A model generated the notes under the pieces. The model had not been told where the DNA came from and did no database searches. It saw only the letters and a list, made by a program, of their open reading frames with translations. A stretch of 58,494 nucleotides of DNA. Source: Gammaproteobacteria bacterium (GTDB lineage Bacteria > Pseudomonadota > Gammaproteobacteria > GCA-001735895). The translations under genes were made by a program, and so were the position numbers. Shown piece after piece: positions 1 through 58,494 of this stretch. Numbering within the stretch: position 1 is the stretch's first letter; the number at the start of each line of letters is the position of its first letter. The stretch spans positions 1 through 58,494 of the forward strand of contig JBNKUM010000027.1 of assembly GCA_050298595.1 (NCBI GenBank), in the 5' to 3' direction.

Positions 1-392
1 ATCGCTGTATGCGTGACACAGTTCTGCGTCATCATCCCACAGATCAATAATTCATCAATACCGTATTTGTCCAGAGTTTGCTGTAAGCTGGTTTGCTCAA
101 ATCCATCGGCAAACTGTTTTATTACGATATCCGCTTCAGGCGCGGCCTGCACAATAACCGGGTGTATTTCTGCGCCAGAGCTACCCTTATTAAAAAATGG
201 CGCAATACCTCTACTATCATCAGCAATATGCTGTATCAGCACAATCGGTAACTCGTTCTGTCTGGCCTTCGCAATAGCCTTTTCAATATTGTTCAGGGTT
301 TGTTCGGTATTCCACAGCGGATACTTCCCCTCAGGAAAATAATCATTCTGTGGATCGATTACTAGGACTGCTGCCTTTGAGTTGTGTGTCAT
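1..392 (-). CDS. Cysteine hydrolase / isochorismatase family protein (3' end truncated by window edge)
   Basis: Not in the ORF track. My translation from ATG at 392 gives MTHNSKAAVLVIDPQNDYFPEGKYPLWNTEQTL...PIVLIQH...IVIKQFADGF...LLICGMMTQNCVTHTA. This shows the family's Asp (VIDPQNDYF), Lys (VIKQ) and Cys (TQNCV) motifs. It is divergent from a GlxA regulator, a common pairing. Confidence 0.9.
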   Translation of the reverse strand, partial: MTHNSKAAVLVIDPQNDYFPEGKYPLWNTEQTLNNIEKAIAKARQNELPIVLIQHIADDSRGIAPFFNKGSSGAEIHPVIVQAAPEADIVIKQFADGFEQTSLQQTLDKYGIDELLICGMMTQNCVTHTA

Positions 393-455
393 GAGTATTG
401 TCTCGAATCTAATTAAGCAGGCAGTATTGTGTTGATTTTTAACTCAGAACTTCAG

Positions 456-490
456 TGTCAAAAATGACATAATAGCTTTCAAATCTGACA
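456..490. promoter_or_regulatory. Putative operator for the GlxA/AraC regulator: two related sites 21 bp apart
   Basis: TGTCAAAAATGACA (456-469, a TGTCA-N4-TGACA palindrome) and TTTCAAATCTGACA (477-490) lie in the 114-bp divergent intergenic region. A ~21-bp period is typical of AraC-family tandem sites. The assignment is inference. Confidence 0.45.
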
Positions 491-506
491 AATTGAATAA
501 AAGCAT

Positions 507-1439
507 ATGAAACTGGCTATCATTGATTACCCTGGCGCGCTGAAGTCTGCTGTGTATGGACTAAGTGAAATGTTTGCATTGGCTAACCAGCTCTGCGCTG
601 AGCAGGATCTGTCAGGAAATTTCGAAACCGAGATTATTGAATTAACTCCTGCAGGCGACATCGACACGAATAAAAAATGCTATACAGCCATTATCCTGCC
701 GCCCAGCATCGATAATATCTTCTATGCTGAGCCTTCCAGAGAAATAAAAAACTGGCTGATCAAAAAGCATAAGCAGGGCAGTATACTTTGCTCGGCCTGC
801 GCAGGCGCTTTCATTATTGCTGCAACGGGAGTACTGGATAAACGCGAAGCAACAACACATTGGGGGCTGGTTAGCGAGTTTAAACGATTGCATCCTGCGG
901 TTCGCTTGAATGCCAATAAAATCATGGTGAATGATCAGGATGTGATTACGGCAGGTGGTATGCTGTCATGGTTAGACCTGGGACTGGAATTGGTGGCGCA
1001 ATTTTCCAGCCCCGACATTATGCGACAGCTTGGCAAGATACTGGTTGTCGATACCGGTCAGCGTGAACAACGCTATTACCAGCAATTTTCGCCAGGGTTT
1101 ACGCATGGTGACGAGTTGATCTTAACAGTGCAGCAAAAAATGCAGACTGATTATGCCCAACCCATAAAAATTACCGGTTTAGCCGATTTTTGCCACCTGA
1201 CGGAACGTACCTTTTTACGTCGGTTTTATAAAGCAACAGGGTTAAACCCCAGTGAATATTTACAGAGGCTAAGAATCCAGAAAGCTTGTGATCTACTGGA
1301 AACTGTTTCGGATTCGTTTGAGGTCATAGCAAATAAAGTGGGGTATGAAGATATCAACGCCTGTCGCAAGATTTTTGTACGTATTGTAGGATTAAGCCCG
1401 AGAGAGTTCAGAAAACGATTCGTCAACAAACGTAGTTGA
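507..1439 (+). CDS. GlxA-family transcriptional regulator (DJ-1/PfpI-like domain + AraC HTH)
   Basis: N-terminal SACAGAF, ATTHW and ITAGG motifs; C-terminal ERTFLRRF...YLQRLRIQKACDLLE...IANKVGY...GLSPREFR AraC signature. Confidence 0.93.
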   Translation: MKLAIIDYPGALKSAVYGLSEMFALANQLCAEQDLSGNFETEIIELTPAGDIDTNKKCYTAIILPPSIDNIFYAEPSREIKNWLIKKHKQGSILCSACAGAFIIAATGVLDKREATTHWGLVSEFKRLHPAVRLNANKIMVNDQDVITAGGMLSWLDLGLELVAQFSSPDIMRQLGKILVVDTGQREQRYYQQFSPGFTHGDELILTVQQKMQTDYAQPIKITGLADFCHLTERTFLRRFYKATGLNPSEYLQRLRIQKACDLLETVSDSFEVIANKVGYEDINACRKIFVRIVGLSPREFRKRFVNKRS

Positions 1440-1540
1440 TTTAAATCCATATTATATTTCAAAAGCGGATTTTAACTAGCAGAGCTATTTTCATTTTACA
1501 AAAACAAGTGATGTTAATCACAACAGCCGAGGAGAATGAA

Positions 1541-2431
1541 ATGAGTGAAGAAGAAAAAATTGTAATTCCACAGGAAGCTTTTGACTGGTACGACGAATAT
1601 GCACATGGTTTTATCGATCGGCGTACCTTTGTGTCTCGATTAGCAGGGCTAACAGGTGCGGGTTTAAGCATGGGGGTTTTAACCTCTGTGTTAATGCCTA
1701 ATTATGCTCTGGCAGAACAGGTCTCCTTCAACGATCCTGATATTAAAGCCTACTTTGAAAACTTCGTATCTCCAGAAGGTCATAATGAAGGTCGTGGCTA
1801 TCTGGTCAAGCCCAGTAAACTAACCGGCAAAACCAGCATGATTCTGGTTGTGCATGAAAATCGCGGACTGAATCCTTATATCAAGGATGTGGCTCGTCGA
1901 CTGGCTAAACAGGGTTATGTGGCCTTTGCCCCGGATGCATTACACAGCTTGGGTGGCTATCCAGGGAATGATGATGATGGAAAAGCTATGCAGAAATCAT
2001 TGGCAAGACCAAAGATAGAACAGGATTTTATTGCAGCAGCGAGATACCTTAAATCTCATCCCATGAGTAATGGGAAACTGGGTGTGGTTGGATTCTGTTT
2101 TGGTGGTTATATCAGCAATATGCTGGCGGCCGAGCTTCCAAAATTTGTCAACGCAGCAGTAGCTTTTTACGGAACCCCTCCGAATGATGGCATAGTGCGT
2201 AACATCAAGGGCCCCTTGATGCTGCATTTCGCTGAACTGGATAAACGTGTTGGTGCAACCTGGCCCAGATATGAAGCAATCCTGCAACAACTGGCTGTCA
2301 ATTATCAGGCTTTTATATATCCAAATGTGAATCATGGCTTCCATAATGATTCTACTGGCCGCTATAACAAAGAAGCAGCAGAACTGGCCTGGTCAAGAAC
2401 TCTAGATTTCTTTGCTAAAAACCTCTCCTGA
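1541..2431 (+). CDS. Dienelactone hydrolase family protein (YghX-like) with Tat-type leader
   Basis: Motifs VHENRGLN, GFCFGG (nucleophile Cys) and NHGFHND. The N-terminus reads WYDEYAHGFIDRRTFV, followed by a hydrophobic stretch and ALA. Start moved from 1508 to ATG 1541, which follows GAGGAG. Confidence 0.9.
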   Translation: MSEEEKIVIPQEAFDWYDEYAHGFIDRRTFVSRLAGLTGAGLSMGVLTSVLMPNYALAEQVSFNDPDIKAYFENFVSPEGHNEGRGYLVKPSKLTGKTSMILVVHENRGLNPYIKDVARRLAKQGYVAFAPDALHSLGGYPGNDDDGKAMQKSLARPKIEQDFIAAARYLKSHPMSNGKLGVVGFCFGGYISNMLAAELPKFVNAAVAFYGTPPNDGIVRNIKGPLMLHFAELDKRVGATWPRYEAILQQLAVNYQAFIYPNVNHGFHNDSTGRYNKEAAELAWSRTLDFFAKNLS

Positions 2432-2473
2432 AATCCTTCCTGTTTAAAAAGGGTTAGCTTTCATCATATTTGT

Positions 2474-2499
2474 GCAGCCTCTGGAAAATCCAGAGGTGC
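2474..2499 (+). terminator. Hairpin, possible intrinsic terminator after the hydrolase
   Basis: CCTCTGGA-AAA-TCCAGAGG (2478-2496), extendable with one bulge. The U-tract is weak. Confidence 0.35.
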
Positions 2500-2750
2500 C
2501 CTTGAACCAATATTCATGGGTATGGTTTTGCTAGCGCAGTCATATTTCCTCATATCGATTATTGAGAAAGATGCTCTTTTTTAATAGTTTTTTACGTGAC
2601 TTATCGGTTAAATCAATCCATTGTATTGGCTCGCTGATGACAATCTTTAACTTGAAACCGGCATGCCCAGCAATAATCCAGCTAAATTTAGATAATACCT
2701 ACAGAATTGGCAGTATCCAGACTTGATAGACATGTCAGGTATAGTGAAAT

Positions 2751-3650
2751 ATGAACGAAACACTTGAAAATGGCACGATAAAATTAATCGATGGTGAAGA
2801 AAAGGTTTTCCATGATGGATACTGGATTAAACGCTATAAACCGCCCAAAGACAGTCTGGCGGACAAAAAATTGCTGATTCAGTCACTCACCCGACGCCTG
2901 TTTAATCATATGGAACACGGCATCAATATCCCGGGAAGAATGCTGGAAAAAGTAAGAGCTGCCTACGAAGCTGAATCCGAACCGAAAAGAAAGCGTGTTA
3001 AAGGCGCCATGTTAGCAGGTGCATTATTTAATCGTGCAGCCGATATTTTTAATCAACTGGTTGAGCTGGAAGATTGCGGTGTAAAGATAGAACAGGGTAA
3101 TGATCTGATGCATTCATGCGGACTTTGCCTGCAGGAAGCCCTTGTATACGGGAAAATGGTCAAGCATCGTAACGGTGATGAAGGGATTGATGAATTGTGG
3201 GGCGAGCCGTTCAAGGCCTTTATCATGTCTATTGAAGACTTTTATCAGAGTCGCTATGTCAAGATTGCTATCACTATGCGAAATATTGATCAGGTGGCCG
3301 ATTATATGTCTGCCTGTCTCGGTGATGATGAGCGTTTTAAGGGCATAGAATTCCTTATTCATAGATACGCAGATGTTGCTAAAAGGAAATGTGAAATTTT
3401 ACGAACTGACGATGCACTACTGGATGTCTGGGCTGAATTTGTGGTTGCCGGAGAAGACATTGTGAACTTTAAATCTGCCTCAAATCAACAAAACCCTGAT
3501 GATATCTTACTGGATGAGCTGGATACCAGATATCTGTTAGATCAGGGGGTTAAACTGATTGCTCACATTACACGAGCGAGAACGGCTATGCCTAAAAGTA
3601 CCGAGAAGTATCTAAATTTATGTCGATTGTTTAAGTCGCGTAGTCATTAG
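2751..3650 (+). CDS. Hypothetical protein, predicted cytoplasmic and mostly helical
   Basis: 299-aa ATG-started ORF with protein-like composition that fills the gap between neighbours. No signal peptide or motif recognised. Confidence 0.75.
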   Translation: MNETLENGTIKLIDGEEKVFHDGYWIKRYKPPKDSLADKKLLIQSLTRRLFNHMEHGINIPGRMLEKVRAAYEAESEPKRKRVKGAMLAGALFNRAADIFNQLVELEDCGVKIEQGNDLMHSCGLCLQEALVYGKMVKHRNGDEGIDELWGEPFKAFIMSIEDFYQSRYVKIAITMRNIDQVADYMSACLGDDERFKGIEFLIHRYADVAKRKCEILRTDDALLDVWAEFVVAGEDIVNFKSASNQQNPDDILLDELDTRYLLDQGVKLIAHITRARTAMPKSTEKYLNLCRLFKSRSH

Positions 3651-3769
3651 GGCCTGGCTAGTCAGTTGTCACCGAGATTCCACTTTGTCGAGTAAACAGA
3701 TTCCAGTTCTGATTTATTCATTCAGATTCTGGTAGCTGTTGACTGCTACATCTTTCACAAGAGAAAACC

Positions 3770-4819
3770 ATGAAAGAATTTAAAATCCCGGGCGATCTGC
3801 TGAAAAAGCTGCGAGCTGGTGCGCACAAACTTGGGGCAAAGCTGGAGGATGTGGCTGCACTTTTTAGTCATTTAACCGAACAACAGGTGAAAGCGCATCA
3901 CCACAGGCAAAGTCAGGAATCTAACGAGCAGTCATATCTGTTTCAGCCACGTTCATATATTGGTTCCAGAAAGCGACAGTACCTGGTGTATGAACCCTCC
4001 GGAAATGTTGCACATCAACCACGCCCACTGGTAGTCGTGTTACACGGTTGCCAGCAGGACAATCGAGATATTCAACAGATTTCAGGCTTTAACCAGATTG
4101 CCGATAAGTATGGCTTTCTGGTGGCTTACCCCTTTATCACCAGCTATGGCGGTCTACGTTTTGAAAACTGCTGGGGCTGGTGGCTGGATCGGGAGATTCA
4201 TGCAGGGCAGGGCGAAGTGGAAGACCTGTGGCAAATAGTTGAGGAAATTAAACTTAACTATGCCGTTGATCCCAAGCATATTCATGTTGCTGGATTATCA
4301 TCCGGCGCGGGTATGGCGGTTGCCATGATGGTGGCTCACGCCGATAAAATCGCCTCTGGTGCCTCTGTCGCAGGCATGCCCTATGCGGATAGAGCAGAAG
4401 TCGTAAAACACGTGTTTAATAAAACCTCACGTAACAAACCTGTAGACAAGATTGTAGCAGCGATGCAGAAAGAAATGGGGGGTTCATCACATGCGGTACC
4501 CATCCAGATCATTCATTCATATCAGGATGCATCGGTAGATATCCAGTCGGCTTTAAATCTGCGCGATAGCTGGGGAGCCTGTTTTGGTATAGATACTCAA
4601 CATGCGAAACGATTTTTACAGGGTAAAGATGGCAGTACCGCCTGGGAGCATACGCTGTATGGAAATAACAAGAGGGTGTCAGTTATTGAAACCCTGTTGC
4701 TGAATGGGCCGGGTCATGGATGGTATGGCGGTCATCCGGGTGAATTCAGTTTTCCTGACGGGCCGAATATTTCAGAAAAAATCTGGCAGTTTTTTGCTCA
4801 GCATCCCAAAAGTGAATAG
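3770..4819 (+). CDS. PHB depolymerase-family esterase (alpha/beta hydrolase, LpqC-like)
   Basis: PLVVVLHGCQQ oxyanion region, CWGWW, GLSSG nucleophile, HSYQDASV (Asp) and GPGHGWYGG (His). No signal peptide visible. Confidence 0.88.
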   Translation: MKEFKIPGDLLKKLRAGAHKLGAKLEDVAALFSHLTEQQVKAHHHRQSQESNEQSYLFQPRSYIGSRKRQYLVYEPSGNVAHQPRPLVVVLHGCQQDNRDIQQISGFNQIADKYGFLVAYPFITSYGGLRFENCWGWWLDREIHAGQGEVEDLWQIVEEIKLNYAVDPKHIHVAGLSSGAGMAVAMMVAHADKIASGASVAGMPYADRAEVVKHVFNKTSRNKPVDKIVAAMQKEMGGSSHAVPIQIIHSYQDASVDIQSALNLRDSWGACFGIDTQHAKRFLQGKDGSTAWEHTLYGNNKRVSVIETLLLNGPGHGWYGGHPGEFSFPDGPNISEKIWQFFAQHPKSE

Positions 4820-5004
4820 GGGAGTATTTCCGGGCGCGTGGTTCTTACGTTTCAACAGTGGGCCTGGATGAGGAATATAAGGAGCGCTTGTATGCAGAGA
4901 GCAGGATTGATTCTACTTTTTATACTTATTTGAGATCAATATAACTGATAGCAAGTATAGAGCTGACTCTGGACACAGCATATTCGTCAAACCGCCATCA
5001 TCGC

Positions 5005-6882
5005 TTAGCTAGCAGGTTTGCTAGAGATCTCATCGGATGCGACGATCTGATTGCGGCCATTCTCTTTCGCTTTGTATAGCCGTTGGTCGGCGAGTTTGAG
5101 CAGATGTTCATATTCCGCGCGTTCTGCCGGGATTTCGCTCGAGATTCCAATACTGATGGTCATGGTGGTTGAATGCTCATCGTCTGAAACGACCTGATTG
5201 GCAAATATCCGGCGTATATTTTCCGCAACTAAAGCCGCGCCAGCCAGGTCGGTTTGGGGGAGTATCGCCATAAACTCTTCGCCTCCGTAGCGAAATGCGA
5301 TATCGGCAGGGCGCCTGAGGTTTTCCAGTATTATACGACCGGCCTCAACCAGGCACAGATCACCGAATTGATGCCCATAGCTGTCGTTGATCTTTTTAAA
5401 AAAATCGATATCGAAGATGAGTAAAGAAAGTGGCTTTTTATCACGATAGGCTCGTCGGTATTCCAGCGGCAGGATTTCGTTCAAATAGCGACGATTGCGC
5501 AACCCGGTTAATTCATCCTTCGTGTTCAGTTCCCGCAGGCGTTTATTGGCATCCTCCAACTCTTCGGTACGCAGCCGGACCAGATCGTCCAGTTTCTCGG
5601 TTTGTTTAATTTGCGATTCATACAGCCTCTGATGTGCATGGGTTAATTCTTTCTGTGCAATTTCACGTAGTTTGCGCTCGTTATTAATAAGATCGGTCAC
5701 CCCAATAGAAAAGAAAATCAGTTCGAAGGCAGATGCCCATTTCATGATCTCAGGGGCCAGGTAATATAGAGGTAAGATGCCCTGAGAAGTCAGTACTGTA
5801 AAAAACACGCTGAATAAAACCGCTCCCTGTCCGATCAGATAATATCGAGCTGGAGCGTAACCCTGAAGTACGCTGCGAATTGCAGCGACAAATACAATAA
5901 AAACACCGCTGAGCGTTATCACTACATTGAGGTGGGCGGCGGTCTGAGTCGGTGCAAAAATAATAACGGGGATTGCCATCGCGTAAGCGTATATGGCGGC
6001 CTTGATGAACTTGTGCAGTTTCGGTTGATTTTCACGCGTTCTTAAAAACGCGATACCGAACAGGCATACAGCCATCGAAGCGGTTGTACTAAAAAGATAA
6101 ATGCTAAATTGCTGAAACGCTACCCCGTCAGGCCAGAAACGGAAGCTGTAGCCCTGCATGGTGGCATTGAATAACACCATGTTGATGATGACCAGTACAT
6201 ACAGGCCATAAACCTTTTTACGCACCCCAATCCATAAAAACAGGTTGTAGATTCCCAGACCCAGCGAAATCCCAAAGTATATGCCGTTAAATGAGTTGAA
6301 TTGATGCTGCTGCTCGATGAAAGACTTTTCTGTCGCCAGATAGAGTGGAATAGAAACCGAACTGGTTGTTAGTACTCGAATAAATATCTGGCTTTGCTCG
6401 CCGGGGTTCAGGGTGAAGGGGTAAGTAAAATGATTCAGTTTCAGGAAACGGTGCTGGAAAGGGTAGTTATCGCCCGTCTCATAGTGGTCGCTTTCCGTTT
6501 CCCTGAGATGATAGAAGCGAACATCATCCAGCAATGGATAGAGAATCGACAGAAAGAAACGATTATTTATATTTTGTCCGACCCGATAAGGCAATTGATT
6601 GGATATGACCAGTTTGAACCAGTAAGCACTATTGCTGTAGCCCATTTGCAGGGTATCGTGTGGGAAGCTTATGAACTGACCTGACTGGTCAAGCCTTTGA
6701 ATGTCATCCAGAGTCAAATTTCCTTCCGCATCCTCCAGATATTCAACGCCAAAAGCAAGACGCTCGGAGAAGTCTGCATGGGTAATCGATATGACCTGGT
6801 CTTGTCCCGTGGCATAAACGGGTACAACCTGAAGCGCTAACATGAAAAACAGCCAGATCAGGTATGGTTTTGACTGGGGCAA
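5005..6882 (-). CDS. Membrane sensor diguanylate cyclase (7TMR-DISMED2 + 7TM-DISM + coiled coil + GGDEF)
   Basis: Signal-like N-terminus and periplasmic GYSNSAYWFKL / TGDNYPFQHR motifs, then about seven hydrophobic segments. The catalytic part has DELTGLRNRR, DIDFFKKINDSYGHQFGD and an RPAD I-site five residues before GGEEF. TTG start 6 nt after AGGAGG. Confidence 0.92.
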   Translation of the reverse strand: MPQSKPYLIWLFFMLALQVVPVYATGQDQVISITHADFSERLAFGVEYLEDAEGNLTLDDIQRLDQSGQFISFPHDTLQMGYSNSAYWFKLVISNQLPYRVGQNINNRFFLSILYPLLDDVRFYHLRETESDHYETGDNYPFQHRFLKLNHFTYPFTLNPGEQSQIFIRVLTTSSVSIPLYLATEKSFIEQQHQFNSFNGIYFGISLGLGIYNLFLWIGVRKKVYGLYVLVIINMVLFNATMQGYSFRFWPDGVAFQQFSIYLFSTTASMAVCLFGIAFLRTRENQPKLHKFIKAAIYAYAMAIPVIIFAPTQTAAHLNVVITLSGVFIVFVAAIRSVLQGYAPARYYLIGQGAVLFSVFFTVLTSQGILPLYYLAPEIMKWASAFELIFFSIGVTDLINNERKLREIAQKELTHAHQRLYESQIKQTEKLDDLVRLRTEELEDANKRLRELNTKDELTGLRNRRYLNEILPLEYRRAYRDKKPLSLLIFDIDFFKKINDSYGHQFGDLCLVEAGRIILENLRRPADIAFRYGGEEFMAILPQTDLAGAALVAENIRRIFANQVVSDDEHSTTMTISIGISSEIPAERAEYEHLLKLADQRLYKAKENGRNQIVASDEISSKPAS

Positions 6883-7641
6883 ACATAACCTCCTGCTGAT
6901 AGAGACAAGATGTTTCTTGATAATAAAGACTATAGATTAATTCGATTGAGCTGCCTTATTCTTTTTTTATAACGTTTTCGAAAAAGTGCCTATTAGCTTA
7001 TCTGGATCGCCCTGTAGATGTATTTAACCACGAAAAATACGAAGATTAATAGATGCTCTTCTCAGTGTGCGCGGTGACCTCAGTGGTTTATTTTTTAATG
7101 GCAGAATCTCAAGAATAGTTCTTAAAAGTAAAGGACAGAATGAAAATATCATGGCCAGGTAAAAAAACAGTATCGATGAAAAGCATGTGCTTCAAGAAAT
7201 GTCAGAGTTTATGGGGTTGATTTTGATGCTCAAATGAGAGGTATAAGTTCGAATATCCTGTTTTTTTGGGATGAAAACTAAGTATAAGCAACTACTTACT
7301 TAGGTCCGATCCGGTATAGCTCCGGTCATGTACTGGCTGACATGCTTTAAGAACCCTGGTCTACAGGTAAACAACAACCCGGCTTTGATCTCTGATAATT
7401 GAGGGTGCACTGAATTTCCTCCGATTAACGACACTTTAATTAAGGAGATGTGTGTAGGGTTAACAGACAGTTGCGTTGGGTAAATTTTTGTTTGAGGCAA
7501 ATGAGCTCTACATTAATCAGGAGTTAGAATCCTGAAAGTGCTTTAGAAGGGGGGGATTAGGCTGGCCAGGATGTTGGTTTTTAGATTCAAAATGAATAGC
7601 TATGGTTTTCTTTGGAGTATGGTAGAGATGATCAAGAGTGT

Positions 7642-7716
7642 CGTACGCTAAATAGCGTACGCTATTTAGCTAATTGTAAGACGGCTGTCCATCGTATAAA
7701 TTTTAGCTATAGCTAA
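7642..7716. promoter_or_regulatory. Palindrome cluster upstream of the giant gene
   Basis: Perfect 24-bp palindrome GCTAAATAGCGTACGCTATTTAGC (7647-7670), overlapping inverted repeat CGTACGCTA-AA-TAGCGTACG (7642-7661), and 14-bp palindrome TTAGCTATAGCTAA (7703-7716). The symmetry is directly visible; a regulatory role is inference. Confidence 0.5.
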
Positions 7717-7967
7717 GCTTAAGTCTTAAATGTTTAGTCGAAGAAGTTATAAAATATTAAGCGAATAGAAAATTCTTCGATGGATATTGCAATAGTTGTA
7801 CGTGAATAATGTCGCGGCATGAAGGCTTGAGATTAGAGGGCGTAATTTTTTCGCGATAAAAAATAAAGTGGATTTTGTATGAGTTATGGAAAGATAAATT
7901 GTCGCATTTTGTTTTTTCTACTGCTAAAGTTGGCTTCTGTATGGGCTGGGCAGACAAGGGGTGTAAG

Positions 7968-10900
7968 TTGTATAAGGAATTAAAAAGGATTTTTCGCAAC
8001 ACGATTCTGCTTGCGATAATATTTACCGCGTTTGTAGGGAATGTTAGAGCTATTACTGATGTCGATATTCGTACAGAAACCCCGTTAGGTTCCGGTAATA
8101 CTTCTAATTTCATTGCACATATCTCTGATTGTCGTGATCTTGTATCCATTCAGGTAGGTGATAGTAGTCAGCTCACTCCTTTTTCTCCGGCTGAAGCTAA
8201 TCGCAACCTGTCTTCTCCTACTGCTTGTGAAGTTGATTTTCAACTTAATGATAACAGCGCGGCTTCCCCATTGGTACAGCTTGAATTGCTGGATGGCGTA
8301 CAACAAACTCATACAGAACAGTTTTACTTCGAACGGGTTTCCCCAAAAATAAAACTCAGTGGTATAGGTATTAGAGCTGAGGGAAACAGGCAGTTCCTTG
8401 ATGTGACAATCGAGGCTTCTGATGATCTCGACATAAGTTATGTATCCGTTCAGGCGATGGGGATTCGTGCGTCGACTCTAAGATCTGCTGGAGGGGTCAT
8501 CGATGAAGCCAGGTCGAATTCTTTTGCAGATTCAAAAGGCTATATCCGTATCTTTCCCGATAGTGAAGATCAGACCCTATATAATACGTCAATTGAAATT
8601 ACCGCTCCTCTCTCTGCGGAGGTAATTGCCAGTGATGCGTTAGTGTTGCTGGATATGTATGTAGTTGATGCTAGTGGTAACCAGGCATCTCGTTCTGAAA
8701 TAAGATTTACTGGTGATGATGTCAGGGAAGATGTTCAGGGGCTGATCGCTTCCCCACAGAATATTATTTTCTCGAATGCGCTTGAACAGGTGCAGATTAT
8801 ACCCAGTCTTCAGTATCAGTTTAGAGGGCTGGTACCAACACCCGGTGCTGGCCGGGGGATTAGCTACGTTTCTTCTGATCCTGCAAAAGTCCGAGTAACC
8901 GCAGATGGTAGAGTCATTCCACTTGCAGAAACAGGTTCAACGGATGTAATTATTTCAGTAACCTTTAGCGGACAACCTGTTGTTGAAATACCGGTGTCTG
9001 TTGATTACAGTAAAAAACTGGTTGATTTGAAGGTTGATGGCATATCAGATGCAGATAATTTTCAATTGCCGGCATTGAATACTTTCATCCCTTTGCCGCC
9101 TTTATTAGGGGTGTTTGATGATGGTAGTACAGCCCCTTTAACTCCGTTACATAAAATCCAGAAAGTTGTTCCTGCAGGCGCGGAATCTTTACTCATTGTC
9201 GATGATAAACAGGGGCTTAAGGCTACCCTGTCTATTCCAGACAGCACGCCCCTGGCATTGTCGATTTCATTGCTCCAGTACCCTTCAATTGGCACTACAT
9301 TGAATGTGGTTGCGATTGATGCCGCTCCTGAAATTTCTTTTGAAATTGACGGTGTCGCGAAGGTTGGTAATACATTGACCTTAGTGGCAAAAGCCACGGA
9401 TGATGTTGGGGTCGAAAATGTTGCGTTCTGGATGGATGGTATTGTCATTGGCAGACGACTGTCGCCTCCTTATGAATTAACCCTGCCGCTTACAGAAGAG
9501 CTTGAAGGAAGAACATTAAGCTTTAAGGCGGTTACCGTGGATACTGCGGGTCAGGTTACTGAAACAGTCGATCAAGAAATATCTGTATCGGCTAGTTTTG
9601 TACCCCGAGTGCCAGAATTTGATTTTGAGTTACCAATAGACAATCAGCGTGTGATAGAAAAAACACCGTACAGGTTAGCGGTTTCACATCGCCTGGGCGT
9701 CATGCCTCCTGATGTCTATTCAAGTGGGATTTCACTAGTTGAGTTTTTTGCTGATGGTAGAAAAATAGGTGAATCATTTTTCCCGTCTATGGAAGAGCGC
9801 CCAAATGAAACTAATCCAGATGAAAAGGTACTGTTTGAAGTCTGGGCTTTGGAGGCTGAAGCACCAGAAATCTCGACCGCACAGACGTCGCTGGCTATTT
9901 CTGCAAAAATCCATAGTTCAAATGGCGGGCAAAAGGATGCGCCTGCAAAGCTAATTAAAATACTTGAAAACACGGCCCCTTCGGTGGTGATTTTATCACC
10001 GGTGAATGGCAGCATTGCTACGGTGGGTCAGACCGTCAGGGTTTCTGCGCAGATAGCTGATGATACATTAGCAATGGGTACTGAAGTCGAGTTATTGGTT
10101 AATGATGAGGTGGTTTCAAGTCTCAGGTATGAAGATAGTGAAACCCGTTTTAGTAACGCTATTACTCAGCAGACGGTGAGTAGATCATTTGACCTTCCTA
10201 TTGGAAAAGATCTGTTGGGTGAGACTCTGAATTTGAATGTCCGAGCCATCGATTATCATCAAAAAGCAATTACTTCAAGTGTACTCAGGTTACCCGTAAA
10301 AGGTGATCAACCACCCACTGTTGCACTTTCTCATCCGGTAGAAGGTCAACATCTGGTTTCAGGAACGTTATTAGAGATTCGAGCAAATGCAGTGGATGAT
10401 CTGGGCATTACTCGGGTCAATTTTTATGTAAATGACAAACTGGTCGGTTCTGATCAGCGTGCTCCGTATGCAGTTACTTATGAGTTGCCTGACGGAATTA
10501 TCAATGAGCAGCCACTAGGTATATATGCAGAAGCAGAGGATGCTGCAGGTCATATAAGCCGAAGCGTGCTAGTGAATGCAACCCTTGGCAAAGATGAAGA
10601 GCCTCCTGTAATTAACCTGGTGTCACCAGTGGTTAATCAAACGGATGCTGGTGATGATATTGCGGCAGTTGTTGAAAATAGTGATTTGGTAATAAAAGTG
10701 GCTGGCTTTGATAATGTGGGTGTTGTCAAGGTTGATCTGTTTGGTGTGCGAAAGGTTGACGGGAAAGGCTATGAGCTTACCGGCAACGTAGACGGGGATA
10801 ACCCCGATATCCTGAGCGGTGAAGATTTTCCCGTACAACAGATTCCGGGAGTGCTTAATGCTTACTCCTCCCTCAGGCTGGTGTCTACTCCTGCATTTAA

Positions 10901-13900
10901 AGATTCGTCTGGTGTCAGCTATGACCGATATCCAGTTAAAGCGATAGCTTATGACGATATTGGAAATAGCTCTGAGGTATCAGTCATTATCGGTGTCAGC
11001 AAGGATCAGGCACCTGAAATTGTAAAACTGGGTCTCGATAAGCGTGAATATCTTCCACGGGATAGTGTTGATGTTGAGGTGATTGCGAGGGATGATGTTG
11101 GTGTTTCTGCGGTCACGCTAGAGGTCTTTTCTGATGACGGAACCAGGCTTGTTACGATGACTCATGATGCGTCTACTAATCTGGTTCCTGCGCCTGATCT
11201 TGTAGATAGGTTCAGCTTTAGTTTAAGCGAATTAAATTTGCCTAATTCTGCTCAGATACTGACACTTAAAGCTAGTGCGACAGATAATCACGGTCTTATT
11301 TCGACGATATTTGAAAAACCTTTGTCAGTTGTTGCTGACACTACAGGACCGAATGCTGCTATTACATCTCCGACACTTAATACCATTCTGTATGTCGGTA
11401 AAAACTATACCTTTAACTATCGTGTGGTCGATGAATCCCGTATTACCCACATAGGTATAACTGCGAACGGCCAGGCCATTGTTGATAAAAATTTTACCGC
11501 GAATGATTTATCTACTTCGGTCAAAGGAAGTCAAGATTTTGTAGTTACTGCCAATGGCAGTGAATTACTGGTGACCGTCGAAGCGACAGATGAATTTGGT
11601 AAGACTTCCAGCAGTAACTGGCGCTATCAGGTGGAAACTGACCAGCCACCGGTTATCAGTATTCGTACTCCTGCTGCAGGCTCTCGCCTGGTGGAAGGAG
11701 AAGCATTTAGCATCAATGCACTGGTTACGGACGATAGAAAGGTCAGCAGTGTTCATTATATTGTTGTTCATTATGCTGTTGATGATAATGGGGTGTTGCT
11801 GGGTGATGGGGAGTTGCTGGTTGATGAAGCGGCTGATCAGGCTCAGATTCAATTGCTTAATAAAGGTGAGTATGCAGTCGAAAGAATGCGTGTTCCACAT
11901 CGTCCTGAGTCGGGTGTAACCCGAGTGGGTGTTAGAGCAACCGATGATGGAGGAAATACGGTTACTGAATGGCTCGATTTGACGATTCTGGATGATACTG
12001 AAGCTCCTGTGATATCTCTGCAAAAGCCGGATAAAGCTTTCTCAATACAGCCAGGTCAGCAATTTGAATTAAAAGGTACTTCTAATGATAATTTTTATTT
12101 AAATGATCCGGTTGTTGTTATGCTCGATGAAGCAGGGCAGGAGCATACCCTTAACTGGAAGAGATATGGAAGAAGCGAGCGCTTGCAGGAAGTTAGAGTT
12201 GCTAATCCGGGTACTCTTGGGTCTATCATCGTTGGAACTCGTTATCATGTCGACTTTGAAGGTTCAGTGGCTATTCCTGAGGAGTTTTTAATCTATCAGG
12301 GCCAGGTCATGCAGATGTTTCTGCGCACAGAAGACAATGGTATCAACACAGCTGAAACATTAAAAATTCCGGTCACTATTGAGTCTGACACTCAGGCCCC
12401 AGAAATCACTATCGAAAGTCCAGAGTCTATTTTGTATGAGCAACTTGATGCAAAGTTATCATTCAGTATTACCGATGATATAGAAATAGATTCTTATCAG
12501 GCATTTGTTAAGTTTGATAATAGTGATAAGCAACTGGTGAGTTCTGCAATGGCTGTCGGCCTTAAACGGGTCACAGTAGGAAATATTGTTTTCACTCCCC
12601 CACAACCGTTGGCTGATGGCACAGCTACAAGCTTTCATATTATTATCGAAGCGGTAGATACTAGTGGAAATCGGGAGCTCCATAGCGAACTGTTTGAAGT
12701 CAGGGAAGATACGCCACCGCAAGTATCGGTTGAAACCTTAATACCCGAAAAAGGACTGGTGACAGCTGAAACTTTATTTACTACTTTTAAAGTTGAAGAT
12801 GACTTTATTCAGAGTGGTTCTGGTTATAATCAGTTTATGCCTGTGTTCACTTCCTTGAGTGGTATGTCCGATAATGTTACTCGGCAGATAAAGGCAGCAG
12901 CTATCGCATTAACTCCTGATAACCTGGCTGTAATACCTGCTCTATCCGTCACTTATCCTGAGGGTAAGGGCTGGAATGGTTCCCTGCGTTTAGGTACCGT
13001 TCCGAACGAAGATACCTATATGCAGTTTAATGATGGCAAATTAGTAGTTTACCCGCAACCTAAAATGACAGGTGGGCTGATAAGTTTTGATGGTGACAGC
13101 TTCATGGCCAGTTACAGCATTGTTGCCTTTCAACGTGATATTTGTTCTGCTCAGGTGCAGCAGGTGAGTATGGCAACAGATATGGTACTGGATTTGTCAG
13201 CTTACTCGCCTGATGAATATTCATCTATCATTGTTACTCCGCACTTTCTAGCCGGCGGGCCTTCATTTATTAAACAAATTCGTGTTGATTATGAGCGGGT
13301 CGACAGACTTAATACTTTTGATATTGCTGGCCGTAAACACGAGGTCGCAGATTTTTCTCCACGGGTAAGTCTGATGATTCAGGATGACGGACCTGAAACT
13401 GAGCAGGCTTTCATAGAAAGTCGTAAAAACATTGCTCTTAATAATATTTCACAACAGATATCCACGGCTTTGCCAGTACCTCCATCTGCCGCTATAAAGC
13501 ATATAAATTTACTGGCAGTAGTGACTGACAGGCTGAGTTTACAACGAGGCATTCAGGAATCCCCTGTTCTGGCGAAGACCCTGGTGAATCTGGATACCGA
13601 GTCCCCAGTAATCCACGTTGATTCTCCCGCTCAGGGGACAGTATTGCTCCCTGATCAGCGTATTCCTTTGCAGATTAGCCTGGGTGATAATAGCGGTGTT
13701 GTTAAAAGCATAAAACTCTATCAGAACCGTTCAGAATTGTTGCGAGAATTTGGCGGTGTATATCTCGATACTGATTTAACTATTCCCTTCGATGTGCCCC
13801 ATGATTTCAGCTCTGGAGAACTAGAGTTGACAGCGATTGTTGAAGACGAAAGTGGTTATATTAATGAAAGCAGCGTGCGTTATCCGCTAGATACAAATGA

Positions 13901-16900
13901 ACCACCGTTGTTAGAGTTTTCAGCATTTCACAGTTATTTAGTAGATGGAAAATATCAAAAAAATCTGACTGAACCATCACGTGTCAATTATGGTGAATTT
14001 TGGGTAAGACAGGGAGAGCTATTTCAGGTAGACGCAAAGCTAAGTGATGATGCCGGGTTGCAAAGTTTTACAATTTATCGGTTGGATAGAACTGGCAGCA
14101 GGGTAGAGGAAGTTATAGAGCCTCAAGAATATGCGGTAGGTTGCCCTGATCAGCCTTTATTGAGGCAGCAGGAAAATTCAAATATCACCTTCAATCAAGT
14201 TGTAGCAACCGAATACCAGATGGTTTTAGTAGATACCTATGGACATGAGGTAACGCGTAATTTTCTGGTTCACCCTTTAACCAATGTTGTTCCTGAGATA
14301 AGGATAACAGGCCCTGCTGATAACCAGGAGATAGCAGCAGGCACCTACAGAATAAAAGTGGGTATCGTAGCGACCGACGACCGATGGTTAACAAAAAGAG
14401 ATTTGCATGGTGGCAGCAATGCGGATAACGAACCTGTGCGAATTTATGCAAATGGGGTTGCTCTTAAAGTTCTGGACAAGACAGTACATGGTGATGTTGT
14501 CTCTGGTGGGCAGTCGGCTATCGATCAGGCTTATAGAGAGATATATGCTTCAATGAAGGAGAATTATTCTCCTGAGGTAGCAGATGATTTTGCTCATAGT
14601 GGTAACCCTTACAGTATAGAAACGGGCTATGTGCTAGAGATTCCTGCAGGACTGGTCAGGTTTAATGAGCCATTAAAACTGACGGCTTATGTTTATGATA
14701 GTGAAAATGCTGTCGGTAGTGATGAAATAACGCTTAATGTCGTTGCTGATAATATAATACCTGAGCCGGTTGTGCTGAAACCTGAGCCCGGATTTGGTCC
14801 ACCTGAATTTTCAGATTTCACGTTGGATGTTCGGGCCTACGATAATGTGAAAGTTGAAAGAATTTCTCTGCATAGAGCTTATGGTCTGTTAAAAACTGAT
14901 GGCAGTTATGTACAGGGAAATTATGAGTTAATACGCGATATCAATGGAATCCCGTCACAGGATTATGAGCCTGTGACAACGGTAAATATTGATTCGCCAG
15001 TGTATTCACAAAAACTCCATGTAGATCGCTTATATGAAATTCTTGGCGGATTTGCAGGTGTAACATTGGCAGAAGTTGAGCGTTTTGATGTCTGGGTAAA
15101 GGTTACAGCCTATGACGTAGCAAATCAGCAGTCAAGAGAGGTAAGTTACCCTGTTCGAGTCGATGAAAAGCCAACTATAGATATTGTTGAACCGATTGAG
15201 GCGTCAAACGCGGTAGAAAATACTGATCTTTATGTTAATGTGAATGCATTCGATGATGTAGGCATCTCATATATTAAATTAGTGGCTACATATGCCAATG
15301 GTCAGCCAAATTATGAAATGCGACTGCGCCAGCCACCCTATAATTTTTCTGTTCCAACACCGGCTTTTGATGCCAATGTTCCCGCTAATAATCGTATCGA
15401 TATAGCTGTGGAGGCTATCGATACCTACGGCGATGCTTTCGGTGACCTTGATAATCATACGGCACTAGAGAACGTATCAGTTCGCATTGTAGCTGATCAA
15501 CCACCAGTAGTTGCCATAGGTCTGCCACTCGATGATTCAACCATTATAGAAGGGCAGTATTTGCTTGTACAAATCAATGCGATTGATGACGTGGCCGTCG
15601 ATAGAGTGACACTAAATGTTGATGGTTTGAAAGAGGGTGATCGGAGTTTTACTGATTTAACTTTTCCATATGAATTTTTACTGGAAGTGCCTTATGGTCA
15701 GGCTGGTAAAGATCTCAGTCTAACTGCTAGTGTGACTGAAGATAAACAGCAAAATGCCCGTACTATTTCTACTCTTCAGCCTACAGTAATCCATGTGCAG
15801 AGAGATGATGTTTCTCCAGTGGTCAATATAATACAACCAATAACTGATAGTGCGACAGTTATAGAAAGACACTCTTTACCTTACAACCTTGATGTGACTG
15901 ACAACGTAAAAATCGGTTCGGTTCGTGTATCCCTATATGCTGATGCAGATTTAAATGGCGTGTTTGATGATGCTGAAGTGGTTGAAGAAACTATACTCAT
16001 CTCTGCACCCTATAACGGAAGTATAGCGCTACGATCTATAGATGATTATGTCCAGGACAAGGGAAATGTTCCTGATCAGTTGGACATGTTATTCAAGGTA
16101 TTGGCTCGTGATGGAATTGGTAATGAAACAGTAAAATCAATACCTGTCACCATGTTGCGAAATACGCCACCAGAAGTCACTGGAATTCGTGCACTTGATA
16201 ACCGTGGTTTTAGTATGGGTGCAATAGATGAAATAGCAGAAGGTCATGCTCTAGTATTTAATGTATTGGCACAAGATGCAGAAGCGGGTGTCGATAGTGC
16301 TGCACTCTATATCGCTATAGGCTCAGATGAAACTAACCTTAACTTTACATTGTTAGGTGAGGATAGTGCCGCACCGTTTAATTTCCACTACACGGTGCCG
16401 ACAGGAAAAATAGGGGAGAGTATTTATCTTAAGGCACGTGCAAAGGATGTCGATGGATATGAGTCTGAATTGTCTCCCACTTTATTAAAGCTTCTTATAG
16501 TTGAAGATAAACCACCTACCGCTAATATAGTTAAACCAGACAATAATAATTCTGTAAGTATTGATGGACAGAATATTGAAGTTTTTGTTGAGGCTTTTGA
16601 CGACCTGGGGCCAGATGGAATCGATAGAGTTGTATTTTATGTTAATGGGCAGCCTCAAATTAGTGTTTATGAAAACTATTCAGCAGCCACAGGTTCTTTT
16701 GCTCAGCAACATGTTTACCATGCGGAGATACCAGCACCAAAAGGAGTTGATGGATTTACACTCCAGGCCATAGCCTATGATGTTTTAGGACAGTCCGGTG
16801 AGTCACAACTGATCACAGTCGGCCGTATTCGGGATACGGTTATCCCTAAAATAAGTGTTTTAGAACCTTTTAATCACGAAATTCTGACTGCCGCTGAACC

Positions 16901-19900
16901 CATCAGGATGGTTGTCGCTATCGAAGATATCGGAGTTATTGATGCTGTGACTTCAACCCTGATGCGAGAATATCAGAGTGTAGCAGGGCAGTGGATCGTT
17001 ACCGATCAGGTTGAATTACCCCTTTTCAGAGATGATTTACGTGTTAATGGAGATGACACGCCCGTGAGTGATCCCGACAATCATTATTTTATTTACTGGA
17101 GTGATTTTACTGCTGACTCTATTTTGAGACGTACAGCCGAACGAAATGAGCGTGTTCGGGTAATCACGAAAATTAGAACCCCAAATCATACCGTCACTAG
17201 TGAAACGTTTTATGAGGTTGGTCTAAGGCTAAGTGAACGCAGATTTATTGCTCCTTCTGAGGGGAGCTCTGCTGCAACTGATGTCTACTACACTGCGGTT
17301 GACCAGTTTCAAAGTGATGTACGTACTGGCCCGATGGTTACGGCCTGGTCGACCAAAGATCCTATGCTAGTGGAACAAAATCTGGGACAAGTTCCAACTG
17401 ATTCATCAGTTGAGTACACGGGTATTTATATACTCGATTCTATGGATGTCAATACTGGAAATGAGCAGGGAGAATATTATATTTATTCAGACCTTATGAA
17501 TGGTTCCAGTGAAATTTTTGCTGGCACTATTGGTGAAATTAAAGCGGATGCGAATGCTGTATTTGCTTCCAAATCTGGGACTCAATTATTAGTTAAAGAG
17601 TGTGCTGGAGGCTCATCTAACAACAAAGGATGCTCATTCTATAATGAGTTAAAGACTGAAATTCAAAGTGACTGGTTAGGTGGCAGCACCGGTAACGAAG
17701 GAACAGGTAAACTTTACCTGGATAATAAAGATGCTGAATTACTCATCTTTACCCCACAAAATGGGGATGCTCAGTTTGGCCTGCCCTATCTGTTGGCAGG
17801 GCGAGTGGATATGCCTTTCCGTGATGTATATGGACTTGATCGTAAAGATGATCTGGTATTCGTTGCTAATGGAAATGGTGGTGTACAGATTATAGATATC
17901 AGTAATTTTCAGGCTCCTTACCATATCGGGTTTATTAAGCCGAATGGTTTCTCACGAGATGTACAGATAAAGGGAGATTTTGCCTATATTGCGGCTTCTC
18001 ATGAAGGCTTGGTGGTTGCCGATATCAGTGACCCGAGCCTACCACTGGTTGCCAGGATAGATACACTGGGCGTTGCGAACCGCTTACAGATTGTTGGAGA
18101 CAGAGTATTTGTCACGGATATGGCGGGAGATGGTGGAGTCTCTCAACTGAATGTCATCGATATCAGTGACCCTTATCACCCTCAGATGGAAAAGGTTATA
18201 GAGTTGCATCCAGCTCGGGAAGATCTGGTATCTGATGGTGTGTATGATGTTGCAGTGTTGGGTAATAAAGCTTATGTCAGTGTGCTTTATTCTGATCAGG
18301 AAGATAAACCCGCACAGTCACTGATAGAAATTATAGATTTATCTCGAGCGAATGAAGATGCTTATGATGCTACTGTTCCTGCTGTCATTCACCGCGAAGC
18401 AAATCAAACAGACTTTGCGGCGCGTGGATTAACCTTTGCGCGTGGTGGTGTTCAAATAGCTGCTGGACATCAGGGAATAGCAAAACTGGATCTATCCCAG
18501 TTGACCGTCCTGTATCATCAGCCTGCCCTGGATCAGAGGGATGTTGTTACCAATCTAGATAAAATTTCAATTGAATTGTCAGCGGCCGTGGTTGCAACAA
18601 CTCAACTGAAGGATTATATCCAGGTGATACAGGGAGATCCTTTAATCGGCGTAGATGTAAGCAGTCAGTTTACTGCTCAATTTGCTTTAAGAGATGGAGT
18701 TCAGAAACTAAGTGTCATAGAGTTAATTCCAGAAGCTAGCTATGAACTGGATTCGAACAGTCAATATACGGTCATTGTCAAAGCTGGATTAACGCCTATA
18801 ACAGGTTTTGCTCTGGCATCAGATTATGCCTTTAAATTCACAACTTCTGCAGCGGGATCAGCATTAGCGCCCGATATCGTGTCCATCTGTGCACTTAATA
18901 GCATCCAGGCTGATGGAAGCTGTACCTCTGCAGGTGGGATTGAAGGTGGCACAACACTGATTATTAGAGGTACAAATTTTAGTAATCAACCCAGATTGAA
19001 AGTGGGTGGGCAGGAAATCCTGGTCGAATCGGTTGAAGCGGCAGGTAGCGTAGATGCATATGACAGGATCACGGCAACCACGATTCCAAACTATGCCGGG
19101 CCGGCTGCTGTTACGGTTATCAATGATGCAGGACTAAAAGATACAGTACTTGGCGGTTTTACCTATGTCGATTTGCTGCAAATTTCATTTATTACTCCAG
19201 CGGTAGTCAGTACTAATCAAAATGGGCTGAGTGAAACGGTTGAAATTATCGGGCTAGGTTTTCATGAAGGCGTGACGTTGAAGGCCTATAAGAGCAATCA
19301 TCCTGAATCAGCGATTTCTTATGCTGTGCAGGATTCCACCCTTACGCTGTACAGTGCAGAACGTATGGATTGGGTTGTACCGGACTTTGATGGTGAAGGT
19401 TCACAGAGTTATCGAGGTTTTATAGATGTTGAAATTAGCGATGATCTGGGAAGACGGTATGTGCTAAAGAATGCTCTGTTCTATGGGCGTCTGAGTCTTA
19501 ATCGAGTTATCGAAACAGAAAAGTCTTTTAGTAAGAGTTTTCTGGATAAAGAATTAAGCAGGCTTGCGGCAAATAATTCTGCTATTAGCGTTGGAAGCTA
19601 TGTTCCAGATTCGTTGAAATTACCACCTGGTGAAATTGTGTCTCTTGCTGCTGATGATGAACAGAAACTCATCTATGTGCTTGGGCGAGGTCTGCTAGGA
19701 GAGAAAGTCGCAACTTCTGATTTTGTCACTGATAACGCTTATATTCAGCACTATTACGCTCCAGGCTGGATAAGCCTGATACGTTATCAGCGTGATGACC
19801 TGAGCAATGCAGCACCCCGACATGGGCTGGGATATTTCAATTTGCCGCAGGATCTAGTGGCTATGGATCTGGCATTGGCGGAAAATAATGTTTATGTCAC

Positions 19901-22900
19901 TGCGAAAGGCTATAAGTTTCCTCACGTCAATACGCCACACAATAACCAGTCAGTATTGCTGGTTTATGATCGGCATGAAAATATAATCACCGATGGTGTG
20001 GAGCAACTGGAAGGTCAGAAACGAGATGTTCTTTACACACTTCCTTTACCGCTATCTGGCGCACCCGAACATATTGTTATTAAAGATAAGTTAGCCTTTG
20101 TTTCGACTTTTGAAGATGGCGTTGCGGTTATAAGTCTCGCTGACCCGCTTCGTCCGGCCGTCATAAGAAGGTTGTCACAGGTTTCTTTACGGGGTGTTAA
20201 CCGAACCCTTAACGCTAGTAATATAAATGTTATCGATAACCAGTTACACGTTATTGCGCAAGTCAGTTCTGGACGTAATAGGTCAACAATCGATGCTGTG
20301 TTTGATATTAGCCGCCCATCTATGCCTCAGATAGGAGTGTATGATTTTGCCGATTCTGAAAGTCAGCTTGAACCTTTTAGTCAACAAAAAAGATATGCGA
20401 ATGGCAACGCGCTGAATGTTATAGATTCACGCAACCCTTCCTATCAGCGCCTGCTGGGCCGGTACAATGGTTTCGGCTTTAATGTACCAGGTATCAGTAA
20501 AGGTGTTGGTACGCATACTACTTCAGCTATCAATATAACTCGTGAGAAAGTTAATGATCGAATCTGTAAAACTAGAGAGGATGCTTATTTTGGCATCTAT
20601 GATGCTAGTCGACTTGATGAAGAAATTATTTTACTGGATGCCCTAAGGGTGAAGCATGATTGCCTGCTACCTCAATCCAGCTCTTCGCAGTACGCAGGTG
20701 ATCTATGGGATCGAGACCCAACCCTATATACGGATGATGGCCTTGCAGTTTTTGCACAGAATGTGGGTGTTGAAGGTAAGCTCGCGTATTCCCGATTGCA
20801 CTTCGTGGATACACTAATTCAGGAGCTGGTTAGCAGTGAGCCATCGCATGCGCAGGAAAATGTGCATTTAGATGGTGCTATACAGCTCAAATTTACCTTA
20901 CCATTAACTCAAACGGTCTCCGAGCTTGGCGGGTTTGTAAGACTGGTCGAAGAAGATGGTTCAGCTTCGGGTGTAGATGTAGGGGCTACATTACTGGTAG
21001 ATGTATCTGATACGCGCATATTACATATTCAACCACTACAAAATCTCAAACAAAATACTGATTACAGTATCAGGTTGACAGGTGACCTGGGCAGTCGTCG
21101 TACCCTGGGTTTACTGGACCACAGTATTCCTTTTAGTACGGGTACAGCGACGGGTCCTGCAGTTAAGATTTTATCTGTTTCACCATCCGTCATTGATACG
21201 ACGGGAGGCTTACTGGATGTAGTTCTACAATATGCTGATGGAGTGCCCAGTTTTATTGTGGCGGGTGAAAATGCACCTGTTCAATCTCACGAAATCCTGC
21301 TGGATAACCAGATTCGTTATCAAATTTTATCCCCTGCTAACCTGGCTGGCCCCGCTGACCTGCTTGTCATTAATGGTAATGGCAGTGTGGATCGAATGAT
21401 AGGTGCCGTGCAATATGTAGAGCCACTGGTAGTAAGTAATTTATCTCCAGCCCAGGGATCTCTAAATGGTGGGACTCCGGTCATCATTAAAGGGCAGGGC
21501 TTTCGCCCTGGACTCGGCTCCGTACAGGTTAGTTTCGGTGGGTTTTACGTAAGCGCCGAGAATGTGACGGTTATAGATACTGAGACAATTCGTGTCATCA
21601 CCCCAGCTGGACGCATAGGCAGTGTTGATGTAGTCGTAGGCTTGAATAATGGCCAGCAAGTGACCTTACCGACTGCTTACAGTTATATGCAACCGGTACA
21701 ATCCAACATTAAAGGTAAAGGGCGAATCTATGATGCAGAAATGGATCCCAGTGGTACTTATCTACTTGCTGCAGCAGGTAGTGAAGGCGTGGTCATTTAT
21801 AATATCAGTGCTTCAACTAATACCAGTGATGAAAATAATCCGCTAAATTTAGATGACCTGCGTAATTTGATTGATCGTAACGATGATGGGAAAGACGACA
21901 GGATTTTAACATCAGTAAAGCTTCCTGATAACTATCATGCCATTTCATTGAATGGCTACTTTAAGGATGGTACGGATAGAGTCTTTGTGACTGCAGCCCA
22001 TCTGTCTAATAACGTTTATACTGATGCAAGATTGTTCGTGATTTCATTTGATTCAATGGATATTACGCAATCCATAGTGGTCGGCGAGCTTGATCTGCAG
22101 ACAGATATAGCCAGGGGATTAACTGTTAATGATAATAAAACAGTAATTGCTCTGGGCACTGCAGGACTTGGTGTAGTCGACAGTTACCTGCAAAGTAAGC
22201 TTTATCTTAATGGTCAATATGCTTTACCTGATAATAAGGCAGCACTAGATGTTACTCAGTTACCGCTAAAGGCTGGTGAGGTCACCAAATATGCGGTTGT
22301 GGCCGGTGAGTTTGACCAGGTCAACAATGTATTGCTAGAAACCGAGCGGGTCGGCGGTGGTGGCTTTTACCTGGTCGAACAGAATACTGAAAATGGTTTT
22401 AAATTGTTATCAATGCTGGATATACCAGCTAGTAAGGTATTGATTAAAGACCATTATGCCTATTTGTCAGCAGGTGACAGTGGTTTGGTTATCGTTGATA
22501 TTTCTGACCTGTTAGCACCTAAAGTGGTTGCTCGCGTTTCCGAATTCGAACATGTCTATGATATTTCTATAAATGGTAATGTGCTTTATCTAGCACTAGG
22601 AAATGCTGGTATTGTCACTGTCGACATCACCAACCCGAGAGCTCCTGTGGTTAGCAAGGGCATGGAAGCATATTCGGGAAATTTCATCGATATTGTTTTG
22701 GCCGATACTTATTCCGCTCTGGGTATAGGCGTCCCAGTGGGTTCTTCCACCAGTGTGGTACAGGTCATTCCAGATGTGGTACTGAAAATTCATCTGGTAG
22801 AGCCAGGCAATGGTATTTTAGATCAAACCAGTGATGGACAGATTCAGCTTGTCGCTCGATTCAATAAAGCCATTGACCAGTGGCCGGATAATTTAGCTCA

Positions 22901-25900
22901 TTTCATTGTGACTGGTCCCTCTGGACAGATACTGGATGCTTCAGTAGAGATTGTTAATAATGATGCCATTGTGACTTTATCCTCTATGGCAGTGGATTCA
23001 CTGGCTGTTGGGGACAGGGTGAATTTTGCAATTAGCGCTGGGGTGCAGGCGGTTAAACATGTCAACAGTACAGAGCATTTAGTGCTTTATGAGCTGGCGC
23101 AAGACCAGAATTATGAGTTTATCTACCGTGGAAATCTTGCAGAGAAGGTAGCCATTAACTCCATCGTCCCAAGGCGTATAGCGGCGGGACAGAGTAGCGA
23201 AGTGACTCTATCTGTCTTTGGTGCGCCAGTGGATACCACTCGTATCAGAGTGTTTATCGATGATAAGGAAGCCGTGGTTATCTCATCCATTTCAAGTGAT
23301 GCAGAAGAACGCACAGCTATAGTGACAGCATCTGCACCCTTACTTGCAGCCGGCGGACAATATGATGTAACGGTTGAGATTGAAAAAGGGGGCATCTGGG
23401 AACAGGCAACCCTGTATGGTGGAATAAGCGTCGACCTGCCGATTAGTTTTGATCATATTAGTCCACTGTGGGGTCCTGTTAACGGTGGCACCACGGTTTA
23501 TATATCAGGTCAGGGTTTTGAACCGGGTAATACGGTTATCGATGGTATCAAGGTTAAAATTGGATCATTACCAGCAACTCAGGTTACTGTTCTATCAACC
23601 ACTCAATTGCAGATAAAAACCCCACGTGGTATTCCAGGTAAAACCAATGTGTATGGCGAAGATCGCTATCGAAATATTACTCAGCTTAATGGTGATGAAG
23701 GTTTTGGATATGGGCTGAAATTGCTCTCCGCAGTTCACCCCAGTCTGGTGTCTCCAACGGACGTCTGGGTTGATAGGGAAACCGGTGTTGCAATTACCAA
23801 CGGCGGTAATTTGTATCAAGGTAAAGAAGATGTAGAGGTAGCAGGTGTTATATTTCCAGACAGTACACGTGCAGCAAGTTTTGATATTCAGGATAGATTC
23901 TCTCCTTTACTGGTAGGAGGTGAATCTGCTTTACCTTCTGGGTCAGAGGGCCAGAGTAAAATGATATCTAAAGCAACTGCTTTAGCGATTGCTGGTAAAT
24001 ATGTATTGTCTGATGCATCCCCGACTGATGAAGAACAACTACTTCTGGATAAAGCCAAAGCCATTGATTTTGAAACGGCTATAGATTCGGTGCGTATTTT
24101 TCCTACCAGAGAGCTTGAAGAGAATGTCTGGCGCAAGCGTTTATATGTGGCTTCTGGTAAGGGTGGTGTAGCACGTCTTAATCTGGATGAGCAAAACGGC
24201 TTACAGTTTATCGGTGATATATTATCTGGTGGAAATCATATTACCGACCTGGCCAAGCAGGGACACTCTCTTTTTGCTGTGCATAATACGGGATCCACGT
24301 CTGATGGCTCACCTGATGTCTGTACTCCTGTCCAGACGAAGGGTGAAGCAGGGGCTGTGAGTGTGGTCAATTATAGTGATCCTTTCGATCCAGTTCTAAT
24401 GGGACAGATTACTGATCTTGCCGGTGGTAGTACGTTGGCTCTTGAAGGCGACTGGCTGTATACAGGTGGAGAACATGACAGCATCCATTGGTTGGGCCCA
24501 TGTCCGGCTACCTATGCTGGTGCTTTGACAACCCGTAATCCTGATGATAGGGCTCAAACAACGCTAACTGGTATTAATTTGCTGGATACCAGTTTAATAC
24601 GTCAATATCCTTTTACCGGTAATGTTCTTGATGTGAAGTCATACGGTGATTATCTGATTGTTGCTTTAGGCAGCCAGGGTGTTGACATCATCAATGCAGA
24701 CAGGCCCGAACAAAGAGTCAATATACCGCTGGATAGTAATTTACAGGCTTCCGCTGGTCGTGCTGTTGAGTTACGGCTGTTTGGCTCTACGCTGTTTATT
24801 GCTGCCGATAGAGGCGTAGTCGTTGTTGATATATCTGAGCCATTGAATCCTTATATCGTGTCAGCAGGAAACACTGAGTCCATTAATTCGAGTGAAATAT
24901 TCCTTGATAGACTAGTTGCAGGAGGAGGTACCGCAGGGATCGAATTATTTGAGTTACCTGCTGCGCTAGTGGTGGATTCTTCAATTGCCGAAGGCGAACT
25001 GCTGAGTCTTTCTAGTGATGAGAAATACTGGGTAGAATTTAATGAACTGGTTACTGTGGAATCCATACAGCTTGCTGATGCTGTAACTCTGGTCCAGATT
25101 GACCCGTCTACGGGCGAAGAAACGGTAATTCCGGTAACTGTTGAACCGGTACTCAGTGGCGAACTGGTTGATGCCGCATTCCGCTTTAATTTTGTATTTG
25201 ACCGTGTTGCTTCAGCTTTATACAAATTTAGAATTAATGATGTCAGGAATACACGGGGAATGGGACTCTGGTCACCTTTTGTTCAGCATTTCTCAACGAC
25301 TTCCAGTTTTCAAACCAGGGCACGTGTTGATCAAATTACTGGCAGTAACTTTCACCTGAAAGACCAGCCTGCTATAACCATTAAAGGTGCTGGTTTTACA
25401 GCTCAGAGCGAAGTTTATATCGGCCGTTACCTGATGCCATCGGTAACGTTTGTGGATGAAAACACATTGGTCATTGCTGAAAATGCCACCATGCTTTTAC
25501 CATTAACACCCGGCCAGCATCACTTGCGGGTGAAAAACGGAGAGCTAGTAGCCCACTACTATGGTGCGTTTGTTATTGGGGCTGAGTTGACGGATTCAGC
25601 TATAGATGGTTTTGTCATACAGCCAGATTCTGGTCTTAAAGATGGCGGGACTTTAGTTGAAATTAGTGCAGCACAGGAATGGATATTACCCGGCTCAAAA
25701 ATCGTTCTGACTGCACACAATAGTGCCAACATTATTTATACAGGAATCAATGATCCAGGGTTACCTGAAGGTGAGCAGACGATAAATCTACATGATAATG
25801 TAGTCGACCTGAAAAAATTCGAATTCATATTGCCAGGTGTTATCGATCCTGATCTATATAGCTTGAGTTTGCGTGTTCCTTACGGTTCGACAACAAAGGA

Positions 25901-28900
25901 TATTGTATTAGGTGATTTCTCCTACCTGCTAGCTCAGGGCAGGGCTATCGATTTACCCAACTATCCGCCCATGCAGATTGGGGCAAGCCTGGTGGATGAA
26001 AACAAGCTGTTTATCGGTGTTAAGGCTGGAAGTAAACCTTCTCCATATAATCGATTTTTAATGCAGGCAGGCCTGGAAATATATGATATGTCTATCTGGG
26101 ATCGTCCGATACGTTTATCACAGATACCCACAAAAGGACCGGTAACAGGTCTTGCCCTGGCCGACAGTATTCTCTATATGGCTGCTGGAAATGAAGGTTT
26201 ACTGTCTGTCAATGTGACAGATTTGCAAAATCCGCTACAGGTAAGTCAATCGGCTACGCCTGGACACAGGGCTATGGATGTCGATATTAACCACGTGGAT
26301 CGTATACTTGCCCTGGCTGCAGCCAGCGATCTAGGCACGGGATATATCCGCTTCTTTGATATTCAAAGTGAATCACTTGGGCCGGTTAATGGTTTTGACA
26401 CGATTGCTCTGGATGGCTCTATTAATGCAGACCTTGTTGGCATGCCAATAGATATTCAATGGCAGGATGGGAAGTTGTATGTTCTTGCCAAACAACGTAA
26501 TGACAATACGGCTGAATTGCGCCTGTTTATATTTGAACAGTTTGGTACGAATCCGGTTTATAGCAGTCATACAGTTCAGCGTAGTAATGGGTTAGCAATA
26601 TCTAGTGATGATCTGACAGATTATTCTATGCAACTGCAATATGGCAGAATCAATATCACCACTGGTGATGAGTTGATCGTGCTTGATGACCAGGGTTCTG
26701 GCTATGATCTTGTCTACTGGCGAAAACTGGGCGGCGGCTCAGAGCTGATGCAGTACTACGGCGGAGTTTTCCTGTCAAATGATCAGGGTGCTATTTATAA
26801 CCCCAGTTCTAACCTGATTGTATCCAGTGTATTTCCTGAAACTTCGAGTATGCTCGCAGCAGGCGACCGAGTACGCATTCAGTTTAGTAACTTGATTAAT
26901 ACGGACCAGGCCCATTTACTGGCTAATATTTCTCTACAGGATGATCAAGGCCAGGTGATCACTGCGGGTTATAGTATAGATCCTGTCAATACTCTGGCGG
27001 GTGGTTACATAGATTTCGTATTTGATAGCAGCTTTAATGTAAATGGTGAATTTACCATTAAATTAAACGCCGGGTTGCTGGATATATTCGGCCATAAACT
27101 AGGTGCTGATCACTCATTTGCTTATTCATACATGGCTGGTTTACGTCCACAGATTAATGATATAGGCAAGCTGGTCGATGGTGTCATCCTTGATAGTTAT
27201 TTCTTTCATGCTGATGGTAGCGAGCAACTGATTATTCGTGGCAGTCAGTTTGGAAATATTGCAAGTAATATCCAGATCTCTATTGGTGGCACTTTACTGG
27301 ATAATTCAAACATTACTTCGATTGCCGATGATTCCATCCAGTTGACATTACCCTCATTGGGGTTGGGTAGTATCAGCGTATCACCAGCGATTGAAGTAAA
27401 ACGTGTGGACAGCGGCTTAAGTTATATTCGCTACGGCGCACTGATGATACTGCCACAAATTGAAATTGATGATCTGCAGCCACATACAGGTCCTCCTCAG
27501 GGTGGTAACTATATTGATATTTATGGTCGTGGATTCAGTTACAGGACCAGTGTGAAATTTGCAGGTGCCAGAGCTGGTGACCTGCAGGTATTAAGTAGTA
27601 ATCATATTCGGGTACGTGTTCCTTCAGGTAGTTTTGGTACAGCTGCCGTGAGTTTTGAAAACCAGCTTTTCCCTGGGGAGTTGACCTTATCTCCGGTTGA
27701 GTATTTCTACTCAGGTCGTGAAACAGGTTCGGTTAACCTGTCCAATGACAAGTCCAGCCCGGTAGCCGCTATGGCACTAAAAGACCAGCTATTGTATGTA
27801 GTGACAGGTGGTTCATTTGATGTGGTCGAAGAGAGCGGGATAACCCGAACCCGTCTTAGTTCTAATGTAGCTCGACTTGTACTGGCCGATGTCTCTGACC
27901 CTGTTCATCCGGTAGTCCTTGAAAAAGAATTGATAACTGACTCAAAACCTTATCATTTTGATGTCACTGGCGGGCTTTCCCCCGATGGTTTTATTGATAT
28001 ACAGATTGATGACAATAATCTGTTTATTGTCGGTGGTCGTAAACTGTATCACTTTGATATTACATTGCCTGCGGATCCTTTATTACTGCATGACCGTTTA
28101 TTTTCAGGCAGTGTAAATGCCGTAGCAGTTGCGGATGGTCTGGTTTATGTGAGTACCGTGAATGGCGTAGAAATTTTACGCCTGGATGAACAGCGAAATC
28201 TTATTAGTCTACGTAGTATAGATATATCAGGCCTGGGTGGTGTGCCCGGTAAAATGTCACTACAGGACGACAGTTTGTGGATAGCCTTACCGTCTACACG
28301 TAAATTAATACAACTCGAACTGGCTAGCGGCCAATTTAATAAGATTCGTGAAGTAGATACTATTGATGCCGTAGGAGCACCATTTACGCCCGAGGCTATA
28401 CTCCTTAGCGGTGATTTATTAATGGTGAGTAGCGGAGAGCGTGGCACTGTTCAATTGTTTACCATCGATAGTGATAACTCAGCAACCGCTGTGAGCGATC
28501 TAGCGCTAACCTACCTGGTTAGGAATGGCAGCTTGAATGCAGGTGATATGGTTCTTAAAGGACAGACGCTTTATGTTGCTGCAGGTCAGGGAGATGTTCA
28601 GCTGTTTAATATCGCCAACTGGTTAGCTGGAAGTTATTACACCGAACCTGAATTGTCGAATTATCTTTCAGTGACCGGTAACGTGGATAGCCTGGTATTC
28701 AGTCCTGAGGCGTTATATGCCGGCACCGCTTTTATGTATATCAATGGGCAACCTGCTGAAAATCCGATCTCGACAGATGAAACTAGTACAGTATTGGGAG
28801 GAGGTGTAAATACACTGTTGAATGATGGCTTGACTATTGTTGAGCAGCAACCGGCTGCTGCAGGTATTTTACCGGTAGCAGATCCAATTGAAATTCAGTT

Positions 28901-31900
28901 TAACCGTGTGCTTGATTTTAGCCAGATAGCTGAGTCCGGTAGTAGTCTGATTACCTTGACGCTGGATGGGGTACAGGTGAGCGGCTTTGTATCGCAAACG
29001 GTGAATAATATCGGTTCACGACTGGTATTTCGTCCAGTGAATGAGCTGCAGGAAAACAAGCAATATGAAGTAGTAGTGAGCGGGTTAGTTCGCGATTCCC
29101 ATGGCCAGACCTTAACTGATGATTATCACTTTAAATTTATCTCTTCTGCAGGTTTACAACCGCTGATTCGTAATGTTAGCCCACTGTACGGCAGTTGGCG
29201 TGGTGCAACAGAAATAGAAATTCTGGGCGAAGGTTTTACACCTGATACTCAGGTTTCACTGGGCGGCGTCAATGTTTCTGCCGAAGATATCCTGATTCTG
29301 GAACAGCAGCGTATTGTTTTTTCAGCGCCTGCATTATTGGCAACGCCTTCGAATAATCTACCGGTTGGTATCCAGGTGAGTAATGGCAGACTCACAGATT
29401 TCATTGCTGCAGCTCATATATATGTGGCTGATCCACAGATTGAAGCTATCGGTCAATACAACCCTGCTACAGGAAAATTGAATCAGTTTGATCATCAACT
29501 CCTGTTTAATGCGGGTGAAATGATCGGAGTCCGAGGGCGTGGACTTGGAACATCTTCACGGATTCGTATAAATGGGGTCGAAGTGTCCGATGTTGTATTG
29601 CGCAACGAAGACCTGCTAACAGTTAAAGTACCGGTTGATACTATTGGGCAGCTGACCTTTGAGTTAAGTAATGACGGGTTTGTACAGGATACCTATCTGA
29701 ATAAACAACTTGAGGTGTTTTTTGATGCCCAGTTAAGGTTGAATGATGCAGGTATCGTACAACGCCATAATGACTTAATGGCGGTTGCGCATCAGGATGA
29801 GTTGCGTTTATATAGTCTACGTGACAGCGCATCCCCTATATTATTGTCCAAGTTAAAGGCTGATGGAAATATATCAGGGCTGGATTTAAGTGATCGTTTT
29901 CTGGTGTTTAACAGCGGGTCACGCAAAGATATTGATGTATATGACATTGTTAATGTGTATGCGCCTCAACGTATTAATCGTTTTCCTAATGTACATGGAT
30001 ATGACATTAAACAGCTGATTCTTTCGAATGATCACCTGTTTGAGAAACTGAACAATGGTGTTTTATTTGCAAATGTTCATGCAACAGATCTGGATTTTAT
30101 TGATATTCAGCCAGGCGATGATTTAATCGATATTAAAGCAGATAGCAGCGGACTTTATCTGTTATTCCAGGATCGTCTGGAATTACGTGATGTACGCCGT
30201 CCAACACGAGTTATTAACTCTCATGTACATCAGATGACTAATCTGGTTTCTCTGTATCTATCCGAATTAAACGTAATTATTCAAAGTGCTGAAAGTGCGC
30301 AGTTATTAAATAAAACTGCATTTGGCTATTTACAGTCTGATGTGGTTATAGGTCAGCATGAATTCTCTATGAATAATTCAAACCGTTATCTGGTTGTTAA
30401 TGGCGATATGGCTGCATTACTTGAATCAGGCAGGCTGGTGATTCACGATATTGATAAAACCCTGGATAGTATTTCTCTACGTCGTGTAGCCGGTATCAAA
30501 CTGGGTTCCTCAGATGTGAGCCAATTAACCTGGATTTCTTTTTCGGGGCAACTTCTAGAATGGGTATCAGGCGGTCGATATTATAATGTTGAGATACCGT
30601 TAAATAATATCTGGCAGATTCGTCCAGAGTTGATCGGAGAGACTGACTCTGCAATCAGGTTAAGTACAGGTGGAAGTAGTACATCATGGCAACAGGCCAT
30701 ATTAAAACTAACTGAACGGAGTTCGGGGAATGATATTTCTGTTATCACTCAGGTTGAAGGCCCTGATCTGAAAGTAAGTCCCCAGTCACCTTCTTATAGT
30801 ACGGGGGATTATTATGAGATCGCTTTAGTCCAGCAAGCCGAAAGTCCGATAGCTGGTGGATTATTGCATCTAGATATGCCTTTGCATATTGCTGCCAGAC
30901 AAACATTTGATGTATTACCCGTATCTGTTGAGCAGGTTCTACCTCGCACAGTTTCCAGTGCTTTAGATAATATGGATACCGATACCTTCGTAGTTACGGG
31001 ATCTCAGTTAGAACAGGTAAACGAAGTTCGTCTTGGAGCACTAACATTTACAGGTGGACAGTTTGACGTCTCTGCAGATGGACGTTCTCTGTCCTTTAAT
31101 GCCGCATTAACCGATCCGGGGTTGTACAGTCTTGAGTTACGTCAGAACGGTCAGGTGTATACAGTTGCCGCAGCTGTCTCTGTAGTTAATAACATCGTCA
31201 TTAATTCGGTCAGTAGTAACAATGTATTGGGTAGTAACAATATCAGTGACGCTGGTGGTGATTTAGTTAGCATCAGTGGCAGTGGATTTTCAGTTGATAT
31301 GTCAGTGCATTTATATCCCGCTAATCAGGGTATTCAGCCTGCAGACTCTAACCGTGTTCAATTTACCCTGCAAAATAATGAAGTCAGTTTTATAACACCA
31401 CAGACTCTAGCGGGTCAAAGCTATCAGGTCAGCATACTACGTGGTGCTACTGCAGAAACTATAAATACAACTGATACCCAGCTACTGATTTCCATTGATG
31501 ACACCAGGCCCCAGATTTCGTTATTACAGAATCTGGGTTATTCAAAGGCACTGGTTATAGAGGGTAGTGAGAATTTAGCCGTTAATAGTGTTCGTGGCTT
31601 TACAGTCATTAAAAAGTTTAAAGATTATAGTAACCAGGCAGGGCAAAATATTTCTTCACGTTTTGATGATTTGCTCGTATCTGGGGAACATATTTTTCTA
31701 CGTTTATTACCTGGTCAAAGCCTGGAGCACAATGCCTTTTATGAAGTGACAATTAACGGGATAACCGATGCTTCAGGTAATCAACCATATGATGGCAATA
31801 ACATCGTTAATGGTACCCTGAGCTCGATCTTTAAAGCTGATGATCTGCTAGCTCCCAGAGCTGATAGCATACAAATTATTGACCAGTCGAACGCTCAACA

Positions 31901-34900
31901 GTTAAGCGCAGCATCGAGTCTTAAGCAGGGCATGGCATACGAATTTAGAATTATTGCTGAAGATAATTATGTCGAAGCCAATAGACTTAAGTTTGCCTAT
32001 CGTATTTCGGCTGATGGCGGCCTCAACTATTTGAATAACTGGACGAATGTATTACCTAATCAAAGTGAAGAGGCTGTATTCAGAGTTCAACTGGGTGCTC
32101 AGTTCAGTAATAGCCTGACCCTGTTATTACGCGCAGACGATGGTAAGTTCTCGGCACAGCGCCGGCTTGATATATCGTTAGTGGCCCCAAGCATTACTCT
32201 TGGCTCACCGGGTTTTGTGACCAGTCCTGATTTTATCGAAGAATTAACTGATGTTGATCTTACGTTTAACTTGACAGGCGATCTGAATTTACTGGAATCG
32301 GCCAGTATCCGTTTGTTTGATAATGGCAGTTATGTACCGGTTACTCTGGATAAGAATAACGGTGAAGTGAGGATGCATTATACCAATCCACGTCTGAGTG
32401 ATCTGGAAGGTTATAGCAGTGGTGCGGTTGATGTTCCGGTGAGTTTACGCGTTGGATACGGTTTACCAGGAAGTTTACAATTTGCCTACTTTAGTGGAAG
32501 TTACCAGTTACACCCGGATAGTACACAGCCGTTACTACAAATTATTTCACCGGAAGATGGATCATATGTCGCTAAAGGCAAAGCGGTAGAATTATTACTG
32601 CGCAGTTATGATCGTTATGGCATCGATAGAGTCGAATTGTGCTTGAATAGTACGAATACAGTTGATGTTTTTTCCGATAATAATGCCTGTCAGATACTTT
32701 CAGATATTTCTCGATTTGAATTTGTGGTTCCTGCCGACAGCAATAGCCCTCAGGTTATTCATGCCAGAGCGCTAGACCTTAATGGTCTATACAGTAATAC
32801 CCAACAGGTTACTTTATATCCATTTGACAGTGGTGATGAACTGGCGCGTATCGATATCATCGAACCTAAGGACGGTGCTCATTATTTTGGTGGAGAAACG
32901 ATTGATCTAAGCCTGTTGCTGGAAAATATTGATACGGTTGATCTCAATGTTGAAATTTCCGCTGACCCCACAAATCCCCAAAATCCATCTGCTTTCAGTA
33001 TTTCGCGTGATTTGGGCGAAGGTAGTATTCTGCGCAGAACTTTAACTCTACCGGATCTTTCCGAGTCAGGAATTGTTGTTATCAGTATTAGCGGTAATCA
33101 GAATGGAGTGAATCTGAAGACTCGACGTTATCTGAATATTGTGGCAGATAACGGTATTACTGAATCTATCTCGGTAACACCAACACCTTTAACTGATGTT
33201 CTTGGCGGCACAGAATTATGGCTTGATCTTGCAGCGCCTGAAGGCATGCTGGACTATAGTGATGCTTCAAGCGTAACCGTCACTGATGATATTAATCAGT
33301 ACCATTACCGTATGGATGAAGGTTCTGTTCGATTACCTGTTGATATGATTGGTTCACAGATAACCGTTGAATCTGTGCTTAGGGACCGTTCGGGTAATAG
33401 CCTGAATGAAACTCAAACTATAAATAAACTTTCCTACTTTAACGCTGACTGGGTGGATGTTTCACAGGCAGCATCGAGTGAGCTTTATTACGAACATCTA
33501 TTAACGGTTCCAGGTCTTGCTGGAGATATAGTTTGGGCTGAAAACAGACTCAACGGTGGTTTTAGAATTCTGGGTAACAACCGTGTTTATGTTGAGCGTG
33601 AATCAGGCGAAATTACGCAGTTAATATTTAGCGGAAATGCAGTAATTGCTGAATATGCTCAGGATGGTGAACTGTCTTATATTAGCTTGCCTCTGATAGC
33701 TGGTGATCTGCAGGTTGCAGATGAACACCCTGTCTCGGGTGAAATAATCGGAGCTAATGGTGATCATCTGTATTTGCAAAATGGGCGAGCTGTTTCCGCT
33801 TTGTCAATAGCATCGGCATTACCTGTCACAGGGCATGTTTTCGATAACGATATCATCGCTACTGCACAGCAAGCACAGCAGCTGTTTGTGCTGTCAAATA
33901 ATATACTTTATGTGCTCGAAATAGTTGAACTTGATACCGGGCCTGTGCTGCAGGTGGTTGCGCAACAGAGTGTGTCTGAAGCAACGGATATCAGCGTAAT
34001 TGGAGATGAGCTATTACTTATAAATAACACCCATGCAACACGTTATCTACTGGCTGATGATGGAACACTTTCTATAGCAGGAAATTCAGCTGAATTAAAA
34101 CTTGCGGGTGCATTTGTTCAGGCAGTTACGGACGGAAATATTGCCTGGTTGCAGTTAAATGATAGTTTAACTGGCCGTTTCTGGCAGGCCTGGCGTGCTG
34201 GTCAGCCTTTGGGACAACTGTCTTCAGATATGCAACTCCAGTTTGCGGTGGGCCATGCTTATAGTATTAATCGTGTAGACCAGGTAAGCCGGGTTTCGAG
34301 CCGAGCTATTGAAGTTGCTGGTGCAAATAGTTCGTTAGCACTGAATGCTTACTCCTTACCGGGTGGACTGCTGCTGGCTGGAGATGCCACTGATGATAGT
34401 TATGGCTTACATACTCTGATTGCGCGTGATGCTAACCATGAATTACTACCTTTAACCTGGATAAAATACCACGGCCAGTATGATAGTTTAATTAGTACCA
34501 ATATTCCTCAGGGTAATAGCTGGTTATTACCCTATGGAAAAGGTTCAGTTGAACTAAGCTGGTCATCGCATGGCAATCCCGTATTGAACCAGGCGGTATT
34601 GACCGACAGTCCGGTTTCACTGGGGCAATGGTCTTCTCCGGCAGAAAACTCATCGCTGGCTACTGGAGCGGTGGTTCCCTCTATTCTTAACTGGGACACC
34701 ACTTCACGAATCAATCAGCTTTCACTTGAAAATCAGGCTGCGATGGTTACTCCGGGTTATGGGTATGGCTGGGCTAAAGTTAACTCTACAGGTACCCAGA
34801 GTTTGACTGCCCAGATAAATGCGGATGTTAATTTGAGTAAGGCGATTACTGCTGTTGAGTTAGTGCAAGGTAAGGGAATTGTAACAGTCAGTGGTGTAGT

Positions 34901-37900
34901 TAATAATGAAATTTTTACCGCCGGTAGTACCCTTTCTTTTGATTATGCTACCCAGCAATTAAGCAGTGATAACTTTAAGCGAGTTGATATTAATCTGCTG
35001 GATTTTAATGCTAATGCCTCATTTATCGAGTTACCTCTGGCTGAAACTGAAGGTCACGTTGAGCTGCGCCTGCCTATGGTGAATGCTCAGGAAAGCTACA
35101 GGCTCAGGGTAAGGGCTTATTTTGGCGATGAATACCACTACGTTGACAATGAAGTGGGTATAAGGATCGCGCCAAATGCCCAGGTCCCTGAACCGGTATT
35201 AAACGGGTTACCCAGAACAATCTTTGCCAATTCAAGACTATCTCTATCTATACAGGGTCTACCTGCTGATAATTTGTATGGCAGCTTACGAGTATTTAAT
35301 CAAAGCGATGAATTGATAGCCGCAGGTAACCATGCGGTTGAGTTAACCGTTCCTGCCAGTGCTACAGAATTAACAGTTGAATTAAGGGTTTATGATGACA
35401 GTAATCATGAACGTGTGAAAAATCGTTCATCGGTTGTCGTACAGCCTTTTAGTTTACAAGCTGCTAACCCTGTCAGTTATGACGTATTTCTGCCAGATGC
35501 AGATGGTTACTGGTATAGCAAGGGACTAGATTTATTTGATCAGACCGGGTTACGCCATACCTTCGAAGGTCCTATTAGCGCGATGACCTATATTGGTCAG
35601 TACCTGTTGCTTGGCCAGGAAGGTTTTGGACTGACACTTGTTGATCCACAGGATAATTTCCGAGTAATTACTCATATACCGTATGCACCGGTTATTGATC
35701 ATCTGGCAGCCAATGGCAGCCAGTTACTGGTTGCAAGTCGACGCGGACTCGAGTTGTTTGACATTCAGGGCAGCGCATTACACCCGAAAACTGAGAATAC
35801 GAATATCACTCAAGTTCTAAAACTGCATGCATGGTCTGAAAGTTTTATCATCCTCACTCCTGATAAAGTGCAGATTATGAATCGCCTGGGTCAGGTGACT
35901 TCCGAAATAACTGGAAGCTATCGTGATATGGCAGTTCTAGCGCATCGCATTGCCCTACTGGATGAGGCGGGTGGGCTGTTTTTACTGAATACCAATCTGG
36001 ATGAGATCGGTAATTTAAGTGGGATTTCCGCAGATCGGTTACTCGCTTTCGGTAGTTATCTTATAGCACCGTCGGTTGAGTCACAGAGTATTCAGCTGAT
36101 CGATATTGCTTCACCGCAAGCGATGCAGCAGGTAGCGAGCTGGCCTCAAAATATCTCATTGTGGCGTAGTGAACCGGTTCTTGCTTCTGGGAAAATCTGG
36201 TTAGGCAATACCAGCGGACAAGTATTTAATCTGGTTTCAGGTTTAAATCAGCAGAGGGTCTATGATTCAGTAACTGCTGGAGATGCTGTATCAGGCTATG
36301 TACGAGATCTTTCTTATCATGACGGTGTTCTGTTTAATGCGGCTGATAACTACGGCACTATGCTCTATCAACCTGATCAGCAGGGTGAGTATGTTTTAAG
36401 CGGATACCCTGCTCAGGGTTTCCAGCAAGCTGCTAAGCGAGTGGTTGCTACTGAATCAGCATTTTTCATTCTTCAACCCGAGCATAGTCGGGTGCGTAAA
36501 GTGATGCGTAACAGTTTGAGTGGCAGTGATGTTTTCAATGGCCTTCAGTATGTTGATCTCTCCTTAGGTTATGATCATATCATCACAGCTGCTGGCGGTA
36601 CCTTGTATACAGCGCGGCTGGATAATCTGAATGAGAAAGGAAGCATTAGCATAAGTAACTCAGAGAGTATTCAGCGTATAGCCGTCGCTGGTTATCTGGT
36701 GATTGCGGTTACTGATTCAGGAAAATCTTACCTTGCTAATTTATTAAATGGATCGGTGTCTGTATTACCCACCTCGGCTATCAATGGGGCTCAAATTGCA
36801 GTTGATAATACCCATCTATATGTTGCTCAAGGAAGTGAGGTTAAGCGCTTTGCACTACTTGACGGAAGTGAAAGCCAGATAACTTTGCAGGATGCACTTA
36901 GTATTACCACTATGTCATTGCACGAGGGTAATCTGTGGCTAGGTGTTAGAGGTACTAGCGGCTTTCATGTTACTGCAGTTGAAGCGGCAACGTTAAGCGA
37001 ACGCTCAGCATTTAATATTGATATCCCTGTTGCGGCCAGTGCTATAACGGGTTATCAGGATCGGTTGTTCATTGGCTTGGGAGCGCAAGGTGTCACAGAA
37101 TATCGCCTGGGCACGGATGTGTTACGTGTGGAAACGGCACTCAATCGTCCACTGATTCATACACAGTTTGCTCAGGATGGAGCAATAACGCTGTTACCTG
37201 CTCAGACTGAAAATATTGCTGCGATCAGTTATTTCATTAATAACAGGAAAGTGGCAACTACTGCTGAAACACCGTTTATTACCCAATTATTACCACCAGG
37301 CTGGTTACCTAATGGTCAATATTTCGATCTTGAAGCACGTTTCGGATTGTTAAATGGTGAGGTCCTGACATCAACGCCTCAATCCCTGTTCAAGTATTCC
37401 AGTGAAAATGTTGATAATACTTTTACCGTCCAGATGGTAGTGCCTGACCAAAGCTGGGGCCCTAAACCTCTTGAGATACGGGCTATCGTTGACAACAGTA
37501 CTCAGGCTGTCGATCGCGTTGAGTTCCTGTTAGCCGAGCATGCTACAGGGCCATGGCAATTGATCGATATTCACGAAGGCCCCGAGTATGTTGTCAGTAA
37601 AAATTATGGTACTGATAAGAGTGGTTTTTATCTCAGAGCCAGGGCTATCGATGTATTTGGCAATATTGCTGAATCAGCAGCAAAAAAATTCTACCGTTTC
37701 GAAGATCTAATTGCACCCACGGCAAGCTTTGAGCTTAGCGGTGAGGCGGTTGATGCGACTAGTGGCAGGGCAGTTATCGGTGCTCCATACCTGATAAAAA
37801 TCAATATTCAGGATGCTGAAAGTGGTATCGATCAGGCGCTGTTAAAACGCAACGGTATAGCTGTTGCAGCAGCCTTTGAAAATGGTGTTCTTCGCTATGA

Positions 37901-40900
37901 TGAAGTTAATAATGAGCTGGGGCAAATTAATTACGTTATCGAAATGACAGATCGGGCATTGAATACATCCAGTGTAAGTAAAACTGTAAATGTCGTTAAT
38001 AATGCTCTTCCAACATTAGTAATCAGTCAGGCTCCGGACACAATACGTGAACAGGGAAGTTTTGAAATTTCTCTGAATGCGTCGGATGACGTCGGACTGG
38101 CGCAGCTGGAAGTCACCTGGAATGGATTGACTCACTCTTATGATCTGGATGCACGTGAGCTAAATAATTATAAAGTCAGTCTCACTGATAACAGGGCTCA
38201 GCGTGTGGTAACGGCACAATCTGAAGTTCTGACAGTTAAGATAATAGATCGTTTTGGCGAGCAGACATTGGCTCAGACCAGCATAGTTGTAGAGCCTGAT
38301 TTAGCACCTCAAGCTGACCTGTTGTCTGTGATCTCACCGTCCAATGCCTTTTACGGAACACAGGTTAAAATTAATCTAAGTAACCTCCAGCAGGTCGATG
38401 ATGGTAATCGCCTGTTGGTCAGGCTCATACAGGAAACGGCCACAGATGATGTTGTTCTGGGTGAGTATGAGCTAGCGAATCGCAGTAGTTTCAATTGGTA
38501 TTTTCGACTTCCCGCCAATTCACAACCGGATGACCTTTTTAGCTATAAATTGGCGCTCATTGACAGTTTGTCTCAGGAGTCGATGACAACGACTTATACT
38601 ATAGCTCTATCTCAATCTCCCAATCTGATTCACTTTAGTAATACCGATGTATCAACCAATCTTGATAGCGCAGCAGTTGGGCAACAGGCCGCATTTGAAG
38701 TTGAGGTGGTTGATGCTTCCGGTCAGCCAGTACCAAATCAGAATGTTCAATGGTCTTTGAGACGGGTGGACGATGGCCATACGACATATTTCGGCGCTTC
38801 ACAGACAGATGTTAACGGCTTGGCGAGTCAGTCATTAAGTATTAATCATATTGCAGGTAGTTATGAAATACGTGCATCTCTGCCACAGTTTCCAAATTTA
38901 GCTCAAGCTGTAAAAACATTTGAAATATTGCCAGGTGTTACTCGATATATACAAATATCAGCTATTCCTCAGGTTGCTGCGAATGGCACTATGGTTATCT
39001 CGTTACAGGCAAATGACCAGGCTAATAATGCTGTTACAAATGATGACAGCAGTACTATTCGTATCCAGGGCTCAAACACCGCATTTCACTTTGTCCCAGA
39101 GACAGGTGTTGTTGTTACTAACATCAGCGGTCCGAATGGAACTATTCAGCAGGCAGAAATCAGCTTAAGCAATGGGTCTGCTCAAGTTCAACTACAGGTT
39201 CCAACTGTTGCTGGAAATTACAACCTACCATTGATTGCTGGAGCTGGACTCGTTGCCAGAATTGAGAATACACCCGTTTCTAGCTTACCAATAACTGTCA
39301 TAGCGTCAGCTCCGGCACGTTTATTACTGGTCGATGAAAACCTGCAGCCACAGTTAAATGGGGGAGTACACGAAACGGATATCAAGTTACCATTACCCGT
39401 TTATTTAAGACTCTACGATGCTTATAACAATCCGGTGCAACAGCATGAAGGACTGGATGCCAACTATCAGGTATCTCTGTCCATCAATGGTACTGTCAAC
39501 CTTAACAATCATCCTAATGCGACAACAGTGACGCTTGATAAAGGCATTGCAGTGGTTGAGGTGCAGGGTACAATTTATGAAACGGTGACGCTTGATATCA
39601 GCGCCTTAACAGGCAGTACTGAAAACATTGATATTAGCAGTCAATATCAGATTCAATTTCGTCAGCGTCCTCCTGAACTGGCCACAGTTAAAATCGCGGC
39701 TGCAGTAAACCAGTCTACATTGCGCGGCTTCTTTAAGTTTGATGAAGCAGTAAGCCAGCAAGGTTCTGGTCGAATGGTGGCCATGAGCCATCTGAATGGA
39801 ACTGAGATTAGCGGAAGCTCCACTATTGATAATGACAGTGTCACATTTACCCCCGCATCAGCTGGCGCATTTACACTGGGTAACTGTTACAGCTATAGCA
39901 CTCAGAATTCTACTCTTGTTGGACTGGTGGATGATGATCCCGTCACTGCACAATCGGGTGAGGTTTGTGCACCTCAGGTCCTGATTCTACCTCCAGTCTC
40001 TCTACAGGTAACGGAAGGACAGGTGCTTACACTTGATTTTCTTACTGCATCTTCAGTGAATTTAAATAACGTCAGCAATGGTATGGCCCGATTAAACACA
40101 CGTGAAATGCCATTCAACTGGTATAAAAGCTACTGGTCGAATAATCGAAAAATCACTATTCCGCAGTATTCACTGGAAGAACCATTAGAAATTGGTGATG
40201 GTGATTTCATCAGCCTGAAATTGTCGGGTCATTTAAATGGTGAAGTCTTACATGTAGGCAATGAACTTAACCTTCAGGTTTTCGATCCAGAGGCAGATTT
40301 TGATGGAGATGGTTTGAGTAATGCGATAGAAGTCCGTTATGCTGGACTGGATCCAACTAATAGTGATAGTGATTACGATAATATTCCAGATGCAGCCGAT
40401 GATCTTGATCACGATGGCCTGATAAACAGTGATGAAGTTTTGCACAACACCCTGCTAGATGATGGAGATACGGATAACGATAATCTGTCAGATGGTAATG
40501 AAATCAATGTCTACAACAGCAACCCTAACTTGTATGATACAGATGGGGATGGCCTGAGTGATGGTGCTGAAGTCAATTCTACATCTCCTTCAGATCCCAC
40601 TCTGAAGGATACTGATGCAGATGGTATTGATGACAATATTGAAGTCCAGTATGGACTCGATCCGTCAAATGCCTTAGACGCAAGTGCCGATGCCGACAAC
40701 GACGGTTTGTCAAATCTGGACGAGGTATTAAATAGTACACGCATAGATATCCCTGATACTGATGGCGATACCTTAACGGATGGTGTTGAAGTACATGGTA
40801 CTCCTGCAACCAATCCACGCAGCAAGGACACTGATAACGATGGACTCGATGATAATCTGGACTATGACCCGATAGTTCCGGATACGGTTGCCCCAGTCGT

Positions 40901-43900
40901 ATCTGTAACAGCTCCAGACCTGACGCAGTCTTACCTGAAAGGTCAACGGCTTAACTTCACTTTATCTGCGCTTGACCAGGGTAGAGTGACACAACTGCTG
41001 TATCGTATAAATAATGTTCAGCAGCCAACGGTATTAACCTCTGAGCCATTCCAGCTTTCCATTCTGTTACCTACTGATGCAGATAGTATTGTATTTGAAG
41101 CTCTTGCAGTTGATACCAATGGTAATCAGGGAACTACGGGCGCTATTACTATTAACCTTATTGATGATCCGCTGACAACCGTAGTGGGTACAGTGGTGGA
41201 TAGTAATGCAGTACCGGTTGCAGGTGTGTTACTCAGCTTGAATAGCCAACAAGCTATTAGCCAGGCCGATGGCAGCTTTGTGATAAATAATGTCCCAGTG
41301 GCACATGGAGACATTACTGTACTTGCCAATGTGGTTATAAACGGGGTGAATTTCATAGGGGGTAGTAATACGGTTACACCCATCAGAGCGGGTGTGACTG
41401 ATGTGGGGCAGATACAGTTAATTCAGGATAAGATTACCGTGGGTTATTTAAATAACCGTTACAATGCGGGTCAGCCCTATCAGCAATTGATTATTCAACG
41501 TGCAGGTATGGAAGCGGTACAGATTACCGACCTTGGCACATTTGATCTGTCAACTATCGACATGTTAATGGTTGATAACAATCGCCGTTATGCCTGTAAT
41601 ACAAGCAGAACCTATTATGTAAATCGACAGAAAGTGTTCGACTGGGTTGCAGCGGGTGGCACCATGATCTTACATGAAGATCGTCCAGATTATTCCTGTT
41701 CTTACTCGGGTACTCTATTGCCTAATAATCCAGGAACCATTAGCTCAAACCGCAGCGGAGATAATATCTACCCATGGAGCATAGCGAATGATATAGCCAC
41801 AGGCCCTGGCGGTAACTTCACTGGCTTCTCTGTGAGTAACCTGGTGCTTGGTAGTGTTGCCTTCAATACATTGATAGCAGAAGCTACGCCTCTGGTGTAC
41901 AACTCCTTGCCCTATCAGGGATATGTGGTTGGCTTCGACTACCCATGGCAGCAGGGTCGCATCTATTACAGTACAGTAAGACTAGAATCAGCCTCTACAA
42001 GCTCATTGATGCATACTCAATACGCGCCAAATATGTTGAATGGCATGTTTTTACGCTCATTGGTAGATACTGATGCTGACGGCTTACCAGATCGTCTTGA
42101 GATTATGAATGGTACCAACATCAGTGTGGCAGATACTGATGGAGATGGGATGAGTGATGCGTTCGAAGTGCGTTATAGCTTTGACCCGTTATTGGATGAT
42201 GGCGTTGCCTTACTGGATTCTGATAATGATGGGGCGAGTAATATTCTGGAAAGCCAGTATGGCTCGAATCCGTCTGTTTTCGACACTGATCAGGATGGTT
42301 TATCGGATGGTGATGAAATACTTCATATCTTACCATCTGATCCAACTTTGATTGATACTGATTTTGATTCGCTACTTGATAATGTTGAACGTGATTACGC
42401 AACTGACCCACGCAACAAAGATAGTGATGGTGATACGGTTGAGGATGGAGACGAGGTTAATACCTATAGTTCAAATCCTTTATTGCTTGACTCAGATGGT
42501 GATGGCCTGGGTGATGCCCTGGAAATTAGTTATGGGCTTAATCCTGCAAATGGTACTGATGCTTATAGCGATAATGACTTTGACGGATTGACAAATCGCG
42601 ATGAGATACTGATATTCGGTACCGATTATAATAATGCGGATGATGATAATGATGGTTTGTCAGATGGCGATGAGATTGCAGCTGGTTCTGACCCTCACAA
42701 TCCAGACAGTGATAATGACGGTATTCCAGATGGTAATGATGCCGAAATTCTGATTGCAGATATTACACCTCCATTAATCCAGTTGACTTCTCATGCCAGT
42801 ACCATTGAAGCCGTAACGGGTGAAACCTTAACTTTTGCTTTTGATGTTACGGATAATGGGCAACTCGCTAGCGTCAGTATGACTAACACAGATGGAGGGA
42901 CTTCTATAGGCAGTGTAACTATGCCACCTTATAACCTGACCTTTACTGTCGATGGTTTAAACAGTTCCTATCCCTTGTATTTCACGGCTACCGATGTAAG
43001 CGGCAATGCAACAACTATAGGGCCGGTTACGATTAATCTGATAGCTGATCCGCTGACTCAAGTTATCGGAACTGTCGTTGATGAGCTGGGTCGTCCGATA
43101 CAGGGTGCTGTAATTAATTATCCAGGATCTATTGCAGAATATACCGATATAACAGGTCGGTTTACACTGTCATCAGTACCGACTGTAACCAGTACCTTGC
43201 CAATGAATATTTCTGCTCTGTTTGGTAATCAGCATGTTAGCACTAATATTAATGCCAATCTGGTGCGTGGAGATATTGTCGATGTTGGAATAATTACTTT
43301 AAAAATGGATTCTGGTTCACAGGGACAGAGTAACGGAGCAGATGTGATTGTGGGTTATTATGAAATGTCGACTAACTCTGGAAACTCTGCACAAATACCA
43401 TCAATTGAAGCTGCTGGTTTTGTAGCCCAAGATGTTGGTGATTTGAATACTAGCGATTTAACACAATTTGACATACTTTATGTTTCACAGCAAAGCTCTA
43501 CTTCAAGTAACTGGGTTAATAATAAAAACAAAATTGATCAATTTGTAAGCGCTGGTGGTGTATTGGTTTTCCATGACTGGTCTATTTCTTCTACGGCTGC
43601 CAGTTTACCTGGATCCCCAGGGTCATTCGTCTATAGTGCAAGCAATGATACTCAGGTGATAACAAGCAACGAAGCATTTATAAATGGGCCTGGTGGTGTT
43701 ATAGATGATACAACACTTGATTTGGGCAATAGCTCATCACATGGCTATGTTGATGCGAATTCCGTTCCATCAGGATCAACTGGTTTACTCAGTAAGAATA
43801 ACCCCGATCAATGGGTAACGTTTTCCTATCCATTTAATCACGGCTCGGTAATCTACTCAACAATACCACTCAGCCATTACCTGAGTGGAAGTGGATCTGC

Positions 43901-46900
43901 CGCATTCAGGGATGTATATGCTCCTAATATACTCAACTATGCAAGCAGTCTACTAATCGTCGATACTGACGAAGATGGCCTGTCTGACTACGATGAAGTC
44001 TTAGCGGGCACAGATTATCTGCTCGCAGATACAGATGGTGACGGCTTACTGGATGGATTTGAAAATCGTTATGGATTTGATCCATTAGTCACCGGTGAGC
44101 AATCCCTGGATACTGATAGTGATGGTCTAAGTAATATCGATGAGCAATCGAATTCAACGGACCCACTTAATGCTGATTCGGATTCAGATACCCTGTCTGA
44201 TGGGGATGAAGTGAATGTCTATGTATCAGATCCTACCTCGTCAGATGGTGATGAGGATGGTTTAGATGATGTGACTGAAATTAATCAGGGTACCAATCCG
44301 CTATTGGCAGATACTGATACCGATGGGTTGAGTGATTACGCTGAATTGTATACGCATAACACAAACCCCTTGAATCCTGATACCGATGGTGACGGTATGT
44401 CAGATGGATTTGAAGTAAATTATGGACAAGATCTGGATCCGATGGCAGATGATGATAATGATGGACTGAACAATCTTCAGGAATTCAATGCAGGTAGTAA
44501 CCCGTTTAATATTGACACGGATGGAGACCGGTTATCCGATTATGCTGAGTTTATTATTTATGGCACTAATGCAGCGAACAATGATACGGATTCAGGTGGA
44601 CGTCGGGATACAGATGAAATTTTCATCGATTCGACAAATGCAACTATTGATGATGACTTAACTAATCTCTCAGATACTTATTATTATCAACAGAATCAAA
44701 GTGGTAATAGTTGGCCAATACGCGACAGGGAAGGTTATTTGTATGATGGTTCGGTATTTAAAAATAGTTTCAGGTTGTATGTGAATAATTCCACTTATTC
44801 TGCTGAAGGATTTAATGGCTATACGGCAATAGATACTGCGGGGCAGGAACTGTTTTTTAATGTCGCTAGATTGAATGGATTGTTGGTAGGCAGACGAGTC
44901 TATGTGCCTACCGATGGCACAGAGTTTATTCGCTACCTGGAGGTATTACACAACCCCGGTACCCAAGCCGTATCGGCTACAGTACGTAATGACTCATACT
45001 ACTACAGCGGAAGCCCAGATGTATTGACACAATCGGGTGGCAACCAGCTGAGCTCTAATGATCAATACATGATGATTAGTGATTTAAATAATATTAATCA
45101 GCCTGTTGTTGGGCATATTTTTGCTGGACCCAATGCTGCAACAGGTATTAGTGATTCAAGTAACGCTCAGGATGGATCGCAGTCCTGGAGTATTACTCAT
45201 CAGGTTGAAATACCCGCTGGGGAAACTCGCTATATTCTGCACTTTGCCGGGCAGTATGACAGTACAGTTAATGCAGAAATCGGTATACAGAATATTAGAA
45301 AACTAGGTGGCAATGAGCTGGCTAACCTGTCAGAAGAAATACGCACTCGGATAGTAAATTTCAATGCCTATCCAGATGCGGATTTTGATGGATTAACTGA
45401 TATAGAAGAGACTCAACTTGGCACGTCGCTGGACAATAGTGATACCGATAACGATGGAGTTAATGATTACCTGGAAGTACAACTGGGTACCGATCCTCTG
45501 CAGCCGGGAGATCAACTGATTACGACGGTATCTGGGCGTGTAGTTAATGCTATCGGATCGGGTGTAGAAAATGCTATCGTCCTGCTTAATAATAGTTTTC
45601 AGGTAATCACGGATATAAATGGAAATTACACTATTCCTGATGTAGTGATTGACCAGCCTGTTTTCGATGTTATGGTTACAATGGATGTAAATGGAGTGGT
45701 AGTAAGCGTATCATTAAATGACATTGACCCAGTATTAAACGGCGATACGCTGCTCAATGAACTTGTGCTAAGTTATCAATCAATGTCAGATAGCAATATT
45801 GAAGAAATAACGGCGCTTAACTCAGGTACTGCAATCGCTCTTTCAGATGATTCCAGTAAAAGTGTTGTATTTACTGATGGCTTTAGTTTCAATTTCTTTG
45901 GCGAGACATATAGCAGTGTCTATATCAACTCCAATGGAAGTTTGACCTTTGGTGCTGGTAGCACATCTTATACCCCAGATGTGCCGGGCAACCTGGTACA
46001 GGGTACTCCGCGTATATCCCCACTATTTGGAGATCTAAATCCTTCATCCGGTGGGACCGTTTATTATAAACAGAACGCAGATAGTTTTAGTGCCACCTGG
46101 CTTGCTGTCCGTGAGTATGGTAATTCCTCAGTTCATACATTTCGCGTCACTCTTTTTGCTGATGGTGCTTATGTCATCCAGTATGGTGATGTAGATACTA
46201 CGTCAACCAGGAGATTCGGAGTTGGTGTTACACCTGGTGGTTCTTCTTTGTATGAAGCCATTGATTGGTCTGAAGCGGCGGGATCACTGCCAGTAGGTCC
46301 GGCCATGTATGAATTATTTTCAGGAATGGCAACATTCGATCTTGAAAACCAGATTATCGTATTTAAGCCAGAGTCTTCCAGTTATCGAATATTACGAAAT
46401 TTATGTGAAGATATAGATAATGATCGTTTATGTGACATTGAAGAGATGTTGGTAGGTAGTGTAGTAGGGAATGATGATACAGATGGCGATGGGATTTTAG
46501 ATGGTCGTGATTCTAATCCTCTAGTTTCAGATTTAATCGTTCCGCAGATAATGCTGCAGTCTCCATTGTTGAACGATTCTGTTATACGTACTGCGACGAT
46601 ACCTGTTGATATCGGCGTTACAGATCAGGGCGGACTGACCGAGGTTAGGGTTATTGTTGATACCACAGAACAGGTCCATACATTTAACGGTGAGCAGCAT
46701 GCTGTTATTCATCAAAGTTATGTCGTACCTTTAACGGCAGACTCTATCTCAATTTCTGTGGCGGCAACGGATCAATCAGGAAATATCAGCAACTTCGGGC
46801 CGATTGTAATACCTGCAATATATGACCCGAAAACTACTGTTAACGGTCAAGCAAGTTATTTCTTTGATGATGAAAGCGGAGATATTACGGAATTACAGCT

Positions 46901-49856: not shown

Positions 49857-49889
49857 CAACCAATCGAATAGTGAGTTTTGGAGAAATAT

Positions 49890-50696
49890 ATGTTGCGTAG
49901 TTTTATCCTGGTTATATCAGTTAGTGTTTTCCTGGTCTCTTGTAATAAAGAAGATCTGGTTGGAAAAGTTAATGGTCGAGATATATCTCGCACTCAATTT
50001 AATCATTACCTGACATTTAAAAATATTCCACAAGAAGACAAAAAACGCGTCGATATGATGCTAAAAGATTATATGCAACGGGAAGCATTTACTTCATTAA
50101 TTGAAAAATCGAAGGAGTTTGATGCAACACTGATAGAAACCGAGCTGAATGAATTTAAAAAGCAGATTGTGATTAGTAGATATTTTGAAGAGTATCTGAA
50201 GAAAAAGGTTAACGAGGAGGCGGTTAAAAATTATTACAATACCAGGGCCGAAGAATATCAGCGTGAAAAAATTAAAGTAGCGCATATTCTCATACGTACC
50301 AATGACAAAATGAGCGATGTGGAGTTACAGGCTGCATTGACCAAAGCTCAGGAAGCTTATAGTAAAGCTCGGGCCGGTCAGTTATTTGCTGATGTTGCGA
50401 AACAATACTCTGATGATACCGTATCGGCACGCCAGGGAGGAGAGTTGGGCTGGTTGAGTAAAGGAGCCATAGACCCTGTTTTTTCTGCACGAATATTTGA
50501 AACTAAAGCAGGAGAAATTTCAGAACCTTTTAAAACTTCATTTGGTTTCCATGTGGTAAAAGTACTTGAGAGCCCTCAGATTATTAAAATACCATTTGAA
50601 AAAGTAAAGGGGGATATCCTCTATCGTTTACGTCAGCAGGCGAAACAGGCTGAAATGGATCGATTATTGTCACAAGTAGAGATAAGTTATCTATGA
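49890..50696 (+). CDS. Parvulin (PpiC-type) peptidyl-prolyl isomerase lipoprotein, PrsA/SurA-like foldase
   Basis: ATG 49890 follows GGAG. Lipobox FLVS-C, VGKVNGRDIS helical N-domain, and rotamase motifs KVAHILIR, YSDD...GGELGW, DPVF and GEISEPFKTSFGFHVVKV. Confidence 0.92.
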   Translation: MLRSFILVISVSVFLVSCNKEDLVGKVNGRDISRTQFNHYLTFKNIPQEDKKRVDMMLKDYMQREAFTSLIEKSKEFDATLIETELNEFKKQIVISRYFEEYLKKKVNEEAVKNYYNTRAEEYQREKIKVAHILIRTNDKMSDVELQAALTKAQEAYSKARAGQLFADVAKQYSDDTVSARQGGELGWLSKGAIDPVFSARIFETKAGEISEPFKTSFGFHVVKVLESPQIIKIPFEKVKGDILYRLRQQAKQAEMDRLLSQVEISYL

Positions 50697-51562
50697 AAAT
50701 AGTTGTGGCAATGAAATTAATTATATTGTTGACAGCGGTGGTTGCCTGTAAACAGGAATCTGATGGCATTAGCCATATTGAAGCGGGTAATGCTAGTCTT
50801 AATAAAGACCTGGTAGTGGCTAAAGTAGATGATGATTTATTATATCAAAGTCAACTTGACCTGATGATGGACAAGTTAGCCTCTGGACAATCCGAAGAAA
50901 ACAGAGCCAGGCTTAAATCGACTATTTTACAGGGTATGGTTAGAACCAGAGTGTTGGCGAATTTGGCCGAGCAACAGCTAGATGATGATGAGATCAGAAA
51001 AATCAATGCGAAAGTAAAAAATTACAGGGATGAAATACTGGTTAAATCCTATGTGGAAAAAAATATAGTAGTAGAGCCAGTCACTGCAGAAATGATTAAA
51101 CAGTATTATCAGGAACATCTTAATGAATACGCAGAGCAGGGCAGGATTAACTTTGAATTTCTGGTTACTACATCACCCCGACTTGATGATGATATGGTTA
51201 GCCAGGTTATGGCCGAGTTTTCAAAAGCGAAAAATATTGATAACTGGCACTTATATGTTGACACGCTTAAACAAAAAAAAATACCGGTAGAGTTTAACTC
51301 TGTATCGATGCTCCCTGCATCTATCAATAAAGCACTACGTTCTCCTATAGAAAATTTGACTGAAGGTGAGGTTAGTGATCTTGTTTTTGGTGATTATATT
51401 TATATTGTTAAATTAATAAGCCGAGAGCCTGATACTTTTAAGCCACTCAAAGATGTCAGTATGGCAATACGAAAAAAATTAGCTCCGCAAAAATTTAAAC
51501 AAATGCTCACTCAGCATATCGATAAAGCCATGATAAGCAAACAGGTTGAGTATATTCAGTGA
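50693..51562 (+). CDS. Second PrsA-like lipoprotein with a degenerate parvulin domain
   Basis: ATGA overlap with the upstream gene (alternative start 50711). Lipobox VVA-C, VVAKVDD, VTAEMIKQYYQEH and LTEGEVSDLV...YIYIVKL. The two conserved parvulin histidines appear to be absent. Confidence 0.82.
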   Translation: MKIVVAMKLIILLTAVVACKQESDGISHIEAGNASLNKDLVVAKVDDDLLYQSQLDLMMDKLASGQSEENRARLKSTILQGMVRTRVLANLAEQQLDDDEIRKINAKVKNYRDEILVKSYVEKNIVVEPVTAEMIKQYYQEHLNEYAEQGRINFEFLVTTSPRLDDDMVSQVMAEFSKAKNIDNWHLYVDTLKQKKIPVEFNSVSMLPASINKALRSPIENLTEGEVSDLVFGDYIYIVKLISREPDTFKPLKDVSMAIRKKLAPQKFKQMLTQHIDKAMISKQVEYIQ

Positions 51563-51655
51563 TGTCGTTATGAATATGGATGTTATATATCTTTCAAGTT
51601 TTTATCCAATGACCCATGGGCTAGAAATGGCACTGGCAAATCTGGAGTTTTTACA

Positions 51656-54600
51656 ATGAAATTCTATTTTCAGTTACTGTCGTCCCTGGTACTATTGCTG
51701 ACTTCTGTTGTCGTACAGGCTTATGAATTTGATCCGGCTGGAAATTTAGCCTGTTTTTATGATCAACCAAATTACCAGGGGGCAGAATATTGTTACGGGG
51801 TGGGTGATGTTGCTTCTCTGGACTCCCCAATAAAGAACATATTTGAATCGGTTAGGATTCCGCAAAATATCGAAGTGTTTGGTTTTAATTACAGTAATTT
51901 TACCGGCACGATGGAAATCTATTCTGCTGATACAGCAGCAATCGTGAATTTAAATGCAAATCTCGAATCGTTAAAAATATATGACCTTTCGGTGCGTCAG
52001 TTCGATCCCTCAGGTTTATATACCTGTTTTTACACTCAACCTAATTTTGAGGGTGCAGAGTTTTGCTACGGCGTTGGCGATCATGCAGAGTTCGATCCGA
52101 TACTCAAGAACCTTTTCCAGTCGGTCAGAGTCCCGCAAAATATCGAAGTATTTGGCTTTAATTACAGAAACTTTACAGGCACGATGGAAATCTATTCTGC
52201 TGATACTGCGGTACTTGGGAGTTTGAATCAGAATCTGGAGTCATTGAAGATTTATGATCTGTCAGTACGTCAGTTCAATCCCTCAGGCTCAAATACCTGT
52301 TTTTACACTCAACATGATTTTGAGGGTGCTGAATTTTGTTACGGAGTGGGGGAGCATGCAGAGTTAGATCCAATACTCAAGAATTTGTTCCAGTCGGTCA
52401 GAGTCCCTCAAAATATCGAAGTATTTGGCTTTAATTACAGAAACTTTACAGGCACGATGGAAATCTATTCTGCTGATACAGCCTCAATCGTGAATTTAAA
52501 AGCAAATCTCGAATCGTTAAAAGTATATGACCTGTCGGTGCGTCAATTCGATCCCTCAGGTTCAAATACCTGTTTTTATACACAACCCAATTTTGAGGGT
52601 GCAGAGTTTTGTTATGGAATTGGAGATTATGCGCAGTTAGATCCGATGCTCAAGAACCTGTTCCAGTCGGTCAGAGTTCCTCAAAATGTTGAAGTATTCG
52701 GCTTTAATTACAGTTATTTTAACGGCACAAAGGAAATCTATTCTGCAGATGCTGAAGTATTAGGGCGTTTGAATCAGACTCTGGAATCATTTAAAATATA
52801 TAACCTGTCAGTACGTCAGTTCGATCACTCTGGCACAAATACATGTTTTTATACACAACCCAATTTTGAGGGTGCTGAATTTTGCTACGGCGTGGGGGAA
52901 TATGAGCAGATCGATCCGATACTAAGAAATCTGTTCCAGTCGGTCAGAGTTCCTTTAAATACCGAAGTGTTTGGCTTTAATTATAGTAACTTTAATGGTG
53001 CCATAGAACTGTATTCTCAGGATACAGCAGCAATCTCGAGTTTAAATGTCGATCTGGAATCGTTTAAAATATATGACCTTTCTGTGCGTATGTTCGATCC
53101 CGTTGGTTCAAATATCTGTTTTTACACCCAACCCAATTTTGAGGGTGCTGAATTTTGTTACGAAGTGGGGGAGCATGCTGAGTTAGATCCGATACTAAAG
53201 AGCTTGTTCCAGTCGGTCAGAGTTCCCCAAAATATCGAAGTATTTGGCTTTAATTACAGTAACTTTACCGGCACGATGGAAATCTATTCTGCTGATGCTG
53301 CGGTACTTGGGAGTTTGAATCAGACTTTGGAGTCATTGAAGATTTATGACCTGTCAATACGTCAGTTCGATCCCTCAGGCTCAAATACCTGTTTTTACAC
53401 TCAACCCAATTTTGAGGGCGCTGAGTTTTGTTACGAGGCTGGGGAGCATGCAGAGTTCGATCCGATACTCAAGAACCTGTTCCAGTCGGTCAGAGTCCCT
53501 CAAAATATCGAAGTATTTGGTTTTAATTACAGAAACTTTACAGGCACGATGGAAATCTATTCTGCTGATACAGCAGAAATCGTTAATTTAAATACAAATC
53601 TCGAATCGTTAAAAATATATGACCTGTCGGTGCGTCAATTCGATCCTTCAGGTTCATATACCTGTTTTTATACGCAACCCAATTTTGAGGGTGCTGAGTT
53701 TTGTTACGGGGTTGGGGAGCATGCAGAGTTAGATCCGATACTCAAGAACCTGTTCCAGTCGGTCAGAGTCCCTCAAAATACCGAAGTATTTGGCTTTAAT
53801 TACAGAAACTTTACAGGCACGATGGAAATCTATTCTGCTGATACAACAGCAATCGTGAATTTAAATGCAAATCTCGAATCGTTAAAAATATATGACCTGT
53901 CGGTGCGTCAATTCAATCCCTCAGGTTCAAATACCTGTTTTTATACGCAACCCAATTTTGAGGGTGCTGAATTTTGTTACGGGGTTGGGGAGCATGCCCA
54001 GATCAACCCGATTGTCAGAAATTTGTTCCAGTCGGTCAGAGTCCCTTTAAATACCGAAGTGTTCGGTTTTAATTATAGTGACTTTAATGGTGCCAGAGAA
54101 CTGTATTCACAGGATGCGGCAGTAATTGTGAGTTTAAATATCGATCTGGAATCTTTTAAAATTTATGACCTGTCAGTACGTCAATTCGATGCCGCAGGTT
54201 CGAATAGCTGTTTTTATACACAGCTTAATTATCAAGGCGCTGAATTCTGTTATGCAATTGGTGATTATGTTCAACTCGATAAAACTCTGAATAATTTGTT
54301 CCAGTCGCTCAAACTCCCTCAAAATTTTCAAGTCACCGGATACAATTACAGCAATTTTACCGGTACGGCAATTACCTATACCTCAGAAGCAGCTACGCTG
54401 GGCAGTCTGGGTAAAAGTTTAACCTCATTTCAAATCTCATTAAAAAATACTGAACTGGATTCAGATGACGATGGTATTAGCGATTCTTACGAATTACAGT
54501 TGGGAACAGATCCAGCTGATCCTGCAAGTGTTCCAGCTGATTTTGATAGTGATGGAATTCCAGACCAACTTGATGATGATTTAGACGGAGATGGTGTCAC

Positions 54601-57600
54601 AAATAGTGCTGATCTCTATCCTGATGATCCTACTGAGTCCGCAGATTTAGATGGTGATGGTATAGGCGACAACAGCGATACTGACATGGATGGTGATGGG
54701 ATCAATAATGATTATGAGACACAGCTAGGGACAAACCCTGCTGACCCCATAAGTGTACCCGCTGACCTGGACAGTGACGGCATGCCGGATGCACTGGATG
54801 ATGATATTGACGGAGATGGCGTAAATAATCTGATTGATAGCTTTCCGAATGATCCAGCTGAGTCTTCTGACTTAGATGGCGATGGCATAGGCGACAACAG
54901 CGATAGCGATATTGATGGTGATGGTTTTAGTAATGATGAAGAAATTGCTGGAGGAAGTAATCCTAACGACCCAAATAATATACCTGGTGCTAATTTAAGA
55001 GTGTTATTTTCCCTGATCACTCCCCCGCTATCTGATAGCCAGTTTATAGATCTAACAGGGGCTGTTTACGGGGACATTATCGACCGTGTGTATCTCACCT
55101 CTGACCATTATCCTGATACTACCTTTGCGGCGAATATAGTCAACAATAACTGGTCTGCCAGAGTGCCATTAAAGGTAGGTGACAATCTAATCAGAGCCCA
55201 TGTAGAGGGAAACAACAATGAAACGGCCGAAGTCAGCAAAATTTTCCGAAGAAAGGAGCCGCCCCCACTAATTTCCATGCTGTTTGATACACCGCTGAAC
55301 AATAGCCTGGTGAATACTGATAGTATCGTGGTGACTGGACGGATTATTAGTGAAACCATCGTCACTTTGCCTGTGGTTAATGTCAACACTATTGCTGCCG
55401 AGGTTAGCCAGGGTGCAAGTCCGACAGAGTTTGTTTTTAGTGCCGCAGTCAGTTTACAGCAAGGCGCAAACAAGATAACGGCCAGCTCAGTGGTGGCAGG
55501 TGAAAGCCTGCAGGAAGATCTCATCATTAATTATCAGCCGGCTGACACTCAAATTTTACCACCTGTTGTGCATATTTCTTCTCCTCATCCAGGAACGACT
55601 TTGATGACAGATAGTTTCGTTTTAACTATGCAGGCAACTTCAGATGTCGGTCTATCAGCGGTAACCATTAATGGGCAGCCCGAGGTTATAAGCGCTTCCG
55701 GTCAGATCAAAAAAACACTTAATTTTGCCGGTCAATCACAGCTGGATGTCATCATTGTAGTCACGGATAATAAGAATCAGCAGAGTACTTTAAATGCAAG
55801 CTACAACCTGGATGCACTGGCCCCGGTTATACAGGTAGATTCAATGCAACCTTATCCTGCGGAAAATATTGTCACTGATAATCCATATAACCTCTCAGGA
55901 ACTGTGACTGATGCTACGCTGCTGCAATTGACCTTAAATGACAAAGTATTGACCCTGGAACCTACTGCAATTCCGCACCAATATCGCTTCAACACAAACC
56001 TGATGCTATCAGCCGGTGTATTGAGTAGTATTCATTTAACCGCAATAGATGCTGCGGGTAATCAGTCACCTCCCAGAGAATACTTGCTTAAAGCTAACAG
56101 TGATATTCAGGTAAGCTGGATAACACCCGCCGATAAAAGTGTAATTCTGCTACAGGCTCCCGGACAAACACTGGATATAAGTGCCAGATTGAGCAACATC
56201 TCAGGTATAGGAGATGTTCAGCTCGATATCACGGGGCAGGCAGGCACATCATCGGTGACTATGGCGCTGAATACAGATATAGCCAGTGCTCGAATTACAC
56301 TCCCTGATAGTGCAGGAGAATATACCCTGGCACTCAAAGTTCTGGATATTAACAGTCAGCTTCTGACCGCTTCTACTCGTTCAATTACACTGAAGTCGGC
56401 TCAGGCCCTGCCACTTGAAATCGTTAAGCTAACGCCACAGGATGGAGCCACCGATGCTGAGCCGAATGATTTTGTCGCTGTATTTTTTAATAAAGCCATC
56501 GATCTAAATTTATTAGACATTCAGCTGCACGAAACCGTGCACGGTTTCGATTATGTGAATGTTGATCCACCAGGATTAGACAGTATGAATGCCAAGGGTT
56601 ATCAGTTACAGAATGTCAACCGGGACTATGAACCAGTACCGGGAGTGTTTTCACTTTTGCCAAATAACACCACAGCGGTTTTTTACCCTCAACAGGAAAT
56701 GGCCTATGACTCTGATCTTTATGTCACTATAAATTATGATGGTCAGGAGATGGCTCGTAGTCATTTTAAAGTGCGTCCACGCCCGACATTTATTGAGGGG
56801 CTGGTAATGGATAACCTGGGTCAAGCCGTAGCCGGAGTCGAAGTCAGCCTGAGCGATCTAAATCGAGTAACCAAAACCGATTCAGAAGGAAGTTACAGCT
56901 TCGGCTTTGGCGACAGTGCTGAACAGAATATCAGCGGTGGGCTACATAAGCTCAGTATCAATGCCGGACTAAAAGATAACCGGTTTGGCAATATCAACAC
57001 CCAGATAAATTTACAGCAGGGGGCAAAAAACGTAATCCCCAGTTTTACCTTACCGCTACTCAATCGGGAAATACCGTTTGCTTACATTAACAGTCATGCT
57101 ACCCAGGTTTTCAATGGAGGGGAATTGAGCATTGATACACAGCAGGCAAGCTTAGCGTTTCCTGATGGCGCTCAGGAAGGCCCTGTGCATGTACAGTTTT
57201 TACCTGGCTCTAGCCATTTACCACCCGTATTTAAACCCGAGTACATACCTCAGTGGTCGTATAGCGTACAACCTTCTGGCATCAAGGTTGAGGGCAATAT
57301 ATCGCTGGATTTTGCCTTGCCAAAATACCGCCAAAGCTATGAATATGCCCCACAGGAAGGTGAACTGGTTCTTTTACTTGGCAGCAATAGCAATAGCTCT
57401 CAACTGATTCCTGTTGGTGTCGGCGAGGCCATTGCGGGTAATCGGGTGCATAGTGTCGGACAAACACATTTCAATATGCTGGACACTATCGCATACAGCA
57501 TGGTCATGCCAGAGCAGCGACTTGATTTACGGGCCTACCAGCAAGGAGAAATTGATCTGCAACAACTGACCCTCAGGCTGCAAACCTTTACCTACAACCC

Positions 57601-57664
57601 ACCAAAGGACGAAGCTGAAGCCATATCCCGGGCAAAAGCACTACAGGAATTGGGAATTAAATAA
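51656..57664 (+). CDS. Secreted 2002-aa protein: 10x beta/gamma-crystallin-like repeats, TSP3 repeats, Ig-like, Big_5 and carboxypeptidase-regulatory-like domains
   Basis: Signal peptide MKFYFQLLSSLVLLLTSVVVQA. Greek-key-like motifs CFYTQPNFEGAEFCY and SVRVPQNIEVFGFNYRNFTG; DLDGDGIGDNSDxDxDGDG repeats; LTPQDGATDAEPNDFVAVFFNKAID (Big_5-like); IEGLVMDNLGQAVAGVEVSL...TDSEGSYSF. Confidence 0.9.
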   Translation: MKFYFQLLSSLVLLLTSVVVQAYEFDPAGNLACFYDQPNYQGAEYCYGVGDVASLDSPIKNIFESVRIPQNIEVFGFNYSNFTGTMEIYSADTAAIVNLNANLESLKIYDLSVRQFDPSGLYTCFYTQPNFEGAEFCYGVGDHAEFDPILKNLFQSVRVPQNIEVFGFNYRNFTGTMEIYSADTAVLGSLNQNLESLKIYDLSVRQFNPSGSNTCFYTQHDFEGAEFCYGVGEHAELDPILKNLFQSVRVPQNIEVFGFNYRNFTGTMEIYSADTASIVNLKANLESLKVYDLSVRQFDPSGSNTCFYTQPNFEGAEFCYGIGDYAQLDPMLKNLFQSVRVPQNVEVFGFNYSYFNGTKEIYSADAEVLGRLNQTLESFKIYNLSVRQFDHSGTNTCFYTQPNFEGAEFCYGVGEYEQIDPILRNLFQSVRVPLNTEVFGFNYSNFNGAIELYSQDTAAISSLNVDLESFKIYDLSVRMFDPVGSNICFYTQPNFEGAEFCYEVGEHAELDPILKSLFQSVRVPQNIEVFGFNYSNFTGTMEIYSADAAVLGSLNQTLESLKIYDLSIRQFDPSGSNTCFYTQPNFEGAEFCYEAGEHAEFDPILKNLFQSVRVPQNIEVFGFNYRNFTGTMEIYSADTAEIVNLNTNLESLKIYDLSVRQFDPSGSYTCFYTQPNFEGAEFCYGVGEHAELDPILKNLFQSVRVPQNTEVFGFNYRNFTGTMEIYSADTTAIVNLNANLESLKIYDLSVRQFNPSGSNTCFYTQPNFEGAEFCYGVGEHAQINPIVRNLFQSVRVPLNTEVFGFNYSDFNGARELYSQDAAVIVSLNIDLESFKIYDLSVRQFDAAGSNSCFYTQLNYQGAEFCYAIGDYVQLDKTLNNLFQSLKLPQNFQVTGYNYSNFTGTAITYTSEAATLGSLGKSLTSFQISLKNTELDSDDDGISDSYELQLGTDPADPASVPADFDSDGIPDQLDDDLDGDGVTNSADLYPDDPTESADLDGDGIGDNSDTDMDGDGINNDYETQLGTNPADPISVPADLDSDGMPDALDDDIDGDGVNNLIDSFPNDPAESSDLDGDGIGDNSDSDIDGDGFSNDEEIAGGSNPNDPNNIPGANLRVLFSLITPPLSDSQFIDLTGAVYGDIIDRVYLTSDHYPDTTFAANIVNNNWSARVPLKVGDNLIRAHVEGNNNETAEVSKIFRRKEPPPLISMLFDTPLNNSLVNTDSIVVTGRIISETIVTLPVVNVNTIAAEVSQGASPTEFVFSAAVSLQQGANKITASSVVAGESLQEDLIINYQPADTQILPPVVHISSPHPGTTLMTDSFVLTMQATSDVGLSAVTINGQPEVISASGQIKKTLNFAGQSQLDVIIVVTDNKNQQSTLNASYNLDALAPVIQVDSMQPYPAENIVTDNPYNLSGTVTDATLLQLTLNDKVLTLEPTAIPHQYRFNTNLMLSAGVLSSIHLTAIDAAGNQSPPREYLLKANSDIQVSWITPADKSVILLQAPGQTLDISARLSNISGIGDVQLDITGQAGTSSVTMALNTDIASARITLPDSAGEYTLALKVLDINSQLLTASTRSITLKSAQALPLEIVKLTPQDGATDAEPNDFVAVFFNKAIDLNLLDIQLHETVHGFDYVNVDPPGLDSMNAKGYQLQNVNRDYEPVPGVFSLLPNNTTAVFYPQQEMAYDSDLYVTINYDGQEMARSHFKVRPRPTFIEGLVMDNLGQAVAGVEVSLSDLNRVTKTDSEGSYSFGFGDSAEQNISGGLHKLSINAGLKDNRFGNINTQINLQQGAKNVIPSFTLPLLNREIPFAYINSHATQVFNGGELSIDTQQASLAFPDGAQEGPVHVQFLPGSSHLPPVFKPEYIPQWSYSVQPSGIKVEGNISLDFALPKYRQSYEYAPQEGELVLLLGSNSNSSQLIPVGVGEAIAGNRVHSVGQTHFNMLDTIAYSMVMPEQRLDLRAYQQGEIDLQQLTLRLQTFTYNPPKDEAEAISRAKALQELGIK
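51728..54450 (+). repeat. Ten tandem 273-bp (91-aa) intragenic repeats
   Basis: Unit starts at 51728, 52001, 52274 ... 54185, an exact 273-bp period. Internal units are highly similar at DNA level; the first and last are more diverged. Confidence 0.95.
54458..54985 (+). repeat. Duplicated 225-bp (75-aa) thrombospondin type-3-like unit (~2.3 copies)
   Basis: GGCGACAACAGCGATA recurs at 54665 and 54890. The protein pattern YE.QLGT.PADP.SVPAD.DSDG.PD.LDDD.DGDGV.N occurs twice. Confidence 0.8.
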
Positions 57665-58494
57665 ATGAATTCTAAAACAATAAATTCACGCAATATGAAG
57701 ATTAAAGCCCTGTCGCTACTCTCGCTGTGGCTATTGTTGATGCTGCCCGAAACTATTCAGGCATTACCCGGGTTTAACCATGGCTATGTGTATAGTCGGG
57801 CCGCAATTACCAACGAACAGGGTCAATACACCTGGGGCCGATACAACCCCGAGAATGGAGAATACCTGGGTGATATCGCTGTGGCAGGTGACAGTTTAAA
57901 TCCTGCCGAATGGCGCGTTATGTCGGGCGATGTCTATCGCAGTATTATTAAGCAAAAAAGGGATTTACATAAATCACAACCTGATTTAGAACTTAAAAGT
58001 CGCGCTGATTATGAATCATCAGATCTGTTGCTGGCCAATGGGCAGGCAATGACCAACAAGCCAGCGCTATCTGCGACCACCGCCTATGTTAGCATCCTGC
58101 CACAAACCCGGCGATTGATCGATGACCCGCAAAGTCTCATTCTAGCCCAATACCCGGTTAATCCAGACATCAGTGTGGGTGATAATATCGTCTCAATCCT
58201 GTACCAGTATCGTGGTGATGGTATCGGTAATATTCATCTGCAAAGTTCCGATCGCATCGGATTTAAAGCAGCTTTTACCAAAGATAAGGATGGAAATGCA
58301 GTCGCTAGTGCTGAATTCATAAATGTTAACAAATTTCGTTCTGGGGAATACACGCCAGTTTCACCGTTAGAAGGTGTTGTGATCGAAAGTGCCCAAAAAC
58401 CTGGCGGAGGTATCACCGATGAAACGGGGCATTACTCTGCGCTTTGGCTATACCCGGCCTGCCCGATATTTTCTATGGAGTATTCTAATAAATT
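57665..58494 (+). CDS. Secreted hypothetical protein (N-terminal 276 codons; runs off the window)
   Basis: ATG immediately follows the upstream TAA (TAAATG) and the frame stays open to the end. It reads MNSKTINSRNMKIKALSLLSLWLLLMLPETIQA-LPGFNHGYVYSRAAITNEQGQYTWGRY...SPLEGVVIESAQKPGGGITDETGHYS. Absent from the ORF track, probably because no stop codon is in view. Confidence 0.85.
   Translation, partial: MNSKTINSRNMKIKALSLLSLWLLLMLPETIQALPGFNHGYVYSRAAITNEQGQYTWGRYNPENGEYLGDIAVAGDSLNPAEWRVMSGDVYRSIIKQKRDLHKSQPDLELKSRADYESSDLLLANGQAMTNKPALSATTAYVSILPQTRRLIDDPQSLILAQYPVNPDISVGDNIVSILYQYRGDGIGNIHLQSSDRIGFKAAFTKDKDGNAVASAEFINVNKFRSGEYTPVSPLEGVVIESAQKPGGGITDETGHYSALWLYPACPIFSMEYSNK

Follow-up and report, generated by a model that had tools for sequence, protein, structure and literature searches.

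Is an open reading frame of about 42 kb in a draft bacterial genome one genuine gene, and if so, what kind of protein does it encode? The frame lies in a stretch of 58,494 nucleotides from a gammaproteobacterium (contig JBNKUM010000027.1 of assembly GCA_050298595.1; hereafter the window), and an earlier, sequence-only reading had described it as about 42 kb without a stop codon, free of near-identical DNA repeats and unlikely to have been expanded by assembly. The first of these claims is borne out: a single open frame runs from stop to stop on the forward strand (7875..49856, 13,993 codons), it is the sole long frame there in the ORF listing, and one other ORF of at least 150 aa lies inside the gene (11565..12023, reverse strand, 152 aa). 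With stops expected at 6.1% of codons from the base composition of the window, the log10 probability of meeting none in 13,993 codons is -382. From stop to stop the frame begins at 7860/7875, with an ATG at 7941 as an alternative start; the most plausible start is the TTG at 7968, because AAGGGG lies 7 nt upstream of it and both orthologues from genome G011 have their first codon at the position aligned with it. Read from there, the product is a very acidic protein (pI 4.3) of 13,962 aa and 1.51 MDa with 20 cysteines. We conclude that the frame is one genuine gene, which we call the giant gene.

Tandem Repeats Finder and self-blastn agree that near-identical DNA repeats are absent from it. The former returned 13 rows across positions 7000-58494, 11 of them within the giant gene and each no longer than 41 nt; the latter (word size 11, E<=1e-3) returned eight off-diagonal rows, which make up four pairs (32-84 nt long, 71-88% identical) confined to the area of the TSP3 repeats (40292-47225). 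When the whole protein is compared with itself by BLASTP, the diagonal alone appears. Chunked BLASTP gives 80 chunk-to-chunk pairs (top identity 49.6% over at least 60 aa), and 93 segment profiles yield 207 profile-to-sequence matches, which indicates that the self-similarity within the protein is old and diverged. As to assembly, the genome is a draft of 119 contigs with SNP variants in the population. In Logan contigs from four DNA runs - all of one study, and two of them possibly the source of the assembly - 30 of 30 bins of positions 19001-39000 are covered with no indels and no joints, although no single piece spans the stretch; the differences are SNP bubbles and two single-contig loose ends in run X1. 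Together with a gapless orthologue from the same genus and collinear independent assemblies of other genomes, these runs uphold the view that assembly-driven expansion is unlikely, and they indicate that the giant gene is not an assembly artefact.

The same-genus orthologue, in genome G006, is 71.0% identical over 13,578 aa, and its missing C-terminus is found on another contig (G006:C160). Single-frame homologues occur in G041 (14,277 aa), G043 (14,275), G044 (14,251), G047 (13,467), G046 (12,126) and G048 (11,741). Counting our own, there are eight loci in which a single contig contains the gene from end to end, and in seven of them the frame is unbroken, at 11,741-14,277 aa; these seven span Gammaproteobacteria, Desulfobacterota and Myxococcota and are collinear, at 34-40% identity where aligned. 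In five gammaproteobacterial or proteobacterial loci, length is confined to 13,962-14,277 aa. The eighth locus, in G042, is broken by three frame changes and reads as five consecutive frames of 4,797, 623, 3,095, 3,094 and 1,632 aa. Pairwise, our protein is 39.9% identical to that of Pseudomonas sp. G34 (13,284 aligned positions) and 34.3% identical to that of a Proteobacteria MAG (12,690 aligned positions), and metagenome fragments match it in single BLASTP HSPs of 5,607-7,334 columns at 36-43% identity. The best-conserved part, aa ~2,000-4,000, is 51-55% identical to Pseudomonas and extends across the border of the first two of the zones defined in the table.

Substitution rates point the same way along most of the chain. 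For a pair of Pseudomonas sequences, omega is 0.07-0.24 in 25 of 25 windows of about 500 aa each up to aa ~12,500; against a G011 copy (935 aa) our gene gives dS 0.735, dN 0.082 and omega 0.11, and against G006 synonymous sites are saturated (pS 0.77) while dN is just 0.21. The protein is a member of an uncharacterised family of 11,700-14,300 aa whose domain order corresponds one to one across three phyla, with purifying selection evident along about 12,500 aa. The sequence-only reading had taken the polypeptide to be old, selectively maintained and built of domains with distinct roles, and had allowed that homologues might prove to be consistently split. Collinear homologues in three phyla and the omega values support the age and the maintenance, G042 alone is broken, and distinct roles for individual domains would fit both the positional orthology and the lack of internal profile matches in the third zone. 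A search of 14 genomes of the genus found the gene in only three, so it is dispensable. Full-text literature searches returned no description of the family, including in the part of PMC11573180 available to us, and supplementary lists of giant proteins may include members.

Table 1. Features of the giant gene and its neighbours in the window (aa, residues of the giant protein)
Feature	Coordinates	Strand	Remarks
7TMR-DISM sensor with GGDEF diguanylate cyclase	5005..6882	-	divergent upstream gene; not conserved in other lineages
Giant gene	7968..49856	+	starts at TTG 7968; 13,962 codons and a stop
Putative Sec-type signal peptide, about 28 aa	7968..8051	+	read by eye: basic n-region and hydrophobic core, with VRA preceding the predicted cut
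Family-specific N-terminal module, aa ~29-465	8052..9362	+	conserved Cys55/Cys87
Zone 1, aa ~450-3,000	9315..16967	+	diverged Ig-like domains: Big_7, DUF4625, Big_13
Zone 2, aa ~3,300-7,250	17865..29717	+	diverged repeated supermodules: LVIVD-type beta-propeller, Big_5, IPT/TIG
Zone 3, aa ~7,250-10,750	29718..40217	+	unique core; sparse Ig matches (TIG, Big_5, Big_7, Big_1/MG)
Modelled stretch, aa 8,481-9,680	33408..37007	+	all-beta; AlphaFold2 mean pLDDT 70.4
Zone 4, aa ~10,760-13,560	40245..48647	+	supermodules: bacterial TSP3 repeats, Big_7, CarboxypepD_reg; one NIDO match
Lineage-specific C-terminal tip	48648..49853	+	Fn3/Ig-like, transthyretin-like, then about 240 aa beta-rich without family match
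Parvulin-type peptidyl-prolyl isomerase 1 (PPI1)	49878..50696	+	lipobox-like LVSC in signal sequence, read from sequence
Parvulin-type isomerase 2 (PPI2)	50693..51562	+	Rotamase_2; lipobox-like VVAC; 4-nt overlap with isomerase 1
Protein A, 2,002 aa	51656..57664	+	Sec-type signal (read from sequence)
Protein B, 5' part	57665..58494	+	about 3,067 aa once joined, by an exact overlap of 141 nt, to contig C12 from our genome

A Pfam scan of the giant protein (46 overlapping pieces of 600 aa, the last of 493 aa; E<=0.01) gives the domain matches listed in Table 1. Beyond the signal peptide no hydrophobic run of at least 14 residues occurs anywhere in the chain. The N-terminal module is without a match in Pfam, NCBIfam or the PDB sequences: NCBIfam gives none in the first 1,000 aa, and a PDB sequence search with the N-terminal 500 aa returned one chance-level match (E 0.21). 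Within our protein library 247 proteins match the module at E<=1e-3 and 107 at E<=1e-30, and among the 150 matches listed most begin near the start of the matching protein. From there a stalk of tandem Ig-like domains (Big_7, DUF4625, Big_5, TIG, Big_1) can be followed along the chain. Internal similarity is unevenly spread over the protein, with 42 within-zone profile matches in zone 1 (best E 4.6e-13), 31 in zone 2 (best E 3.4e-13) and 119 in zone 4 (best E 1.1e-36), the copies in the last being at most 50% identical; zone 4 also holds 22 DxDxDGxxD motifs, predicted to bind calcium. Zone 3 has no within-zone match, only 7 of the 207 matches touch it, stretches without any family lie between its sparse Ig matches, and a PDB sequence search with aa ~7,170-10,170 gave no match at E<=0.01.

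Structure models of the core and of the tip, built on alignments of 6 and 5 sequences, reach middling confidence (pLDDT 70.4 and 61.8). The core model is propeller-like at model residues ~30-300 and ~700-1200, with beta-sandwiches between, and its top Foldseek matches are LRP2, Sevenless, ROS1, the tandem WD repeats of Utp21, and DDB1 (E 1e-17 to 1e-13). The likeness to LRP2/megalin and Sevenless/ROS1, in which strings of propellers are split by small beta domains, is one of architecture only (8-14% identity), and we claim no homology; TM-scores against the eukaryotic receptors are low (0.10-0.19) because the relative positions of the domains differ.

The C-terminal end follows other rules. 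Over the whole length the Pseudomonas pair shares 81% identity; from aa 12,530 onwards this drops to 32-50%, with saturation at synonymous sites, and the last 450 aa cannot be aligned among our own, the Pseudomonas and the G044 lineages. The giant protein thus has a variable C-terminal domain on a conserved body, and its last ~1,500-3,000 aa are modular and exchangeable. In the tip model the Fn3/Ig-like domain has a structural match at Z 12.0 (rmsd 2.3, 88 residues aligned), VIA-align rows are limited to residues 79-262, and pLDDT is below 50 at residues 401-433 and 438-500; the model yields no clear fold for the last ~220 aa of the tip, and its final ~100 aa are poorly defined. Family searches add little. 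Across four giant tips Pfam found TSP3 repeats in two (one above the cut-off) and nothing else, with no toxin family; the last 300 aa of our protein gave no Pfam match even at E<=1 (no RTX, no sorting motif, no Por tail), its last 1,000 aa gave in NCBIfam only sub-threshold, TSP3-driven matches to CglD and MtsD, and the ESM Atlas held no usable match to its C-terminal 350 aa. Neither a C-terminal hydrophobic anchor nor an anchor motif was found in the giant protein. Neither this exchangeable part nor the gene cluster described below had been foreseen in the sequence-only reading.

The giant gene is the first of a conserved, tightly packed cluster of five. The order giant, PPI1, PPI2, A, B is found in our genome (G000), in G041, G043 and G044 and, fragmented, in G042, and the gaps along it here are 21, -4, 93 and 0 nt. 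PPI1 starts 21-30 nt past the stop of the giant gene and shares 47-53% identity with its positional counterparts in G041, G043, G044 and G042; a PPI1 homologue (44-52% identity) also lies directly 3' of the giant gene in G046, G047 and G048. PPI2 has a weak EpsD-like match, below the cut-off. Proteins A and B are each half conserved and half variable. In A the conserved half is the C-terminal ~800-1,050 aa, with Glucodextran_B, Big_7 and CarboxypepD_reg, and the N-terminal part varies, with crystallin, TSP3 or Ig arrays in different lineages; here it consists of beta/gamma-crystallin repeats from a tandem array of 273 bp x 8.8 (51863-54252). Among the clusters, B is conserved over its N-terminal ~940 aa (31-35% identity across lineages; ESM Atlas leads for this domain are all below 0.8) and the C-termini differ. 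Our own B continues with DUF6531 (E 5.7e-9), 20 RHS_repeat stretches (E 1.2e-140) and, at its C-terminus, a ~350-aa domain with a weak match to the AHH nuclease family (E 0.02; 15.3 bits against a cut-off of 22.3), so that B, and not the giant protein, has the DUF6531, RHS/YD repeats and variable C-terminal domain by which we classify it as an Rhs protein. The Rhs fusion is seen in our own lineage alone: the B of G044 ends in a DUF900 hydrolase, and that of Pseudomonas has only Ig-like matches (Big_1 / Invasin_D3). A DUF4303 gene, which we take to belong to an immunity family, lies 3' of our own B.

Upstream, the divergent GGDEF gene had suggested a link to c-di-GMP as a feature of the family; we dropped it because the upstream genes differ in all other lineages examined. 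Rfam gave no match at the gathering score in the window and one chance-level match in 6800-8100, so no c-di-GMP riboswitch lies in the 1.1-kb leader. A promoter scan of 6800-8100 (five sites against 3.2 +/- 1.8 in shuffles, no terminators) was uninformative.

How might such a chain leave the cell? Its signal peptide, like the signals and lipoboxes of the cluster, is read by eye. A Pfam search of the giant protein, A and B found no domain for outer-membrane translocation or anchoring (no TPS, autotransporter barrel, RTX, PEP-CTERM or T9SS tail), and HemolysinCabind, the RTX nonapeptide family, is absent from the giant protein at E<=0.01. Neither the giant protein nor its neighbours have a TPS domain, a C-terminal beta-barrel or a TpsB/CdiB-like partner in Pfam, its C-terminus has no PEP-CTERM, GlyGly-CTERM, LPXTG or T9SS sorting motif, and no ABC transporter, membrane-fusion or TolC-like gene is found among nine neighbouring ORFs of the window or in the clusters of G041, G044 and G042. 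A GspD secretin gene lies upstream of the giant gene in three of three Pseudomonas loci, though genes further upstream differ; none adjoins it in our own genome, in G044, in G011 or in the Desulfobacterota and Myxococcota loci examined. Our genome carries a type II operon on contig C62 (gspC,D,E,F,G,H-like,I,J,K,L,M,N), so that a Sec-type signal, as read from the sequence, and a type II system are both present.

We consider that the giant protein is probably an extracellular fibre that is exported through Sec with help from the isomerases and ends in an exchangeable tip. An exported, extracellular type is suggested by the signal peptide, the 20 cysteines, the pI of 4.3, the domain set and a core modelled as propellers and sandwiches. 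Sec would carry the chain over the inner membrane, and the two membrane-tethered isomerases would hold it secretion- or folding-competent in the periplasm. Passage of the outer membrane may use a secretin or type II route, which we propose because GspD adjoins the gene in all three Pseudomonas loci and our own genome has the gspC-N operon elsewhere, and for which the giant genes of Omnitrophota beside type II-like loci with a Rotamase_2 isomerase offer a parallel; we know of no precedent for a 1.5-MDa chain passing through a type II system. Outside the cell it would form a calcium-stiffened fibre some hundreds of nanometres long. Which end is proximal we infer from conservation alone: the conserved N-terminal part would lie near the cell, and the exchangeable C-terminal part would bind to a surface or to another cell. 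Proteins A and B probably associate with the fibre.

The same cluster might instead be a contact-dependent weapon or prey-capture device, with the giant protein as the part that reaches and binds and the variable halves of A and B as payloads. The domain content of our own B, its weak AHH match, the probable immunity gene next to it, the hydrolase end of B in G044, the conserved N-termini and differing C-termini of B, and the swapping of the giant protein's own tip between close relatives would all suit such a device, and a role in predation has been proposed for giant proteins of Omnitrophota in the part of that report available to us (10.1101/2023.11.21.568195). Yet the Rhs fusion is confined to one lineage and the Pseudomonas B is Ig-like throughout its matches, no giant tip examined contains a toxin family, and conserved isomerases, not an immunity-like gene, stand directly 3' of the giant gene in every lineage examined; moreover the immunity assignment of DUF4303 is presumed and the link between the giant protein and B is putative. 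We regard this reading as rather unlikely. Somewhat less likely still is a scaffold of the periplasm or cell envelope, in which the Sec-exported chain would stay in the envelope as a structural band or ruler. A Sec signal without any recognised outer-membrane secretion or anchoring signal, partner isomerases resembling periplasm-facing lipoproteins and a length so strongly conserved within lineages speak for it, but arrays of TSP3, Ig-like, NIDO and propeller domains with a hypervariable tip are characteristic of proteins that bind outside the cell, a secretin gene adjoins the giant gene in Pseudomonas, and the patchy presence in the genus is unlike that of a core envelope part.

Could the frame be translated and then cut into several working proteins? 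The sharp differences in domain content between zones and the five consecutive frames of G042 might indirectly be taken that way; against this, the frame changes that break G042 fall at arbitrary positions and match no conserved boundary, one frame is kept in the other two-ended loci, and Pfam found neither a protease domain nor a conserved cleavage motif in the giant protein. A polyprotein is for these reasons improbable. The least probable reading by far is an ordinary repeat-expanded, type I-secreted RTX adhesin of the LapA, MpIBP or SiiE kind, or else a pseudogene or a chimeric assembly. The protein is like these adhesins in size and in its Ig-like, calcium-binding content, and Foldseek finds MpIBP, and VIA-align SiiE, among generic Ig matches. 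The absence of near-identical repeats and of an RTX nonapeptide match, the N-terminal Sec signal and the lack of type I secretion genes in the window contradict the adhesin, as the collinear assemblies of other genomes and the runs without indels or joints contradict the chimera.

The comparison with known systems bears on what is new here. Adhesins such as LapA, MpIBP and SiiE are not known to have a Sec signal; they have RTX repeats and a type I signal at the C-terminus, lie next to ABC, MFP and TolC genes, and consist largely of near-identical tandem repeats. The giant protein resembles them (LapA of Pseudomonas, the 1.5-MDa MpIBP, SiiE) in being a megadalton, acidic chain of Ig-like domains with predicted calcium binding and a presumed reach-and-bind role, and structural matches to its Ig domains include MpIBP (5irb, 4p99) and SiiE (2yn3); it differs in its Sec signal, in having no RTX match and no type I genes, and in domains diverged to at most 50% identity. 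With fibrillar adhesins it shares a long Ig-like stalk and a distinct, more variable terminal region, but it is far longer than most, has several beta-propellers interposed and stalk domains that are positionally orthologous and not interchangeable repeats, and is without a recognised anchor or known adhesive domain, the last domain of the tip being poorly modelled. Like the Rhs/WapA and CdiA polymorphic toxins it has a conserved N-terminal bulk and an exchangeable C-terminal end, and the B of its own cluster is an Rhs protein; unlike them, it has no toxin family in its tips, no immunity-like gene next to it, and neither a TPS domain nor a CdiB-like partner. In the available part of a report on Omnitrophota (West-Roberts et al. 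2023, bioRxiv 10.1101/2023.11.21.568195), giant genes adjoin type II-like genes (gspD/E/F) and a conserved Rotamase_2 isomerase, one giant class is rich in bacterial TSP3 repeats, and a role in adhesion or predation is proposed; of the domain sets described there, one class has glycosyl transferases and TPR, and the other, with dockerins, is repeat-rich and fragmented in assemblies. Compared by these descriptions, our family differs from the Omnitrophota giants in phylum and in domain sets.

With its many different beta-rich domains, whose order distantly related bacteria share, the giant protein is probably a surface protein of an unusual kind that has yet to be characterised. In bacteria, surface proteins of megadalton size have mostly grown by recent repeats that are near-identical, whose number drifts and at which short-read assemblies break. 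The present family follows the opposite design, with ~12,500 aa of non-interchangeable domains kept in order across phyla under purifying selection, which implies that the position and identity of each domain matter. For secretion biology it poses the problem of how a 1.5-MDa Sec substrate folds and crosses the Gram-negative envelope, and the cluster itself names candidate helpers: two dedicated parvulins and, in Pseudomonas, the neighbouring secretin. The gene assembles intact because it lacks DNA repeats and this, with a cultured carrier in Pseudomonas sp. G34, makes the family experimentally tractable. The half-conserved, half-variable partners, an Rhs toxin among them, hint at a modular delivery system. 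A bolder reading, which we put forward as speculation and think unlikely as a whole, is that the cluster encodes a Sec-dependent surface machine not described before: a half-micrometre fibre of about one hundred positionally fixed domains, served by two lipoprotein isomerases and ending in an exchangeable binding tip, on which A and B would be docked by their conserved halves and carry their variable halves as payloads. Were this so, Gammaproteobacteria, Desulfobacterota and Myxococcota would share a new route to prey capture or contact-dependent antagonism. As payloads, such a machine would have an Rhs toxin of nuclease type here, a hydrolase in another lineage, and the crystallin, TSP3 or Ig arrays of A.

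The sequence-only reading had proposed an uninterrupted ORF of ~14,000 aa, and an ORF listing of the window bears this out, with a single frame of 13,993 codons, no frame of comparable size in any other phase, and just one other ORF of at least 150 aa inside it (152 aa, opposite strand). With stops expected at 6.1% of codons from the base composition of the window, the log10 probability of such an open run is -382. Among the candidate starts we favour TTG 7968, as had been proposed, because AAGGGG lies 7 nt 5' of it, the aligned start codon of two orthologues falls at the same position, and the product from there would open with a typical signal peptide. This product has 13,962 aa (1.511 MDa, pI 4.3, only 20 cysteines); its gene has a GC content of 43.2% against 45.0% for the genome, and makes up 0.76% of the draft genome (G000; 5.49 Mb in 119 contigs, the window being the whole of contig C27). 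The leader 5' of the gene is unusually long (1.1 kb); it matches no Rfam family, and promoter-like sites are not commoner in it than in shuffled sequence.

The claim that the gene contains no near-identical DNA repeats also holds. Tandem Repeats Finder, run on 7000-58494 at its lowest score threshold, returned 13 rows, of which 11 lie within the giant gene, all of at most 41 nt, and self-blastn of the ORF gave only four pairs (32-84 nt, 71-88% identity), all among TSP3 repeats. That the program detects repeats where they are present is indicated by the array in the next large downstream gene, that for protein A, which, unlike the giant gene, holds a sizeable DNA repeat, the only one in the window. 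Expansion by assembly had previously been judged unlikely. In four DNA runs from one study, two of which may be the source of the assembly, 0.91-0.99 of sampled words of 25001-35000 are present, and in each run the Logan contigs reach all 30 bins of 19001-39000, free of insertions, deletions and joints, in short pieces (at most 6 kb) none of which spans the whole interval. SNP bubbles in these contigs point to two haplotypes, and run X1 has two single-contig loose ends. The stronger argument that the assembly is genuine is that independent assemblies of other genomes yield the same 42-kb gene. Four further short contigs of the genome (C105, C10, C11 and C92) are open, or nearly so, from end to end (3,207, 2,378, 2,362 and 2,131 codons), and probably represent pieces of additional very large genes, perhaps rich in repeats, that failed to assemble.

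The protein was zoned by Pfam searches on 46 overlapping 600-aa pieces, a finer core scan, chunked BLASTP and 93 segment profiles from the family alignment. Profiles place LVIVD-propeller-related stretches near aa 3,300, 4,035, 4,830, 5,560 and 6,030, and an AlphaFold2 model of aa 8,481-9,680 (6-sequence alignment, mean pLDDT 70.4) adds two more propeller regions, being all-beta with a propeller-like stretch at either end and sandwiches in the middle; its best Foldseek matches all have more than one propeller, namely LRP2, Sevenless, ROS1, Utp21 and DDB1 (E 1e-17 to 1e-13, with low TM-scores). From the scans and this model, the giant strings together many different beta-sandwiches, with several propellers in between. 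Taking ~4 nm as the length of one sandwich, the extended chain would measure some hundreds of nanometres.

Coordinates of features (nucleotides of the window unless a contig is named; aa, residues of the giant protein)
Feature	Position	Strand	Description
Leader	6883-7967		non-coding, between divergent GGDEF gene and giant gene
Open frame	7875..49856	+	single frame
Candidate starts	TTG 7875, TTG 7899, ATG 7941, TTG 7968	+	TTG 7968 favoured
Signal peptide	aa ~1-28		Sec-type
N-terminal module	aa to ~465		no Pfam, NCBIfam or PDB sequence match
Zone 1	aa ~450-3,000		diverged Big_7 / DUF4625 Ig-like domains; 42 within-zone profile hits, best E 4.6e-13
Zone 2	aa ~3,300-7,250		supermodules of LVIVD-type propeller, Big_5 and IPT/TIG; 31 within-zone hits
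Zone 3	aa ~7,250-10,750		sparse Ig matches amid unannotated stretches; 0 within-zone hits, 7/207 touch the zone
Zone 4	aa ~10,760-13,560		supermodules of bacterial TSP3 repeats, Big_7 and CarboxypepD_reg (Pfam, profiles); 22 DxDxDGxxD motifs; 119 profile hits, best E 1.1e-36, identity nevertheless at most 50%
Tip	last ~400 aa		lineage-specific
Array in protein A	51863-54252		273 bp x 8.8, 81% matches; codes beta/gamma-crystallin-type repeats
Gene for protein B	57665-58494, then G000:C12:142-8515		joined by exact 141-nt overlap
PEP-CTERM protein	G000:C12:10508-11263	-	251 aa, GEVED domain
Type II operon	G000:C62:84015-95446		complete, gspC to gspN
A. ehrlichii AK92 homologue	G042:C23:1404-40813		cut into five frames

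Strong matches to the giant occur in 3 of the 14 genomes of the genus searched (G000, G006 and G011), and two further genomes of 41 searched have weak Ig-domain matches only. The G006 orthologue aligns without gaps at 71.0% identity over 13,578 residues and runs off its contig, its last ~348 aa being on another. G011 carries two N-termini (85% and 77% identical to ours) and two C-termini on four contigs (C54, C57, C181 and C156), reflecting either two giant copies or two binned strains. Compared with each other, the N-termini of these diverged copies are 77% identical (dS 1.28); the copies may be paralogues, or else come from two strains binned together (contamination ~5%). Upstream of one of them is a 2,855-aa RTX-repeat protein.

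Outside the genus, with each species represented by a single genome, the scan gave 13 loci in 12 genomes, comprising Gammaproteobacteria MAGs, three Pseudomonas, Alkalilimnicola ehrlichii AK92, a Proteobacteria MAG, Desulfosarcina, Desulfopila, Polyangiaceae, Sandaracinaceae and a Myxococcota MAG. Homologues are not consistently split: a single frame is present in seven of the eight loci with both gene ends on one contig, namely our own (13,998 aa, stop to stop), the Pseudomonas pair G041 and G043 (14,277 and 14,275 aa), the Proteobacteria MAG G044 (14,251 aa), and G047, G046 and G048 (13,467, 12,126 and 11,741 aa). Only the eighth, in A. ehrlichii, is broken, being collinear with three frame changes near our aa 4,848, 5,463 and 8,607-8,706, and its downstream A and B are likewise broken up; either the locus is decaying or the sequence or assembly is in error. 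Full-length alignment gives 39.9% identity to Pseudomonas sp. G34 over 13,284 positions and 34.3% to G044 over 12,690, with gaps of at most 10% per 400-aa window as far as aa ~11,200 and a conservation peak of 51-55% at aa 2,000-4,000. With the first 5,000 aa as query, a word-indexed search yielded seven proteins out of 2,432 candidates; five of these, all fragments, each align in one HSP (5,607-7,334 columns, 36-43% identity). The N-terminal module, searched against 1.84 billion cluster representatives, matches 247 proteins at E<=1e-3 (107 at E<=1e-30); in most of the best 150 of the 247 the alignment begins close to the N-terminus of the matched protein, the remainder among those listed being 5'-cut fragments or weak Ig-domain matches. 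As the longest protein listed has 6,269 aa, most of these matches are clearly fragments.

Nei-Gojobori counts (custom script) agree with the earlier view of an old, selectively maintained ~1.5-MDa protein. Over 935 residues, omega is 0.11 against G011 copy C54 (dS 0.735, dN 0.082) and 0.086 against copy C57 (dS 1.687, dN 0.145). Against G006 (13,578 residues) synonymous sites are saturated (pS 0.77) and omega is not computable, with dN at 0.21, and the same saturated-synonymous, low-dN pattern recurs in every 500-aa window. The clearest profile comes from the two Pseudomonas proteins (G041 and G043, 81% identity), for which omega is 0.18 over 14,166 residues (dS 0.74, dN 0.136) and 0.07-0.24 in 25 of 25 windows up to aa ~12,500. 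With collinear distant relatives, we conclude that this is a genuine, ancient and selected gene.

From aa 12,530 on, amino-acid identity in the Pseudomonas pair drops to 32-50% and synonymous sites are near-saturated or saturated (pS 0.66-0.80), which marks a different, much older history. On this evidence the C-terminal ~1,750 aa have been exchanged by recombination and not just relaxed; the C-terminal part is thus exchangeable. In keeping with this, the last 450 aa of our protein, the Pseudomonas proteins and G044 are mutually unalignable, and the two Pseudomonas tips are only 32% identical. Four tips match no Pfam family except TSP3 repeats in two, one of these above the Pfam cut-off. Our tip has four database relatives (45-81% identity); its model (pLDDT 61.8) comprises a Fn3/Ig-like domain (Z 12.0, rmsd 2.3, 88 aligned), a transthyretin-like domain (Z 10.9) and a beta region of moderate confidence, then a tail without resolved fold.

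The giant gene is the first of a conserved operon, which also encodes two dedicated isomerases and a pair of large exported partner proteins. The parvulin isomerase PPI1 follows the giant stop by 21-30 nt, PPI2 overlaps PPI1 by 4 nt, A (2,002 aa) begins 93 nt after PPI2, and B directly past the stop of A; by eye, PPI1 and PPI2 have lipoprotein-like signals (LVSC, VVAC) and A and B Sec-type N-terminal signals. The order is the same in G041, G043 and G044 and fragmented in A. ehrlichii, and a PPI1 homologue (44-52% identity) lies directly 3' of the giant in G046, G047 and G048. A keeps its C-terminal ~800-1,050 aa, its N-terminus consisting of beta/gamma-crystallin repeats here, TSP3 repeats in Pseudomonas and Ig domains in G044. 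In B it is the N-terminal ~940 aa that are conserved (31-35% identity), followed by a DUF900 hydrolase in G044 and Big_1 / Invasin_D3 (Ig-like) matches in Pseudomonas. Upstream genes vary (G044 has a hybrid kinase, G011 a helicase or PhyH gene, our genome a GGDEF sensor, and other loci other genes), the exception being a divergent GspD secretin in all three Pseudomonas loci, whose further neighbours differ.

In its presumed working the giant is most like a giant fibrillar adhesin. A full-text literature search of main texts found no description of this family. By their defining tests the giant is neither a type I RTX nor a type V adhesin, nor does it belong with the sortase-like sorting systems. 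It is predicted to be an exported, beta-rich, calcium-binding, multi-domain protein, proposed to be extracellular, in which non-repeated domains of fixed position, about 12,500 residues in all, account for the size; its distinctive conserved gene cluster sets it apart further. Parvulins are known to act as chaperones that assist large secreted adhesins. In the account that we consider rather probable, the giant would cross the inner membrane by Sec, be handled in the periplasm by the tethered parvulins, and traverse the outer membrane via a secretin; outside, it would form a calcium-stiffened fibre with the conserved N-terminus cell-proximal and the variable tip binding. Two observations count against this: no anchor or outer-membrane module was found, and secretin adjacency is limited to one lineage. 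According to a report on Omnitrophota, giant genes there adjoin type II-like loci that include a Rotamase_2 isomerase (10.1101/2023.11.21.568195), a parallel that serves as precedent for the gene association, not as evidence of homology.

A contact-dependent weapon built around the giant fibre is unlikely, if the foremost of the alternatives. Our B is a ~3,067-aa Rhs protein, homologous to the B of other genomes across the contig junction, with DUF6531, 20 RHS repeats (E 1.2e-140) and, over its last ~350 aa, an AHH-nuclease match below threshold; the 187-aa DUF4303 gene 3' of it is a possible immunity gene. The first ~940 aa of B are common to non-Rhs proteins in the same cluster position elsewhere. 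A scaffold internal to the envelope seems less likely again, and processing of the domain string as a polyprotein is improbable. The repeat and assembly results contradict both a repeat-expanded RTX adhesin and an artefact, readings that receive almost no weight.

About 2 kb past the Rhs gene lies a PEP-CTERM protein, and the genome is thus equipped for PEP-CTERM/exosortase sorting; the giant makes no use of this system. In the type II operon, which is on another contig, a rhomboid-family gene sits between gspF and gspG and may represent a rhombosortase-type arrangement.

Follow-up and report, generated by a model that had tools for sequence, protein, structure and literature searches.

Rhs/YD toxins, such as the T6SS PAAR-Rhs effectors and WapA, contain RHS repeats, DUF6531 and an Rhs-associated core, and end in a variable C-terminus that is associated with an adjacent immunity-type gene, orphan CT modules and tip swapping. 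The C-terminal self-cleavage motif of Rhs proteins ends in DPxGL. In CDI (CdiB/CdiA/CdiI, T5SS), the polymorphic tip is part of CdiA, a very long beta-rich exoprotein, and an immunity gene accompanies it. The T1SS RTX adhesins LapA, SiiE and MpIBP are megadalton-range, Ca-binding surface proteins rich in Ig-like domains, and they possess a C-terminal T1SS signal. In Tc (ABC) toxins and teneurins, an Rhs/YD shell surrounds a self-cleaved C-terminus and transthyretin-like domains lie beside the shell protein; Tc components are not known to carry Sec signals. Among the parvulin foldases, the lipoprotein PrsA has its parvulin domain intact, while PpiD and the P1 domain of SurA have degenerate, probably non-catalytic parvulin domains. 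Finally, West-Roberts et al. (bioRxiv 10.1101/2023.11.21.568195) describe giant-gene loci of Omnitrophota in which a peptidyl-prolyl isomerase of the Rotamase_2 type is conserved close to the genes for giant exported proteins.

The locus described here encodes, in order, a giant exported protein (gene 1), two parvulin-type lipoproteins (PPI1 and PPI2, genes 2 and 3), an adhesin-like protein (gene 4) and an Rhs protein with an unnamed N-terminal domain, the N-domain (gene 5). The Omnitrophota loci, as described there, belong to another phylum, have other domain content and lack an N-domain effector gene; their T2SS/T4P-like system of >10 subunits and their PilZ genes are absent from the cassette.

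Layout, export signals and conservation of the cassette

The window, by which we mean the whole stretch of DNA analysed (58,494 nt), is a complete contig, and gene 5 is open at its end. A 141-bp overlap, exact and unique, links it to contig C12, with gene 5 in frame to C12:8515, and sequence comparison found homologues to be collinear across the junction. Gene 5 thus extends onto C12, and the cluster spans ~59.5 kb with the next gene counted in. Its features are as follows.

7968..49856, + strand: gene 1, the giant (ORF call; alternative starts 7875/7941)
9348..17267, + strand: N-terminal third of the giant, Ig-like array of Big_7, DUF4625 and Big_13 (Pfam, 600-aa tiles 1-6)
16968..30767, + strand: middle of the giant, LVIVD beta-propeller regions alternating with Big_5 and IPT/TIG (Pfam tiles 7-15)
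30768..39467, + strand: ~2,900 aa of the giant nearly without Pfam annotation (sporadic Big_7; Big_1 near 38,664-38,883)
39468..49853, + strand: C-terminal quarter of the giant, repeated TSP3 Ca-binding, Big_7, CarboxypepD_reg (transthyretin-like) and unnamed globular modules, with a NIDO-like stretch
49890..50696, + strand: gene 2, PPI1 (ORF call)
50693..51562, + strand: gene 3, PPI2 (ORF call; 4-nt overlap with gene 2)
51656..57664, + strand: gene 4 (ORF call)
51863..54252, + strand: head of gene 4, 8.8 tandem copies of a 273-bp unit (TRF), beta/gamma-crystallin-type repeats
54506..57661, + strand: conserved part of gene 4 (alignment), TSP3 repeats, ~6 Ig-like sandwiches, a transthyretin-like domain, a beta domain and a three-helix tail
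57665..58494 (window end), + strand: first 276 codons of gene 5, signal peptide and start of the N-domain
C12:2-8515: remainder of gene 5, in frame with the window part
C12:8538-9068: DUF4303 gene, 22 nt downstream of gene 5

The ORF map of the window gave the same five co-directional genes, separated by 33, -4, 93 and 0 nt, that a first-pass annotation of this DNA had listed, and the three short intergenic gaps contain no terminator-like site. That annotation had also assigned export signals to all five products (three Sec, two lipoprotein), and these were seen when the translations were read directly. Sec signals begin the giant (...RNTILLAIIFTAFVGNVRA/ITDV; ~7968-8051), gene 4 (MKFYFQLLSSLVLLLTSVVVQA/YEF) and gene 5 (...KIKALSLLSLWLLLMLPETIQA/LPG), and lipoboxes occur in PPI1 (FLVSC) and PPI2 (AVVAC). 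The +2 residues of the lipoproteins, Asn and Lys, suggest by the E. coli rule that both go to the outer membrane. As the annotation had stated, no T1SS or TpsB partner is visible: the window and C12:1-20000 contain no T1SS, TpsB or barrel genes, and no gene upstream of the giant is kept across the seven genomes compared. Of the downstream features it had proposed to look for, RHS/YD sequence was found, as the continuation of gene 5, and an outer-membrane barrel was not (C12:1-20000). A GGDEF gene lies divergently upstream of the cluster here; this neighbour is not conserved in other genomes.

The order giant, PPI1, PPI2, gene 4, gene 5 is the same in same-genus loci and in G288, a genome of another family. 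Among 43 public loci (genome_contigs) with at least 9 kb of sequence upstream of gene 5, gene 4 directly precedes gene 5 in 38, accompanied by both PPI genes in 30, by PPI2 in one and by neither in seven; the five remaining loci, three of them partial matches, have the N-domain without the cassette. Gene 4 was also present in 15 of 17 loci with 3-9 kb upstream. When the giant's N-terminal 600 aa served as query, a giant ORF was found to start the cassette, at the expected distance, in five of five further genomes. In four of these five, the giants upstream of the parvulin genes have 12,002, 11,998, 12,510 and 12,682 aa; in E. oleovorans the open frame is only 4,438 aa, and the giant may be broken there. 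The N-domain is thus almost always encoded right behind gene 4, both parvulin lipoprotein genes and a 12,000-14,000-aa gene. The first-pass annotation had claimed that the genes form one system and had proposed examining homologues of the giant's N-terminus and of gene 5 for synteny with the PPIase pair; conserved synteny was found in many genera, with both PPI genes at 30 loci. It had counted an existing description against its proposal, and literature searches found no published account of the five-gene cassette.

Carriers of the cassette include marine and soil bacteria of many genera, and also Desulfobacterota. Cultured carriers of the giant gene are Pseudomonas-group, Shewanella, Colwellia and Hahella-type bacteria, and sulfur-oxidising symbiont genomes carry it as well. 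The cassette occurs in two of 13 other same-genus genomes and in two of 400 further genomes sampled from the class, a patchy distribution that fits an accessory weapon, yet has little phylogenetic power.

The giant protein, the parvulin pair and gene 4

Counted from TTG 7968, which is preceded by the Shine-Dalgarno-like run AAGGGG, the giant has 13,962 aa (other possible starts are ATG 7941 and TTG 7875). Big_7 scores 186 bits over six stretches in its first third, and LVIVD, TIG and Big_5 all exceed their Pfam cut-offs. A single HSP of 11,105 columns (residues 11-10,870) aligns it with the G288 giant at 34% identity and covers the stretch at 30768..39467, which is collinear despite its sparse Pfam annotation; the C-terminal quarter, where this HSP ends, is the least conserved part between genomes. 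The first-pass annotation had listed modules shared by the giant and gene 4. This held for TSP3_bac (DxDxDG repeats; 14 stretches in the giant, three in gene 4) and for CarboxypepD_reg, but not for Big_5, which is clear in the giant and scores 20.7 bits in gene 4, below the Pfam cut-off of 23.6. The giant, presumably a surface protein, resembles LapA, SiiE and MpIBP in size range, predicted Ca-binding and abundance of Ig-like domains. It differs from them in its N-terminal Sec signal and in an architecture free of repetition, in which ~10,800 aa stay collinear from one family to another. Identity as a T1SS RTX adhesin was rejected on the Sec-type signal, on finding no RTX family and on finding no ABC/MFP/TolC genes nearby.

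PPI1 contains a parvulin-type peptidyl-prolyl isomerase domain (Rotamase_3 108.2 bits, Rotamase 96 bits), and both catalytic-site histidines are present and kept in 34 of 34 homologues. It therefore has the PpiC-type rotamase domain and two active-site histidines by which a parvulin PPIase is recognised in sequence. PPI2 has a degenerate parvulin domain (Rotamase_2 36.5 bits, cut-off 27) in which other residues stand in place of both histidines (here E and Y); of 31 homologues, not one has both. It was accordingly rejected as a catalytic parvulin PPIase, and it is probably a chaperone rather than an isomerase because both histidines are replaced. The 'PPIase pair' of the first-pass annotation is thereby reduced to one intact member, PPI1. 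The best NCBIfam matches of the two proteins are the PrsA/SurA/PpiD foldases and EpsD, all with scores far under the equivalog cut-offs; membership of PPI2 in the EpsD family of PEP-CTERM/exosortase loci was rejected at 45.9 bits for TIGR02925 (cut-off 108.9). PPI1 resembles PrsA as a lipoprotein with an intact parvulin domain, and the PPI2 domain recalls those of PpiD and SurA P1. Unlike any of these proteins, PPI1 and PPI2 are encoded as a pair dedicated to the cassette, of which they are a constant component, PPI2 being found together with it.

In the exported gene 4 product (2,002 aa), the N-terminal head varies and the C-terminal ~1,050 aa are conserved. The head consists here of Crystall_3 repeats (166 bits, eight stretches); those in other genomes are of the pAdhesive_15+Big_9+He_PIG type (G288), dockerin-like, MAM-like or TSP_3. 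In an AF2 model of the conserved part (me32fa3c01fc1; pLDDT 83.5, pTM 0.42), residues 760-852 match the teneurin TTR domain with Z 11.4 and an rmsd of 1.6 A over 82 residues.

Gene 5 and the N-domain family

The gene 5 product (~3,067 aa) is composed of the N-domain (~940 aa), DUF6531, RHS repeats, an Rhs-associated core, a hydrophobic Gly-rich stretch and an AHH-like tip. PF05593 (RHS_repeat) matches 25 stretches at E 1.2e-140 alongside DUF6531, YD_repeat_2x (TIGR01643) matches 18, and Rhs_assc_core (TIGR03696) scores 63.8 bits against a cut-off of 32.5. The predicted cleavage motif of the core, ...YDPDTGRF...YVDEDGH, reads as a variant of the DPxGL ending, and the homologue in G288 has the canonical ...DPLGL. 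The tip gives a weak AHH match (E 0.024, below the Pfam cut-off), and the gene 22 nt on encodes an immunity-type DUF4303 protein (66.4 bits). AHH nucleases and DUF4303 each stand second in parallel 'respectively' lists of Rhs tips and cognate immunities in a 2026 preprint (10.64898/2026.07.13.738213). A second gene 5 copy, L029 of the same-genus genome G011, shares 88.6% identity across 2,363 aa that take in the Rhs core and hydrophobic region, and then diverges in its last ~150 aa and in the downstream ORFs. The G288 homologue ends in a different tip, and behind it come orphan RHS-CT modules, all of them accompanied by a small hydrophobic ORF. These comparisons identify gene 5, by sequence, as an Rhs polymorphic toxin gene whose tip and small downstream genes are swapped between close relatives, with the repeats, the core, and the variable C-terminus plus putative cognate immunity gene of the Rhs/YD class. 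No conserved immunity gene lies downstream of N-domain genes across loci, which fits polymorphism but equally a protein for which no immunity is needed.

Gene 5 differs from described Rhs/YD toxins in having the N-domain in place of PAAR or cell-wall-binding repeats, in the non-Rhs ends that this domain also carries, and in its constant linkage to the giant gene, two parvulin genes and gene 4. WapA of Bacillus and Streptococcus is described as Sec-exported (PMC12704120), as the signal of gene 5 predicts for its product; gene 5, unlike WapA, has a Gram-negative host with an outer membrane to cross. A T6SS-delivered Rhs effector was considered and rejected: the N-terminal parts of gene 5 contain a Sec signal instead of any PAAR family, and there is no VgrG context. 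TssC genes sit on contigs C26 and C94, away from the cassette.

The N-domain, the first ~940 residues of gene 5, is a separate domain that occurs elsewhere with other effector-like ends. Its identity is 62-64% in G011 and about 51-56% in G006, and everything beyond residue ~940 is different. A phmmer search of 1.84 billion representatives (clusters at 50% identity) returned 600 proteins (clusters) at E<=1e-3, including 319 at E<=1e-30. The domain is N-terminal in nearly all whole-domain matches among the matches listed, and 16 of the best 150 of the 600 proteins have an RHS region. A hydrophobic stretch is found at the N-terminus of 112 of 127 full-length representatives. Pfam sampling of C-termini on 24 representatives revealed Big_1/Invasin_D3/Laminin_G in 12, DUF900 or Abhydrolase_6 in three, RHS in two (one also with a Tle1-like phospholipase), Peptidase_M15_3 in one and no Pfam family in six. 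In a single LamG-class tail only, a PD-(D/E)xK-like motif was read by eye. Pairwise comparison of 49 proteins of 1,950-2,400 aa (1,176 pairs) showed similar middle regions in 935 pairs, but similar last 300 aa in only 182. The commonest class, consisting of Big_1, LamG and ~700 aa, has no recognised Pfam toxin domain, and this counts against a toxin reading. The fold search with the N-domain returned the same teneurin TTR region as gene 4, more weakly (Z 7.2 over 81 residues), and no Tc chains among the matches listed. We read the N-domain as a candidate trafficking-type module, separate from the ends that it carries.

Proposed function and competing readings

We lean towards the reading that the cassette encodes a polymorphic-toxin system that depends on Sec and has a giant protein as its scaffold. 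Sec would take all five products through the inner membrane, with the two lipoproteins remaining in the envelope, and PPI1 and the chaperone-like PPI2 would fold or hold very long, proline-containing, beta-rich chains as they emerge. The scaffold, stiffened by Ca, would be the giant with its LVIVD propellers, Ig-like domains and TSP3 modules, and would either lie outside the cell or span the envelope. Gene 4 would be joined to this scaffold via its conserved TSP3-Ig-TTR part and offer its variable adhesin-like head to the target, and the effector would dock on the assembly through the gene 5 N-domain. Upon contact with the target, the Rhs shell would free its self-cleaved C-terminal piece, which the conserved hydrophobic Gly-rich stretch may aid across the target membrane, and the putative nuclease tip would kill cells without a DUF4303-type immunity protein. 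The working analogy is CDI, in which a toxin is shown to a neighbour on a stick: CDI resembles the cassette in its very long beta-rich exoprotein, polymorphic tip and immunity gene, but the cassette would place the toxin on a protein separate from the giant, and a dedicated transporter gene is not seen. CDI or two-partner secretion proper was rejected, as no TpsB, TPS or haemagglutinin-type repeat family occurs in the window, C12:1-20000 or the giant. The cassette encodes no exporter for crossing the producer's outer membrane, which counts against surface exposure of a 1.5-MDa Sec substrate. A bolder proposal, which we hold only tentatively, is that diderms possess a new contact-dependent delivery apparatus with a ~1.5-MDa Sec scaffold, its own parvulin pair and exchangeable gene 4 and gene 5, in which effectors would be recognised by a ~940-aa loading domain and the outer membrane crossed outside the numbered secretion systems.

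It is rather unlikely, in our estimate, that the cassette, instead of being a weapon, makes a giant structure for adhesion or matrix by which cells attach to particles, algae, hosts or sister cells, the N-domain being a structural subunit, the C-termini surface-displayed enzymes or lectins, and the Rhs version a secondary acquisition for which the structure is only the anchor. The domains are those typical of adhesins (Ig-like arrays, TIG, LVIVD, TSP3, and pAdhesive_15, dockerin-like and MAM-like heads), most N-domain proteins carry Big_1/LamG and not RHS, and a GGDEF gene lies divergently upstream here, though it is not a conserved neighbour. The acidic, secreted, Ca-binding 'megaproteins' of S. 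degradans, for which the genome paper (PMC2386152) proposes attachment to algae, would point the same way if they are homologous to the giant. Set against this are the tips swapped at 88.6% background identity with changed downstream ORFs, the orphan RHS-CT modules in G288, the Tle1-like lipase, M15 peptidase and hydrolase ends on the N-domain, the immunity-type gene behind gene 5 and the last 300 aa that vary even in the LamG class, which are marks of conflict systems, not of matrix proteins. The first-pass annotation had left open a contact apparatus or a sheath/matrix; the former is favoured because gene 5 reads as an Rhs toxin with an immunity-type gene and the N-domain has many effector-like C-termini.

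We consider improbable a Tc-toxin-like or teneurin-like complex directed at eukaryotic cells, in which gene 5 would play the TcB-TcC role and gene 4 or the giant that of the receptor-binding or translocating 'A' component. Gene 5 has an Rhs shell with a core predicted to be self-cleaving, both the transthyretin-like domain of gene 4 (closest to teneurin TTR) and the N-domain match teneurin, and labelled symbionts (Ca. Thiodiazotropha, Endozoicomonas and Ca. Endobugula) are among the carriers; yet the TTR match is one common beta-sandwich, and tips of the nuclease, lipase and peptidoglycan-peptidase kinds, next to immunity-type genes, fit bacteria as the target. The cassette also differs from Tc complexes in its other accessory proteins and in the Sec signals on all five products. 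No TcA-type, SpvB, TcdB mid-N/mid-C or VRP1 family was found in the five proteins at E<=0.01, on which identity as a Tc (ABC) complex was rejected. It is very improbable that the genes are neighbours without a common function, an Rhs toxin island lying beside an unrelated large adhesin and two chaperones of general use in the periplasm. Synteny strongly disfavours this: gene order and orientation persist at 30-38 of the 43 loci, in many genera and in Desulfobacterota, the giant is present in all five genomes tested, the gaps are small or overlapping, and PPI2 is a specialised degenerate parvulin occurring with the cassette.

If the polymorphic-toxin reading is true, some of the longest genes in bacteria (12,000-14,000 codons) would acquire a function, and the question arises how a 1.5-MDa Sec substrate gets out of the periplasm when no dedicated exporter is encoded with it. 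The predictions of this reading are open to ordinary genetics, as several carriers are in culture. The N-domain family would mark new effector genes with Rhs, lipase-like, peptidoglycan-peptidase and nuclease-like ends, and a Sec-dependent, giant-scaffold mode would be added to the ways in which Gram-negative bacteria handle polymorphic toxins.

Layout and export signals of the cassette

The window is the entire contig G000:C27 of the source genome, and five plus-strand genes occupy it from 7968 to its end.

Genes of the cassette (window coordinates, strand, product)
7968..49856, +, gene 1: giant exported protein of 13,962 aa; TTG start after an AAGGGG run, alternative starts at 7875 and 7941
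49890..50696, +, gene 2 (PPI1): parvulin-type lipoprotein, lipobox FLVSC
50693..51562, +, gene 3 (PPI2): parvulin-type lipoprotein with a Rotamase_2 match, lipobox AVVAC
51656..57664, +, gene 4: adhesin-like protein of 2,002 aa
from 57665, open at the contig end, +, gene 5: Rhs toxin, running on in contig C12

ORF calling returned the same spacing of 33, -4, 93 and 0 nt that the first-pass annotation had given for five co-directional genes. The export signals claimed for all five were also recovered, with Sec-type signal peptides in genes 1, 4 and 5 and lipoboxes in genes 2 and 3, each assigned by eye from the translations. Promoter and terminator scans gave site counts at chance level and no terminator-like sites within the short intergenic gaps of the cassette. 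Two overlapping perfect palindromes, GTACGCTA-AA-TAGCGTAC and TAGCGTACGCTA, lie at 7639-7671, ~300 nt 5' of the start of the giant gene and inside a 1.1-kb intergenic region; the pair could be a regulator binding site. Divergent from the giant gene, a 7TMR-DISMED2/7TMR-DISM/GGDEF diguanylate cyclase is encoded at 5005-6882 on the minus strand; no homologue of it precedes the giant gene in six other genomes.

Gene 5 and its N-terminal module

The window ends with the same 141 bases that open contig C12, a sequence absent elsewhere in the assembly. The frame of gene 5 remains open through this junction to C12:8515, giving a whole product of ~3,067 aa, and homologues from two other genomes align unbroken across it. 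Reading the downstream contig for RHS/YD genes, a check proposed from the window alone, led to RHS sequence in gene 5 itself. The product opens with a signal peptide and a first ~940 aa to which no Pfam or NCBIfam family could be assigned (the N-domain). DUF6531 comes next, then 25 RHS repeats at E 1.2e-140 and an Rhs-associated core that scores 63.8 bits (cut-off 32.5). Past the core lie a Gly-rich hydrophobic stretch and, last, a variable C-terminal tip that matches AHH nucleases weakly (E 0.024). DUF4303 (66.4 bits) is encoded by the next gene, 22 nt downstream. A 2026 preprint on Stenotrophomonas Rhs effectors, in its accessible part, lists tips and their cognate immunity proteins in parallel, linked by "respectively", with AHH nucleases and DUF4303 each in second place (10.64898/2026.07.13.738213).

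A second copy of gene 5, from a same-genus genome (L029 in G011), is 88.6% identical to that of the window over 2,363 aa, a span that includes the Rhs core and hydrophobic stretch; its last ~150 aa are unrelated, and the small downstream ORFs also differ. The homologue in a genome of another family (G288) has a different, hydrophobic tip, with a small hydrophobic ORF and orphan RHS-CT modules after it. In its sequence, gene 5 demonstrably behaves as a polymorphic toxin, the tip of which would be responsible for killing. An Rhs toxin by itself is of an already known type.

The orphan RHS C-terminal modules of G288 form an array after gene 5 (L020-L021, G288:C1 about 280,900-287,300), each with a ~150-aa ORF with a signal-like N-terminus before it and a ~100-aa hydrophobic ORF after it. 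On C12 of the source genome (L003), a few kb past the Rhs/immunity pair, are genes for two PEP-CTERM proteins (10508-11260 and 12665-13393, minus strand), one with a GEVED domain, and for a 903-aa M50-peptidase-domain protein (15243-17954, plus strand).

N-domains on contig C156 of G011 and in genome G006 are 62-64% and about 51-56% identical, respectively, to that of the window, and all sequence past residue ~940 differs from the window's gene 5. In the G011 protein a tail of 175 aa follows, and a gene of its own next to it has a weak, hydrolase-like DUF900 match; in G006 a DUF900-like region is fused to the N-domain. A phmmer search of 1.84 billion representatives with the 940-aa query yielded 600 proteins at E<=1e-3, 461 at E<=1e-10 and 319 at E<=1e-30. 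Among the whole-domain matches listed, placement is N-terminal in nearly all, and a hydrophobic stretch is found at the N-terminus of 112 of 127 full-length representatives. Where source annotation names these proteins, the name is "hypothetical protein". Their lengths cluster near 1,100, 1,400-1,900, 2,000-2,300 and 2,700-3,350 aa, and the 150 best matches include 16 with an RHS region. In a sample of 24 N-domain proteins, Pfam identified Big_1/Invasin_D3/Laminin_G in 12, DUF900 or Abhydrolase_6 in three, RHS in two (one with a Tle1-like phospholipase domain), Peptidase_M15_3 in one and no family in six; no family had its best stretch within the first 1,000 residues. When 49 proteins of 1,950-2,400 aa are compared, 935 of 1,176 pairs resemble each other in the region that follows the N-domain and just 182 of 1,176 in the last 300 aa; by eye, one tail carries a PD-(D/E)xK-like motif.

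The AF2 model of the N-domain, built from a 24-row alignment, has an all-beta, multi-sandwich body (pLDDT 76.8, pTM 0.74). The best Foldseek rows were alpha2-macroglobulins at TM 0.07-0.08, two VIA runs (second look, wide) returned single beta-sandwich matches, with TTR-like domains at Z about 7, and an ESM Atlas search gave no usable match. Because the matches cover single sandwiches, with no counterpart for the whole domain among those listed by Foldseek and VIA for the full-domain model, no fold name is assigned to it. Proteins of the 1,100-aa class (e.g., L010:5479-8805, minus strand) end in a conserved Asp/Asn-rich domain of ~170 aa (residues ~940-1109). A model of this tail (935-1109) is similar to the middle domain of peptidylarginine deiminases (PAD), an Ig-like domain that binds Ca, with Z up to 9.0.

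Conserved partners of the N-domain

Gene 3 was found in 2 of 13 other same-genus genomes and in 0 of 47 further relatives. All three same-genus loci contain, in this order, the giant C-terminus, PPI1, PPI2 and gene 4, as well as gene 5 where the contig extends that far. The N-domain is present in 2 of 400 other genomes of the class sample, one of which, G288, carries a complete cassette, with a giant of 12,707 aa followed by products of 293, 287, 2,351 and 2,007 aa. A pattern scan with one genome per species gave 70 loci, the labels of which include Pseudomonas-group genera, Shewanella, Colwellia, Pseudoalteromonas, Hahella, Zooshikella, Reinekea, Saccharospirillum, Bermanella, Thalassolituus, Neptuniibacter, Ca. 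Thiodiazotropha, several Desulfobacterales and, as a partial match, Blastopirellula. At 30 of the 43 loci with at least 9 kb of upstream sequence, the conserved part of gene 4 and both PPI genes lie on the same strand; one has gene 4 and PPI2, seven have gene 4 alone, because gene 4 is long or another gene is inserted, and five have none, three of these being partial matches. Loci with 3-9 kb upstream have gene 4 in 15 of 17 cases.

Conserved synteny, which the first-pass annotation had proposed to look for from the N-terminus of the giant, was found with its first 600 aa: all five further genomes gave a match, at a distance that fits a 12,000-aa gene before the PPI genes. Open frames of 12,002, 11,998, 12,510 and 12,682 aa were recovered. 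In Ectopseudomonas oleovorans (G437:C1:550157 onward, behind L039), the giant's start lies about 42.8 kb from the PPI genes and its frame stays open for only 4,438 aa; an interrupted gene in this strain, or sequence errors, could account for this. Across seven genomes, no conserved upstream partner (barrel, regulator) was seen, save one ORF pair common to two. A conserved sixth gene was considered and rejected, as the genes downstream of gene 5 are unrelated between loci. With conservation ending upstream of the giant and downstream of gene 5, the unit is therefore taken as five genes plus variable tip-linked genes.

The giant protein was scanned against Pfam as thirds and as 28 overlapping 600-aa tiles. 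Its first ~3,000 aa contain the Ig-like domains Big_7, DUF4625 and Big_13, and the next ~4,500 aa contain LVIVD propeller regions in alternation with Big_5 and IPT/TIG. A region of ~2,900 aa nearly without Pfam annotation and a single Big_1 domain precede the last ~3,400 aa, in which TSP3 Ca-binding repeats, Big_7, CarboxypepD_reg and unnamed globular parts form repeated modules. The protein is acidic (D+E 13.1%, K+R 5.9%). The giants of the source genome and G288 align in a single HSP of 11,105 columns at 34% identity, which indicates a fixed order of parts rather than a loose repeat array; the TSP3-rich last quarter is the only variable part between them. Within the C-terminal modules (window 40968-47267), Pfam assigns no family to the globular stretches of ~250 aa that separate CarboxypepD_reg from the following TSP3 run, and a NIDO-like stretch scores just over the cut-off.

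Modules proposed to be shared by the giant and gene 4 are real by Pfam in the case of DxDxDG/TSP3 and carboxypeptidase-regulatory-like domains; Big_5 is present in the giant but falls under threshold in gene 4. The head of gene 4 consists of beta/gamma-crystallin-type repeats, encoded by 8.8 DNA copies of a 273-bp unit, and is followed by TSP3 repeats, Ig-like domains and a CarboxypepD_reg domain. The head varies by genome, with pAdhesive_15, Big_9 and He_PIG in G288 and dockerin-like, MAM-like or TSP_3 heads in further genomes. The last ~1,050 aa are conserved (mean column identity 39%, n=22 sequences). An AF2 model (pLDDT 83.5, pTM 0.42) contains TSP3 repeats, an Ig-like sandwich chain, transthyretin-like and beta domains and a tail of three helices; the nearest match to the modelled transthyretin-like domain is the teneurin TTR domain (Z 11.4, rmsd 1.6 A over 82 residues). 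At least 5 of 29 complete N-termini have a lipobox instead of a plain signal peptide. Many homologues (L033, L034, L036, L038, L042, L046, L059, L063, L065, L071, L073, L075, L082 and others) carry a C-x-x-V/L-F-x-x-G-L-Q-x-H motif directly after the signal peptide, which is absent from the window's own gene 4. No Pfam family covers this motif, and a suspected likeness to another protein family was dropped when Pfam gave no confirmation.

PPI1 has a Rotamase_3 match of 108 bits. The sole Pfam match of PPI2 is Rotamase_2 (36.5 bits), and its score with the EpsD model is far under the cut-off. Both parvulin active-site histidines are retained in 34 of 34 PPI1 homologues and in 0 of 31 of PPI2; PPI1 is therefore probably an isomerase and PPI2 probably a chaperone. 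PADLOC matched only the parvulin proteins, in two marginal hits (E 0.0036 and 0.00073), and gave no match for the other four proteins.

Relation to known systems and interpretation

On other contigs, the source genome has two TssC genes and five secretin genes, so that a general T2SS is available; no link from it to the cassette was seen in this genome. Signal-peptide-bearing Rhs toxins are listed under "T2SS" by Zhang et al. (2012; PMC3482391), in the accessible text of which parvulin, PPIase, LVIVD and crystallin do not occur. According to the accessible part of a preprint on giant genes of Omnitrophota (10.1101/2023.11.21.568195), a Rotamase_2 isomerase is encoded near giant genes; those loci have a T2SS/T4P-like system alongside, whereas the cassette does not. 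The cluster had been put forward as undescribed, and a literature search (open literature, main texts) indeed found no description of the cassette or the N-domain.

The main rival reading, an adhesive structure or matrix that does no more than display enzymes, is unlikely, yet carries appreciable weight. A Tc-like complex is weaker than this and improbable, and chance neighbourhood, weaker likewise, deserves very little credence. The evidence leans modestly towards a polymorphic-toxin system that depends on Sec and whose effector would be loaded onto a giant assembly by the N-domain. This assembly would be located at the surface and depend on Ca, and the parvulin pair would act as its foldases. 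Three observations are linked in the cassette: a family of effectors with exchangeable tips, a constant N-terminal module, and the constant linkage of this module to the other cassette genes. The constant partners of the N-domain are the gene for the giant, collinear scaffold, the specialised parvulin pair and gene 4, whose product has a variable, adhesin-like head.
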